Source of the DNA: Anolis carolinensis
Lineage: Eukaryota
Reading direction: 5' to 3'
DNA: 64,000 nt
NCBI RefSeq assembly: GCF_035594765.1
Contig: NC_085846.1
Location: 42,457,190-42,521,189 of the forward strand
Below are positions 1 to 64,000 of this stretch, piece after piece. The notes under the pieces were generated by a model. That model had not been told where the DNA came from and did not search any database. It saw only the letters and a program-made list of their open reading frames with translations. The position numbers and the translations under genes were made by a program. How positions within the stretch are numbered: position 1 is the first letter of the stretch; each line of letters starts with the position of its first letter.

Positions 1-19
1 AGAGTCAAGCTTCTTTGGA

Positions 20-23
<4 letters not shown>

Positions 24-67
<44 letters not shown>
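24..67. repeat. (TG)n(TA)n microsatellite
   Basis: Seen directly. Confidence 0.95.
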
Positions 68-532
68 GATGATGAGTGTGCTGTAATAGAAATGCAAAAT
101 GAGTGGGTATGTTGATGGAGTAACAAGTTCAATCTCAGTGATGATTGAACATATGAATAAAGGAAAAATGTCTATGTCTCGTGCATCGATACAAGTCGAA
201 GTACAGTAAAAGTGTTGTAATAAAACACATATGAGAAACTTACTTTGTAACTGTGAGCAGAATGCTCAGAAATGGGTTCTTGGTACATCACACATAGTTG
301 AAATACTCTTTGTCATCACAGCTACTAAAAGTTCCTTAATCATTGAGAGTGAAGTTGTCACTCCATCACAACCCACAGAGGCATCACTCCATGAAGTGGA
401 CTAGAGTCCACAAAATCTTATAGTAAAACTGTCTTTCTCTCAATCTCAAAGGAGCCAAGGGATTCATTTGCATCTTTGGTTATATTCATGTTCATTCAAA
501 AATGTGATTTTTAAAAAATATTGTTATTTTAG

Positions 533-649
533 GAAATGTTGAAAAAGTGCCATCTTTGTATAGAATCAATTGTTCAAGCCAAAGACAGACAGGCTGCTGA
601 AGCAAATAAAAATGCAAGCATTCTTTTAGAGGAGTTGGATTTAGAGAAG
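533..649 (+). CDS. ANKRD17: ANKRD17 exon (EMLKKCHLC...LDLEK)
   Basis: ttttag acceptor, AG|GTAAGA donor, 117 nt. Confidence 0.93.
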
Positions 650-3600
650 GTAAGAAATAACTTTTTGATTAAAAATTATCTCTGGGTTAAAAAAAATGAA
701 AATTATAGAAGCCTTGAGTTAAGGAATCATGTAATCATTATCAGAAAAGTACCTATGGCATGGTCCTTTTGCAAAGGACATTCTGGTGAATGGATTATAG
801 CATGGACATGACTATAGTTGGAGTGCTAGTATTGAGTGAAAAAAATTGTTTCCTGCAACAGGATCCAATTCACAACAAAGAGCTTCATCTTAGAAGAATC
901 TGCTTTTGAATAAAGGGTTTTCCCCACAATACTTTAGAATTAGCACTCACAGGCTACCAAGATATTTCAGAAGGGAAGATTTATGCTCTTCTTTTTAAAT
1001 ATTATGTTTCCATGGATGACGTCTTGTTTGAAACAGAGACAGAATTCTTACCCAATGAATGTTCTATTTTTCTGATAGATCAGAAGCCACTCCTTGTTCT
1101 GAGTAGTCACCAAAATCCTGGACTCTTAGTAAAGTGGTGACTAATCTAGTTGCTGCTGTCTTTCTAGTTTAGGGCTAAGTTCTCTCCTTAGGAGCAGTGT
1201 TGTGGGCAGGGCAGCAGCATGGAAAAATACTTGGTTGTGCTACCAGGAAATGGGTTTGTATTGCTAATTCTGTCTAGCCAGGGTTTGTGTCAGTAAATCC
1301 AAACAGTTTGGATAAGCACTGGATCTCATACAAATGGAAACAAACAAAAAACCCAGACAAAGCATTGGTGATCATGAAGGAGAACTAATGTCCAGTAAGC
1401 CCTGTTTATTTTGTGATTTTGTGTAACCAAGGGTATACTTTGAGATGAAGCAGCTAACCAAATTGTTATATTTGGCCAGACATCCAAATACGGAGCATTT
1501 CAGAACATAATTTCAAGTGTAGTTTTCTCTTAGGCTGATGTTGCTTTTTGGCATACTTGTTCTTTGTAGTTGTTAAATGAGGACACTCATTCTGCCTCTA
1601 TTTGGCAACTGCTTTTTAAGAACTGTTTGACTCCAAATAACTGGATAATGTGAACCCTGAATTTCTGTTATCACTAATTTTAGGATGGGGCATTCTTTGC
1701 ATCCTGATGAAAACACATACCTCTTAGAGCAGGGCAAAACCAGTTAGCATTTTGCATTATAAGAACGTCTACAAATTTCCAGTTTCAGGCTTAGATATTT
1801 TAAGACCAATTGGATGATGTTTTCCTTTCCGCTTTGCTGCTTTACTTTTGCTTTGTAGTTAGATATTTTCCATCATTGATGTACTCATGACTGTATTTAT
1901 CTTGGAAACTGAACTTCCCTAGGCTTCAACCAGAAACTAGCATGTTCCATAGGACCCTTTGGAAATGTTTGAAAAAGGACTGTACTTTCTACCAAGAGGA
2001 AATGCCCCTGAAATTACTAAGAAAGGGAATGCATAATAATTTCTAATTTCTGTTTTAAATCACTTGTTATTCAAGTTGTCAAAGGTGACACATACAAGAG
2101 ACCTGCAAAGAAACCCAATTCTGAACCTCTCCCTCCTGTAGACCTACTGAATAAGAAAATATTTAGCAAATCACATAAAATTTGTGAGCCAGTAGATTTC
2201 ACCTCTGTTCTGGTAGGCAGTGTTGCTTAAAATACATTAATCTAAATAGCCTTAGACAAAATTCACGATACATATGTAGCTTTAGTGTGAGCTAACAGAT
2301 ATGTGGGATATTTTTTTTGCATAAACACTGAGAGTTCATATAAGTAGTCAACTTGGATTGATTATTCTCAGTTTAATGAAAGGCCCAGCCAGGGGTGGCC
2401 TTACGTATACAAGATCTAGTTGTTGTTTCATAGCTACCTTTGATTGCCTTTGAATGATCTTAACTTGCAGCTAAGGGAAGAAAGTAGAAGGCTGGCTCTC
2501 GCTGCAAAAAGAGAGAAAAGAAAGGAGAAGAGACGAAAGAAAAAGGAAGAACAGAGGAGGAAGTTGGAAGAAATAGAGGCAAAAAACAAAGAAAATTTTG
2601 AACTACAAGCTGCTCAAGAAAAGGAAAAACTGAAAGCTGAAGGTAAGAATTAGGCTTGTATGCTGTAGACTCAGAGTAAGTTGCAAAAATTCTTCCGGAC
2701 ACAAACATTTATGTTCTTCCATTCTTAGCATCTGTGTTTTGCTCCAAAACAATTATCTTTAAACTGGTCATTAATCCTATCAACCAGACTGTATTTGGGG
2801 ATGCTTTGAAAGTGATTTTTCTGCTTTTTGGCAGAGGGTTGGACAGGATGGCCCACAGGATCTCTTCCAACTCTATGATTCTATGACTATACAACAAGTC
2901 AGGGCAAAGTCAGGATAAATTATTGAAGAAATGTCATGTGATTATGGGCTAACATTGATCAAACTTAGAAGATAGAAATTGAAAAATGCATCCAGGGATG
3001 ATTTTCCCCTTTGAAGGCCAAACATGTAGATCTATGTTTTTGTAACATGCTAAGAGGAGATGGTGTGGCTCATCTGTTCTTGCCTTTTATACCTGTTCTG
3101 CTGTTCATAGATGCTGACTAAGGGATTCTAGAGAAGGTTTTGTTTACTTTTCCTGTTGTAAGGAGGCATACCGTTGCATTGGCTAGAACAGAATCTGCTC
3201 TTTCTGTGCTCAGGCTTCCAAGTATTGTTTACTATGGACATTGTTTCTGCAACCTAACACTAAAACTGCGTATTTATAGACCTCCTTCATCATTCTCCCA
3301 GTGCTGATACTGCTAAAAAATCTTAGGTAGACAGAGTACAAAGAGGAAATGGAAGACTAGGTAGACATAAAATTGTGCTACCGTGCACAATTCAAAGTGC
3401 TGGCTTTGGCCTATAAAGCACTAAATGGTTCTGGCCCAGCTTACTTGTCTGAACATATCTCCCTCTATGAACCATCTTAGAGTTTAAGATCATCTGGAAA
3501 GGCCCTGCTCTCGCCTCCGCCTTCTTCACAGGCGTGATTGGTGGAGACGAAAGACAGAGCCTTCTCGGTGGTGGCCCCTCAGCTATGGAACTCCCTTCCC

Positions 3601-6600
3601 AGAGAGATTAAATAAGCTCCCTCCTTCCTGACCTTCAGCAAAAAAGTGAAGACGTGGCTCTTTGACCAAGCCTTTGAAAATCTAGTGCAATAATTAGATA
3701 TGAAAGATGTGTAATTGTCCTATGGAACAGCCCGGACTACGCCTATGAATCACGTGATTTTAACTTGTTGTATGGATTTAAATGCTTTAATTGTTTTAAT
3801 GGTATGGTTATTTTTTTTTCACATTTCAATTAATTTTTATTGTGATTTTGTTATACAGTACATATTAAGGGGGCAAGGGGAGGGTAAAGGAGGGGCGTTG
3901 GGAAGGGAAGGTTTGGGGGAGGAAAGGTTGAGACCAGAGGAGGGAAAGGGTATGTTGAAAGGTTCTGGGGTAGGAAAGGGGAGGGGAGGGGTATGTCTGG
4001 GGGGGTATAGGGGGGGTACATTAGGGGGTTAGGGAGGAAAGGGGGTATGTGTGGATTTCCGATCTGTATTCATCTTATTTCTTCTCTTCAGTCACCACCT
4101 ACAGTCATTTATTCTTCTTTATTCCTTTGCTTTGGTATGGTTATTTTTATTGTACTATGTTTTTAAAGGCATTGCCCATGTTGTGAAGCCGCCTTGAGTC
4201 CCCTCCAGGTTGAGAAAGGCGGGATAAAAGAGCCATAAATAAATAAATAAATAATTGCAAAAGGCATTGTAAAAATAAGCTTCTTTCTCAGAGGCTTTGT
4301 TAACTGAGGTGTGCTTGCAAAGTAAATGTCATAACTAATGATAAGAATTGCCTTTCTCAGTTCCAAATAGTTATTGAGATTTCCCGAAACAACAGCCATT
4401 ATTACAGAATTAAATATTGCTGCCATTTCACTATAAGACATTTATAATTTCTAATATCCCACTTTATTATTATCCTGCCATCTGAAAAACGATATAGAAA
4501 ATGAATGTGATGCCTAAAACTAAAAACAACCTAAATAGTAATATTTTGGTCATAAGACAGATCCAGTTGTTATATATGTATGCAAAACATAGTCTAATTG
4601 ATTTTGGCATTATGTTATGTTATGTTATGTTATGGCGAAGTGTGTTAAAGCACTGAGCTGCTGAACTTGCAGACCGAAAGGTCCCAGGTTCAAATCCCGG
4701 GAGCAGAGTGAGCGCCCGCTGTTGCTCCAGCTTCTGCCAACCTAGCAGTTCGAAACCATGCCAATGTGAGTAGATCAATAGGTACCGCTCCAGCGGGAAG
4801 GTAACAGTGCTCCTTGCAGTCATGCCGGCCACATGACCTTGGAGGTGTCTACGGACAACGCCGGCTCTTCAGCTTAGAAATGGAGATAAGCACCAACCCC
4901 CAGAGTCAGACATGACTGGACTTAACGTCAGGGGAAACCTTTACCTTTATGTTACATTTTCTGTCAGAATCACCTAGCAAATATACCAATTTCCACTTCA
5001 GAGATCAACTTGGGAATTTACATAGAACAGATATAATGAGTCTTAGTCTCTAGCTAACCAGATTTCACTATGTGAATACATGATAACATACTCACCCAAA
5101 TAAGTCTGTCATCATCCTTTTGCAAATAATCCTTTCTGTTTATGAAAGTGTGTTTATATAACCTGGGAGGTTCCAATATAAACAAAGAGCCTTGAAGCTT
5201 TACTTTTAAGGTGCCACAATATTCTTAAATATAAAATACTTTTGTCCACAGGTTCCTCACACATTTTGCTTTCTAAACCCTCTCATGGAAACTTTTTTTA
5301 TTTTTACCTACAGCTGGAATTTGTGAGAATGTTGTGCTGCTTCTGCTTGCATCTTGCCTAGACATATGTATGTCAAGAGGGGCAACATCCAGTTATCTTC
5401 CTACTTGGCAGCTTGGACTTAAGCCCAAGTAAAGGGCTCAAGGGTTTTTCCCCAGAGGAGGGTTTTTTTTATATAATGTGAGTTGCTTGCAAAGCCTGGT
5501 AAATTGGGCCTTCACCATCAGTTTCTGAACCCAAGTGTACTGTTTGTTTGGATGTTTGTGTATCATGTTCCTGTTAACATACACTACTGTTAGAGATGGA
5601 ATAGAACTGCATGCTTTTATGCCCTATGTATCCTGCAAATAGATATTGACATATGATGTAATTTTATGGGATGCCACTACTCCATAAATGACTCCTGTAG
5701 ATTTGTGTGGGCCGGTAATATAATAGAACTATTTTTCTCAAATAGATGAGCCAGAGGTCCTCACAGAACCGCCCAGTGCTACTACCATCACCACCATAGG
5801 TATATCTGCAACATGGACAACTTTGGCAGGTTCCCATGGAAAAAGAATAAATACTGTCACCACTAGCAGCTCCAAGAGGAAAAGCCGGAAAAACAAAATC
5901 AACCAAGATTCTGTTCAGATTATTTTTGATGAGCAACTCCCAATCTCCTATTCTCAACCAGAGAAAATGAATGGTGAATCAAAAAGCAGTAGTACCAGCG
6001 AGAGTGGTGATAGCGACAACATGAGGATTTCCAGCTGTAGTGATGAAAGCAGCAACAGTAACAGCAGCCTCAAAAGTGACAGCCAATCTTCTACAATGGC
6101 CCCTATTGCTCAGAGCAACAAGAAGCAGCCCTCAGTTCTGGTCACCTTCCCAAAGGAAGAGCGGAAAGCTGTTTCTGGCAAATCTTCAGTCAAGTAAGCA
6201 TCTAAGGCTTTTGCTTCCTCATTTAACACAGCCTTCATAATAACATGATCTACAAGTCCCATTTGGCCATGCTGACTGAAGATAATGGGAGTTGTAAACC
6301 AATCTGCCTGAAAGAGTTCTGAAGAAGACTTTCTGATCTCTTAGGACACCCTTGTGACTTTTATCCTCTTTATCATGCATTATTTTATTGATTACTATAT
6401 TTAATTGCATAATAGTCATACTGTTTATCCTTTTTTACCTAAGAATAGGGGTGTGAGTATTATGTGGTGAAAAATTCCAACTACAAGACTTAACTTGACC
6501 AGCAGCCAAGTGAAGCCCTGTAACTGGAAAGGTAGCAGATATGCCCCCTTGCTTGTGCACCCATCCCCTTTGGTCAAAGAGGGATGACTATTAAATGGTG

Positions 6601-9600
6601 GTGACTATTACATGGTGAAATATGGTAGATTTGTGAATCATTTGCAAGAAAATTTAAAGGAAAATATGGGTTTTCCCCCATATGTTGTCAATTTAGGTTG
6701 ATTTGGCAGTTTTTAGTAATCATCTAGTGCATTTTTTTCTGTGAATCTTTGATACTGAGATCAGTCATCAGGACTTAATGTCAAAATATAATTAAGTGTA
6801 AACACAGCACACTTGATTTTTTTATCCTGAACAAATAATATTAAATTGTATCTTTCATGTAATTGTTCATTTGACTTTTGAGCCTGAGGGAAATGTAATT
6901 GCTTGGATTCAGGCTTCCATTCATTTCAGTAGCTGTATTCTAAAAACCATATGACTAAATCCAACATTAGTCTTCCCTAGACAGACACAATACAATCATT
7001 GGGAGGAAAGTTATTCATTACTATAAACTCTAATTTATTTTATTGGATCAACTCCGTATATTCTTGTTGGATTTGGTCTACTGAATTCATTCCAGTGTTC
7101 TGATGTTAAAGCTGCCACTCAGTAGACCAGGGGGAAGTGCCTGCATTTGTCTTGTATTTTGATCTTATAAACACTATGTTAACATGCAATTCTTTATTTT
7201 TCCCAACCCACCCCCTTTCCTGTGAAAGGTTGTCAGACGTCATTACAGAAGTCACGAATAATTCCTTATCTACTTGCACAAAATCTTGTCCATCGCCACT
7301 CTCCTCTCCTAATGGAAAAATCACTTTAGCCAGCCCTAAACGTGGTCAGAAGAGGGAAGAAGGGTGGAAGGAGGTTGTAAGAAGGCAAGTGAAATTCTGC
7401 TACTATGATCAATTTCATTTTCCTCAGTGGCAGTCTCCTTTTCAAAGGTTTTACATTAGTATTGTTTTATATTGTTGCAAAACGTCATATTTAGCTGGTA
7501 ATTGTATGCATTGTTTTATGTACACATATCTCAGCTTGTTATTTCAAGTCATGGATTAATATCAAAGCTTTTTCTAGGCCAGCACCAGATAAGCAGAAGG
7601 TGAATATCCTTCCCATGCTAGTGATTTTACTCAGTCTTGTCAGCCTTTTTCATAGAAGATGGGCATTTTTAAAGTGCTTCAGTATTTGGTGTTGTCCACA
7701 ACTTTCTAAGTCTGGCCCTGAAATCTCAATTCCTAGTTTCATGTATTGCTGCAGCCTTTCTTTGCACTTACAAATTAGCTGGAAAGGACAAACTCTTAGA
7801 ATGTACAAGAATGTACCTTTCTGGCCCACTAAATTTGTGATTCTGTGAGTTTACTTGCATGTAAAAAGCTCCTTGATACAAGAGCCTGCTGTTCATCATG
7901 ATTTATGTACCTACCTCGCTCCTTACTTATCTCTGCCTAACTTGGAGTTTATTGAAACAATTATACTTGATATTCATAAGTTTTTCTTTTTTTAGATCAA
8001 AGAAGGTCTCTGTTCCATCGACTGTTATTTCCAGAGTAATTGGAAGAGGTGGTTGTAATATTAATGCTATCAGAGAATTCACTGGAGCGCACATAGACAT
8101 TGATAAGCAAAAGGACAAAACAGGCGACAGAATCATAACAATAAGGTAATACAAATTCAGATTTTTTATTTTAGCTGTCATAATAATATGTTAAATGAGA
8201 CAGATTTCTGAATATTTTTATAGATACGTTTGTAAGAGCTGCAATTAAACATAGTATATTGTTGGTCTTTAGCAGAAGAGATGCATCTATGAGCTGCTAC
8301 TAGTGGATCAGTACTCTTGTACTCTTCCAGGACATATATGAGATTCATGCAGACCAGTAATGTCTCTCCAGGTTTCCAGTTGACAATAACATTTGGCAGT
8401 TCTTGAAAGCCAGTGGGCATTCTCAGTCCTCCCTGCTTTTTTCCTTCTTCTTTTCCTTCTTTCAGTTTATACTTCTGGATATTTCAAGATTCACCTGAGT
8501 ATGCTGATACTTCTTTGCTTGTTTCACACTGGCTCTGTTTTGGTTCCAGTCCTGTGGATGATTGTTGTTAGAAAAAAGCTATTATTCTACAAATACTATA
8601 CTGTAAAGCTGTTAAATTTCATTTCTTCAAAGTTTATTCATTTTGTACATTTTCTTAATATGTGGGAAAATGTCAATGTATTTGTAAATGAGAAAACAGT
8701 GGTCAGGTCCTCATGTGTTTGTTCAATTCTGTTAATAGGGGAGGCACTGAATCAACAAGACAAGCAACACAGCTCATAAATGCTTTGATTAAGGATCCAG
8801 ACAAGGAAATTGATGAGCTCATTCCAAAGAATCGTTTGAAAAATTCTGCAGCCTACCCCAAGACGGGGATGGCAATACATACCGCCACTGCAACTGCTCA
8901 CAGTTCTGTAAACGGAAGCAAGGCAACCACAGTAGCAATCTCATCATCACCTCAGATTTCCACAGCACTTTCCGTGCCTGCTGCTTGTTCCGTATCTACT
9001 CACAAAACAGTCAAAAACCCTGTGAATAATGTGCGGCCTGGATTTCCAGTTTCTCTGCCATTAGCATATCCTCCTCCCCAGTTTGCACATGCTTTGCTTG
9101 CTGCTCAGACTTTCCAACAGATCCGTCCTCCGAGGTTGCCTATGACTCATTTTGGAGGAACTTTCCCACCAGCCCAGTCCACCTGGGGCCCCTTCCCCGT
9201 TCGACCTCTGAGCCCTGCAAGAGCAACCAACTCACCTAAGCCTCACACGGTGCCTCGCCATAACAATCAGAACAGCAGTGGTTCTCAGGTGAATTCAGTG
9301 GGTTCTTCAACATCCAGTCCGACAGCTACCACGAGTTCAGCTGTGTCTACTGTGCCTGTTTCTTCTGCAAGTGGCAGCCCCAGCTCACCTTCAGTTCGAA
9401 GGCAGCTGTTTGTCACTGTAGTTAAGACATCCAGTACCACCACGACCACAATAGCAACCACAGCAAGCAACAATAGCACAACACCTACCAATGCCACATA
9501 TCCTTTTCCTACTGCCAAAGAGCACTATCCCGTGTCGTCCACTTCCTCCCCTTCTCCACCAGCCCAGCCAGTGAGAGCTTCTAGAAGCAGTCCTTCAGAA

Positions 9601-12600
9601 TGTGTGACAGGTTCTCCAAGTAAAGGCGTGCTTTCCTCTGATCAGGAAGTGGGGAGCCCTCCAGCAGTCGAAGCAGCAAATCTGGCCAGCAACAGGCAAT
9701 CAAGCAGTGGTTCTGTTGGTGTTTCTTCAGAGCACCCTTCTCAGCCACAGCCTCTCAGGTCTGTTTCTCAAGAAGCGAGGCCACCTCTACAGCAGCCTCA
9801 GGTTCCATCACAAGATCCTCGAATGGTTGTGCCTCCAAACTTAGCAGCAGTGAGTTCTTCTGCCCCAGCAGTTGCTCCCGCTATTGCACCTGTGAATTCC
9901 CCAGCAAACTATCTTTTGCCTCAAGCATCAGTGGCAGCTCCTCAGCAACCTCCTCCAGTTAAAATGGAAAGCCCCGCTATCCGGCTGCCTTCCCATGGGA
10001 CAAATCCCACGCACAAGAATTCCATTCCTGTCCAGAATTCTTCAGTTGCCGTCCTTAATGTCAACCACATAAAAAGACCCCATAGCGTTCCTTCATCAGT
10101 GCAACTTCCTTCTACCTTAAGTACACAAAGTGCTTCTCAAAATTCAGTCCACCCACCAAACAAGTCTATGGCCACTAACTTCAGTGCTGCTTTACCATTT
10201 GGACCCTTCAGCACACTGTTTGAAAACAACCCTGCTTCTGCTCATGCCTTCTGGGGTGGATCTGTCTTGTCATCTCAGACAGCTCCAGAGTCCATTATAC
10301 CTGGAAAATCTTCATTTCTGCCAAACCCAGATACATTACACCAATTAGATACTTCCAAAGCTCCAGGTTTTAGGCCCCCACTGCAGAGACCAGCTCCAAA
10401 TTCCTCAGGTGAATATTTACACTTTCTTTTCTTGCTTCACAATACTATCACACAATTTATATATCAATTTATGTATCTTTATGTGTACTTGATACTAAAT
10501 AATCTGGTTAGTATAACTTGATCTTACTGTGTATTTCTTGCATATTGTTTCCCAGTAGTTTGAAACTTTTGGATGGGATAGAGGTATTCTTTCTCTGCAG
10601 TAGGAACCTTTTTCATGGAAGAAAGGCTTAGCTGGAGCACAGAATATCAGATATTTCATATTTCCTTCTCACAACTCATCTTTCTCCTCAACAACAAATT
10701 GATCTGCTCTGTACAAATGTAAACTAGTTGAATATCAATAGAGAAATTATAACTCAGTGTCATTGAGCACCATGGAAAGATGACAAATTATCTCATTATT
10801 TTGCATGTTTGGATTAGTAAATTCATAAGATCCCTTCCTTTCAATAGATTTATTTTGTACATTTTGTACAATTTATGCCAAGTTAGAAAAGTACACAAAG
10901 AAAAGCTTTTTCAGTTGACACAGAAACTGTTTGCTAAATGTTCAAGTGAGCCAGGGCCTGCAGCCAAGTGACGAAAATCAGCCGAACAGCTGATTTTAAA
11001 ATTGGTTTCACTGGTTTTTTTGTTCCCATGGAGTTGTGCTGTTCCGTGCAATCTGAATGGACGAAACGGTACAAAACCACGAATGAAACAGATGAAACAG
11101 GATTCAACCCCAACCCTACTTCTAGTTTATCTTGAGATTGTGAAGACGTAAGGGAACTCACAATATAATTTTGGATAGGTATCCTGTTTAAATGTACTTG
11201 CAACTAGGGTTTAAGTGCAGTTGTTAGTGCCAGGTAGAACAAACACATTTAATGAATTTTAATGAATTATTTTAAATGGAACTAGAAGGTGGACTTATAT
11301 CATTATTAGTAGAACTAATATTTTGCAGATCATTTGATAGGTATTGTCAGCATGGATTCGCCATATGGTTCTGTAACACCTTCTTCTACGCATTTGGGCA
11401 ACTTTGCCTCAAATATTTCAAGTGGTCAAGTGTATGCACCGGGAACACCTCTTGGAGGAGCACCGGCAGCTGCTAATTTTAACAGACAGCATTTCTCCCC
11501 ACTCAACCTTTTGCCTCCATGTTCCTCTGCATCAAATGGTGAGTTTTGTTGAAGTATTTGTAACTCTGGGTATTCCAACATTCTATTAGATCTCCCGGAT
11601 TGGTGCCATACAGAAGGAGAGAATTACTTCTTTTTCATTGGCTCTGTTTTGATTGGAATATTTTTTACACTGAAATGGTTACAGTCATGCCTCCATTATG
11701 TCCACTAGAGCCTAATAGTATAGCCTGTCTGATTCTGTACTATTAAAGGATTTAATTTAATCTTTACAGAACATACAGTTTGGTTTGCTGACAGATTAAA
11801 CTCTCCCTTTTTCTTAGAAATTGGAATGCTGACAACTGTGCTTGTGATGCACTCTGCCAAAAAGATCCTTCCAATAATTATTCCCATTGTACATTTAGAA
11901 AGTCAGTTGTGAATACCTGAAATAATTGGCCCAGCATTCAGCTTGGTGGGTAGAACATGGTTAGGTGGATTTTGATCATGACGTAGCAGCCAATGAGGTT
12001 CAGTCTCCTGTTGTAAGTGTAGATTGTGGTGGAAGCCTGTCTTCTTGAAATGTTAGAACTGTTGAACTTCTCTAATGTGTTTAAATACTCTTTTTTCTCT
12101 AGAGCCCCCTGCTCAGCCAGTATCTGCGGGAGTTAGAGCACCCTCCCCAACACCTTCGGCTGTTTCCCTCGGGTCAGAAAAGCCCAACAGTGTGTCTCAG
12201 GACAGAAAGGTCCCTGTCCCAATTGGAACTGAGCGTTCTGCACGTATCAGGCAAACTGGAACAACGACGCCCTCTGTTATAGGCAGCAACTTAGCCACCC
12301 CAGTCGGTCACAGTGGTATATGGTCTTTCGAAGGGATAGGGGGAAATCAAGGTGGTAGGTATTGCTTGTACACATTTATGTATCATCCTCTGCTACTGTG
12401 TTAGGGGGCAGCTAAGGCCTTGATTGGAATGGCAAGAAGGCAGCGAAGGCATAGGAATGGCAAGAATTGTATTTGTTCCATAGCACCGTCATTGTTTATT
12501 GTTTATTGATTCATTTAAAGTTAAATATTTAAATTATTGTTTTAAAAACTAATATTACACTGTGGTGCATTACAAAAAAACTGGAGCAAAACCAATCTGC

Positions 12601-15059
12601 TTTCACTTGTTTAAATTCCAGATCATTCTGCCAAACATTGGTATTATCTATCTAGCAATAACTTTTTCCTGCCATATCTGAATAATTTAGGTAAAAGTGA
12701 GCTACTAATTGATGTACCCACTTCTTTCTTGTTAGATAAAGTAGATTGGTGTCACAGTGGAATGGGAAATCATATGATTCACAGGCCAATGTCTGATCCA
12801 GGTGTATTTTCACAACATCAAGCAATGGAGAGAGACAGCACAGGAATTGTAACTCCTTCTGGTACATTCCATCAACATGTTCCTGCAGGATATATGGACT
12901 TCCCTAAAGTTGGGGTAATGATGCTTTGCTGAAAACAATCTTTAGATACATCTATCTTCTTTAAAAACTCTTTCATATACTGTCATGGGGCAGGACATGT
13001 GCTACCTTGTGATTTCTTTCTGGCTGTTTAATGTAGATAGCTATACAAGTTTTGTGTTTATACCAAGGTCATATATGAGTCAAATTCTGATTCCTAGGAA
13101 CAGCATATTGTTGCTCTGTGCAGGTTTTGGTACAAAGAGCAAGGCATTTGACCTAGTACAGTTCCTTGACTAGATTTCTCTTTTTACAAGCATTTGAAGT
13201 GGGAGTGGCCCTTTTTCTTTCCAACTTTTTTATTTTTCAGCCTCAGAATGTCAATTTATATTTCTTAATTCTTCTGATAAACTTTTAGTTGTATACAATT
13301 TTGTTCATTTAAAAAATAATAATGGAAAGGTCGAGGCTTGCTTTTAAAGATGAAAAAGCAGAAGGAAACTACTGTTCAAATGAGTCCAGGCCACAAAACA
13401 TAACATTGTTCCTTTTAATCCACACAAGAACCCACACTTTTCTCCTCCGGAGCATTCCCTGAAGTCTTTCTGGACTCAGATCCACTTTTCTAGGTGTACC
13501 ATATTGTTTTTTCTCTCTCTGACCCAGCTTTCAAACAGATGTTATGCCAGTGCCAAGATATCTGGAAAGAGTCTAAAGTGCTAAAAATAATCAAGCAACA
13601 CTTGCATTTGCAGTAATTATTATAAATAAGTATTTATTTATTATATATATAATAATAATCGAAACACAAAACAGCTCATAGCATTAAAAATAGTGCAGTT
13701 TAAAATCCATAATAGTCAAAGATTAAAATAATAAATCAGTTAATTAAAATCCATTAAAACGATTAAAAACTGTTAAAATTCAAATATCCTTTCTTTTCTA
13801 AAAACCCACCCAAATAAAGGTTTTAGCTGCCACTGGACGGACAACAGGGAGGAGGCTGTTCTGGCAGAGTTCTAGAGCTGAATAAGGTCTGTTAGTCATA
13901 TCATAAACTGCCCACTAGCAAATCTAAAGAGCAGCATGGCAAAAAGAAAGTGTAATGTGAACAATTTGATCATTTAAAACAGGGTTGGAAAAGTGTGCAC
14001 TTGGTGTATGTAGTCCCCCAAAATTTGCACTCCCTCATACTTCCAGAATCCCCAAACAGAGGGTGAATTCCTACTCCTAGAAGCCTACCTTTTCAGTAGG
14101 TTTCAAAGCCTGCATGTACTATTTAACATAAAAAACCTAATTTTTTGGATAGTCCTTGCAGGATCTGTAGGGTCCCAGGGCATAAAAGTGCCCCCTGTAT
14201 CTGTGCCCACCCTGATATAGAATAACTCAGATTATCTGCCAGTTATACTTCATAACATTTCTCAGGGAAATGGTAATAAAAATTACCTACCATCCACCAG
14301 AGTAAGCTCATTTTGGAATTCTTGAATGGAAAATTGTATTTTCCTAACATAGAGGCAACGTGAATCTATATTACTATGACAGAAATATTTGTATGAAATA
14401 CATATTGAATGACTTGTTCTTTTCCCTGACAGGGCATGCCTTTCTCCGTGTATGGGAATGCAATGATTCCTCCTGTTGCATCCATCGCAGATGGTGCTGG
14501 AGGGCCTGTATTTAATGGACCTCATGCTGCTGACCCATCCTGGAACTCACTGATAAAGATGGTTTCAAATTCTACAGAGAATAATGGCCCTCAGACAGTA
14601 AGTCTTAAAATCTTACTGCTTTAGACAAATTGGATGGACTGATGACTGTCAACCCTTGATTTTTACAATATAGTCCCTGGAGTCAGAATGTTGGAGATAC
14701 TGTAGGGCAAGGGTATGCAGCCTGGTGCTCTCCGGATGCTTTGGACTCATAACACTGAAGCACTATTTCTAGTTTGTTAAAAGTTTTTGATTTTTTTATT
14801 TGTGGTGGTGTACGCACATAATGCAGTCTCAAGAGTGGGATGGGGAAATGTCAGAATCATTTGCACATCCAAGATGATTTACATTGAGGCATACTGTGTA
14901 TTTTTAAATGTGGAACCAAGCAGAATAGGACTTTGTTGCAGTGAGATGTTATATACATTTGAGACACCGGAGCTTAAAACCTTTTCCCTTTTCCTTTAGG
15001 TATGGACTGGAACGTGGACACCTCACATGAACAGTGTGCATATGAACCAGCTTGGCTGA
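533..15059 (+). CDS. ANKRD17: ANKRD17 (ankyrin repeat and KH domain protein 17), 3' part, 11 coding exons; 5' exons lie upstream of the window
   Basis: Spliced exons translate to the recognisable ANKRD17 C-terminus (AAEANKNASILLEELDLEK...KH domain ISRVIGRGGCNINAIR...HMNSVHMNQLG*). Splice phases are consistent. Adjacency to COX18 favours ANKRD17 over ANKHD1. Confidence 0.96.
2471..2642 (+). CDS. ANKRD17: ANKRD17 exon (LREESRRLALAAKREKRKEKRRKKKEE; coiled-coil/NLS-like)
   Basis: ttgcag acceptor, G|GTAAGA donor. Confidence 0.93.
2805..2891 (+). mobile_element. CR1 3' tail
   Basis: tcttccaactctatgattctatga terminal motif. Confidence 0.7.
3375..4252 (+). mobile_element. L2 LINE 3' fragment interrupted by a G-rich insert (3865-4130)
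   Basis: gcacaattcaaagtgctgg... body and gagtcccc..gaaaggcggg (taaa)n tail. Confidence 0.7.
4633..4949 (+). mobile_element. Sauria SINE
   Basis: tRNA-like head with B box ggttcaaatcc, core gatcaataggtaccgc, acctttaccttt tail. Confidence 0.9.
5746..6193 (+). CDS. ANKRD17: ANKRD17 exon (DEPEVLTEPPSATTITTIGISATW...GKSSVK)
   Basis: aatag acceptor, AA|GTAAGC donor, in phase with neighbours. Confidence 0.92.
7229..7384 (+). CDS. ANKRD17: ANKRD17 exon (LSDVITEV...REEGWKEVVR), ends at a GC donor
   Basis: gaaag acceptor; AG|GCAAGT donor is needed to give EVVRRSKKV. Confidence 0.9.
7996..8145 (+). CDS. ANKRD17: ANKRD17 exon, KH domain core (SKKVSVPSTVISRVIGRGGCNINAIREFTGAHIDID)
   Basis: Polypyrimidine tract plus tag acceptor, AG|GTAATA donor, GxxG KH loop. 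Confidence 0.95.
8739..10408 (+). CDS. ANKRD17: ANKRD17 large S/P/T-rich exon (GGTESTRQATQLINALIKDPDKE...APNSS)
   Basis: aatag acceptor, G|GTGAAT donor; lies within the 602-aa ORF of the track. Confidence 0.95.
11341..11538 (+). CDS. ANKRD17: ANKRD17 exon (GIVSMDSPYGSVTPSSTHLGNF...CSSASN)
   Basis: gatag acceptor (alternative in-frame cag at 11328), G|GTGAGT donor. Confidence 0.9.
12103..12351 (+). CDS. ANKRD17: ANKRD17 exon (EPPAQPVS...VPVPIGTERSARIRQTG...GIGGNQ)
   Basis: ctctag acceptor; tandem donors at 12352 and 12355. Confidence 0.9.
12736..12914 (+). CDS. ANKRD17: ANKRD17 exon (DKVDWCHSGMGN...YMDFPKVG)
   Basis: gttag acceptor, GG|GTAATG donor. Confidence 0.92.
14433..14597 (+). CDS. 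ANKRD17: ANKRD17 exon (GMPFSVYGNAMIPP...ENNGPQT)
   Basis: gacag acceptor, CA|GTAAGT donor. Confidence 0.93.
15000..15059 (+). CDS. ANKRD17: ANKRD17 last coding exon (VWTGTWTPHMNSVHMNQLG*)
   Basis: ctttag acceptor, TGA at 15057-15059. Confidence 0.93.
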   Translation, partial: VWTGTWTPHMNSVHMNQLG

Positions 15060-16900
15060 ATGGGGATCACTGCTCACAGCCGAGAGGTTTTCTTTTGGCT
15101 TAGAGGCAAAATATAAACGAAAGAACCAATTTTTCCTCAGCTCTCTGATCATTCTTCGGTTGTTCTGGACTGAAGTGTGTAGGCTTTCGCAGAAGAACGT
15201 ACTAACTGACCCTTTTCTGTGAACATTGTGACTGCCCATTCCCTACCATCATACGGTTCAACTTAGCCTCTCTTAGTTTCATTTCCTTTCCCTTATGATT
15301 ATTCTTAATTTTGGACAAAACTTTCTGTTAAAGCTGTTCTTTGGCTGGTTGGTTTTTAGTACTGTAAGCTGCTTCTGGGCATACACAGAAATTTAGCAAA
15401 ATTATGTAAACTTGATCCTGAAGTTTTAGAATGGCAGATAAATGTACAATTGTTTACATAACAGAAATGGCTAAGCAGAAAGTAAATCTTTTCAGTATGT
15501 CAGTATAGAGGCTCTACTTAATGTAGACTTTAATGTGACAGATGTATCTTCATATACAGCGGTCTGGATGTTTCCTTCATACATTAAACTATTAATAAGC
15601 ATAACTTTTTTCTACTTGTGTAATTTTACATACAACATAAAATGGGCATTATTTATGGATTTTCCCCACAGCTTTATACTATAGAATTCAACATCTATTC
15701 ATGTATTTGATTTGATTTTCTAACATGAAAATGAAGCTAAAGAAGTAGATATTTTGCTCCTTTACAAATTTTATAAACAAGTCAAAAGGCAAACACAAAC
15801 CTAATTTCTGCAACTTTCATACACTATCAAAATCTAATCTCCCACCCCACTCCTGCCTCGCTATCAGTACATTTCATTGTTCTTTAATGGATTTTGCAGC
15901 TCTGGAGGGCTCTTGCTAAATGAATTTCTACAAAGATAGGCTAATAAAACTGAATGAAACCCAGTAATGAATTTAAGCATAGCCTTTTTTTTTTGGATTT
16001 TAGTCTTATGTCACGTAACTGTTGCCATATGTTATTTTGTATCCATGACAATGAACTGAGCATGTCCAGCAGCAGCATCTGCTAAGAACTTTGCTAACAG
16101 AAGTGTCCCAAAACCAAGCATTTTTCAGAAGATACTGAGGAATCAAGCCAGGAAGTAATCTGTTCCAAAAGAGAAACTGCATAGTTGTTTTGATTAACGA
16201 AATTCCAGTTAAAGATGTGTAAACACATACTTGGTAATTTTCATCACCTGTATGTTTGACTGGAATGGAAACATAATAATTCTACCTAGGAATGAAGCTG
16301 TCTAGCTCTAGAGCAGATTTTAGAGGCATCCGTGCCAGCCGATGACGCTTCATTATCTTTACGCAAGGCCCTACTTATAACTGATATGTCTGTGAATGTG
16401 TGATATGTATTTTTAAATTTTATAAACTGATCTATTACTCATGTTTAGTATTGCATGTTAGGATACAAACAGCCCATTGTCTCTTTCTTTTGCTAGTTGG
16501 CAGAAAGTGAACTGAAATTTCGTTTAATGTTACAGTATCACTTGAATCACCCCTTTTCCATAGAGTTACATTATAATCTTGTATACATCAAACTCAAAAG
16601 TAAATCTAATTGCATTTTGGACTTACAGGCAATTGATGATAGGATTGCAGCCTCAGTTGGCTGAAAATGAGACTTAGTGGAATGAAACCTCTGTGATCAC
16701 CTAGAGCAGCTCAATTGCAACACTGAAGCTCTAGAACTGCTGTTTCACATGTAGAGCTAGCAAGAAAAATGATTTTTCCCAAAGAACTCTGCAGCTTTTT
16801 AAATGCATCTTTAAAGATTTTGGAAGGCTTATGAATTATACCAGATGGTCTGTGTACATGCCATTGTCTATTAGTGTTCTTAAAATAAAAATAACATTTC
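15060..16900 (+). other. ANKRD17: ANKRD17 3' UTR (end uncertain) with candidate poly(A) signals ATTAAA 15583, AATAAA 15943 and AATAAA 16884
   Basis: Repeat-free AT-rich stretch after the stop codon; hexamers seen directly. Confidence 0.55.
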
Positions 16901-18039
16901 AATTGTCACTATTCCTACTGAAAAAAAATTGAAATTGGTTGAAGTAAAAAAGGAATGCCTAACCAAAACAAGAGTTAGAAAAGAGAAAAATCCAGTTTTC
17001 AGCACTTTAATGAGTGGAGAATAATGCTGTTCAAATATTTTGTATAACATTTACCACTCCCCTTAGTTTATGTCCCTCCACAGCTAATGAGGATTATTAT
17101 TTTTTGCTTCCTTAAAATAATCCTTTGGTGGAGTAGATGCTGCTTAGTATTTATTACAACGAATAGGTTCAGGTGAGCTAAGTTTCTTAGGATGTGGTTT
17201 CTTATTAAAGCTTATGTGTATTTTGGTGAGTTGGAAGCAAAACTGTTGATAGGAGAACAGGTTGGAATGCCCCATGTCTTGTTTATGGAATAAGGCTTGT
17301 TAAACTAAATATCAAGGTGGAGGGTGATAAGAGGGTCTGTATTAGGAAAACTTTTGGAACACTTTTTTATATTTCAAATGTAATGCATACATGACCAATA
17401 AAAATAAGGAACGTGTTCTTTTTGAGACCTTTGAGGTCTTCTCTATTTTTAAATTTTTTATTTTCTACCAACTTGGAATCTTTGTAGATAAATCTTTTTT
17501 TTTTCATTTTATTTAGAAAATAAGATAACTGGGAAATGAAAAGTGACTGCGTTACTTCTGAGGTGTTGGTGTTCATTGTAACAAGGGTCCTACATGTTGT
17601 AGAAATTAATAACAAGCCTATTTTTATATTAAGCCACTTTAAGTCTCGTGTGGGAGAGATAAAGTGGGGTATAAATATAATAATAATAATCTATTTTTGA
17701 CCATTTCACACAAACATCTGAATGGTAGTGTATTGCTTTATTTGATGTCCCACCCAGTCAGTAATGTATAGAAATACATTTCAAACCAATGGCTTCATTT
17801 GAAGAATTAATGACACTTAAGAACTTTCCATAAAGCAAATTGTACCAGCAAGTTAAGAGTTCAAATAAGTATTATCTGAGCAAAAGTCCTAGAAGACAAA
17901 TTAAATCAAGGAATTAACTCACTGATAATGTAAAATACATTTCTACCAACAATGAAAAGGGATAAAGACAGTATTGGGTTTTTAAAACACCACAACATGA
18001 AACTTGATTGAAAAAATGTTCATTTTCAGTTAAATAATA

Positions 18040-18660
18040 ATAATATAATAATGACTTTATTTTTATATCCTGCTCCCATCTCCCCGAAGGGAGTCGGGGC
18101 AGCTCACATGGGGACAAGCCCAGCATCATCATACATTAAAACAGAGTCGTAATTTATAATTTAAAACAACATAAAACAATAAAAACAACATTACACAGCA
18201 TAAAACAGCATAAACATATCCATTTCTTCAAACCTAGAGCATAGTACAAATATGTAAGGGTGAGCTTGTGCAGATTCTACGTGAGACTCGAGGATAATAA
18301 TATAGGGTAATCAGGGAAGATTACAAGATTAAAATCAACAAGGGTGAGGGATATTGATAAAATGCAATAATTGTGACAAGTTAATATCTAACTAGAACAA
18401 TTCATTCGAAGGTGCATCGATACAGCCATGTTTTAAGGTCCTATGAAAGGTGGACAGGGAAAGTGCCAGTCTGATCTCCCTGGGGAGGGAGTTCCAGAGC
18501 TGAGGGGCCACAGCCGAGAAGGCCCTCTCCCTCGTCCCCACCAACCACACCTGAGATGAAGGCGGGGAACAAGAGAAGGGCCTCCCCGGAGGATCTCAAG
18601 GCCCATGTGGGTTCATAGGGGAGGAGGCGATCGCAGAGATAAGCAGGTCCTGAACCTTCC
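18040..18660 (-). mobile_element. L2 LINE 3' fragment
   Basis: Reverse complement of the L2 tail hairpin and gagttccagagc..gaaggccct body. Confidence 0.7.
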
Positions 18661-19061
18661 AGGCATGTTTTATTCAGTTATATCCTGCCATTTTTACAGA
18701 ACTGACTCAAGGTGAAACAAAGCAATTTTAAAAAGTCCAAGGTAAAAATTCAAAACTGCAATTTATCTAAAATGATTTAGAAGGTGTTATATATATAAAT
18801 AAATAAATAAATAAATAAAAACTACTGTAAAACTGTTCTGGTTTTGTTTTGATATACATTTAAGGAAAGAACAAAAACCCGAACAACTTACGAATGTCTG
18901 CCAGAAGATGGGGAGCCAGTTTGATCTCCCTAGGAAAGAAGGTCCAAAGAGAGGAAGGCAGGTTATAATATTAAAGAATACAAGAAGGCTATACTGCCAT
19001 CTTTAGAGAAGATTGTTCCTGGGCAAAGCAGGGAAAAGACAAGCTACCTGCTGCCCTCTAG

Positions 19062-19188
19062 CAGACATAGGCAAACTTCAGCCCTCCAGGTGTTTTGGAC
19101 TTCAACTCCCACAAATCCTAACAGCCTGTTAGGAATTGTGGGAGTTGAAGTTCAAAACACCTGGAAGGCCAAAGTTTGCCCATTCCTG
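19062..19188. mobile_element. Palindromic hAT-type MITE
   Basis: Near-perfect hairpin, 8-bp TSD ccctctag/ccctatag. Confidence 0.8.
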
Positions 19189-20649
19189 CCCTATAGTATG
19201 GCTAGATTATAGCCAGACTGATCTTCCCTCTGCCAAGTTGGGGATCCTTGGGAGTAAAGGGTACAACCACCTAATTGGGTCTGAGATTTTTCACTGATTG
19301 ATGATGAAAGACAAACATCATCATTTTGAATTACCAGGCAAAATTAATTTTTCATGAAATGCTCCAATTCGTATTTTGTTACTAAAGCAAACTAAAATAT
19401 TTTTTCCTGAAATTTAAACTTTAAAAAAGTTTTATTCTCAAATGCATAATATATGAAGGTTTGGATTGAACCAATATTCCATGTTTCACTTGAAACTAAT
19501 TTTTTTAAAAAATGTTTTTTAGATCCAATGTGACAACAGCTGGGTGTCCATCTGAAATGCTTGGGGTCAGAAGTGTTTTGAATTTTAGATTTTTTTTCGG
19601 ATTTTAGAATCATGCAAGTACATGATGAGAGAATTTGGAGATGCCACCCAAGTCTAAAGACAAAATTCTTTGTTTTCTATGCACCTTATATACATAGCCT
19701 GAGTGTAATTTTATAGACATTTTTTCTATAATTTTGTTGATGAAACAAAGTTTGGGTAAACAACACTGATCCAATTACTCACTATAAATTATGTGTATGC
19801 TTTTTTTTTAAAAAAAATGGAGCATTTTAGATTTCCAGATAAGTGCTCTCAATTTGGAGTGGTTTGAGCATAGGACTACAATGCTGGAGACCAGGGTTTG
19901 GATCCCCACTTAGCCATGGAAATCCATCTTGAGTAAGTGACATTCAGCCTCAGAGAAAGACAAAGGCACCAAGAAACTCTCATTATAAGGTTGTCATAAG
20001 TCAGAGATGACTTGAAACTTGAAAAATGTCATTGCTTGTTGGCTGGAAGTTCAACATAGTAAGGAATCTCTTTGCTGCTGTTGCAAGATTAAAGATTTTG
20101 GTATGATCTGGTCTGAACTGTAAGAAGGCAGTTGTTAACTACAAATGATAAACAGGAAATGCATTGTGTTCTGCATTTAAGTGTTTTCTATAGTTAATAT
20201 AGAGATAAATAGGCAATTTGCGCTGAGGAAAATTAATAGCATCCTAGGCCTGTTCCTATTACACGCATAGCAGAAGTGTAGTATAGTGCCAGGCCTCTCC
20301 AAGGGTTCTTTTTGGTGCCTACACTGGCACACATTACCGCTATAAGATAAGCTTTAGGGGTGGTAAATGAAGCTGGAGTCCTGTCACAACCAATGATAGA
20401 ATTGAGCACCCCAAACTAATTCTACACAGACTACCCCAAGCCAATTTATCCAGTTTAATCCTGGATAAATTGCAGACACAAAAAATAATGAGATATCACT
20501 TATCTTCCCACAATTAGCTATGAGAATTACGGAAAGATGAAAATTCACCCCCACCCACCCACCCAATCAGTTCCCAGCCTTCATATCTATAGGAGTGGGA
20601 ATTTCAGCAACCAACTCAAAGTAAGCAACAGTTGAGGAAATCCTTGAAT

Positions 20650-21530
20650 TTCAACAAGGACAAATGTAAGACACTACACTTAGGCAGAAAAAACCAAAAT
20701 ACAAAAATATAGAATGGGTGATGCCTGGCTCGACAACAGTACGTGTGAAAAAGATCTTGGGAGTCTTCATGGACAAGTTGAACATGAGCCAACATGAGCT
20801 AAAAAGACAATGGGATTTTGGGCTGCATCAAAAGGAGTATAGCATCTAGATCAAGAAGTCATGGTGCCTCTTCAGTTTTGGTCAAACCTCACCTGGAATA
20901 CTGTGTCCAATTCTGGAAACCATAATTCAAAAGAGATATCGAAAAGCTGGAATTTGTCCAGAGGAGGGCAACTCGGAATGATCAAAGGCCTGGAGACCAT
21001 GAATCCCTATGAGGATCGTCTTAAAGAGCTTGGGATGTTTAGCCTGCTGGCACGAAGGTTGAGAGGAGACATGATAGCCATATATAAATATGTCAATGGA
21101 CCGCATAAGGAAGAGGGAGCTGTATTGTTTTCTGCTGCCCTGGAAACTAGGGCCCCTTCCACACAGGTGAATAAAATTCCACATTTTCTGCTTTGAACTG
21201 GAATATATGGCAATGTGGACCAGTTCAAAGCAGATATTGTGGTATTTTCTGCCTTGATATTCTGGGTTATGTGGCTGTGTGGAAGGGCCTGAGGACTCTG
21301 AGCAATGGGTTTAAATTACAGGAAAGGAGATTCCACCTGAACGTTAGGAAGAACTTCCTGGCTGTGAGAGCTGTTCAACAGTGGAACTCTCTGCCTTGGA
21401 GTGTGGTGGAAGCTCCATCCTTGGAAGCTTTTAAACAGATCTTCCTGGGCTTCTTTGTGATTTTCCTGCATGGCAGGGGGCTGGACTAGATGGCCCATGT
21501 GGTCTCTTCCGACTCTGTTATTGTTATTTA
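20650..21530 (+). mobile_element. CR1 LINE 3' fragment
   Basis: YEDRLKELGMFSL..RRLRGDMIAIYKY; FKLQERRFHLNVRKNFL; CR1-type tail. Confidence 0.9.
21150..21289. mobile_element. PIF/Harbinger-like MITE nested in CR1 (related pieces at 21590-21724 and 42500-42615)
   Basis: TIR ggccccttccacacag / ctgtgtggaagggcc. Confidence 0.7.
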
Positions 21531-21842
21531 AAAACCACATTGCACCACTTCCAGTTTTCACTTCATCTCTCAGGAGTATTTTAGTTTGATGCCATATCAC
21601 CCAGAATATCAAGGCAGAAAATCCCACAATATCTGCTTTGAACTGGGTTATCTGAGTCCACACTGCCATATATTCGAGTTCAAAGCAGATAATGTGGGAT
21701 TTTATTCAGATCTATGGAAGAGGCCAGTCCTTTTCAGCTCTACAATTCTGCCTTCCAAAATACAATTAAAAAAATACACAATCTCTAAACACTAAAATTG
21801 TTCACTTTGGGCAGCTTGTTACTACAAACACGAGAACTCCGC

Positions 21843-21924
21843 CGCAACGTGGGTCGCCATCTTGCCCGTCGCGATGCGCATGCGCATGCGCATCGCGACG
21901 GGCAAGATGGCGACCCACGTTGCG
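21843..21924. repeat. Perfect 82-bp palindrome (41-bp arms, no spacer)
   Basis: Checked base by base; centre between 21883 and 21884 (tgc|gca). Confidence 0.97.
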
Positions 21925-22263
21925 CCGCGGCTGCTAACGATTTCTTGGCCCGCGCGAGGGCTATTGCCGTGCTCCTCGCGCCTCCTCGGCTTCCAGTCTC
22001 TTGGCTTGGGAGCGCGCGCCCTCAGTACGCATGCGCCCGAGGGTGGCGGCGGCGGCGGCGGCAGGGGCCTCGGAGCCCCTTCCTGGGGCTGGTATGAGGC
22101 CTTGGCTTCGTCGGCGCCCGTCGCCTGTGCGGAGGCCGGCTTGGCCACGCTGCAGGCCGCCTCGGGGCTCCCGTGGTGGGCCACCGTGGTGACTGCCAGC
22201 GCACTCCTCCGCACGGGCCTCACGCTCCCTCTCGCCGCCTTACAGAGCCGCGTCCTCGCCAAG
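21907..22263 (+). CDS. COX18: COX18 exon 1
   Basis: aagATGg Kozak context, AAG|GTGGGC donor; upstream in-frame ATGs at 21874, 21880 and 21886. Confidence 0.88.
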
Positions 22264-25200
22264 GTGGGCAAAACTTTGGGGCATCTCTGAGCATGCGCAG
22301 TATGCCTCTTCCTTGGAACCAGGTGGGAGATTGGGGAAGTGGACATTGATGGCGATTGGAGACTCGGGGTGCCTCTCTACATTGTAGAATTAGCGTCGTT
22401 TGGCACTAGTTGATTTCTCTAAGGGTCACATACCTCTAAATAATATATATTTCAATCGTTTACTGGCTTTCCTTTCTTGGCAGGAATCTGGAGCATTCCC
22501 TGGCATCTGCTAACATGCAGTATAAAGGGTTTGCCCAGTGTTGTGGGCCAGATGTCCTGGGGTGTTATGTGGGTGCATAAGAAGGACTTCTGGAATACAT
22601 GGATTCTGGCCAGTGTAGACAAGAACTGTGGCTTCTCCTAGTATAGGTAAAGGAAAAGGTTTCCCCTGACGTTAAGTCCAGTCGTGACCAACTCTGGGGG
22701 TTGGTGCTCATCTTCATTTCTAAGCCGAAGAGCCAGCATTGTCCATAGACACCTCCAAGGTCATGTGGCCGGCATGACTGCATGGAGCGCTGTTACCTTC
22801 CCACCGGAGCGGTACCTATTGATCTACTCACATTTGCATGTTTTCAAACTGCTAGGTTGGCAGGAGCTGGGGCTAACAGCGAGCGCTCATTCCGCTCCCG
22901 GGATTTGAACCTGGGACCTTTTGGTCCGTAAGTTCAGCAGCTCAGCGCTTTAACACACTGTGCCTCCAGGCTCTAGTATAGCCACTCCTAGTATAGTGAG
23001 ATGGAATTCCATTAGAAATCACATTTTCATACACAAACCCACGTGAGAGCTTGCACAACTCATCCCACATAGTATGAAAGACTAAAAAGCCTCTTCTGAA
23101 TGAGAGAAATTCTCATTTGGTACTAATTGCCATCTAGGTGTTATTGGAAGGTGTAATACAACAGAGCTAGTAGCAATTCTCATTTCAGCCTCATTTTATG
23201 GACATCAAACATGACCATAAATCTGGTACAGCTCAGTTCAAACTACTACTGCATTTTAACCACCTCATCACATTGAGAGGGGAAGCATGGGTGACCGTCC
23301 CTTTAAGAGTTGAGAATCACCCCTCTTACATTGTCAGCAATCCTGGATAGGGTTCTGCCTCCCCATCACACTCACAGGGACAGTGGAAACGTAAGAGTTG
23401 GCAATATGTTCTTTTTACATTCACCACAAGGTCGGTATTACTTTTTTTAAAAAGTCAGGAGAAACAACAGTAACCGAAAACCAAGAGATCCCTTGCCCTG
23501 CCCAAACGCCCCCTACATTAAAGGAGACTGACAATAGGTTAAAATAATAATAATAATAATAACAACAACAACAACAACTTTATTTTTAAACCCTGCCTCC
23601 ATCTCACCAAAGGGACCCAGGGCGGCTAACATGGGGCCAAGCCCAGGTAAACACACCATAAAAGGATAAAATATATACATCATACAAAATAGACAAGGTA
23701 AAATTCAGTTGTCCGCAATGACATAACAAAATAGCAAAAAACAAGAATGACATAATAAAACATAATATAAAAGCAAAACTAAGGTTAAACAAGAGCAAGC
23801 TGAGCCAAAATGCAAGAATTGTAAACCCAATGGGTGAGGTGGATGGGTAATGTGCTGTGTTTAAAAGAGGGCTTGAGGGTGAAAAATGAAGTTATTTCTG
23901 GGTGACAGAGCAGAATAAAATATGTCAGACATCGTGATTGTTACTGAGGGGAACTTTCCATGTCATCCTGTGATTCTGCATTAAAGCAGTAGGATACAAG
24001 GGACAGTGATCCAGGTTAAAACCATTGCTTTCCATGGGATCCTTTTGTTCTCCATCAAAGCCCATAGGATGCAAGAGACAGTGATCCAGGTTAAAACCAT
24101 CGCTCATTGTTGGCCAGTGAAATAGGAGGGGAAACTTTGATGGTTGCCTCCCACCTGTTTTTCAGTTGTAAAAATTTGAGTAAAGTGTAATAAGGGGTAG
24201 GAGCTCTGAACACGATTGCTGGCCTGTGTTCAGGGGTCCCTCCTTTCAGGACAGTTCTGCCTCTTTTCAACCCTGAAACATGTGATGAGCTCCGTACTTC
24301 TCCATGCTAGAAAAGAGGCAGAAGTGTCCTACCAGGGGAAAATCTCTCAATGTGATGAGGTTGATTGCCGAATTTCCCTCTTTTCAGGACACTTCTTCCT
24401 CTTTTAAACCACTGGAAGGGGGCTATGCATGACAGCCAGAAGTAGTTTCACTCATGTAATGAACTCAGTGTAAGTTGTAGGATAATAACTCCCATGATTC
24501 CATAACATTGAGCCATGACAATTAAAGTGGTGTCAAATTGCATTGAATAATGGATGTGATTTGGCACCACTATAACTGCCATGGCTCAGTGCTATGGAGT
24601 TATCATGGGCGAAAGGTGTTTCAGCTGAAGCTTTATTACCAATCCTTGTTTCCACAGCAAGCCATTTTTTTTCAAAATCTAATTCAAAGTGAGATGCAAT
24701 AATCTGAACAGGGGCACAAACAGTAAAACAAATGCCACAGGAGTGTTAAACATTCCTTGTGCTATCCAAATACGTAGGCACTTTAAAAATGTACCTGTTC
24801 CAACTTAACATACAGTCAACTCAAGAACAAACCTACAGAACCTATCTTGCTTGTAATTCAGGGACTGCCTGTACACAAAGAAAGAAAGTTTCTGACTACC
24901 ATTTCTGTATCTTTTCAGCTAGCTGGAAAACTTGCAACCTGAAATTCAAAGCCTAGCCAAGCATCTCCGCTATGAAGTTTCAGTATATGCAAAACAACAG
25001 GGTTGGTCTGAAAAACTAGCCAGGTAAGAGCTTTAGAGCAGCATAACTAATCAAACCTAAGAAGCTATGAATGTTCTTTAGCATTTAATATTTATATTTG
25101 TTACAGCTACAGTAGAGTCTTGCTTATCCAACATAAATGGGCCGGATAAGCAAAAATGTTGGATAATAAGGAGGGATTAAGGAAATGCCTATTAAACATC

Positions 25201-28200
25201 GGATGACATTATGATTTTACAAATTAAGCACCAAAACATCATGTTTTACAACAAATGACAGAAAAAGCAGTTCAATGCACGGTAACGTTATGTAGTAATT
25301 ACTGTATTTATGAATTTAGCACCAAAACATAGCAATGTATTGAAAACATTGACTACAAAAACACTGACTACTAAAATGCAGACTGCATTGGATAATACAG
25401 AATGTTAGATAAGCGAGTCTCTACTGTATGTACTGATACAACTGGAATTCCTCTTATCTAGTGGTAAATTTCTGCAATGTATAATTCTTTAGTGTAGTCT
25501 ATCTTAGATTTTGTTATTACTCTATGCTGCCTGTATGCCCATCTCTAGGATCCATCTTTCTGTACTTTCTGTGAAATCTTTGTATGCACTACAGTAATGC
25601 CTTTGTAAGTGTACAGTAATGTCTATGTTATGCCATCCTTGAATGTATTTTGGAAGAAATTTTCTAGTGGTTTTTGTCCACATATACAAGGCTTACGTGA
25701 TGTAGTTGTTTCATTTCAAATGTACATATTGTTGGGTTTTGATAAAAGGTTTTCTGGAATATTTTTCTGCTATAGGAACCTATCAATATTATTTCCATTT
25801 TATTTCTTTGGCAGTAAATGTTAAAGAAGTAATACCCAGGAACACTACTTACACCAAATAGGCTACTTACACCAAATAGCCAGTTCCATTCTATGTATAT
25901 CAGTACATAGAATGGAATGAAGATTGTCAGCATTAAACTGGTAAATAAAATCAATGCATTAATATATCAGAAATAATTTTACTGTGTGGTGATTTGAAAG
26001 TTAAATATAGGGATATTATAGGCTGAGTAGCCTTTATCCTTAATTAAAGGAAACTAGGTGAAATTTGCACTTCAGTCTTCAGTAAGACTAATACTTCATT
26101 ATACAGTAGAGTCTCACTTATCCAACACTCGCTTATCCAACATTCTGGATTATCCAACGCATTTTTGTAGTCAATGTTTTCAATATATTGTGATATTTTG
26201 GTGCTAAATTCATAAATACATTAATTACTACATAGCATTACTGCATATTGAACTACTTTTTCTGCCAAATTTGTTGTCTAACATGATGTTTTGGTGCTTC
26301 ATTTGTAAAATCATAACCTAATTTGATGTTTAATAGGCTTTTCCTTAATGCCTCATTATCCAACATATTCGCTTATCCAACATTCTGCTGGCCCGTTTAT
26401 GTTGGATAAGTGAGACTCTACTGTACTTAAAACTCATTTTAAGTAAACATTTGGAAACTGAAGTCTGAGCAAATATGTACAGGGTCTCTACTAATCTTTG
26501 GAATTGCTTTTTGGTTGTATTTTGAAACAGGTTACATTTCAAGAAGAACCTGAAAAGGATTGTTTCGGACTTGTATGTTCGTGATAACTGCCATCCTGTC
26601 AAGGCCAGCCTACTTATATGGATACAGATTCCACTCTGGGTCTTTGTTTCCATTGCTTTGCGGAACTTCAGTGTTGGTAGAGCATCTTCTGAAGGTAATA
26701 ATTTTAAACTCATGTTGCTCTAATCATTGAACAACCAATGTGAAAGCCAAAATTTGAAGAGATGATCATACATTCTTAAATGGGAAGAGTATTCAAGGCT
26801 AAAAAGTTGTTATTGTTCCTTGTACTGGAATGACAGTCGGCTGATTATGGAAGTTTTGTTCACAATAAACGTTTTCTCTAATGTAATCAATTGTTGTACT
26901 GGAAGACTTATGTGAAGCACATTGGTAAATTAATACTTTTACTTTGACTACTATGGCTAAAATTTAGGTAATGACATAAATGTATAATTTGGGATCATAT
27001 GGATGTGTACCTGATTCTGCACATCCATGACAACAAGAAATGGCCATACCAGTTCCAGAGCTTGGCAGCAGCCTTCCAGACACAGGAGAGGCATTGAACT
27101 GAATGACTTCAGTCAATAATTTCAGCATATGTAGTATGAAAGTAACTTGGAATAATATACAGTAGAGTCTCACTTATCCAAGGTAAACGGCCGGCAGAAG
27201 CTTGGATGAGCGAATATCTTGGATAATAAGGAGGGATTAAGGAAAAGCCTATTAAACATAAAATTAAGTTATGATTTTACAAATGAAGCACCAAAACATC
27301 ATGTTATACAACAAATTTGACAGAAAAAGTAATTCAATATGCAGTAATGTTATGTTGTAATTACTGTATTTACAAATTTAGCACCAAAATATCATAATAT
27401 ATTGAAAACATTGATGACAAAAATGGCTTGGATAATCCAGAGGCTTGGATAAGCGAGGCTTGGATAAGTGAGACTCTACTGTAAATTGAACCAAGCCAAA
27501 AAACTCCAATGTGAACAGCATTCTGCCCTTCCTTTGCCCATGTTTGGTTTGTGCATGTGTATGTATAGAGAGAGCGATTGACTCTGTTTTCCTGACCAGA
27601 CAGATTTCCATGCACAGAAACACAAAGTTTCAAATATGCAAACCTATGGTTTAGAAGCCAATTATATACCTTGGTTGGCACTAACAAGACAACTTGTCAT
27701 TATAAATCATTATTAATGCATGAACAAATGTGCCATTAACCTTAAACAGCTTACTATAAAATGGTAGCCTAGAGAGAAGGACATTCATTTCTATTGAACC
27801 TCAGTGACATAATGGGTTAATCCTTTGTGCCGGCTGAACCTGAAGGTCAGCAGTTTGAATATGTGAGATGGCATGAACTCCCATCTGTCAGCCCCAGCTT
27901 CCCATGCGAGGACATTAGAGAAGCTTCCCAGCAGGATGGTAACACATCCGGGCATCCTTGGGCAAATTTCTTTGTAGACGGCCAATTCTCTCACACTAGA
28001 AGCGACTTGCAGTGTGTTCTCAATTTGCATCTGACATGATTTAAAAAATTCTCTACCTAAATGCATATAGGTACAATCTTAAAATACTTGTTTATTATTA
28101 ACAAGACCCATACATAGCATTGTTGCACAGGTCAGTCTTCTCCTCTCCCTAGCCCTAAATTGAGAGAGGCTTATGTGGTTAGTTACAAATGGATAGCGGC

Positions 28201-31200
28201 ATATCTTTTTCTTCCTCAATACACAAAGTCTCCTGCAGGTGTAGCTGTTGGACTTTGGAATCTTACAGTTCAGAGATGCCTCTTAGTTTCAATTGTTGAA
28301 ATTGAATACTGTATTAGATAAAGGGGGGACTTCTAAACAAGCCAGTTGAATCTCCAGAAACTGGCAGCATTCTGCATGGTTTGATTTTGTTCTGAAAAAT
28401 ATTTAAGACTGTCGTAATTTATGGAACCCTAGTTGGGATTATGTAACTTGGAAAGTTTCCAACTTTTAAAAATCAGCATGAGCTACTGCTGAAACTTTTC
28501 TTCAGTGCTTGCAAGTCTGAATCACTTAGAGAGAGGCCAAGATTCAGCAGCTGCCAACTGTTGGGCAAGGATGTACCAGTGATTTCCCCTGGTATTGATT
28601 CAGTGCTCACTTCTGCTAAACATGGTCATGATTTGCCACATTTATTTTTATGTGTATATTTTCTGCAGGGCTTTTCATTCAGGAGCAACTTTCCACAGGT
28701 GGCATGCTTTGGTTTCCAGATCTTACTGTACCTGACCCCACTTGGATCATGCCAATCATTCTTGGAGTCCTCAATCTGCTGATAGTGGAGGTATTTAAAG
28801 ATCACACCACATCTTTAATTGGCTTGCAATTAATTATGATAGCACTGTGATTTTACATTTCTGTTTGAGAAAAAAGGAGTAAGACTGAATGAACTATGGG
28901 TTCCCATTTCAAAAAGAAAGCACAGAGAGACAATTTTAAAAGGCACAAAGAGGAGAAAGCTGTTTTCTCAATCTGTCAAAACAATTAGGAAAGCAGAGAT
29001 TTCTGAGCAAAGGAATGTGGAAGAACTTCTGATAAGATATTCCTTCTTGTGCCTGATAAATGAACAGTTAGGGAAAAAAAACCAAAATGGTCTTTATTAC
29101 ATAGAAATGCTCACACCTAATTTTGTGTTAATTTCCTGTTATCTGGATTATGTATATTGGGGTTTGCTTAATGGTGATGTAATACTGTTTTTCATTGCAA
29201 ATCAACAGAGCTTTTATGTAAATACTTACAGTCATAAATTCTTGTTCAGATCACTGTAACTTCACCCTAGGAAACTATTTTCCATGTTTATTCTCCCTTC
29301 TGCAGAATGCCAAAATTAAAAACTAATTGATTTTCTATAGTTGAAAGTTTTTAAAAATTCAAAGTTTCACTGCAGCAATTATATTGCAAATAGCAAAGCA
29401 ATTTCTCAGTAAAAATGGATGAAAATGAACAGTTGCAGTCGCCATTCCTACTCATGAGCCATTCTTGTAAAATATTACAAGTGCCCAGGTAGCCTTCATT
29501 TTGGAAATTGTGAACTTGTCTTGCTTCTGATAATTTCTGAAAAATGCTGCCAGGAGCAGAATAGGTTTTACAATCTTGTTGGCACAGTTATAGATGATGT
29601 GCTAAATTGCCTCATAGGTACAATGAAAATTCCCACTTCTTTTTTGGGAGCAGTTACCCATCAGGGAGACAGGGGGCACATCTACACTCACCATTTAGCA
29701 CAAAGGGCACCTGAATAAACTCTGTGACCACCTAATTACAAACTGAGCAGGCCCAGTTTAACTTGGCCTTGAGATAGACCCACGTAACCAGATGGATCAG
29801 TTCTGAGATGGAATCAGCCATAACTGTTTACATAACTCCAGGAGCTTGAGTAGTCCAGGGACATGGGATGTCCCTCCTATTCTGTGTCACTCCAGGTGTG
29901 ACATAGGTCCTGCTGGTCACTTGTTGCCTGCTTTGATGTCAAGTAGAGCAAGGAAATGATTGAAGAAGAGAGGAAGAAACGGAAGGGGTGATTCTCCCTG
30001 GACTCTCTCTCCCATCGTTCCGATGCCCTGCCCAATGTTATTTCAGGTGATGAATGACTGACAGGACACATGTCACACTCAGACTACTGTGACAAGAAGA
30101 AAGGGAGAGAATGTAAGTGGTTAGGATTTCCTCCTGTCTCTACAGCCTCCTATATACCATACCAGATAAGCCCTGGGATAAGAGATCAGTGTACAGTGTT
30201 CCCTCACTACTTCGTGGTTCACTTTTTGCGGATTCACTGTTTCGCAGTTTTTCAGTAAACTCTAAAAGACTATTATAAATAATAAAAAATTACAATTCAC
30301 AGCCTAAGGAAGGGAGGAAGGAGAAGCCAGAGGGAGAGAAAAGGAGCCCAAGCGGCAACGGGAGGAGAAGGAGGTGATTTATCAACACATGATTGGTTGC
30401 TAAAGACTTAAAATAGTGTTTAGGTTTTAAAGGTTTTCCCCTGACGTTAAGTCTGATTCTGGGGGTTGGTGCTCATCTCCATTTCTAAGCTGAAGAGCCG
30501 GCATTGTCCATAGATACCTCCACGGTCATGTGGCTGGCATGACTGCATGGAGCGCCGTTACCTTCTCGCCAGAGCGGTACCTATTGATCTACTCACATTG
30601 GCATGTTTTCGAACTGCTAGGTTGGCAGGAGCTGGAACTAACAGCGGCCGCTCACGCCGCTCCCGGGAATTGATCCTAAAATAGTGTATAACTACTAAAA
30701 TAATGAATAAATTTTAAAATTAATATAGCGTCTCTACTTCGCGGATTTTCTCTTATTGCGGGTGGTCCTGGAACCTAACCCCAGCGATAAGTGAGGGAAC
30801 ACTGTAGATGAGGTTAATCCCAAATCTAGCACATGATAATTTCCAACTAAAGATAAGGGTATTTGCAAATTGTTTAATATATGGAGCAGATACAGACATG
30901 CAAAGAAGTGAAAATACAGTACAAACAGTCCCCGAGTTATATAAAACTCTTTGTTACAAAGCGAGGTAAGACAACAAGAAGTGAAAGGAAATCTACTCCT
31001 AGGAAGGGAAATTCACTCCTGTAAAAGTTATCATGAGAAAAAGGTCTGTCCCCAATGTTTGTTACCACGACAGTGCCAAATTTTCAAAATCCAATTGTCA
31101 CAGGGAGAGAAGTTGAGGTGAGATCTGAACAGGCAAAGACAGCAAAATAAATGTTACAGTGCTTTTAAACCCACCCGCCTCCATGCTATCCGAAACTAAT

Positions 31201-32458
31201 ATAAATACATGTTTTTGGTTGGAGTTACACTTAAAAATGTACCTGTTCAGACTTCCATACAGATTCAATTTAAAAACAACATATAAAACCTATCGTGTTT
31301 GTAACCTGGGGAGTGTCTTCATAGCTTATTAATTTATTTGACTTGAATGTTCCTGTTACTGAATCTCACATTTGCATGACATCATACCAGTCTGTTTCCT
31401 GCAGTTCTTAAAAGTGACATTTATCTCCCTAGATTTTTGCTTTACGAAAAATAGAATCTTCCAGATTTCAGAGGTATGCTACAAACTTCTTCCGTGGGAT
31501 ATCTATATTTATGATCCCAGTTGCTGCAACTGTGCCTTCGGTAAGCAATTCAGAACAGTAATGCTGAAGTCTTTTAATTCTGGTGTGTACCATGAAATGC
31601 ATTGGAAATCAACCCATAGTTTGCTCGAATGAGTCTGGAAATACCTTTGTGAAACAGCTTCTTTTTAAGACAGAATGCTGCATGCACAACAATATTTTCC
31701 ATGTATGTGCCGTGTCTTTTGGGGAGGTGCTTCTGCTTCTTTACTTTGTGCTTCCTTGCCCCAACTTTGTGCTTCTAAAGTTGTTAAAGTTGTTCCTTCT
31801 TTGTTATTGTTCCATGTGAATATGCATTTATACATTATTTGTTATTTATAAAGTACATTTTCTTATTTAAAAACACGTAACAAAAATATGGGGGATTTGG
31901 AGGTTGGAATGGATTAATAGCATTTCAATGGGAACATTCACTTTGAGATAAGATGTTTTGAGTTAAGAGCTAAGTCACGGAACAAATTAAATTTTTAAGT
32001 CAAGGTATTTGACTTAAGGTATTTGTATATTGTTATAGTGCTTCACTAAGCCTTCCTGACTTTGTTTTGAGAATGAAATGAAAGAGGGATACAAAACGTA
32101 TATATCACCTTGACATATACAAACGTATATATCACCTTGACATTACTAAAATATAATTGAGTAAATTAAGTTGTTCACATTGAATATTTCTAATAAAGAA
32201 TGGCAACACACATTCACTTGGGGACATGTTATTTCATAAAAACGTCTTTGCTTTGTTGAAAGTAATATTTCATTTTTTAAATTGCAGGCCATAGCTTTGT
32301 ACTGGGTATCATCAAGTTTCATGGGCCTCTTACACAACCTTTTGCTACGCTCCCCTGCTTTCCGTAGATTGTGCCGCATTCCTCGGACCAAATCTGATTC
32401 AGACACTCCTTACAGGGACATTGTTTCTGCTTTCTACGTAAAATATTTCTTCAAGTAA
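21907..32458 (+). CDS. COX18: COX18, cytochrome c oxidase assembly factor (Oxa1/YidC family), 6 exons, about 340 aa
   Basis: Exons give GLPWWATVV..LRTGLTLPLAA, ENLQPEI, RDNCHPVKASLLIWIQIPLW, GGMLWFPDLTVPDPTWIMP, PVAATVPS and ALYWVSSSF; N-terminus resembles a mitochondrial presequence. Confidence 0.95.
22646..22972 (-). mobile_element. Sauria SINE
   Basis: Reverse complement of the 4633-4949 family. Confidence 0.9.
24923..25023 (+). CDS. COX18: COX18 exon 2 (LENLQPEIQSLAKHLRYEV...EKLAR)
   Basis: ctag acceptor, AG|GTAAGA donor. Confidence 0.9.
25110..25426. mobile_element. Tc1/mariner (Tigger-like) MITE
   Basis: TIR cagtagagtct..cttatcca, TA TSD. Confidence 0.85.
26104..26423. mobile_element. 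Tc1/mariner MITE, same family, opposite orientation
   Basis: TIR cagtagagtctcacttatccaac, TA TSD. Confidence 0.88.
26531..26694 (+). CDS. COX18: COX18 exon 3 (LHFKKNLKRIVSDLYVRDNCHP...RASSE)
   Basis: aacag acceptor, G|GTAATA donor. Confidence 0.93.
27160..27481. mobile_element. Tc1/mariner MITE, same family
   Basis: TIRs and TA TSD. Confidence 0.88.
27797..28048 (+). mobile_element. tRNA-derived SINE (second Anolis SINE family)
   Basis: Degenerate A/B-box head, A-rich tail. Confidence 0.65.
28669..28790 (+). CDS. COX18: COX18 exon 4 (GLFIQEQLSTGGMLWFPDL...NLLIVE)
   Basis: tgcag acceptor, GAG|GTATTT donor. Confidence 0.93.
30194..30804. mobile_element. Tigger-like MITE hosting a SINE
   Basis: TIR cagtgttccctcact / agtgagggaacactg, TA TSD. 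Confidence 0.85.
30420..30676 (-). mobile_element. Sauria SINE (5' truncated) nested in a MITE
   Basis: 11-bp TSD taaaatagtgt. Confidence 0.9.
31433..31540 (+). CDS. COX18: COX18 exon 5 (IFALRKIESSRFQ...AATVPS)
   Basis: cctag acceptor, TCG|GTAAGC donor. Confidence 0.92.
32288..32458 (+). CDS. COX18: COX18 exon 6 (AIALYWVSSSFMG...YVKYFFK*)
   Basis: tgcag acceptor, TAA at 32456-32458. Confidence 0.93.
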   Translation, partial: AIALYWVSSSFMGLLHNLLLRSPAFRRLCRIPRTKSDSDTPYRDIVSAFYVKYFFK

Positions 32459-32569
32459 ATTAATTAGTTGTTGAGAAGATATGTGATACAGACATAGGTG
32501 ACTGAAACATGGTGAAAGATTCATACTCCATGTAAACAATGACAAATGTGGCATTATATTTATTTTGAT

Positions 32570-32592
32570 AATAAAGGAGCACATACAATAAA
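32570..32592 (+). terminator. COX18 poly(A) signals (AATAAA at 32570 and 32587)
   Basis: Two canonical hexamers 110-130 nt after the stop, followed by GT-rich sequence. Confidence 0.65.
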
Positions 32593-33071
32593 AAAGTATA
32601 CAGAGATCTTGTGTTGAGAGTTTGACATATGTGTGCTACACCCCAGGGAATTATATATTTTGCAGTTTCATGAAATACATGCAGCTTCTGAAACATTTTT
32701 GTGTGTACTTTCAGCTTGTAGTAGGTTTCAGAGATCTTAAAAATTGTTACTAAATTTTTAAGCATCAGTTAATTTAACAGACTCTTTCTACACTATTCTG
32801 AAGATAATCAGCATTATTTAGAACATAGTCTTGAAAATCCCAGGTTGTTTCATTCATTCATATTTTTGATACCTACCTTTTGTAATATTGAGAGTGAGTT
32901 CTGGAGTTAGAATTTCAGGGGTTAGAGTCTGCATTGGTTCCTACCTGAAGTATGTTTAAAAAATCAGAGGTTATAGAATAAGTAATCAGATACTTAAAGC
33001 TCCTTGTCTTGGGTGGACAAGGTGGTGGAATGTACCTGAGACAGAAGGCTTTCTGTCTTGAAAATAGAATA

Positions 33072-33402
33072 GGTAAGGTAAAGGTTTTCCCCTGACATTA
33101 AGTTGAGTCATGTCCGACTCTGGGGTTTGGTGCTCATCTCCATTTCTAAGCTGAAGAGCCAGCTTTGTCCATAGACACCTCCAAGGTCATGTGCCTGGTA
33201 TGACTGCATGGAACATTGTTACCTTCCCGCCAGAGCGGTACCTATTGGTCCACTCACATTTGCATGTTTTCAAACTGCTAGGTTGGCAGAAGCTGGTGCT
33301 AACAGCGGGAGCTCACCCCGCTCCCCGGATTCTAATCTCTGATCTTTCGGTCAGCAAGTTCAGTAGCTCCATGGTTTAATCCACTGTGACACTGGGGGCT
33401 CC
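33072..33402 (-). mobile_element. Sauria SINE
   Basis: Family match; flanking tgaaaata.aata direct repeat. Confidence 0.88.
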
Positions 33403-33674
33403 CTGAAAATACAATACTATCAGTAAAAATCAGTAGTAAAAAAGGAAAGAAAATACAGTATAACCCGTGGAACTGCACCTGACAAAATATGGTCTCTTGA
33501 GAAATTTTCTAGGTCATCCAGGTGATTCTATGTTATGTTTCCACTGAAAGTTGCCATAGAGACTTCCTGAAGGACATAGCAAATTCCTAGAGGGGGTATC
33601 TTTAGAAATGTCAAGGTCTCTCAAGCAACTCTACCACTGCTTCTTAAACTGGATCTGGACCCAAAATGGGGTCC

Positions 33675-34458
33675 TGTTCCGTCCCCCAGAGGTTTGGTTT
33701 GCATTTTTATAGTTGTAGGAATAGCATCTGTATGCATTTGCTCCAGGGTTGCTGCAGAATCTGTGGCAGTCTGATAGTTTAGCCTGTTTGCAAGTCTTTG
33801 CTGCTTGCAGCCTGCAAATGTATCATTTTGTTCTTGAGACCGCCCTTTTTCCTGGGGATAGAAGGCTCCATTTTGAGAAGCCTATTCTGCCTTCTAGACT
33901 GAAGGAGAAACAACATAGATGTGCTTGTGTGGCCAAGGCAGGCCAACTCTGAAAAGGCCATCATAAATACTGACCTGCCTTTAAAAACAGTGCCAAGCAT
34001 AGATAGGGGAAAGACCTGTTCTTTCTAATAGCTTTGGCACTGGGGCAAAGAACATCTTCGGATTTCTTTGCCACTGGAAGAAGCCCTACTAACTTCGCCT
34101 CAAAAACTAGCTTTGAGCTTAGATAGTTATAGATCTTTTTGATAGCAGCTCAGAGCTAGGGTGAAGAGGATCTCAGGATCTCTTTGCCTTTGGTGGAAGT
34201 TAACCCAGCAACTAAGGGGCAAAAGCAAGAAAAGAGCATCTGCAAGATTTTATAAGTTGACTTTTTATTTGCAACTTTAATTACATGTGCCAAGTCTGCC
34301 AAGGAGTTTGTGAAAATAAAATTTTGTTTGATTGTTCTACTTGAAGTGCCTTTGGTTACTGGGATTTCCAGAGCTTCTAAATAAGGCCCCGCAATTCACC
34401 TGGGCAAAGGAAGAAGCACATCCTAAAGTTTTAAAAGGTGCCTGGGTGTGATGGCATA
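33675..34458 (+). mobile_element. Probable solo LTR
   Basis: Starts TGTT, internal AATAAA at 34315, flanked by 5-bp direct repeat GGTCC; splits an older repeat; 3' end is TA rather than CA. Confidence 0.5.
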
Positions 34459-35599
34459 GGTCCCCTTAGCTCAGTGTTGGGGTCACAAAAATTTGGCAAC
34501 AATAAAATATTTCTAAGGTCACTGAGTGGCTGTTTCAGACATGGACATGAATCTCTTGTTTTTAGTGTTTACAGTGGGCTCTGCAGAAGATGCTTCATCT
34601 GCTTCATAAAAAAGGAAAATCAGCCAGTTCAGCAGGTATTGCAAAGACTGATTTTTTTAACCAGCGTTGTTAGTTGAGCATGGCAGCTGTCTGAATGTCC
34701 ATAAGCCAAACTGGCTTAAGGGTGCTGTAAGGTGACAATCCACAATTAATATGTGGCTACAATTCTAGACTTGTGTGAGAGATTGAAGAGCTTGGTGCCA
34801 TTTTTGAGCAGCCTTCAAAAGGCTACCTGCCACCTCCTTTCAACATCCAATGTATGCAACATCTTCCCCTATTCTGCACAGGAAGACTTCCACTCCATCA
34901 CAAAATGTTTCTTCCAGAATGGCCAATAATTTGGGGAAGGAAGGAGGAGAGGTATTCTTGATCGTTGGGTGCATTTTCATATGTATTTCTAGGCATGAAC
35001 ACATGGTGCCACTGTCTACTAAGCTTTTAAAAATACCACTTGAAGGAAATTTTGGAAAACAGATTGCTTTGAAGGGAATTATGCATACTTTTGCTGGTTT
35101 ACAATTTTTCTGATGATTTTTTTTATAATTTTATCTTTCTAGTAACATTTAGTAGAGCATTCAGAGGTTTGTTTTAAGGTAGACAGTACCCCATCTTTAC
35201 ATATGGGGTAAATTAATTATGTAACCTCTAGTCATCCAATCCCAGTTTGAGAAAATTGAAGTTTCTCAAGTAGCTCCTGACATGGGGGAAAATCCAATCC
35301 CTTATATTTCTTTGCAAATGTACAGTGAACACTTGGTACCACTTGAGTTTGATTCCAGGATATCAGAATCCATGGATATTCCAGTTCCATTATATCTAAT
35401 GACATACCAGTGTCTCTGTTTTAAAATGGCACAATCAAGGTTTGCTTTTTGAATATGTTTAAGAGGGATTTAAATCCACCGATTCTGAATACACCGATCT
35501 GGAGGATTAACTACAGACAAAAGTTTTCTTTAACACATCAGTGTATTTCCTCTGTTAATTTGCACAGCAACATTTTGCTAATCAACAATAGATACTAAG

Positions 35600-35863
35600 G
35601 GTAGGTTTTCCTCCATAGATATCTATTTATAAGGGAACATGGCTGAATTCTCCTCTAACATGGATTGGACAGCAGCTGGTTATATTCCTTAGCAGGAAGG
35701 AGCAGAGATCCTTCCTCTCAAACAACAGGGAAATTAATGATCGTCTTGTCACCAACTGCTTGAATGATACTCCTGCAAATTTTTAGTGCCAGGTACAATG
35801 GGCATATCATCTTTATTAGCGAAGCAGAGAATAGTCCTGTGGTCATGAGTGTGACATTCTTCC
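35600..35863 (+). pseudogene. Highly decayed Ig light-chain V relic (5' boundary uncertain)
   Basis: Broken similarity to FR2-FR3 of neighbouring Vs (..LVTNCLNDTPA.. vs [11 protein letters not shown]; SCGHECDILP vs YCGQ..LPL) directly before an RSS. Confidence 0.55.
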
Positions 35864-35891
35864 CACAGTGACACACTTCTGCACAAAAACC
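35864..35891 (+). other. 12-RSS (CACAGTG-12 nt-ACAAAAACC), perfect consensus
   Basis: cacagtg acacacttctgc acaaaaacc. Confidence 0.9.
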
Positions 35892-37274
35892 TATCTAGAA
35901 TGTCTCTTCACATTGGCAAGCCGTATTGGACTAATAACCCATATTCCAGTGTTATAAAAGGGGCATGTATTTACAGATTTACATTTGGACTATGTTACTA
36001 CATCTGGTTCAGTTTTATTTTAATTGCTGGTATACCATTAGACCATGGTAAATGCACATGGAAGTCACAGCCTGCCAAAAACTTTGTGTCTGTGATAGTG
36101 AAGACAATAGCTGGGATGTGGTGGTGGTGAGGATGAAGATGGTGATGGTGGTGAGGATGAATACAGCACAATTGTGATACCATTGGATAAAATGTGGATG
36201 ATAAAAAGGTTGAAATGCAGCTATCTTTAATATGGATGCTGAAAATTTTAAAGTTCAGCTATATTTCAGAGGCAGGAACTGGCAAAATCACCTCTAGGAT
36301 TCCTTGCCTAAAAAACCCCTGCAAAATTCATGTTATGTGAAGGCACATAACATACATACAGGAGGGGGAAAATTTCTACTAGATTGTTTTGTTCATTCCC
36401 TCAACAAATGTCCTTGTTAACACTATTGGCAAACTATTCAAAATTAAAATTCCACTCCTTCGCAATAGTAATAGTGAAAACAGCAAGTCTGTATGCAACA
36501 GTGGAAAGACACCTTGATCGTGGGACACACAAACCTGTCTGAAACCGTGGATTACCTCCCATGTCGAACTGTCCACCCACTGTATTATACAGGGCCAAGA
36601 CAGGGCAGGCATATTTTTACTTTTTTTAAAAACCAAGTAGATAACGTATTTTGTAGGATTAATGGCAAAGGAATGTTCAATACAGATTTTTTCCCCTAAG
36701 CAATCTTATGTAATTCCTTGCCTTCTTCCTGGTGTCCAAATACATTTCCACAAATTACTTACAGCTGAGATAGGATTCCAGTGTGTGTCACACTATAATT
36801 GATATCCTAGAAAAGATCACTCAATTTCTTTACTTACTCTACCCAAGTACTTTTTCCTCTTTGCTCTGTGTTTTGATTATAAATCAGATTGTGGGATTTT
36901 GTTGCCTGGCAGCTCAGGAGCTAGATAATCAGCCCAACACTCCTTCCAGTGCTTGCTTTATGTTTTTCTCCCCTGGATCCCAGGAACGAGGGAGAATACA
37001 TCAACACGTGTTCAGTTTAAGATTTGGCAAACACCAGTTGACATCCTTGATTCTTCTCAAAGAACATGTCAATGGTAAATCAGTGCAACATACACCACCA
37101 CCACCACCACCCCACACTCCATATAACCTTCTGTGAGGTTATTGCATCTCCAGAATCACTATTCTTATATTTCTTGAGTTGTCATCGGCTTCAAACCTTC
37201 ATTCTGGTGTTTCTGGGGCCTTTCCACTCGGCTCCTTCATGAAGAGGCAATAATTTTGTTTCCAACCAGTGAAG

Positions 37275-37292
37275 ATTTGCATAGATTTCCAT
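37275..37292 (+). promoter_or_regulatory. Ig V promoter octamer ATTTGCAT plus a degenerate second octamer ATTTCCAT
   Basis: About 125 nt upstream of the leader ATG; the same module precedes the other two V genes. Confidence 0.88.
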
Positions 37293-37401
37293 ATTTATCT
37301 CTTCATATACCCTCTCTTTGATCTTCACCACAGTAAAGATAGGCACCCATTTAACTTTTTTTCTGGGATACTGGAGAAATTGCTGAATCAAGAGTATCAT
37401 C

Positions 37402-37827
37402 ATGTTACAAATACATTTAATATGTCTCATCTTGAGTATTTTTAAAGGTAAGTTTGTGGGAGGCAATTCCTTCTCAGAGCCAAGGCAAAAAAATTATATT
37501 TGATTCACATGCTTATTATCTCTTCTCCTAGGGTCATGTGAGCAAATTGTCACTCAGACCCCGGCGTCTTTGCAGAAAAATCCTGGGGACAGAGTTGACA
37601 TTTAGTGCAAAACTTCCTCCTCAGTCGGTACTAACGTGAACTTCTATCAGTTGCTGCCAGGACAAAAACCCAAGCTACTGATTTATTATGTTACCAACCG
37701 TTTTGAAGGGACCCCAGATCGCTTCAGTGGAAGAGGAAGTGGCACTGACTTTACCTTCACTATCAATGGTGTGCGTCCTGAGGATGAAGGGGAGTATTAC
37801 TGTGGCCAAGTAAACAGCTTTCATCTA
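37402..37827 (+). pseudogene. Ig kappa-type V pseudogene: leader 37402-37447, V exon 37532-37827, in-frame TAG at 37603
   Basis: MLQIHLICLILSIFK|GSCEQIVTQTPASLQKNPGDRVDI*CKTSS...[30 protein letters not shown]. Confidence 0.9.
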
Positions 37828-37855
37828 CACAGTGATACACTTCAGTACAAAAACC
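37828..37855 (+). other. 12-RSS
   Basis: cacagtg atacacttcagt acaaaaacc. Confidence 0.95.
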
Positions 37856-38563
37856 TAGTTGATGATTTAAGATCAGGAGTGGCTTGAACGGAGCTGGGCA
37901 AGATTTCTTTGATTGTTTTAAATAAAGGATGAATTGCGAGAAAGAGTGCCATCAGTAGTTTAGAACTAGCTCTGCCCCAATATACCTTCCAAATATGTCT
38001 AGGAAGTGCTAATAATTAATTAAAGTGAGAACTAATAACTTCACTTTCTCAGAATAATTTTGTGGTCTTACTTTTATTTTAAAATAATCATATTTATTGA
38101 ATTTCCACAATTTCTACCATGTCACGGTACAGCAACAAATCACAATCTACAATCTTGCCTTATCCCATTCACTTTCCCTCCAATCCCCAAGTCAGAGATT
38201 TACACAACACCTCTCTGTCAATTATTTCACTAATACATTATCCTTTACTCTATTTTCCATTTTATTAATGTTAATCTTAACTTCCCCTAATTATTTTTTC
38301 AAAATTTAATTGAAGGTGGTTCTACACAGGAATGATCATGCAGGTTGAAGCTTGATATTGGAGAGAAGCAATTCATACAGAAAAGCTGGTTTGGGGGCCC
38401 TCAAGCCAGCAAAAAGACTGCTGGGAATAAAAGAAAGCTTCATTGCATTCTTCAAGAGTTGGTTTTCTTGGTGATTTGGTTGGTTGAATATTGGTTGTTG
38501 CGGGATCCAGGAGTTGTCTGACTTTTTTCTTTGTGTTGTTCTGTTTCCCGCAATACATTCCGT

Positions 38564-39134
38564 TCAGATTAATATTTGTAAACGGCAAGGCTGGGGCACT
38601 ATCCTGGGAGGAGGGCAAGGTGATAAAGTTTTTGCTGGAGGAGGCCGTGAACCTGCTCGAGGCAGGTGAATAATTTTTTCTGGGCTACACTGCTCTTCCT
38701 TTGGAAGTAGCTTAGGCAGGAAAGACTGCTGCCTTGTGACTTCTGCCTCCTCAACATTTGCCAGCTGGCGCACAAACCCAGGCCGGACATCCTTATTGAT
38801 GGAGTGGTGCTCTTCTTTGTGCTCTTCTTTGGAGAGCTTCCCGAGGCCGTGGGGCTGCCTTGGTAGGAGAGGGGGCTCCTTCCGTTTCTGTCTCTGGATC
38901 TTCTTTTCCTCCTGCTGCTGTTTCATCTTTGCCCTCAGAATTTCGGCTTGGGCAGCTTTCTGTGGCTCCAGTTCCCACAAGGGCTGCCTCTGCCTGCTCA
39001 GGCGCTGCTGCTGCTGTTGAATAGGTGGCACCGGCCAAGTAATGGGGGGCTTCCTCGGAGTCAAGGGCCCTTAAATAAATGACCCTGATCCGAGGAAACA
39101 GCCGGCCAATATTGAGCATGTCAAATGCCTCTAT
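38564..39134 (-). pseudogene. Unrecognised ORF family, copy A (one-base frameshift in a C run)
   Basis: ORFs 38793-39188 and 38564-39064 join if one G of 39044-39049 is removed; homologous to 54784-55320 and 61771-62332. Confidence 0.55.
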
Positions 39135-41879
39135 GGCGGTTCCAGGAAAAGCAAACCTAAAAACAAAAATAAAACAAAAAACAATCAAACAATAAATAAT
39201 TTTTTAAAAAGTCTAAACAAAATAGAAAAGAATACAAACCAATAAATAAAAGTAATAAAATAAAATAAATGTAAACAACATTTCAGAAACAAAGCGAAAT
39301 AATGAATATTCAAAACTCTAACAAATACTAGAAATAAATTTACTTCCAAACACCAACTTAATAATAGGAATAAGAATAAATAACAAACACTTCCAAGAAA
39401 TGAAACAGCTTCCTTTTAAGACAGAATGCTGCATGCACAACAATATTTTCCATGTGTGTGCCGTTTCTTTTGGGGAGGTGCTTCTGCCTCTTCACTTTGT
39501 GCTTCCTTGCCCCAACTTTGTGCTTCTAAAGTTGTTAAAGTTGTTAAAAACAATCAAACAATAAATAATTTTTTAAAAAGTCTAAACAAAATAGAAAAGA
39601 ATACAAACCAATAAATAAAAGTAATAAACTAAAATAAATCTAAACAATATTTCAGAAATAAAGCTAAATAATATACCCTCCAGCTTCTGCCACTTTTTCC
39701 TCAGGCAACAGTCAATCACTGATTCAACTTCGGCAATGATGTTTATTACTGGGATTGTGCTGGAGGTAACAGCAAAATTTTCTCCTAAAATAAAATAAAT
39801 GTAAACAATATTTCAGAAACAAAGCGCAATAATGAATATTCAAAACTCTAACAAAAGCAAACCAATCAACAAAAACTGGGCCCAAATACCAGGAAGCACA
39901 AGAGGAATCAAGGACAGAGGCAGAGGGCAGGGCGGGCAGGGCAGCGATCAGCAGGGCAGGAGGGCAGGAGGAGGCAAGAGGAAGCACTGAAAAGACTGAG
40001 AGGCAGCAACAGTCCAGTCACCTGGGGAGACATTGTGACATCAGAGGGAGGGAGGGGAGGGGGAGACATTGTGACATCAGGGGGAGGGAGGGGAGGAGGA
40101 GACATTGTGATGATGACGAATACACAAGCCCCCGCACTTACATTGCTCTGACATACAGCTGATTCCTGCCAGGAGTTCCACAGGCTCACAGGAACCCTGG
40201 ATTTCCCTTTTCAGAAGAACCTCAGTCACATAGATGCATTGTTTCCTCCCTTACAGGAGCAGAAAACCTCAGGCACTCTCTCTCCATTGAAGCTTCATTG
40301 ACCCTTGTTACATATTAACCCAGAGCAATAAATTATATCTGACCTGCTTTCACTTCCACTGCCTGCAAAAAGCAGCCCTTTGCAGGCAGCTTTAAAAAAC
40401 CAAAAACTGTCATAAAAACCCCTTCCAAGCCGCAGATCTCAGCCGGCTTGTCCGAAGCAGTCCAGGACCGCCTCGGGAGCAGGGAAACATAGTTCTTTCA
40501 ATCGCAGATATGGAAACTGCTCGGCCCCCGTATCCATGACTTAACTAATTCACTCCAGACCAATTTCATTCTACTCCGGAACCTTTTCTAAACTCGGCTG
40601 TCATCTTGTTTTCTGCTAGCTGCAAAAAGGAAAAAAGGAAAAGTATGGTATATATTGTACTTTAAAGTAAGTTATAGTTCTATATTTCCTCAAGTGATAT
40701 AATCACATATATTATGACTGTAATATCAATTTATATATTCCAACTGTACAGATAAGTACATATTTCAATGTCCAATTTTAACAAATATAATCTTGATAGT
40801 GTTCTCAAGGTTTGTAGTACTCTTCTTCAAATTCGATCATTCAAAGTAAATCAAAGTTCCATGTCAATAGTAACTCATTTAAAGTAAATCAAAGTTCCAT
40901 GTCAATAGCAACAAAGTTCCATGTCAGTAGTAACGACTGGTCTCCCGGGTATGCATCCAGTTTCGGTGACCTTCTTCAGGTAGACCTTCTTCAGGTAATC
41001 CTGGAGTTCCCTCTGTTTGCTGCTCTGCTGTCTTATTTCTTTTCATAGAATTAGAATCTTGTTTTCTGCTGCAGGAGAACCCGACTCACCTCCCCGCACA
41101 TGAATTGGTCCTTTTTATGAATGAGTGTGCCTTCTTATGAATGAGCATAGGCAAGGCGATCTAAACATATCTTTTCTATGTCTTTTAATGAATGTTTAAG
41201 TATCAGGGACCCCTCCCCCCACTCCTGCATGAACCCCATCCATTCCTTGCACCGACTCCTAGTCTTAGAGTGACCCCAACTAGCCCTCTTGCCTGCCTGG
41301 GCTAATGGAGAAATTCTGGGATTCCTTCTTTTTCCCTTATGGAAACGCAAAAGGAGATTGAAGCCCTTTTGATGCCCATAGGACTGACTGTGTTTGTATC
41401 CCCAGCCCAAGGGATGCTGGATCTTGTCCCAGGTTTAAGTTGCATTTTCCTCCAAAAATCTGGTCAAAAATCTGAGCGAGGGAAGGTGTCCCTGCATAGC
41501 AACATTAACTATTGTGCTGCCATGGGTCATCCCAACCCCTTCCCCCTCTGGAGACAGGGTATATATGAGGTGAGAAGGGCGGGACATAAATGTCAAAAAT
41601 AAATAAATAAATAAATAAATAACTTTCTGGAAATGTCTGTAATTTTCAAAGCAGTTAATTTTTAACCAATGAAAACCCACTGTGATAGAAATTTATCCAC
41701 ACTGCAAACATTTGTGGACCTTGGATGCCTGATCTGAAGTTCATCGTAATACTTAGAGTAGATTCTCTGCCTCTCAGAAAAGGAAGCTATTACCAACTGA
41801 CTTTGTGTCAGAATTCAAGGGGTTGGTGATGATATTAAGGCTCTCAACAGCATGAGCACCTCACTCCATATATATCGGC

Positions 41880-42380
41880 CTGAAAAGTGACCCCCACCTC
41901 TTGCCTCCATGTTGCTCTACAGGAGGCAATATGAAGTGTCCGAACGCATCTCCCTCTATGAACCACCGCGGAGATTAAGATCTTCCAGGGAGGCCTGCCA
42001 CCATCACAGGCGCGATTAGCGGGGACGAGAGACAGGGCCTTCTCAATGATTGCCTCTCGGCTATGGAACTCCCTCCCTGGCGAGATTAGATCAGCCCCCT
42101 CCCTCCTGTCCTTTAGAAAGATGGTAAAGACCTGGCTGTGGGATCAAGCCTTTGGGGCAATGCAAGAACAACAGCAATAGGAAATTTCACTCTGCTGACC
42201 AGATACAGTGCGGCTGAATTGCGATGGTTTTAAATAACGGTTTTAATGCGAAGATAACCGATTTTAGTGTTTATGTATATTTATGGTTTATTTTATGCAC
42301 CGGCATTGAATGTTTGCCGTATTTATGTTGCCCCTTCGGGGTGAGAAGGATGGAATATAAATGTTTTAAATAAATAAATA
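41880..42380 (+). mobile_element. L2 LINE 3' fragment (further pieces at 44565-44900 minus and 48945-49260 plus)
   Basis: Homology to 3375-3700 and L2-type tail. Confidence 0.7.
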
Positions 42381-42615
42381 TCAGAGGAATATGAAATCCC
42401 TTCCCTTGGAGGCCCAACATTGGGCTCTTTCCAATCCATAACATGGCTATCGATTTAAACCCAGGTCGGACCGGACTTTTCCTCTGTGTGGAACCGGCCC
42501 TAGATACAGCTGAATAAAACCCCACATTTCTGCTTTGTACTGGAATTATGGCAGTGTGGACTCAGAAAACCCAGTTCAAAGCAGATATTGTAATATTTTC
42601 TGCTTTGATAGTCTG

Positions 42616-43316
42616 AGGCCGCTTCCAGACAGCACTTTATCTCATGCCAAAAGAGGGTTTAAAAAACCTGCTTTGGCGCAGTTTAAAGTCCACACACCAC
42701 TAAAAAACCAAGCCTTTCCCAGTTAGGTGGATACATACCATCCCTGTAACTACCGGGATTATATTCAGCCACACACACCCAACACCCCCCCCCCCCCCCA
42801 AAGCCCTAAAAATGGTTAAGAACTTACCGGGCCACCATTAGGCCTTGCAGTACATTTCCTGGAATATACCAAGAAGCCGGGGGGTGGGGGGCGCAATTTG
42901 GCCTCCCCTTGCTTCCTCAGCATAATTGGCACACTCCAGGAAGTGTGCTGCTAGGCCTAATGGTGACCTGGTAAGTTCTTAATCATTTTAGGACTTTGGG
43001 GGGGGGGGGGCTTTTTGGTAAGAGGGTGGGAGCCATCTTGCATCTCTGGCCTCCAGAAGGTGCGAGATGGGTGTCTGGACAGGCCCCAGGATAGACCCAT
43101 GACTTCTCGTGGGCCTGTCTACACAGGGGCCGTAGCCCATCAGAACTGGGCCTTTCAGGAAGGTGCAGATCTAATGGGCTATCTAATTAATTTGGGATAA
43201 AGCAGGGTTTTCCTGCTTTGTGTCGAATTAATCCTCTTTTCCTGGAGGTTCCGTTTGGACTCCTCTAATAACGGTGCAAGAGGACCTGGGATATAGGCCC
43301 TGTCTGGATGGGCCCT
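42616..43316. mobile_element. Harbinger-like non-autonomous element with internal inverted repeat (42780-43015)
   Basis: aggccgcttccagacag / ctgtctggatgggccct ends; internal arms aagaacttacc.gg.caccattaggcc / ggcctaatggtgacctggtaagttctt. Confidence 0.6.
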
Positions 43317-43343
43317 GAGTTATATGGAATGCAATGCAATGTA

Positions 43344-43802
43344 CAGTAGAGTCACACTTATCCAACATAAATGGGCTGGCAGAACATTGAATAAGTGAAA
43401 ACATTGGATAATAAGGAGGGATTAAGGAAAAGCCCATTAAATGTCAAATTATGTTATGATTTTTACAAATTGTGCCCCAAAACACATCGACAGAAAAAGC
43501 AGTTCAATACACGGTAACGTTATGTAGTAATTACTATGCAGTATTTACGAATTTAGCACCAAAACATTGCAATATATTGAAAACATTGACTACAAAAACA
43601 TTGACTACTAAAAAAATTGACTACAAATAAAGATGGAATTGCATTAAATGAACTTGCAGTAACAACATTGTTGGAAGTTAAATCTGTACAAAGTTCAGTC
43701 CTTGCTGCTAGAGAAACAGCTGTGGATACGGGCCGGAGGCAGACTGTGTTGGATAATCCAGAACGTTGTATTAGCGAAGGTTGGTTAAGTGAGACTCTAC
43801 TG
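43344..43802. mobile_element. Tc1/mariner MITE, same family, longer variant
   Basis: TIRs and TA TSD. Confidence 0.85.
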
Positions 43803-45044
43803 TACATAATGACAGAGTGAAATGGGAAATGCTGTTTGCCCTTCTGTATTACACCTTACAACAACAATTATAAATGCTAATAATTTACTAAAACAAAAAC
43901 TCTTATTCGGAAGAGGCTTTTTTGTCTTTCCTTTTTTATATTTTTTTTACTCTTTTTCCTTGTGAACAATAATATTTGTATTGCATTTCTACAGTGTATA
44001 TAATATCCAAAAGCTATAGCCCAGTCACACCTTGTGGGTTGAATTGCATGTGCTCTCTCATTGGTTCAAATATGACAATGGCTATTTTGTGATTTCTAAT
44101 GGAATTCCTTCTGAGTAAAATAGGAGAAACTGGAGTGATTGTCTACAATGACCAGAAATCATGAATCAGGTCAGAAGTCACTCCTGTGCATCCACATGAC
44201 ACCCAGGGGCTTCTGGCCCTTAACATAGGATAAACCCATATTTGCCCTATGTTAGCAGAGGTCAGTGAATTTTTCCAGTGTTTTGCCAGAACTAAGAGTA
44301 GTCTATTCTAAAAAGAATGCCATTAAAAGATTTAAATATATATTATTTACAGGTGTGTGCCCCCACAGAAAAAACAACAACTGTATTAGATAAATAAATT
44401 GATAGAGAGATAAATGCTATTAGAATGTGTATTAGGTAGATTGTGTGATCCTCTTATTATGACATGGTATGTTAAGACCAGGGCTGAACTTTTTGTATTT
44501 TAGGCTGCAAACAAAAGAAGAAGAAAGAAAATCCCTTCACTAATGAGAATACTCTATCACTCTTCAGAGGCAGTCCCACGTAGAGCATGTTACAGTAAAC
44601 CAGACAGGATGTAACTAAGGATGTACCACTGTGGCCAGATCTGGCTTCTCAAGGAATGGGTGCAGTTGGCACAACAGTTTTAATTGTGCAAGGGCCCTCC
44701 TGGCCACCACAGATTTCTGGGCCTCCAAGTTCAGCGCTGAGTCCAGGAGGATCCCCAGACGGTGGACTTGTGTCTTCAGAGAGAGTGTAACCCCATCCAG
44801 CACAGGCTGAATCAATCTTCCGACTGATCAGGAGTACCTCTGTCTTTTCTGGGTTAAGTTTCCATTTTTTGCCTTCATCCTTTCCATTACTGATGGCATA
44901 CCATTACTGATGTGCAAAAAGCACAGATGTCTATTACATGCAATATACACAACAGGTATGGTATCTAATAGTAAGTCACAATGCTTATATTACACCAACC
45001 TTTATAAAACCCAATATAAAAGTAAACAAACAAATCTCAAAAAA

Positions 45045-45450
45045 TCGTATTGGATTTAAACTGGATTTGAACTTAAACAGTCTCTAATAGTAGTATCAAG
45101 TCCATCTATAGTGGGACAAGTTCCGTCGTAAGTTCTGGAACTGGATGGTCGATTACAAAGGTAAACAATCAAATCTCTAAACTCATATAGGATCTAAACC
45201 GGATTTAAACTTAAACATAAATAGTCTCTAATAATAGTATCCAGTCCTATGGCTGTCTTTTATAATGTCCCAAATTTGATTCAGTCTATATCGGAATAAG
45301 TTCCGTCGTAGGTTCTGGAGACTGGGTGGTCGATTACTCTCTAAACTCATATAGGATTTAAACTGGATTTAAACATAAACATAGTCTCTAATAGTAGTCT
45401 CTAGTCCTATGGACGTCTTTTATAATGTCCCAAATTCGATTCAGTCTATA
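45045..45450. repeat. Imperfect tandem repeat of about 140-165 bp, three copies
   Basis: Recurrent ggatttaaactggattt.aac...agtctctaatagtagt and aagttccgtcgta.gttctgg modules. Confidence 0.75.
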
Positions 45451-45941
45451 GCTATTCCATTATTTCATGCAGATTCAGCACAGAGAGAAGACCGAGCCAG
45501 TTTAAGATTCTACACAAGCTTTATACATCCCTGACATGCCCCTGGTGGCACCTTTATTTCTCCCTCTATGTGCTGGATTAGCACATCTCCACCCTGCTCT
45601 TTCTGATGTAAGCCACATTCATAACAATGCTCAATTAGACAACTTTAAATTCCTGGTGTCACTTCAGATGCTGAAGAACAGCACTAAGAATTCCAGCTAC
45701 ATATGCAGAGTAAAATAGAGTGGCCAAAACAAACAAACAAACAAATAAATAATATTGGCACATCGGGTAAGTGAAATATGCAGTCTTAGCCTCTCTTATC
45801 TCTACATACACATGAATACATATCTCTGGGATTTTATGTCAATATTTGTTTGTTTATGGAGGCATTGAATGTTTGCCATTGTATGCTGGAATCTTCCTTG
45901 AGTCCCCTTGGGGAAATAGGGCAGAATATAAAGTTATTATG

Positions 45942-45943
<2 letters not shown>

Positions 45944-45994
<51 letters not shown>
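45944..45994. repeat. (AAT)n microsatellite
   Basis: Seen directly. Confidence 0.95.
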
Positions 45995-45995
<1 letters not shown>

Positions 45996-46556
45996 TTATT
46001 TATTTCCAAAGCCTGACAGATACTAATCCCAACAATCATACATCCAGAACACATGTTAAACATCCCCACATAACTGACAGCAAATGGAATAATATATTTA
46101 TACAAATACCTAACCAAACAAAAAAGGGGGGGGGGGGGGATGAAGCATGGAGAGAACAGCTGGGTCCTCCAAGTAAGCCCCTTAATAACTATGTTGTTTT
46201 TTTGCAGAAATACACATACATAGGATTGCTTTCTATTCTGGTAGATCTCATTTTCCATGTAATACCTAGCATGTCATTTATAGTTGTCCTTCAAAACACT
46301 CAAAATGTCATTCCTTGAGAAACTGGAGCTGGAAATGTCTTGATAAAATATTTTCTTTATAAATATATTAACTTCCCATATCAATGAATAGCTCTGATCT
46401 TGTGGTGACAAATTGTTCTCCTTGATTGAGATTGTTCGGTTGAGATCCCTCCGGAGAGTTCATCAGTTTGTAACTCTCACCCAGGTGTTTCTGAGACTTT
46501 TCAGGAAGCATAAGACTCCTATGGGGAGAGACAATGATTTTTTCTATTCCCTGAAG

Positions 46557-46574
46557 ATTTGCATAGATTTCCAT
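46557..46574 (+). promoter_or_regulatory. Ig V promoter octamer module
   Basis: ATTTGCATagATTTCCAT; E-box CAGGTG about 75 nt upstream. Confidence 0.88.
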
Positions 46575-46684
46575 TTTTGACTCTTCATAAATCATCGCTG
46601 TGATTCTCTCCATGGTAAAGATAGAAACCATTTTAACACTTTCTGGGGAAAAGGAGAAATTGTTGAATTGACAGCATTAACATC

Positions 46685-47125
46685 ATGTTACAAATACATT
46701 TGATTTGGCTTGTCTTGAATATCTTTAAAGGTAGGTTTATGGGAATGCTGTTCCATCTCAGATTCCAAGTAAATATTAACAACTGACTGACATGCTTAAT
46801 TTCTCTCCTTCTAGAATCAAGTGGGGAAAATGTGATCACTTAGACCCCGGCCTCTTTACAGAAAAATCCTGGGGACAGAGTCGAAATTCAGTGCAAGACT
46901 TCCTCTTCAGTAACCAGTTCATACACTAACTTCATAAACTTCTATCAGATTCTACCAGGACAAAAACCCAAGCTACTGATTTATTATGCTACCAGGCGTT
47001 TTGAAGGGACCCCAGATCGCTTCAGTGGAAGAGGAAGTGGCACTGACTTCACCTTCACTATCGATGGTGTGCGTCCCGAGGACGAAGGGGAGTATTACTG
47101 TGGCCAAGTAAATAACAGTCCTCTA
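46685..47125 (+). pseudogene. Ig kappa-type V pseudogene: leader 46685-46730, V exon 46815-47125, in-frame TAG at 46841
   Basis: MLQIHLIWLVLNIFK|ESSGENVIT*TPASLQKNPGDRVEIQCKTSSSVTSSYTNFINFYQ...YYCGQVNNSPL. Confidence 0.9.
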
Positions 47126-47153
47126 CACAGTGATACACTTCAGTACAAAAACC
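47126..47153 (+). other. 12-RSS
   Basis: cacagtg atacacttcagt acaaaaacc. Confidence 0.95.
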
Positions 47154-50100
47154 TAGTGGACGATCTAGACTGCAGCAGTAGTTTTCAGTTGGGATGTGCA
47201 AGATTTCTTTGAATGTACATAGAGGCTAAAATAGGAATTGCTACTAGAAATTACACCTTTGAACAAATCCTAAGAAATAATAATAAATAACAAAAATGAG
47301 ATTTCTCTAATTCAGAAGAGTCTTTTTTCTTTCTATTTTTCCTTTTTAATATTAATAGTTTTTTTATTGAATTTTCACATCATATATAATATCAGAGAGC
47401 CAGAACCCACTCATACAATGTGGGCAAAGCTGTGCATGCTCTCTGATTGATTTATGTACAAAAATGGCTATTTTGTGATTTCTAATAGAATTCTTCTGAG
47501 TAGACTAGGTGAAGCCTAGTCTACTGGCTAGACACCATGAATCAGGACAGAAGTCACTTCTATACGTCCACATGACATCCAGGGACTTCTGACCCATAAC
47601 ACAGGAGAAACCTATTTGTAGCCCATGTTAGTAGAAGTAGTAGAAGCCAGAAAATGCTTCAGATTTCTGCCAGAACTGAGAGTAGTGTCTGCCCCCTTAG
47701 ATAAAACAACTAGTAGAAAAATAGATTTATGGAGAGATAAATGTTATTGGAATGTGCATTGTCTTTCTGCTGATTTCTGCAAAAGCACCCAGTGAAGGCC
47801 ATGACATCTCCATGACATCTCTGCAGCCAGCTGCCATGGTGACAAGTGACAATGCCTGGCAGGACAAAACTGGGTGTGGATCAACTGGGCAGCCAGGACT
47901 TTGACATACTGGTGCATTGGAAGAGAGCTGGGCAGTGTTGCTGCCCCAGAGTTGGTCTAAAGTATTACTTCTCCAGACAATTCTTGGATTTTGTGATTAG
48001 AGTAGATGGAACCTAGGGCAGCCCATTGTTTTCTCTTTCTAGCACTCTGTGTGTGCGTGTTGACATGTATTATGGCATTTTATGGCGCTCCAGCACAAAG
48101 AGAAGACAGGCAATTTAAGATTATAATCAAACACTTCTCCTTTGAAAGATAACACCCCTTATTTCGCTCTCTATGAGCTGCATTAACCAAACACATCTCG
48201 CTCTGCTGCCTTTGAAGAAGGATCTTGTTGTTTCCAAGACCCACATAAGCCACATTCATGATGTCGATCAAATGAATAGCTCTAAACACTTGATATCACC
48301 AGCTCAGGTTCTTGACAGGTTGAAGAATCATGTCCAGTACCAGACCATAGCACTAGATATCCCAGCTGCATATGCAGACTCAAAAAGAATAGCCAAAATA
48401 AATAAACAGACAGACAGATAATATTGCCACATCAGATGAATGAGATAGGTACTCTTGTATTTTCTATCTACACACACTGTTCTTGTTTTCTGTGAAGCTA
48501 AATCTCAACCAAGCAGCAATTTCTTTAAAGCCGAAGCATTTATATTTGAGGCTGAAAACTAAAGAACGAAAATTCATTAACTGATGAGATTAATGTATTC
48601 TTTAACCTAGTAAAATAAGTTAAATATGTGTTATTTCCAGATGTGTGTGACCTTAGGGAGAACAATTGTTCAAGAAATAGAATTATGGAGGCAATTCTAT
48701 TAGAACATATTTTAGGTGGATACTGTCTTAGCTCAGAGCAAATGGGAAACCCCATGTGTGACCAATGCCTGAAAACACTAGACTCAACCATACAGAATCC
48801 AAAGTCTATGCCAACTGTCCCCAGAATATGTGACAGTGAAATGTAGCATATTTGTGAACAAATAATGAAAAAGGGATATGAAGGAGAGAACTGCTGGGTC
48901 CCCTAAGTAAACTACTTACGTCAGCTCCACTGGCTGCAGATTAGCTATCGCACACAATTCAAAGTGCTGGCTTTAGTCTATAAAGCAGCTCAGCTTACTT
49001 GTCCAAACGTGTCTCCCGCTATGACCCATCACATAATTTAAGATCTTCAGGGGAGGCCCTGCTCTCGGTCCCGCCAGCCTCACAGGTGCAGCTGGCAGGG
49101 CCAAGAGACAGGGCCTTTTCAGTGGTGCCCCCCCCCCCCCCCCCCGTCTATGGAACACCCAAATGAAAACAGACAGGTTCCCTCTCTCCTGTCCTTCCGA
49201 AAAAGAGTGAAAACTTGGTTGTGGGACCAGGCCTTTGACCAATAATAGTAGCATTACTTAGAATTATATGATCCAAGATATAATGACAGAGCCAGTTTGG
49301 ACTTGGAATGTGCCTTGAATGTTTGTTTATTTATTTACTATATTTACACCTCGCTCTTCTGACCCCACAGGGGACTCAGAGCGGCTTACAGATTATGGCA
49401 AAATTCAATGCTGCATTATACATACAAATACTAAATGTAACATTTCAAATTATAAAACAGATGAAAAACATATAAATGCAATAAAACAGATTAAAAACAT
49501 AGTTTCCCAATCACGCTCCCCCCACAGGCCAAACATAAGTCTGCTAGTAAAAGTGGTCTTATGTGTTATTACCATGGGGTAAGGTGATATAAAGTGCTAG
49601 TGTAAAAGGCTACAGGATTAGGGTACAGGTGCCACAATTTTAAAACACGAGATCTTAAAATGCAGGAGGGCTGAGGTTTAGATTGTGAAGTAAAGTATTT
49701 GATATCAATACTCAATGTCCAGTTTAGAGTGGAATTCAACGACCAGGCCACAATGATTAAACCTATTTAAAACTTGAATGGACAATAATCAAAAGAACTC
49801 TGGGATGATATCTAAGGCCAAATGGAGAGTGCCTTCAGGAGCAGTCCAGCTGGCTTGGACCCAGAAGGGCCATGTGCTGGCCGCACTGAAGGCAGCGAAG
49901 GCAGCAGATGGGAGATGGAAAAGACCCCATGCTGCAGGCCAGTGGCCCTAGATGCAATGAGGCATGACCACTGGCCTTGTGATCTCCACGTGGATAAGAT
50001 CAGGGCTGAGCAAGGCAGCAAAGCTGGATGGCAAATGCTCAAGCCCCAGGGTCTCCCCTGCAGCAGGGCCCAACAGAGCTCTCCCAGGCCTCTAGGTCAG

Positions 50101-50310
50101 TCCTTTTATGTTCTCCTCTTGGAAGCTGCTGGGTCAGCTGGATGGAATGAGGGTGTGGCTGCAGGTCTCCTTATGGGTAAGCCCAGGGCTGAGCAAGGCA
50201 GCAAAGCTGGATGGCAAATACTCAGGCCCCAGGGTCTCTTCTTCAGCAGGGCCCAATATTTATGAATGTTTCAATGTAATTTAATTTAAACGGATTGAAA
50301 TGTGATTGTA

Positions 50311-50722
50311 CCCTGTTTCCCCGAAAATAAGACATCCCCGAAAAATAAGACGTAGTAGAAGTTTTGCTGAATTACTAAATATAAGGCCTCCCCCAAAAGT
50401 AAGACCTAGCAAAGGTTTTGTTTGGAAGCATGCCCGCCAAACAGAACACCAGAGCATGCAGGGTTGGTAAATGTACATACCAGCTGTACATGGAAATAAT
50501 GGTAGTAACAAGAAATTCTTGATAGGATTCAGAGTTTGTCTGGTTATGTTGGTTTGTAATGACAACTACTGTACAGTATATAATAAATGTTCATTTTTTG
50601 TTAAACAATAAATGTGAATTCTTCTTCATGGAAAAATAAGACATCCCCTGAAAATAAGACCTAGAGCATCTTTGGGAGCAAAAATTAATATAAGACACTG
50701 TCTTATTTTCGGGGAAACACGG
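50311..50722. mobile_element. Tc2/pogo-like MITE
   Basis: TIR ccctgtttccccgaaaataagac / gtcttattttcggggaaacacgg, TA TSD. Confidence 0.85.
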
Positions 50723-50739
50723 TAATTAGTTTATATATG

Positions 50740-50960
50740 TGGGCCGGGCTGTGGCGCAGGCTGTTGAGCAACCAACTGCAACAAATCACTCTGACCAAGA
50801 GGTCATGAGTTCGAGGCCAGCTCGGAGCCCCATGTTTGCCTTGTCTTTGTTCTATGTTAAGGCATTGAATGTTTGCCTTATATGTGTAATGTGATCTGGC
50901 CTGAGTCCCCTTCGGGGTGAGAAGGGCGGAATATAAATACTGGAAATAAAATAAATCAAT
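50740..50960 (+). mobile_element. tRNA-derived SINE with L2-type tail
   Basis: tggcgcagg A box, gttcgaggcc B box, gagtccccttcggggtgagaagggcgg tail. Confidence 0.75.
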
Positions 50961-51406
50961 AAATATTTGTAAGCCGCCCTGAGTCCCCTAATGGGTGAGA
51001 AAGGTGGGGTAGAAATGTTGTAATAAATAAATAAACAAATAACCAACTCTGTTTCCACAGACACAAACATAATTGCTTTCTCCTATGAGAGACCTAACTT
51101 TTCAATTTACTACCTAGTACATAATTTTATCTTTGTTCTTTAAGAGACACAAAAAATCATTCTGTGAAAAACTGAAGCTAACTAACTTGATAAAATATTA
51201 TATTTCTGAAAATATTAAATACTCATGTCATTGAATAGCTCTAATCTTGCGGTGATAAATTGTTCTTCTTGATTGAGATTGCTCTGGGGAGGTCCTTCCT
51301 GAGACTTGATCAGTTTGAAATCCTCACCAGGTGCTTCGGGGGCTTTTCAATGAGCATAAATATCATCTACACAGAGAAACAATGATTTTGTTTCTATCCC
51401 CTAAAG

Positions 51407-51424
51407 ATTTGCATAGATTTCCAT
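51407..51424 (+). promoter_or_regulatory. Ig V promoter octamer module
   Basis: ATTTGCATagATTTCCAT; E-box CAGGTG upstream. Confidence 0.88.
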
Positions 51425-51535
51425 ACTTGGCACTGCATAAATCCCCTCTTGGATCTTCATCACAGTAAAGATAGACACCGTTTTTATCATTATCTGAGAA
51501 AAAGAAGAAATTGTTGAATTGATAGCACTGGAATC

Positions 51536-51962
51536 ATGTTACAATTATCTCTGATATGTCTCCTCTTGAATATCTTTAAAGGTATGATTATTGGAATGTT
51601 GTTTCTCATTCAGCTCCTAGGCAACAATTAACATTTGATTTACATTTTTATATTTTATCCTTTCAGAATCAAGTGGGCAAATTGTCACTCAGACCCCAGC
51701 TTTTTTGCAGAAAAATCCTGGGGACAGAGTGGATATTCAGTGCAAGGCTTCCTCTTCTGTCAACACTTACATGAACTTCTATCAATTGATACCGGGGCAA
51801 AAATCTAAGCTATTGATTCATGGAACTACCAACCGTTTTGAAGGAACCCCATATCGCTTCAGTGGAAGAGGAAGCGGCACTGACTTCACTTTCACGATCA
51901 ATGGTGTGCGTCCTGAGGACGAAGGGGAGTATTACTGTGGCCAAGCAAAGAGCTTACCTCTA
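51536..51962 (+). CDS. Ig kappa-type light-chain V gene segment, open reading frame (leader 51536-51581, V exon 51667-51962)
   Basis: MLQLSLICLLLNIFK|[99 protein letters not shown]; both Cys present, splice sites intact. Confidence 0.88.
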
Positions 51963-51990
51963 CACAATGATACACTTCAGTACAAAAACC
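51963..51990 (+). other. 12-RSS with variant heptamer CACAATG
   Basis: cacaatg atacacttcagt acaaaaacc. Confidence 0.9.
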
Positions 51991-53397
51991 TAGTTAGTGA
52001 TGGAAGACTGCAGAAATAGCTTGAATTGTGCTGTTCAAGATTTCTTTGAATGTACCTAAAGAGAGGATGAATTGTGTGAGAGAAAGCGTGCCATCGATGA
52101 ATACTTTGACGCTAGCGTTTCCCTAGGATATCTTCCAAACGCACTTAAGAAATGCTAATAATGAACTAAAGTGAGAAATAGTAACTTTACTTGGTCATAA
52201 AAGTTTTGTTGTCTTTTTTAAAAGTTTATTTTACTTTTCATTTAAATAATATTTCATTTAATGTCCACAATACATACAATATTACAGTATAGTAACAAAT
52301 CATAATCCAAGATCTTGCTTTATCACATCCACCCTCCCTGCAGTCTCCAAGTCATTGGAGTGTGCAAACTGCTTCCCTGTCAATTGGCTTACTAATAAAT
52401 TGTCCTTTATTGTCTAAATGTATTAATAATAGCTCTTTTCCCCTAGACATTCATCCAAAATCTTATTTGATCTAAAGGTGGTTTAAATCTGCTGTTCATA
52501 TGGCACGTAGCGTGATAAATGGTTCTCATATAGCCACAAAGACATCATCTTTTATTTCTCGTCTCTCTAATCTGATGTTGCGTGTTAATTTCCCAAATAG
52601 TTCCATACTCTGTGTAACTAATTCTGTACAAATAAATTTGCTAATTATTTCCATACCTTTACTATCTCCATCCTTGCAGTTCATACCAGAGGTTCAGAGA
52701 TCAAATAAAAGAGTCGCTGGTTTGGTCCAAAAAGTTCCAGGTTGGTTCGTTGATCACGCATGGCACTGTATGCAAGCAAATGGAAGACAGAGCAAAGAAA
52801 TTGTTAGAAGGTTAGAAGAGTGCCAACAAGAAGAGGAAAAGAACAATCATAGGTAGGCAGGTGATGGATTTCCTGAACATGACACTTGCTAGCAGGACTA
52901 CTAACACAATCAACATTGGGATCCAAATGCAATATGCACAACAAGTGGTAACAATTCCAGAAATAAATTTATTAAAGAAAGAGATACGATGACAAAAACA
53001 GTGAAATAAGAAACAAGCAAGTTCTCCTCAATCCATTGCTGGGAACCCCATGAACGGCAACGGGGATGACACCAGCCTGGCCAGTATGCAGCATAATCCC
53101 ACTCTCAGCCTGCATTGAGGTTCAGCATTAGGCTGAGATGTAAAGATATTTCTATCTTACTCAAGCCAAGAGGCTAATGGATCACATCTGTTTTACACCA
53201 GCCTTCTCATGCCATCCCAATTTGTTTTTAACAATGAAAGTAGGCATAAGAAAGAAAAAAAGAACAACAATTTTTCCCTTAACAGAGATTTTCTTCCTTT
53301 TTAAGGGGCAATTGGGTATAGAAAAATGGGACAACTGTGCACCCTACTTAGCTTGCCTCCTCGAGATAAGCGAATGTTGGATAAGTGAGACTCTACT

Positions 53398-54520
53398 GTA
53401 CTTCCAGTGGGACAATGAATTCTTTGAACAGAAAGATGGAGTAGCCACACGGAGCCCTCTTAGCCCTGTCATAGCAATTTTTTAAATTTAATTTTTATTA
53501 AAGTTTTGCAGTGTTACAAAAGGATACTCTAAGGGAAGGAAGTGAGGGGCGGGAAGGAATAATGATATTTCAAAAGGGGGGGGAGGAGGGGATAAAATAA
53601 AAATAAGAAGGAAAGAAGGAGGGAGGGGAGAGAAGGAAAGAGGTAAAAGGAGTCTATTGCTAGACTCCCGGGAAAGGAGGCCCTATGGGGAAAGGAAGAG
53701 GGGGGATTAGGTTGACTTCCGATCTTCCAACTTCCATCCACAATTGAAGTCGTTTCTTCATTTCACCGTTTCTTGAAGGTAGTCTTCTAAAATTGACCAG
53801 TTCGTTTCTCTCATTGGTCTTCCAGTAGTTTTTTTAATCAAAAAAGTCAGTCTGTCCATATTTTTAATGTCCATAAGCTTTTCCAACCACAGTTCTTTAG
53901 TGCGATTTTCCCCACCTTTCCAATTTCTCGCTAGTACTATTCTTGCTGCTGTAACAGCATAAGTAAATATTCTCTCTTTATTGTCTTTTTCTTTCTCTGT
54001 AATTATTTCTCCCTCTTCTTTGAAATTATATAGTCCTAATAAATAGTATTCTGGCTTACAATCAAATTCTAATTTAAAATTTTTCTTACATTCCATATGA
54101 ATTATCCTCCAATACTTTTTAATTACTTTACAGTTCCACCACATATGGAAATATGAGCCAACCTGATTTTTACAATGCCAACATATATTGTCTCTATCCT
54201 TATACATGAATCCTAATTTTTTTGGTGTCAAATACCACCTATGTATTGTTTTTAGCCAATTTTCTTTTAAATCCATTGAGTAGCACAGTTTAGTCTTTTT
54301 ATTCCATATATTATTCCATTCATCCATAGTTATCGGCCTACCCACATTTCTGGACCATTTTATCATTGAATCTTTAATGATTTCCGTTAGCCCTGTCATA
54401 GCAAATTTTACATGGAACACTTTGAGAAACAAGACCTGGAAACAGCACCAGAAAAGCCCATATATGGTTCTGATATGTGGATGACACCTTCACCATTTGG
54501 AGCCATGCAGAAGAAAAACT
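53398..54520 (+). mobile_element. Penelope-like RT fragment split by the L1 insertion
   Basis: YFQWDNEFFEQKDGVA..SPLSPVIA / NFYMEHFEKQ.LETAP...YVDDTFTIWSH. Confidence 0.8.
53478..54386 (-). mobile_element. 5'-truncated L1-clade LINE (ORF2 C-terminus with CCHC knuckle plus 3' UTR)
   Basis: ORF 53758-54432 contains CWHC..YFHMWWNC; 18-bp TSD ttagccctgtcatagcaa (53460-53477 and 54387-54404). Confidence 0.85.
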
Positions 54521-54783
54521 AAACAAAACATATATATTTATTGTTTATATTTGTTATTTATTTTTCTTATTTTTAAGTAAATTTATTTGTTAGACATTTT
54601 AACATTCATTATTTTGTTTTGTTTCTTAAATATAGTATACATTTATTTATTTACTTACTTTCATGTATTTGTATCCTTTTGTTCTTTTGTTCATTTTGGT
54701 TGTACTATTTGGTTTATATTATTTACTGTTTGGTAGTTTTTTCAGTTTTTCCTTTCCTTTTTGGGGGGGGGGGGATATTTGGC

Positions 54784-55464
54784 ATGGAGAATACTGGCCT
54801 GTTGCTACCCCAGATTTGGGTCATTTATTTAAGGGGCCTTGATTCGGAAGAAGCTCTCATTACCTGGCCAGTGGAAACCAATTGGCACCGGCAGCAGCGT
54901 CCAAGGAGGAAGAGGCACCCCTTTCGGGAACAGGCTCCACATAGAGCCACACAAGATGAAATCCTTCTGGCAAAGATTCAACAGCAGGAGCCCCCCATCC
55001 TACCAAGGCAGCGCCATGGCCTCTTGCCCTCCATCGTTGAGAAAATGGAAAAGAGGATGCTCTCCAAGGAAGAGCACAACGAGAAAAGCCAAAACTCACC
55101 ACCCCCACGGCCCCACTCCATCAATAAGAAGGATCTCCGTCCTGGGTTTTACCACCGGCTGGCTGAGGTGGGAGAGGCAGGAGGCAACAATCCTTCCTGC
55201 CCAAGCTGCCTCGGGACATCAGGATACACACTGACTGGCCAAGGTGGGAAAGGCAGAAGTAATGAGGCAACAATCTTTCCTGCACATGTGGCCTCAAGGT
55301 GCCTCCGATTCCAGAGCCTTGGAGGCCACCAAAGATTATACCCCTATATATTTCATTTATTTTGTTTGCACTATTTGCTTTATATTGTTTATGATTTGTT
55401 TGGTTTTTTTGTTTTTTGCTTTTGTTTTTTTCTGGGATTGCCACGGAAGCATTTGGCAAGCTGA
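54784..55464 (+). CDS. Unrecognised ORF family, copy B (open 226 aa from MENTG; homology fades after about 55320)
   Basis: IYLRGLDSEEALITWPV...EILLAK...PPILPRQRHGL...HSINKKDLRPGF motifs shared with copies A and C. Confidence 0.4.
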   Translation: MENTGLLLPQIWVIYLRGLDSEEALITWPVETNWHRQQRPRRKRHPFREQAPHRATQDEILLAKIQQQEPPILPRQRHGLLPSIVEKMEKRMLSKEEHNEKSQNSPPPRPHSINKKDLRPGFYHRLAEVGEAGGNNPSCPSCLGTSGYTLTGQGGKGRSNEATIFPAHVASRCLRFQSLGGHQRLYPYIFHLFCLHYLLYIVYDLFGFFVFCFCFFLGLPRKHLAS

Positions 55465-55575
55465 ATACTTGCCTGCTCCTACCTGATATTTGGGTCATTT
55501 ATTTAAGGGGCCTTGAATCGAAAGAAGCCCCGATCACCTTGCTAGGGGCACCGAATCAGCATTAGTAGCGGTGGA
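55443..55575 (+). pseudogene. Unrecognised ORF family, truncated tandem copy B2
   Basis: TEAFGKLNTCLLLPDIWVIYLRGLESKEAPITLL. Confidence 0.5.
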
Positions 55576-55683
55576 AAAAAAAACATTATTTTGTTTGCAC
55601 TATTTGCTCTATATCATTTATTGTTTGGTTGTTTTTGTTTTGGTTTGGGTTTTATTTTTGTTTTGAGGGTTTTTTTGTGGAAA

Positions 55684-56998
55684 TGTGATCGAGGTGACCA
55701 CCCTCCCCCCCAGGACTTTGTAAAAGATAGTTCAAAAGTCAAGACTTTATGTTCTATATTCCATATATTTATAGTAGAAGGTGATTGAGACTTTTTACTG
55801 GAGTTTACTGTGGATTATCCCTGCACTCTGAGGCAAGAGATAACAACTTCATGAATTGTAAAATCATGCTGCTAAAACTCCACTTTTATGAATTTCCATA
55901 TTGGGTTCCCCAGATGTTGTGAACTTCGTTCTTATCAAATGTTTTCAATTGTTTATATCATTCATGATTCCCCTTTATGCAATGTAACCCACCTTTATGG
56001 ATTCTCCCATATTTCCATGAAATCTATCTGTCTGCCTATATGTATTTGTACTCTTTGGGATCCCCGGAAAATATGTATTTTTCCCAGCAGGGTTTATATT
56101 TCAACTTTATTTTATTTTTCATTTTATTTCATATAATTGTCAAGTCATGGAATCAAATAGGGAATATTTTGAACTCAACCTGAACCCCAGAACTTATCTC
56201 ATTTCCTATAACCCAGGCTTCCCTTCCCAAAAACAAAAGGATAATCTGCCACAGCTTAACCCAATCTAATTCAGATTGCATGGACAATATAAGGCTTGAG
56301 TCCTAAAGGTGATTCGCCCCCAAGGCAAACATTGTCATATCTCATCCTAAGGAAATTCCAGGACACCTCAGGAAGGCGCCCTGTGGAGCCTGTCAATTTT
56401 GGCTCATCAACACCCATCACCACTTCCCCCCCCCTGACACCCCAAGGCATATCTAAAATCTGTATACGTGACAGGAACCCTTGATTGCTGTCATTAATCC
56501 CTTTAGAAATCGGTCTAGCAGGAATTAATATGATCTTTCCTGCCCTGTCACTTCATTGTTTCAATAACTCCCGCCTTCTCCTCCCTGATTGGCTCGAGTG
56601 GGGACAAAAAGCAGCTCCCTATTGGGCCAACAGAGCAAGGCGGGAAACGGAAGCCCGCCTCGTTCAACCTCCTAGCCAACCAGCGATCAGATGGGCGGGG
56701 GAGTGGGGCGGGAAATTCAAAGGGCTGTCAGACTGAAACTTTGTATAAATATGGCTTTATTTTGATAATATGGTACCCTAGTAGACTGAATGATCACTAC
56801 TAGAGTCCTTTTCAGCTGAATCGCTCAATAAAGACTCCTTGGCGGAATTTTCCTTCAACTTTGGCGGACCTTCTTCATTTCAGCTTCAGGTTGTATGGCG
56901 GCTCATATTTTCCTATTGGCTCCGCCAAGATCCGTTCTCTCAGGACCAGATCGGGTCTCTCCTTAAGGGCCCGATCCCCTAAAGCGCGGTCAACAACA
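55684..56998 (+). repeat. 5' LTR (1315 bp): CCAAT/GC boxes, TATA 56744, AATAAA 56827
   Basis: Direct repeat of 60449-61762. Confidence 0.95.
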
Positions 56999-57003
56999 TA
57001 ATT

Positions 57004-57024
57004 TGGCTTTACCACGAAGGGACT
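57004..57024 (+). other. Primer binding site, tRNA-Arg(UCG)-like
   Basis: TGGCtttACCACGAAGGGACT vs the recalled complement of the tRNA-Arg(UCG) 3' end, TGGCGACCACGAAGGGACT. Confidence 0.75.
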
Positions 57025-60000
57025 TGCTTGGAAGTTCCAAAAATCAATTTTTAGGCTAAAATTCCAAGCGGCGACCTTGGTCCAGATATTCTGGAACAGG
57101 TTGGGGAGAGAAACGGCTGCAAGGAGGGCCCTCCGACCAACAATTTGACCTCATTTCACATCTAAATTTCTCTGGCAGTCCCTTTCTCTCTCTAGATCTG
57201 ATTCAGGGTACTGAACAAAGGAGCCAGATAGGAGGAAGCAGATTTTTAGCTCCTCGAAGGAAAAGGCGTCAACGTGAAACAGGGGACGCCCTGAAAAGGA
57301 ACCGGTTCCGTTGTTAAGACCCAGGTGGGCGGAGCTCTGGAGGTATTGCACTTCGGATCAGGGTTCGGTAACAAATTCCTGGTGAAACACGGGAACATCT
57401 GGCACCTGAAAGCATGTGAGAGCAGTCTAGCTTGCAGTTGCAGGTTCAAGGATCGTAGGGTAGGGGAACGGTTGTGCTCCCGGGTCACCTGCGGATTCCA
57501 CGAACGCTAGCCATTCAGCCTTAGTGGAGGGAACTCTTGAAAGGACGAGCTGCATCCTGACCGGTTGGGTGAGTCGTTACTCCATTAACTGTCGGTGTGG
57601 GCAGGGGCTGAGCTAAGGATGGGTGTTTGTTCAGCATGTCTAGGGTGTCCCACCCCAGCAGACATCCCCAGGGATTCTCCATTGGGTAAGATCCTGGCCA
57701 ATTGGGGTGGGCTTGCATCGAAAAACATGGTGCAGGCCAGGTTGGGCTAACTCAGCGCGCATAAGTGGCCCCTTGTGGCCCTTGAAGGGGGAACAGCTTG
57801 CCCCCCCCCCGCTTGAGTCGCCGAATTAAAGGTGACTCGCCATGGGGAGGGCAGGTGGTTCCAGCTTGCTTATGCCGCAATGTTCATGGCCCTAAGCCAG
57901 GGAGAGAATTGGAGGGGGGAGGGGGTCCACGTCTTCCCATGCAGAGATTTGGGCTCCAAAAACAACCCCCCCAAAGATTCCTCTCTAGACCCTTTCCCCT
58001 TACCCCCTCCTCCAGAGGATTTTCTGGACACATTTGCTTGCCTTCTCCCCCCACCCCATCAGCCCAGGCCCTCTGCCCCATCCCTATCCCTACTTTTTCT
58101 CCTCACCCTGAGTCCTACACTGATCTAGGACTCCCAAATTGGCCTTCCAAGGGAACCCTTACTTCAGGGATCCCCCCCCCCAAGAAATTCCCCTCCAGAG
58201 AGTTCAGCCCAGTCTAACGTGGAGGAGGACTCCCAGCCCCCTCCCCTCTCACCCCAAAACACACCTGATCCAAAACACTGTTCCTCTTCTCAAGTCACAC
58301 TCTCTCAGCCCCCATCCCAGCCGTTCCTTTGAAGCCTGATGCCCCCCCCCCCCAATATTGTATCTGCCCCTGCCACTCAACTCCTGCTACATTCTGAGTT
58401 TTCCTCAGATGGGAAGAATCACCCCACCATCCCCCCTCCTTCTCTTGCCCCCACCAGGCTCTCTCTCTCTCTCTCTGCGCTCATTCCTCTCTTGGAGAGA
58501 GAGGAGAAGGAGGGGCCGTGGGGAGATTGTGCAAAGAGGACACTTTTTTTCTCTTCCTGTTTTTGGAGGGGCAAAGGGGGGAGGGGGGCATTCCTTTAGC
58601 CGCTTCTGTTTCTTAATTTCCCCTTTTCTTTCTCTCCCATCTGGGAAGCATGGCAAAGGATTTGGGTGGGGGAGGGGGACTCCCAGAAAAGTGTTGGTTA
58701 AATTTTGTGTGTTTATGTAATGTGTGGCCTGTAAACTCTTCTCTACTCATCCCTTTGCCTTAAAAGCCACCAGTGATATATAGTTTTCTGGGAAGGAGGG
58801 CTGGAATGGACTAGCTTAGTGCTATGCTCTCTCTCTCCCTTTTCTTCTGTGCCATCTCACCTCCCTATTTTCAAAGGTTCAAGCCCTAATATTTTGTGAG
58901 ACCCCCCCCCCCCCCAGAGAAATCCTGCTGCTTCTGTGGTTTTAACTTTTTCTTGTCTCTCTCTCCTCAAACCTCCCTTATCTTAGAGAGAAAAGGGGGG
59001 GATGGAAGAATTGATGTATTTTTCTATATGTGAGTTTTTCCTCTCTCTCTCTCTCTTTCACTTCATGTTTTCCTAGGCCAAAATGCACTTCAACATTCTC
59101 CTTTTTCAAAGCTTTCTTCCCCCCCCTTCCTTCCCAGCATCCCCATTTCTCCTTATAAACATACAGTCAAAATCCTGGTTTACTTTTATAGTAAAGGCAC
59201 TCTTTCACTCTCCACAGTTCCCCAACAATCTCCTTTCTTCCTTTCGGGTCCTTCTCCCTCCCTTTCCCTGAGTGCATGCGTGTGAATGTTTTAAAAATCC
59301 CTCTAACTGCCTTTAAATATGAGGGGGGCAGTACAGAGTCCAGGGGACCTTCCAGGCACAGCTGAAGAGATCCAGAGGACCGGACCCAACCACCTGACTG
59401 AGGACATCAGACCAGACTGCAAGACCCATAATCCATACCTGCCACCATGAACAGTTCTAAGACCTGGGTAGGGGCTCTCGGAGTGCGCTGTGGATTTCAT
59501 GCAGCAGCTAGAACCCAGAGGCCATTGGAGATGGTCCTGTGAGGGTAAGCCCGGACCCCCAGTCACCCAGAAGAGACAGCCCCACCTGTGGCTGATCTGA
59601 GACCCCCACGGGGGAAGCAGCCCCATCTGCCTGGCTCAGGGGCTAGAGACTAAGACACTGCTGAAAGGATTCTTGCACATGGCAGGCTTTTATGGCCAGA
59701 CCACCGTATGGTGCCCTCCAGCTGGCCTGGTTCTGCCCTGGCAAGGGGCTACTGAGTGCAGGTCTGCCTTTGACGCTGCCAAGGAGGCCCTCATGACATC
59801 ACCAGGGGACAGAATTGGCCGCCATGGCAGAAGATGTCCCAGAAGAAGTGAACAGGATTCTACCAGTGACCACCATGAGGGAAGGATGTTCCACCCTCAC
59901 CAGAGCTGTGCCAAAGAAGGACCCCAGGACTGCTGGAGCCCTCACAAGGTATGAGTGACTTCCCTGACTAACCCCACCACGGGAGGGAGGGGGGGCTTAT

Positions 60001-60435
60001 AATCTGTCCTTAGTTTCCCTAGGCACTCTCTCCTTTCCGTCTCCTCTGTTGGAGTGCTGGACCTGCCTGCAGTCACCAGGAGGCTCCGTGCTGTGAGGCG
60101 CAGAAGCTGTGCCCAGTTGCCCCCAGCTGCCAACTACAAAGGGGGGCCCAAGCTGCAGCCAAGAAAAGGCAGCCAAATGGGAGTACTGCATCACAGCCTC
60201 CATCATCCCCAGCCCTCACCACCTCCACCTTCACGCTCCATTTCCCATGACTCCAGACCAAGGGACATCTGCTTCAACACCATGGGATCACCCACCACTG
60301 ACTGAACCTCAGCTTTCACCTCTTCAAGCTCCTGCCCTCCAACAAAAAGGCACAATCTGATCTACCAAGGCAGAGGCCCTGCATGCAGTGAAATGTCGGG
60401 GCTTTGGGAAATGTTCATAGCCATTTCCAAGCCCC

Positions 60436-60448
60436 GAAGGGGGGAAAA
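60436..60448 (+). other. Polypurine tract
   Basis: GAAGGGGGGAAAA directly before the 3' LTR. Confidence 0.85.
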
Positions 60449-61762
60449 TGTGATCGAGGTGACCACCCTCCCCCCCAGGACTTTGTAAAAGATAGTTCAA
60501 AAGTCAAGACTTTATGTTCTATATTCCATATATTTATAGTAGAAGGTGATTGAGACTTTTTACTGGAGTTTACTGTGGATTATCCCTGCACTCTGAGGCA
60601 AGAGATAACAACTTCATGAATTGTAAAATCATGCTGCTAAAACTCCACTTTTATGAATTTCCATATTGGGTTCCCCAGATGTTGTGAACTTCGTTCTTAT
60701 CAAATGTTTTCAATTGTTTATATCATTCATGATTCCCCTTTATGCAATGTAACCCACCTTTATGGATTCTCCCATATTTCCATGAAATCTATCTGTCTGC
60801 CTATATGTATTTGTACTCTTTGGGATCCCCGGAAAATATGTATTTTTCCCAGCAGGGTTTATATTTCAACTTTATTTTATTTTTCATTTTATTTCATATA
60901 ATTGTCAAGTCAGGGAATCAAATAGGGAATATTTTGAACTCAACCTGAACCCCAGAACTTAACTCATTTCCTATAACCCAGGCTTCCCTTCCCAAAAACA
61001 AAAGGATAATCTGCCACAGCTTAACCCAATCTAATTCAGATTGCATGGACAATATAAGGCTTGAGTCCTAAAGGTGATTCGCCCCCAAGGCAAACATTGT
61101 CATATCTCATCCTAAGGAAATTCCAGGACACCTCAGGAAGGCGCCCTGTGGAGCCTGTCAATTTTGGCTCATCAACACCCATCACCACTTCCCCCCCCTG
61201 ACACCCCAAGGCATATCTAAAATCTGTATACGTGACAGGAACCCTTGATTGCTGTCATTAATCCCTTTAGAAATCGGTCTAGCAGGAATTAATATGATCT
61301 TTCCTGCCCTGTCACTTCATTGTTTCAATAACTCCCGCCTTCTCCTCCCTGATTGGCTCGAGTGGGGACAAAAAGCAGCTCCCTATTGGGCCAACAGAGC
61401 AAGGCGGGAAACGGAAGCCCGCCTCGTTCAACCTCCTAGCCAACCAGCGATCAGATGGGCGGGGGAGTGGGGCGGGAAATTCAAAGGGCTGTCAGACTGA
61501 AACTTTGTATAAATATGGCTTTATTTTGATAATATGGTACCCTAGTAGACTGAATGATCACTACTAGAGTCCTTTTCAGCTGAATCGCTCAATAAAGACT
61601 CCTTGGCGGAATTTTCCTTCAACTTTGGCGGACCTTCTTCATTTCGGCTTCAGGTTGTATGGCGGCTCATATTTTCCTATTGGCTCCGCCAAGGTCCGTT
61701 CTCTCAGGACCAGATCGGGTCTCTCCTTAAGGGCCCGATCCCCTAAAGCGCGGTCGACAACA
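60449..61762 (+). repeat. 3' LTR (1314 bp)
   Basis: Differs from the 5' LTR at about 5 substitutions and 1 homopolymer indel seen by eye. Confidence 0.95.
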
Positions 61763-61770
61763 GAAACGCG

Positions 61771-62332
61771 ATGGAGGCATTCAACATGCTTAGTACCGGC
61801 GAGCTGCTTCCAGAGATCAAGATCATTTATTTACGGCCCCCTGACTCCAAGGAAGCCCCCGTCACGTGGCCAGTGCCACCCGTCCAGCCTCAGCGGCCGA
61901 GCAGGCAGAGGCGCCCCTTGTAGAAAGTGGGAACACTGAAAGCCACCCAAGCGGAAATCCTGAGGGTGAAGGTGAAACAGCAGCAAGAGGAAAGGGAGAT
62001 CCAAAGACAGAAACGGCAAGAGCGCCCTGTCTTACCAAGGAAGCCCCATGGCCTTAGGAAGCTCTGCAAGGAAGAGCAGATAGAACACAATTCCATCAAT
62101 AAGGATCTCCGGCCTGAGTTTGAGTGCCGGCTGGCAAATGTTGGGAGAGGGTGAAGTCATGACACAGCAGTCCTTTCTCCCCAAGATGCCTTCGAGTGTG
62201 GAGCAGTGAAACCCATCGAAGATCATTCCACTGCCTCGAGCAGGTCCATGTCCTCCTCCTGCAAAAACGTTATCACCTTACCCTCCTCCCAGGCCAGTGC
62301 CCCGGCCTTGCCGTTTGCCAACCTTAATCTGA
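61771..62332 (+). pseudogene. Unrecognised ORF family, copy C (TAG at 61921, later frameshift)
   Basis: MEAFNMLSTGELLPEIKIIYLRPPDSKEAPVTWPV...PL*KVGTLKATQAEILR...PPPAKTLSPYPPPRPVPRPCRLPTLI*. Confidence 0.55.
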
Positions 62333-62721
62333 CCTAGATGTATTGCAGACTGTGATCAATCTGACTGTTAGGCAACTCTCAGGTAGCAAAGTATCAATTT
62401 TAGCTAAAAGAGGCGGTTTTGCTGTTTCCATCAGCATGATCACAGTAGAAAATATCACTGCCAATGTTGAATCAGTGATTGAGTGTCCTGCGATGAAGAA
62501 ATGGAGAAAGTAAGAGGTTAACAGCAAGCTCCTGAGAAAGCAAAACTTCCCTCCAGCAACGTAACAAGAAAAGAAAGAAAAGTCACCAAAGACCTCAGTT
62601 CAGATTCAGAAATCATCATTCTCCATGCCAAATGTCTATGGCATTTCCACAAAAAACCAAAACAAAAGCAAAAACCACCCCCCCCCCCAAAAAAAAACAG
62701 ACAATAAATATAAACCAAATA

Positions 62722-63039
62722 AAAGGTAAAGGTTTCCCCTGACATTAAGTCCAGTCATGTCTGACTCTGGAGGTTGGTGCTCATCTCCATGTCTAAGTCG
62801 AAGAGCCGGCGTTGTCCGTAGACACCTCCAAGGTCATGTGGCCAGCATGACTGCATGGAGCGCCATTATCTCCTCGCTGGAGCGGTGCCTATTGATCTAC
62901 TCACATTTGCATGTTTTCGAATTGCTAGGTTGGCAGGAGCTGGAGCTAACAACGGCCGCTCCCGCCACTCCCGGGTTTTGAACCTGGGACCTTTCGGTCT
63001 CCAGCTCAGTGCTTTACTGCATTTTGCCACCGGGGCTAC
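62722..63039 (-). mobile_element. Sauria SINE
   Basis: 13-bp TSD tataaaccaaata. Confidence 0.9.
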
Positions 63040-64000
63040 TATAAACCAAATAGTCAAACCAAAAGGAACAAAACAACAAAAGGAATTATTTCAGAAATAA
63101 TGAATATTCAAAACTCTAACATATGCTACAAATAAATTTACTTTAAAAAGACAAACTTAATAATAGGAATAAGAATAAACAACAAACACTACCAATAAAT
63201 ATATTTTTTAAAAACCAATACGTTCAATAACAAAAACAATTAACAAACAGTGTAAAATAGATACAAACAAGCCAAACAATTATAAAAACATATAACAAAT
63301 ACTACTACTACTAGTAAAAGTAAACCAATAAACAAGAATCAAAAACAAATACCAGGAAACGCAAGAGGAGGCAAATAGAGAGGCAAAGGACAGGCTGGGC
63401 AGCAATGAGGCAGAGGATGAGGGCAGAAGGAGGCAAGAGAAAGCACTGAGGAGGCTGAGAGGCAGCAACAGTCCAGTCGCCTGGGGAGACATTGTCACAT
63501 CAAGAGGGAGGCAGGGGAGGGGGGGAGGGGGGGATGGAGGGAAGGGGAGGCATTATGACATTGGAGGGGGGTCCTGGGGAGATAATGGTGGAAAAGGACA
63601 AGAATGGGGGGGGGGCATGCTGGGAGGCTTCTGAAGAGGGAGGCTGCCATCTTTGCCTTCCTCTGCATCTGAGAGTGGGATTTGCCCAGGGTCTTCCAAT
63701 GGTAGAATGTCACTTCCCAGACCTTTTTTAGTTTCCAAATTGATCGTTTACAACCAATTCAAGAAGCCCACAGCTGCATCCCAAGAAAAGATACAATTAA
63801 AGGTCCAAAATTCAAAATGTTCCATGTTGTTGGCTGAGAGAGTGGCACCTCTGCTTTCTCAGACTTCACAGACTATGTTTTTGGGGGTTTTCTTGGCCAG
63901 ATTTATTCTGAGGGCATTTGCATTTTCTTCCCTCTGGAGAGGAGAAAGTGTGACTTGTCCAAAGCCACCCCATGAGTTTCCATGTTTATAGCAATAATAA

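What the first reader, a model, noticed from the sequence alone, without database searches (positions are those of the whole stretch)
21843..21924. Perfect 82-bp palindrome fusing the COX18 core promoter and start codon (YY1-NRF1-NRF1-YY1 mirror)
Seen: two exact 41-bp arms with no spacer. The centre is (TGCGCA)x3, giving overlapping NRF1 consensus sites. Each arm carries a YY1 motif (CAAGATGGCG / CGCCATCTTG), and the right-arm YY1 motif contains the COX18 ATG. The first six codons (MATHVA) are therefore mirrored on the minus strand, where the frame continues AEFSCL*. Known: NRF1 and YY1 typically drive nuclear-encoded mitochondrial genes, and long spacerless palindromes are unstable and rare in unique DNA. 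Inference: the left arm arose by fold-back/template switching seeded by the self-complementary NRF1 site. It could give a symmetric bidirectional promoter, a cruciform, or, if transcription starts upstream of the centre, an mRNA hairpin burying the AUG, so that TSS choice would act as a translational switch.
Basis: partly seen in the sequence, partly recalled or inferred. Interest (0 to 1): 0.78.

Follow-up and report, generated by a model that had tools for sequence, protein, structure and literature searches.

The report
Mirror-duplicated COX18 promoter in an anole
In this anole lizard the 41 bases holding the control sites and start codon of the mitochondrial assembly gene COX18 were copied backwards onto their own upstream side, giving a real, perfect 82-base palindrome that the brown anole and other squamates lack; it is a clean case of a known copying error, and its effect on the gene is untested.

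Summary
Positions 21843-21924 are a perfect, spacerless 82-bp palindrome, the only perfect one with arms of 10 bases or more in the 64 kb. Contigs of three public runs from three studies show the graph pattern a true palindrome gives, so it is not an assembly artefact.

The gene is COX18. The ATG at 21907 is the only invariant residue across eight squamate N-termini. It lies in a TISU/YY1 element, 11 bases after an NRF1 site, and the corn snake has the same layout. The right arm is therefore ancestral.

Anolis sagrei has orthologous flanks, one NRF1 site and no inverted repeat; 16 of its bases stand where this genome has 38 new ones. The left arm is thus a derived inverted copy, best explained by one template-switch (fold-back) event seeded at the self-complementary NRF1 site.

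The regulatory readings (mirror promoter, cruciform, AUG-burying hairpin) remain untested, because no raw RNA reads were available. Published position rules for TISU, NRF1 and YY1 place the main start site right of the centre, which argues against the hairpin switch.

This scan had already noted another palindromic promoter (ACOT13-TDP2) elsewhere in this genome.

The parts
21843..21883 (.). Left arm: derived inverted copy of the right arm. The unambiguously new bases are 21844-21881 (38 nt), standing where A. sagrei has 16 nt.
21884..21924 (+). Right arm: ancestral COX18 core promoter (NRF1 half-site, 11-nt spacer, TISU/YY1 element) plus the first six codons. 31/41 identical to A. sagrei; same layout in the corn snake.
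21875..21892 (.). (TGCGCA)x3 centre: two overlapping NRF1 consensus 10-mers (21876-21885, 21882-21891), inside a 20-nt alternating purine-pyrimidine run (21874-21893). A. sagrei has a single 10-mer.
21903..21914 (+). TISU/YY1 element CAAGATGGCGAC (core AAGATGGC at 21904) holding the COX18 start codon 21907-21909.
   Evidence: PMC2518114
21853..21864 (-). Mirror TISU/YY1 element on the minus strand (ATG at 21860-21858).
21822..21860 (-). Antisense 12-codon ORF MATHVAAEFSCL plus stop. The first six codons are the mirrored COX18 start.
21907..22263 (+). COX18 exon 1 coding part (119 codons), splice donor GT at 22264. 82% identical to A. sagrei COX18.
22028..22036 (.). Second NRF1-like site (CGCATGCGC) inside exon 1, conserved in A. 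sagrei.
21800..22399 (.). CpG island bins (100-bp bins, CpG o/e 0.65-1.46). The island starts abruptly at about 21838, almost at the outer edge of the left arm.

Best explanation
The palindrome is real germline DNA and is the product of one inverted-duplication event in the lineage of this anole after its split from Anolis sagrei.

Proposed origin (inferred). During replication a nascent strand had copied the COX18 NRF1 site, TISU start element and first six codons. It left its template at the self-complementary NRF1 sequence and copied 41 bases of the complementary or its own strand. It then returned at a short CGC microhomology. This replaced 16 ancestral bases with 38 new ones.

Proposed working (inferred). 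The ancestral right arm still runs COX18. NRF1 binds at the centre, and transcription most likely starts in the roughly 10-25 bases between the centre and the TISU ATG. That gives a very short leader without the hairpin. The left arm adds a second NRF1 register and an inverted YY1/TISU element. These may drive a short upstream antisense transcript with a 12-codon ORF. The left arm is most likely a tolerated passenger rather than a selected switch.

Shown: the palindrome, its presence in independent runs, the COX18 identity, the conserved start codon and the ancestral state. Inferred: the replication mechanism, the start-site position and near-neutrality.
For: Perfect 41-nt arms. k=31 palindrome topology in three runs of three studies, with single-copy depth in X1 (7.45 against 5.5-7.6). 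A. sagrei locus L003 has orthologous left flank, one NRF1 10-mer, ATGGCGGC and no inverted repeat. A linear alignment of the left arm gives 11 matches, 8 mismatches and 22 gaps, against 41/41 as a reverse complement. There is no inverted repeat at the COX18 promoter of corn snake, agamid, skink or L002. The snake has GCATGCGCAT-N11-CAAGATGGCG, like the right arm. Met at 21907 is the only invariant column of eight N-termini. Base 21894 C is derived (T in A. sagrei and the snake) and is mirrored at 21873, so the copy was made from an already diverged right arm or was later corrected to it. Template switching is a published one-step source of perfect inverted repeats (PMC5453318, PMC8794818). TISU lies at +5 to +30, with a median leader of 12 nt, binds YY1 and is enriched in mitochondrial genes (PMC2518114). 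NRF1 activates from upstream of a start site and represses from downstream, and YY1 acts just downstream of the start site (PMC11269187).
Against: No start site was mapped. Run X5 (a guess at RNA) has a contig crossing the centre by 15 nt. If X5 is RNA, some transcripts begin left of the centre. RefSeq-style models of A. sagrei, Pogona and corn snake start the protein at an ATG inside the NRF1 site (MRI...), which may mean their transcripts begin upstream of it. Perfect arm identity beside a flank that is polymorphic in X2 (four variant letters at 21949-21969) could also reflect selection or arm-to-arm correction rather than youth. Only one other anole was available, so the event is dated only as later than the A. 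sagrei split. A hairpin-capped break opened off-centre would leave the same sequence.
Confidence: 0.72

Rival explanations
1. Selected regulatory device. The mirror YY1-NRF1-NRF1-YY1 unit would work as a symmetric divergent promoter. Alternatively, through start sites left of the centre, it would give a cap-proximal hairpin that hides the AUG, so that start-site choice tunes COX18 translation.
For: The arms are identical while the next 50 bases are polymorphic in X2. Hairpin strength rises steeply as the start site moves left: -9.8 kcal/mol from 21874, -31 from 21866, -87 from 21843, with the AUG paired from about 21860. The X5 contig crosses the centre. Another palindromic promoter is said to be kept in anoles (scan notes s1-529876 and s1-529877, not tested here).
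Against: No TSS, binding or expression data exist. There is no minus-strand partner gene, and the antisense ORF ends after 12 codons. NRF1 bound downstream represses upstream start sites (PMC11269187). TISU genes have leaders of about 12 nt (PMC2518114). Relatives run COX18 without the left arm.
Confidence: 0.15
2. Same product by another mutational route. A double-strand break at the NRF1 site became hairpin-capped, for example after transposon excision nearby or cruciform or fork breakage. It was opened 41 bases off-centre, like a very long P-nucleotide tract, and was joined to the left flank with loss of 16 bases.
For: The final sequence is compatible. Transposon remains lie within 120-1000 bases upstream (MITE-like 21591-21725, LINE-like ORFs 20861-21489). 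Scan notes report abundant young hAT elements in this genome (s1-517351, untested).
Against: There is no transposon or footprint at the site in A. sagrei or here. It needs more steps than one template switch. The self-complementary seed exactly at the centre is what template switching predicts.
Confidence: 0.08
3. The palindrome is old (anole stem) and A. sagrei lost the left arm. The arms here would stay identical through repeated arm-to-arm correction.
For: Palindromes are deletion-prone (PMC8053094). Concerted arm evolution is claimed for ACOT13-TDP2 in anoles (s1-529877, untested here).
Against: The 16 A. sagrei bases show no trace of a left arm. All four non-anole squamates lack it. It requires a gain plus a clean loss.
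Confidence: 0.04
4. Artefact (fold-back library or assembly error), or a transposon-borne palindromic CpG cassette inserted at the promoter.
For: Fold-back chimeras exist in long-read libraries. This genome is said to hold hAT elements with NRF1/YY1 palindromes (s1-517360, untested).
Against: Three runs from three studies join the left flank to the left arm and the right arm to the right flank. Depth is single-copy in X1. There is no other copy in the window. The right arm is orthologous to the native promoter of other squamates.
Confidence: 0.01

Closest known systems
Short template-switch mutations (Ripley model; four-point model of Loytynoja and Goldman, PMC5453318; Monttinen and Loytynoja, PMC8794818)
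   Same: A stretch is replaced in one step by the perfect reverse complement of adjacent sequence, creating a hairpin-capable inverted repeat. The ancestral state is seen in a sister species, and there is microhomology at the switch points.
   Different: The copied fragment is 41 nt. The product has no spacer because the switch sits in a self-complementary transcription-factor site. It mirrors a whole core promoter with its start codon.
TISU promoters/start sites (Elfakess and Dikstein 2008, PMC2518114)
   Same: The core AAGATGGC holds the start ATG of a nuclear gene for a mitochondrial protein. It fits the YY1 site, and an NRF1 site lies just upstream.
   Different: TISU is described as strictly one-way and downstream of the start site. 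Here a second, inverted copy lies 40 bases upstream. TSS distance and YY1 binding were not tested.
ACOT13-TDP2 palindromic promoter of anoles
   Same: Same genome, a CpG-island promoter of a gene for a mitochondrial protein, built as a near-perfect palindrome with mirrored factor sites.
   Different: That one is said to lie between two head-to-head genes and to be shared by two anole species. The COX18 one has no partner gene, is perfect, and is absent from A. sagrei. I did not re-test those notes.
Bidirectional CpG-island promoters with NRF1 and YY1 sites
   Same: Symmetric arrangement of an NRF1 centre and outward-facing YY1 sites. Position rules (PMC11269187) predict divergent initiation.
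   Different: No gene is seen on the other side, only a 12-codon ORF followed by transposon remains.
Fragile long palindromes (Alu-PAL and similar, PMC8053094; palindromic AT-rich repeats, from my own knowledge)
   Same: Spacerless perfect palindrome able to form a hairpin or cruciform (-64.6 kcal/mol as DNA).
   Different: The arms are 41 nt, against 320 nt or more in the tested cases, with a G+C-rich centre. The palindrome was intact, without variant letters, in all three runs examined.

Membership tests
Template-switch mutation (four-point model) | The derived segment is the reverse complement of nearby sequence | tested here: met
   41/41 bases, adjacent, no spacer
Template-switch mutation (four-point model) | The ancestral or sister sequence lacks the repeat, and one event explains the cluster better than a linear alignment | tested here: met
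   A. sagrei L003 has no inverted repeat. The linear alignment of the left arm gives 11 matches, 8 mismatches and 22 gaps. Four further squamates lack it.
Template-switch mutation (four-point model) | It arose during replication by polymerase switching rather than by break repair | not testable with these tools
   Sequence alone cannot separate it from off-centre opening of a hairpin-capped break.
TISU element | Core AAGATGGC whose ATG is the start codon | tested here: met
   Core at 21904, the only plus-strand copy in 64 kb. The Met is invariant across 8 squamates. Core as given in PMC2518114.
TISU element | Lies at +5 to +30 of the TSS, with a very short leader | not testable with these tools
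   Only contigs of runs were available, with no raw RNA reads.
TISU element | Bound by YY1 | not testable with these tools
   Needs ChIP or EMSA.
NRF1-dependent promoter | Palindromic GCGCATGCGC site close to the start site | tested here: met
   Two overlapping 10-mers at 21876 and 21882 and none elsewhere in the window. Binding was not tested.
Bidirectional (head-to-head) gene promoter | A second gene transcribed from the other strand within about 1 kb | tested here: not met
   The minus-strand ORF stops after 12 codons. Upstream lie transposon remains and plus-strand exons.
Transposon-borne palindromic CpG cassette (hAT family noted by the scan) | Many near-identical copies in the genome | tested here: not met
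   Single-copy depth in X1 and unbranched unitigs. No second copy in the window. The right arm is orthologous to native promoters.
COX18 (Oxa1/YidC-type insertase) | Exon products match named COX18 proteins | tested here: met
   Exon 1 is 82% identical to A. sagrei COX18. There are named COX18 hits carrying PF02096. A later exon matches OXA1L/YidC chains. Single exons alone gave no Pfam hit.

The most novel reading that the evidence does not exclude
The self-complementary NRF1 site is a recurrent seed for fold-back duplication in the anole germline. This would create mirror-image housekeeping promoters (COX18 here, ACOT13-TDP2 elsewhere, and perhaps the palindromic CpG cassettes of hAT elements) that are then kept perfect by arm-to-arm correction. 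At COX18 the mirror TISU would launch an antisense micro-ORF transcript, and start sites left of the centre would give hairpin-capped, poorly translated COX18 mRNAs, so that start-site choice sets COX18 dosage.
Probability: 0.12. Interest if true: 0.7.

Novelty: new member of a known kind. Interest (0 to 1): 0.45.

Why it matters
This is an unusually clean natural example of a one-step mutation that mirrors a complete core promoter together with its start codon. The before state (A. sagrei), the after state and the seed (a self-complementary NRF1 site) are all visible.

It also shows that a perfect, spacerless 82-bp palindrome was intact, without variant letters, in all three runs examined, at the promoter of a gene that is probably essential.

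It offers a natural experiment for published position rules. Does an inverted TISU/YY1 copy upstream of NRF1 start antisense transcription? Do start sites on the wrong side of the NRF1 site stay silent?

If anoles turn out to hold many such mirror promoters, that would point to a lineage-specific mutational bias worth studying.

Tried and rejected
- **Pfam on single exons:** scans of single COX18 exons gave nothing, and so did scans of the upstream ORFs. Identity came from named orthologues instead.
- **Exact look-ups:** the window's exon-1 ORF and the A. sagrei ordinatus protein are not on record. The second A. sagrei cluster member worked.
- **Run X21:** this run of another organism laid nothing even at 80% likeness, so it gave no second relative.
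- **RNA evidence:** no holder is on record as RNA and all runs are kept as contigs. Start sites, strands and levels could not be read, and the nature of X5 stays open.
- **Bacterial promoter/terminator scan:** irrelevant here.
- **Scan notes:** searches by sequence and by template-switch words found nothing.
- **Rejected readings:** assembly artefact, transposon cassette, and a true two-gene bidirectional promoter (reasons under rival explanations and the membership test).
- **Steps deliberately not taken:** the joined, spliced COX18 model was never built; exons were searched one by one by reference. Mammalian hits P0004-P0013 were not fetched, because some could be human.

Full report
**1. 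The observation**

Window 21843-21924 is its own reverse complement over all 82 bases, with the centre between 21883 and 21884. With one mismatch it extends to 44-nt arms. No other perfect palindrome with arms of 10 or more exists in the 64 kb.

As a single strand it folds into a 39-pair perfect stem with a 4-nt loop, lengthened by a few flank pairs. The energy is -93.4 kcal/mol as RNA and -64.6 as DNA, with z-scores of -14 and -16 against shuffles.

The motif claims hold:
- (TGCGCA)x3 at 21875-21892 gives two overlapping GCGCATGCGC sites, the only ones in the window.
- The core AAGATGGC occurs once on the plus strand, at 21904, with the ATG at 21907.
- Its mirror lies at 21856 on the other strand.
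- The minus strand reads MATHVAAEFSCL and then stops.

**2. Real DNA or artefact**

Twenty public runs from eight studies of the same organism hold the stretch. I laid contigs of four runs.
- X1 has one contig running from the unique left flank through the whole left arm and ending at 21898.
- X5 has one contig running from intron 1 through the right arm and ending at 21869.
- X2 has three unitigs: 21735-21872, 21843-21898 and 21895-21948.

These ends are exactly where a k=31 graph must stop on a true palindrome. The 31-mer 21868-21898 is the reverse complement of 21869-21899, and the first 31-mers with a flank base are 21842-21872 and 21895-21925.

So three studies independently join the left flank to the left arm and the right arm to the right flank, and all of them hold centre-crossing words. 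Depth in X1 is single-copy (7.45 against 5.5-7.6). No variant letters fall in the arms, although X2 carries four variants at 21949-21969.

No contig bridges the centre by 31 letters on each side, which k=31 cannot do. Spanning long reads therefore remain the formal last proof. A fold-back library artefact would mirror the flanks too, and here the flanks are unique and different.

**3. The gene and its start codon**

Exon 1 (21907-22263, donor GT at 22264) is 82% identical to Anolis sagrei COX18. It also finds named COX18 proteins carrying PF02096. Later exons lie near 26526-26720, 28632-28847 and 32240-32455, and one of them matches OXA1L/YidC chains.

I searched exon by exon and never built the joined model.

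In an alignment of eight squamate N-termini the Met at 21907 is the only invariant column. Some annotated relatives start seven residues earlier with MRI. That is simply the NRF1 site read as ATG-CGC-AT. In this window the six-base repeat gives three such in-frame ATGs, at 21874, 21880 and 21886.

**4. Which arm is older**

The A. sagrei locus L003 (GCA_037176765.1) aligns on both sides.
- The left flank is shared up to the motif gagaactccgcc.
- On the right, the shared part runs from one GCGCATGCGCAT onward through ATGGCGGC and the coding sequence.
- Between them A. sagrei has 16 bases where this genome has 38 (21844-21881), a net gain of 22.
- A. sagrei has no inverted repeat there.

The corn snake (L004) has GCATGCGCAT, 11 bases, then CAAGATGGCG, the same layout as the right arm. 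The agamid Phrynocephalus (L005) and a skink (L001, 96% identical to the Lerista edwardsae COX18 protein over the searched exon-1 part) keep the CAAGATGG start. None of these has an inverted repeat at the promoter, and neither does L002.

The right arm is therefore the ancient NRF1-TISU module, and the left arm is a derived inverted copy made after the split from A. sagrei.

Base 21894 is C here but T in A. sagrei and the snake, and the C is mirrored at 21873. So the copy was taken from an already diverged right arm, or was later corrected to it.

**5. How it arose (inference)**

One template switch fits best. It departs in the self-complementary NRF1 sequence. The GC at 21882-21883 is common to both states, so the switch point is ambiguous by two bases. 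It copies 41 bases in reverse complement and returns at CGC, where base 21843 is also shared.

This is the published four-point and Ripley type of event, which creates perfect inverted repeats in one step (PMC5453318, PMC8794818). A hairpin-capped break opened off-centre would give the same sequence and cannot be excluded.

On age: the arms differ at 0 of 41 sites, while the right arm and the left flank differ from A. sagrei at 23-24%. Without arm-to-arm correction, zero differences bound the per-arm divergence below about 3.7% (95%) and most likely below 1%. That is roughly the last third or less of this lineage's separate history. This assumes equal rates.

**6. How it probably works (inference)**

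TISU elements lie at +5 to +30 of the start site and give leaders with a median of 12 nt. They bind YY1 and are enriched in mitochondrial genes (PMC2518114). NRF1 activates start sites downstream of its site and blocks those upstream of it. YY1 acts from just downstream of the start site (PMC11269187).

Applied here, the main sense start should lie at about 21885-21902. Such mRNAs carry no arm pairing. By symmetry, an antisense start at about 21865-21882 with a TISU-led 12-codon ORF is predicted.

Sense starts further left would carry cap-proximal hairpins. The energies are -9.8 kcal/mol from 21874, -20.9 from 21870, -31.2 from 21866 and -86.6 from 21843. NRF1 bound downstream should suppress such starts.

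Two hints go the other way. The X5 contig crosses the centre, which matters if X5 is RNA (unknown). And the MRI-type gene models in relatives may mean that their transcripts begin upstream of the NRF1 site.

No minus-strand gene lies upstream. The region holds a MITE-like repeat, LINE-like ORF pieces and plus-strand exons of the upstream neighbour.

I therefore rate the left arm as a tolerated passenger (about 0.7) rather than a selected switch (about 0.15).

**7. Comparison and novelty**

It is a member of the known class of template-switch inverted duplications, and it sits in a known promoter type (NRF1 plus TISU/YY1). Four features are unusual:
- the length of the copied fragment (41 nt);
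- the complete lack of a spacer;
- the mirroring of a start codon;
- the fully resolved ancestral state.

The scan had already noted a palindromic ACOT13-TDP2 promoter and palindrome-rich hAT elements with the same motifs in this genome. I did not re-test those notes. The hAT-cassette reading fails here on copy number and orthology.

**8. Verdict**

The regulatory part is open and somewhat disfavoured. This is a new member of a known kind, with interest 0.45.

Noticed in passing
window 21591-21725 (copies at 21151-21275 and 42504-42615, minus strand): A roughly 115-135-bp repeat whose core is itself a hairpin (37-nt arms at 21618-21654 and 21667-21703, 86% complementary, 12-nt loop). It looks like a MITE and lies 118 bases upstream of the palindrome.
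   Followed up: partly
window 20861-21489, plus strand: Two adjoining ORFs (111 and 98 aa) that look to me like the C-terminal end of a CR1-type LINE ORF2. Pfam gave no hit, so this rests on memory only.
   Followed up: partly
window 5823-12404, plus strand (largest ORF 8713-10521, 602 aa): Serine/proline/threonine-rich exons on the same strand upstream of COX18. By remembered vertebrate synteny this could be the 3' part of ANKRD17. Pfam was blank.
   Followed up: partly
window 21949-21969 and 22035-22074: Run X2 carries a second haplotype with four variant letters (21949, 21952, 21964, 21969) and six gaps, in a contig laid on 21919-22300 that also covers the (GGC)n run coding the Gly7 tract. 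The mitochondrial targeting region is polymorphic while the palindrome is not.
   Followed up: no
L005:1501-1700 (Phrynocephalus forsythii): The deposited COX18 model starts at an upstream ATG in another frame. Read from the TISU ATG at 1533, the first 40 residues match Pogona COX18, and then the frame is lost in a G+C-rich repeat. This is probably an assembly indel or a mis-set start in that record.
   Followed up: partly
window 21874-21893: The duplication lengthened a perfectly alternating purine-pyrimidine run from 12 bases (A. sagrei) to 20 bases. In principle this raises Z-DNA potential at the promoter centre.
   Followed up: no
window 21735-21872 in run X2: The left-flank unitig has about three times the depth of the right flank in X2 (84 against 26) but not in X1 (7.5 against 5.5). 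The kind of library behind X2 is unknown, and the difference is unexplained.
   Followed up: no

What the first reader, a model, noticed from the sequence alone, without database searches (positions are those of the whole stretch)
38564..63570. Unrecognised multicopy gene-like family interleaved with the V segments
Seen: at least four related copies in both orientations (38564-39134 minus; 54784-55320, 55443-55575 and 61771-62332 plus), plus a truncated start near 62600-62640 minus. They share one reading frame: MEAFxMLxxGxLLPxIxVIYLRxLDSxEAPITWPV...QAEILRxKxKQQQEE...PxLPRxPHGL..HSINKDxRPxF..LAxV, and copies A and C end PPPAKTLSPxPPPRxVPxPCRLxxLI*. Many differences are conservative. Copy A is one base in a homopolymer away from an intact 184-aa ORF, and copy B is open for 226 aa. 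I recognise no domain and no TE hallmark (TIR, TSD, RT or transposase). Inference: a lineage-specific, fast-evolving basic/disordered protein family undergoing birth and death alongside the Ig locus.
Basis: partly seen in the sequence, partly recalled or inferred. Interest (0 to 1): 0.7.

Follow-up and report, generated by a model that had tools for sequence, protein, structure and literature searches.

The report
Orphan lizard gene spreading antibody fragments
A lizard genome (likely green anole) holds about 30 full or partial copies of an unannotated small gene whose protein frame shows purifying selection and is transcribed; the copies likely spread out of the antibody kappa locus as DNA duplications, many carry a dead antibody segment, and the protein likely acts in sperm-forming cells.

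Summary
The family is real. The window is the distal end of an Ig kappa locus, likely Anolis. The repeat is an unannotated, likely single-exon gene for a ~190-aa basic, proline-rich, mostly disordered protein with no database relative. About 30 full or partial copies exist: ~20 sites over 12 Mb of contig C6 and 10 on five other contigs. Of 24 near-full copies, 4 are intact, none in this window. The frame is under purifying selection: omega 0.53 overall, 0.38 on internal branches, against 0.86 for the V pseudogene copied with it; shared indels keep frame 7 of 8 times, private ones 7 of 30. RNA contigs of one study cover intact-type copies and broken copy A, confirming its frameshift. Copies share 1-10 kb of flank with variable ends, and 15 carry one RSS-less V-kappa orphon joined at its coding end, so spread is likely DNA-level duplication out of the kappa locus, as in primate core duplicons. 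A male germ-line role is inferred, not shown.

The parts
38564..39134 (-). Copy A coding remnant: start codon changed to ATA, +1 frameshift at codon 29 (G run 39044-39049); transcribed pseudogene
38067..39152 (-). Stretch covered by single RNA contigs in two runs of one study; they stop 21 and 26 bases past AATAAA at 38098-38093 (likely 3' end; strand inferred from that signal)
39135..40110 (-). Copy A T-rich and CT-rich leader with two tandem TGATGTCACAAT elements (40032-40043, 40068-40079), one mismatch from the CRE consensus; likely promoter and 5' UTR
37534..37855 (+). V-kappa exon with 12-RSS (heptamer 37828), tail to tail with copy A
46802..47153 (+). V-kappa exon with 12-RSS (heptamer 47126)
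51657..51990 (+). V-kappa exon, heptamer variant CACAATG at 51963; undeleted counterpart of the orphon arrangement
52890..53369 (+). Segment whose homologue is fused to the V coding end in 15 dispersed orphons
53402..54551 (+). Two RT-like fragments (Penelope-type by recalled motifs; no Pfam hit) split by an L1-like insertion at about 53490-54390 on the minus strand
54584..55330 (+). Copy B: leader and diverged 5' two-thirds of the ORF (ATG at 54784 is not the family start; frame lost after about codon 133)
55355..55575 (+). Short leader plus first ~35 codons (B'), broken
55684..61762 (+). LTR element, 1.3-kb LTRs 99.5% identical, 4-base target duplication GAAA, inserted in copy C's leader 8 bases before the ATG; no pol-length ORF
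61771..62332 (+). Copy C: full length, stops at codons 51 and 147, +1 frameshift at codon 126
62335..62623 (+). RT-like fragment that follows the stop codon in the copies examined (likely 3' UTR)
62618..63795 (-). Copy D: upstream region, one-mismatch promoter element (63491-63502), leader and first ~7 codons (ATA start at 62639)

Best explanation
This is an unannotated, transcribed, likely single-exon host gene for a ~190-aa basic, proline-rich protein whose frame is under purifying selection, which likely arose at the distal end of the Ig kappa locus, likely spread by DNA-level duplication of 1-10 kb blocks that often carry a dead V-kappa segment, and likely acts in male germ cells. Shown: copy number and places, four intact ORFs, selection on the frame, RNA cover, shared flanks, the shared V junction. 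Inferred: a few source copies at a time keep the frame (today the young 41.55 and 42.69-42.71 Mb clade) while most daughters decay; a CRE-like element drives germ-line transcription (about 55% for testis); the protein works through two short constrained motifs (residues 1-35, 117-156) as a disordered adaptor or basic nuclear protein; germ-line transcription makes the block prone to be copied, as proposed for primate core duplicons.
For: Copies: 40 DNA and 54 protein matches, on C6 35-44 Mb and C1, C3, C4, C5; the 23-base promoter pattern occurs 19 times in 1.85 Gb, all at family loci, control 0. 4 of 24 near-full copies intact, 2 more open with a shifted C-terminus. Omega 0.53, lnL -4913.2 against -4949.0 at omega 1; internal 0.38, terminal 0.64, 2dlnL 9.6. 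Variants in 4 or more copies: 72 silent, 83 replacement, 83 at codon position 3 against 38 and 35; singletons 61 and 148, Fisher p 0.0009. Controls: V orphons 0.86 (not different from 1), ORF at 10 of the same loci 0.44; other frames 0.94, 1.72, 1.10, 0.69, 1.71. Indels in frame 7 of 8 shared, 7 of 30 private, p 0.002. X4 and X10 are RNA (spliced COX18 contig, zero depth in unique intron bins) and cover copy A; X4 also covers the intact copy L010 with pieces of 0-3 differences. Flanks collinear for 1-10 kb with different ends, upstream DNA kept, V leader and intron kept. 15 orphons share one V junction whose undeleted form is in this window. Window copies fall in the deepest clade of a midpoint-rooted tree. 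pI 10.5, 17.6% Pro; model has two helices only, pTM 0.21.
Against: Tissue of the RNA runs is unknown; both are one study; contigs give neither strand nor start; RNA also covers DNA upstream of the CRE-like element. No protein evidence. Low omega on internal and higher on terminal branches with most copies dead is also the signature of a mobile element. One of three arbitrary frames of the non-coding leader gave omega 0.57 (others 0.78, 0.94), so the test can misfire on low-complexity DNA. The 57-80 block returned omega 1.000 with identical likelihoods and may not have optimised. My branch model was capped at 60 iterations and ignores gene conversion. The root is midpoint only; no outgroup genome. 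Block ends are often hidden by later TE insertions. Two paper searches gave no listing tying TGATGTCA itself to spermatid promoters.
Confidence: 0.7

Rival explanations
1. The unit is a selfish, low-copy mobile element whose small protein is needed for its own copying; selection on internal branches reflects active source elements, not host benefit.
For: Internal omega 0.38, terminal 0.64, 18 of 24 copies broken early, 10 copies on other contigs. RT-like fragment directly behind the stop.
Against: No common ends; 1 weak 8-base candidate in 7 target-duplication searches, on approximate ends; no enzyme domain; only ~30 copies; terminal omega still below 1; two sister copies share a stop, so a dead parent was likely copied; tandem 9-kb and 600-base arrays point to unequal exchange.
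Confidence: 0.12
2. The ORF is an unrecognised TE-derived coding region (for example an upstream ORF of the adjoining RT-like element, or a gag/ORF1 remnant) later captured in duplications.
For: RT-like sequence starts at the stop codon in the same orientation in the copies examined; basic, proline-rich make-up is common in such ORFs (recalled).
Against: RT-like repeats are very abundant in the DNA runs while the ORF has flat low depth; the ORF was not found outside family loci with two protein queries; no match among 1.84 billion representatives.
Confidence: 0.1
3. The copies arose by retroposition of long read-through transcripts rather than DNA duplication; the antisense V intron would survive this.
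For: The gene appears intronless; RNA covers DNA upstream of the CRE-like element; LINE-like elements are abundant here.
Against: Sister copies share 1-2.4 kb upstream of the element and up to 8 kb downstream; left and right ends both vary; no poly-A at the ends printed.
Confidence: 0.06
4. A non-coding repeat with a chance reading frame.
For: No homologue, no domain, poor structure model.
Against: Frame-specific omega, third-position excess and in-frame shared indels.
Confidence: 0.02

Closest known systems
Primate core duplicon gene families (NPIP/Morpheus, TBC1D3, SPATA31, LRRC37; PMC6920530, PMC7419210)
   Same: A transcribed core shared by all duplication blocks, flanks that differ by subclade, copies both tandem and dispersed mainly along one chromosome, many dead copies; NPIP too has no mouse homologue.
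   Different: No sequence relation. Blocks are 1-10 kb, about a third of sites are on other chromosomes, copies are older (73-99% identical), selection is net purifying, the gene is likely single-exon, and the cargo is an Ig V segment.
Human IGKV orphons (25 outside the major locus, on chromosomes 1, 2, 15, 22; PMC7555362)
   Same: V-kappa segments with leader and intron copied to other chromosomes, unable to contribute to antibodies.
   Different: Here 15 orphons descend from one RSS-less junction and travel as passengers of a neighbouring non-Ig gene under selection.
Anolis carolinensis Ig kappa locus (chromosome 6, PMC4762898; V-kappa lacking Trp41, 10.1101/002618)
   Same: 12-RSS V segments, J and C downstream, NFYQ in place of the tryptophan motif, 93% identity to an A. 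carolinensis UniRef V protein.
   Different: The interleaved family is not mentioned in the passages read and is absent from the protein collection that holds the anole V proteins.
Germline-joined Ig light chain genes of sharks (PMC2193156, search listing only)
   Same: A V segment cut at its coding end in inherited DNA.
   Different: The partner here is not a J segment and shows no RSS; RAG action is only a possibility.

Membership tests
Core duplicon gene family | A core shared by all duplication blocks, with differing flanks | tested here: met
   Core covered by up to 9 of 9 other loci, flanks by subsets; a few sites keep only promoter or orphon
Core duplicon gene family | Duplicates generally confined to one chromosome, tandem and dispersed | tested here: inconclusive
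   About 20 sites on C6 (tandem and dispersed) but 10 on C1-C5
Core duplicon gene family | Transcribed, ORF maintained | tested here: met
Core duplicon gene family | Testis-derived or testis-high expression | not testable with these tools
   Tissue of runs not on record
Core duplicon gene family | Copy-number variation in the population | not tested
   Only contigs were available; depth is no copy number
Core duplicon gene family | [quoted passage not shown] | tested here: inconclusive
   Whole ORF 0.53; last 30 codons 1.51, 2dlnL 5.3, one of six blocks tested
Transposable element | Fixed termini (TIR, LTR, poly-A) and target-site duplication | tested here: not met
   Ends differ among copies; 1 weak candidate in 7 searches
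Transposable element | Transposase, RT, integrase or Rep/helicase in the ORF | tested here: not met
   No Pfam, PDB or protein match
Transposable element | Match to a curated repeat library | not testable with these tools
   No Dfam or Repbase held
Processed retrocopies | Loss of upstream DNA, poly-A tail, target duplication | tested here: not met
   1-2.4 kb upstream kept in sister copies; no tail at ends printed
Ig kappa V segments (neighbours) | 12-RSS, downstream J and C, kappa-type sequence | tested here: met
   14 12-RSS matches, J at C6:42597776, C near 42600978; named kappa hits in reptiles
RAG-made germline joint (orphon junction) | Break at the heptamer border on the V side | tested here: met
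   23 of 24 bases after the Cys codon kept, then foreign DNA
RAG-made germline joint (orphon junction) | RSS or cryptic heptamer at the partner end | tested here: not met
   Window 52870-52895 shows no GTG-ended heptamer at the junction, by eye

The most novel reading that the evidence does not exclude
A gene born de novo inside the anole Ig kappa locus behaves as a reptilian core duplicon: germ-line transcription keeps exporting the locus edge across the genome, and the founding export carries a V segment cut by RAG in the germ line, which would make this a dated record of germ-line V(D)J-type cleavage in an amniote and a second vertebrate system for testing what drives core duplicons.
Probability: 0.15. 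Interest if true: 0.85.

Novelty: new variant of a known kind. Interest (0 to 1): 0.55.

Why it matters
It is a real protein-coding family missing from a protein collection that does hold this lizard's neighbouring V proteins. Its copies come with a built-in neutral control, the V pseudogene duplicated with them. It offers a compact non-primate case for the open question of why some transcribed cores seed interspersed duplications, and it explains scattered V-kappa pseudogenes in this genome as passengers, which matters when counting reptile V genes.

Tried and rejected
Homology: no hit with the intact protein (254 candidates, none at E 0.01), with a 9-sequence alignment (5322 candidates, none at E 0.1; 0 among 1.84 billion representatives; 0 in PDB), in Pfam (0 of 3 and 0 of 2 family proteins) or by exact look-up (0 of 7); searches covered near lengths only. 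Positive control with a V exon gave 72 hits including anole proteins. The Atlas search gave no result. The structure model is too poor for a fold search (pTM 0.21), so none was run. No more distant paralogue in the genome with two single-protein queries; the only outside hit was E 0.31; a profile search of the genome stays open. Assembly error at the G run: rejected. An intron in the leader: a GTATTT donor-like site is conserved in 14 of 14 aligned loci but no acceptor is conserved and an RNA contig runs through it; 41 unaligned letters on one X10 contig are unexplained. An upstream signal-peptide-like ORF from the ATG inside the promoter element: frames differ among copies, rejected by eye. 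Read-through from COX18: near-zero depth in 34520-37774. Repeat-masked chaining over-masked the core and was replaced. The conservation ranking is partly circular, since loci were picked by an adjoining motif. Per-branch counts on reconstructed nodes were not obtained. Paper searches (listings only) showed nothing on this family; no supplements were opened, and supplements of anole genome or transcriptome papers may list these loci.
Full report
Setting. The window is G000:C6:42457190-42521189 of a 1.85-Gb genome. It holds ANKRD17-like and COX18-like exons (names recalled from the translations) and then V segments. Over the window and the next 220 kb there are about 16 V segments, 14 matches to a 12-base-spacer RSS, one J motif at C6:42597776 and a constant exon near 42600978. 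A window V is 93% identical to an Anolis carolinensis protein, and named hits in other reptiles are kappa. PMC4762898 (passages) places the anole kappa locus on chromosome 6; 10.1101/002618 (passages) reports loss of Trp41 in anole V-kappa, and these V frames read NFYQ there. So this is the distal end of Ig kappa, likely in the green anole.

Observation. Every window copy is broken: A has ATA for the start and a +1 shift at codon 29; C has two stops and a shift; B is homologous for about 130 codons; B' and D are fragments. D continues upstream as a promoter and leader to 63795.

The family. DNA and protein searches give about 30 sites: about 20 on C6 between 32.7 and 44.4 Mb and 10 on C1-C5, one of them promoter and orphon only (lower bounds). 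I aligned 26 units and analysed the 24 near-full ones, leaving out B and a half copy. Four are intact (C6 41.55, 42.694, 42.703, 42.714 Mb; 188-191 aa, 95-99% identical in DNA), two are open with a shifted C-terminus, 18 break earlier. The protein is 21.7 kDa, pI 10.5, 17.6% proline; the model shows helices at 56-79 and 120-136 and little else, pTM 0.21. No relative was found, although the collection holds anole and other lizard proteins.

Selection. One omega for the tree is 0.53, lnL -4913.2 against -4949.0 at omega 1. A two-class model gives 0.38 on internal and 0.64 on terminal branches, 2dlnL 9.6; fixing internal at 1 costs 26 units. Variants seen in four or more copies are 72 silent to 83 replacement with 83 at the third position; singletons are 61 to 148 with even positions and 6 stops. 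Shared indels keep frame 7 of 8 times, private ones 7 of 30, counted by hand (p 0.002). The 12 V orphons tested give 0.86, not different from 1, while the ORF at 10 of those loci gives 0.44; the five other frames give 0.94, 1.72, 1.10, 0.69, 1.71. Against: one leader frame gave 0.57. Constraint sits in residues 1-35 (0.29) and 117-156 (0.37); 81-116 gives 0.57, two blocks 1.0 (one perhaps unoptimised), the tail 1.51. Pairwise dS from A to an intact copy is 0.58, so the family is likely tens of millions of years old (inference, no calibration).

Expression. X4 and X10 are RNA: each has one contig joining COX18 exons and zero depth in unique intron bins. Each covers copy A with one contig (38072-39145, depth 34.7; 38067-39152, depth 8.8; no differences, no gaps), beside COX18 at 31 and 43; depths of contigs cannot rank genes. 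Both stop 21-26 bases past an AATAAA on the minus strand. X4 also covers intact copy L010 from leader to 1 kb past the stop, one ORF piece with 0 differences in 208 bases. Limits: one study, unknown tissue, no strand or start, and cover upstream of the presumed promoter too.

Promoter. TGATGTCACAAT lies 530-680 bases before the start in most loci, farther where insertions intervene, and is exact in 19 of the 30 first loci, tandem in five. With its 3' flank it occurs 19 times in the genome, always at family sites. It is one change from the CRE, TGACGTCA; PMC3091680 (passages) reports that most CREM sites in mouse spermatids carry a one-mismatch or half CRE. That, with the testis origin of core duplicon genes in PMC6920530 (passages and introduction), is the only basis for the germ-line inference.

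How it spreads. Dispersed copies are collinear for 1-10 kb around the ORF, broken by younger TEs, with ends that differ by subclade. They keep upstream DNA; of 7 target-duplication searches 1 gave a weak 8-base candidate. Most carry, 2-4 kb downstream and tail to tail, a V-kappa with leader and intron. In 15 of the loci fetched the V ends one base short of where the heptamer should start and is fused to DNA homologous to window 52890-53369; the window keeps the undeleted state, V with RSS and 900 more bases. Window copies group with the 43.66 and 44.19 Mb copies as the deepest clade of a midpoint-rooted tree, and the 43.66 Mb copy has an RSS-bearing V remnant. The simplest reading is origin at the kappa edge, one deletion at a V coding end, then serial DNA-level duplication within C6 and to other chromosomes, plus local tandem arrays. 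The enzyme route is unknown.

Comparison. It works like a primate core duplicon as defined in PMC6920530 and the abstract of PMC7419210: shared transcribed core, variable flanks, many dead copies. It is not a member of any of those families, the blocks are smaller, a third of sites are off the home chromosome, and testis expression and copy-number variation are untested. Its cargo matches human IGKV orphons (PMC7555362, passages). It fails the TE tests that could be run; the Penelope and L1 labels on nearby fragments are recalled from motifs and had no Pfam support. PMC11534156 (passages) and 10.1101/006866 (one reference line) added nothing further. The RAG reading of the junction meets the V-side test and fails the partner-side test; the shark precedent PMC2193156 was seen as a listing only.

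Verdict. A real, unannotated, selected and transcribed orphan gene family with core-duplicon-like spread out of the kappa locus; the window holds its old, broken copies. Confidence 0.7 in the whole model, higher for protein-coding status, about 0.55 for testis. Interest 0.55.

Noticed in passing
window 51963 and 52890-53369; L031:6914, L035:7035, L039:7693, L042:1337, L068:1951 and 9716, L070:571, L071, L072, L073, L075, L078, L079, L080, L082: Fifteen V-kappa orphons share one junction within a base of the heptamer border; RAG-like on the V side, no RSS on the partner side.
   Followed up: partly
window 55684-61762: Young LTR element (LTRs 99.5% identical, 4-base target duplication, no pol-length ORF) inserted 8 bases before copy C's ATG.
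   Followed up: partly
G000:C6 about 42576000-42597000 (L056-L058): A satellite array of about 20 kb, with an N gap, lies between the last V segment and the only J motif found; V-J joining would have to span it.
   Followed up: no
G000:C6:44388600-44391500 (L087): Tandem 600-base units made of leader plus a partial ORF of the family.
   Followed up: no
window 38067-40651: Broken copy A is still transcribed, antisense to and ending 210 bases from the RSS of a V segment; RNA also covers DNA upstream of its CRE-like elements.
   Followed up: partly
L077:7046-7371 and L074:5986-6297: Two orphon V segments of another type keep a decayed heptamer and share a nonamer deletion and a stop at the Cys codon; one lies beside the intact 41.55 Mb copy, one beside a promoter-only remnant.
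   Followed up: partly
window 35864: A perfect 12-RSS with no recognisable V exon before it.
   Followed up: no
window 21500-64000: The kappa V cluster directly follows COX18 and ANKRD17-like genes here, a neighbourhood not named in the synteny passages read.
   Followed up: no
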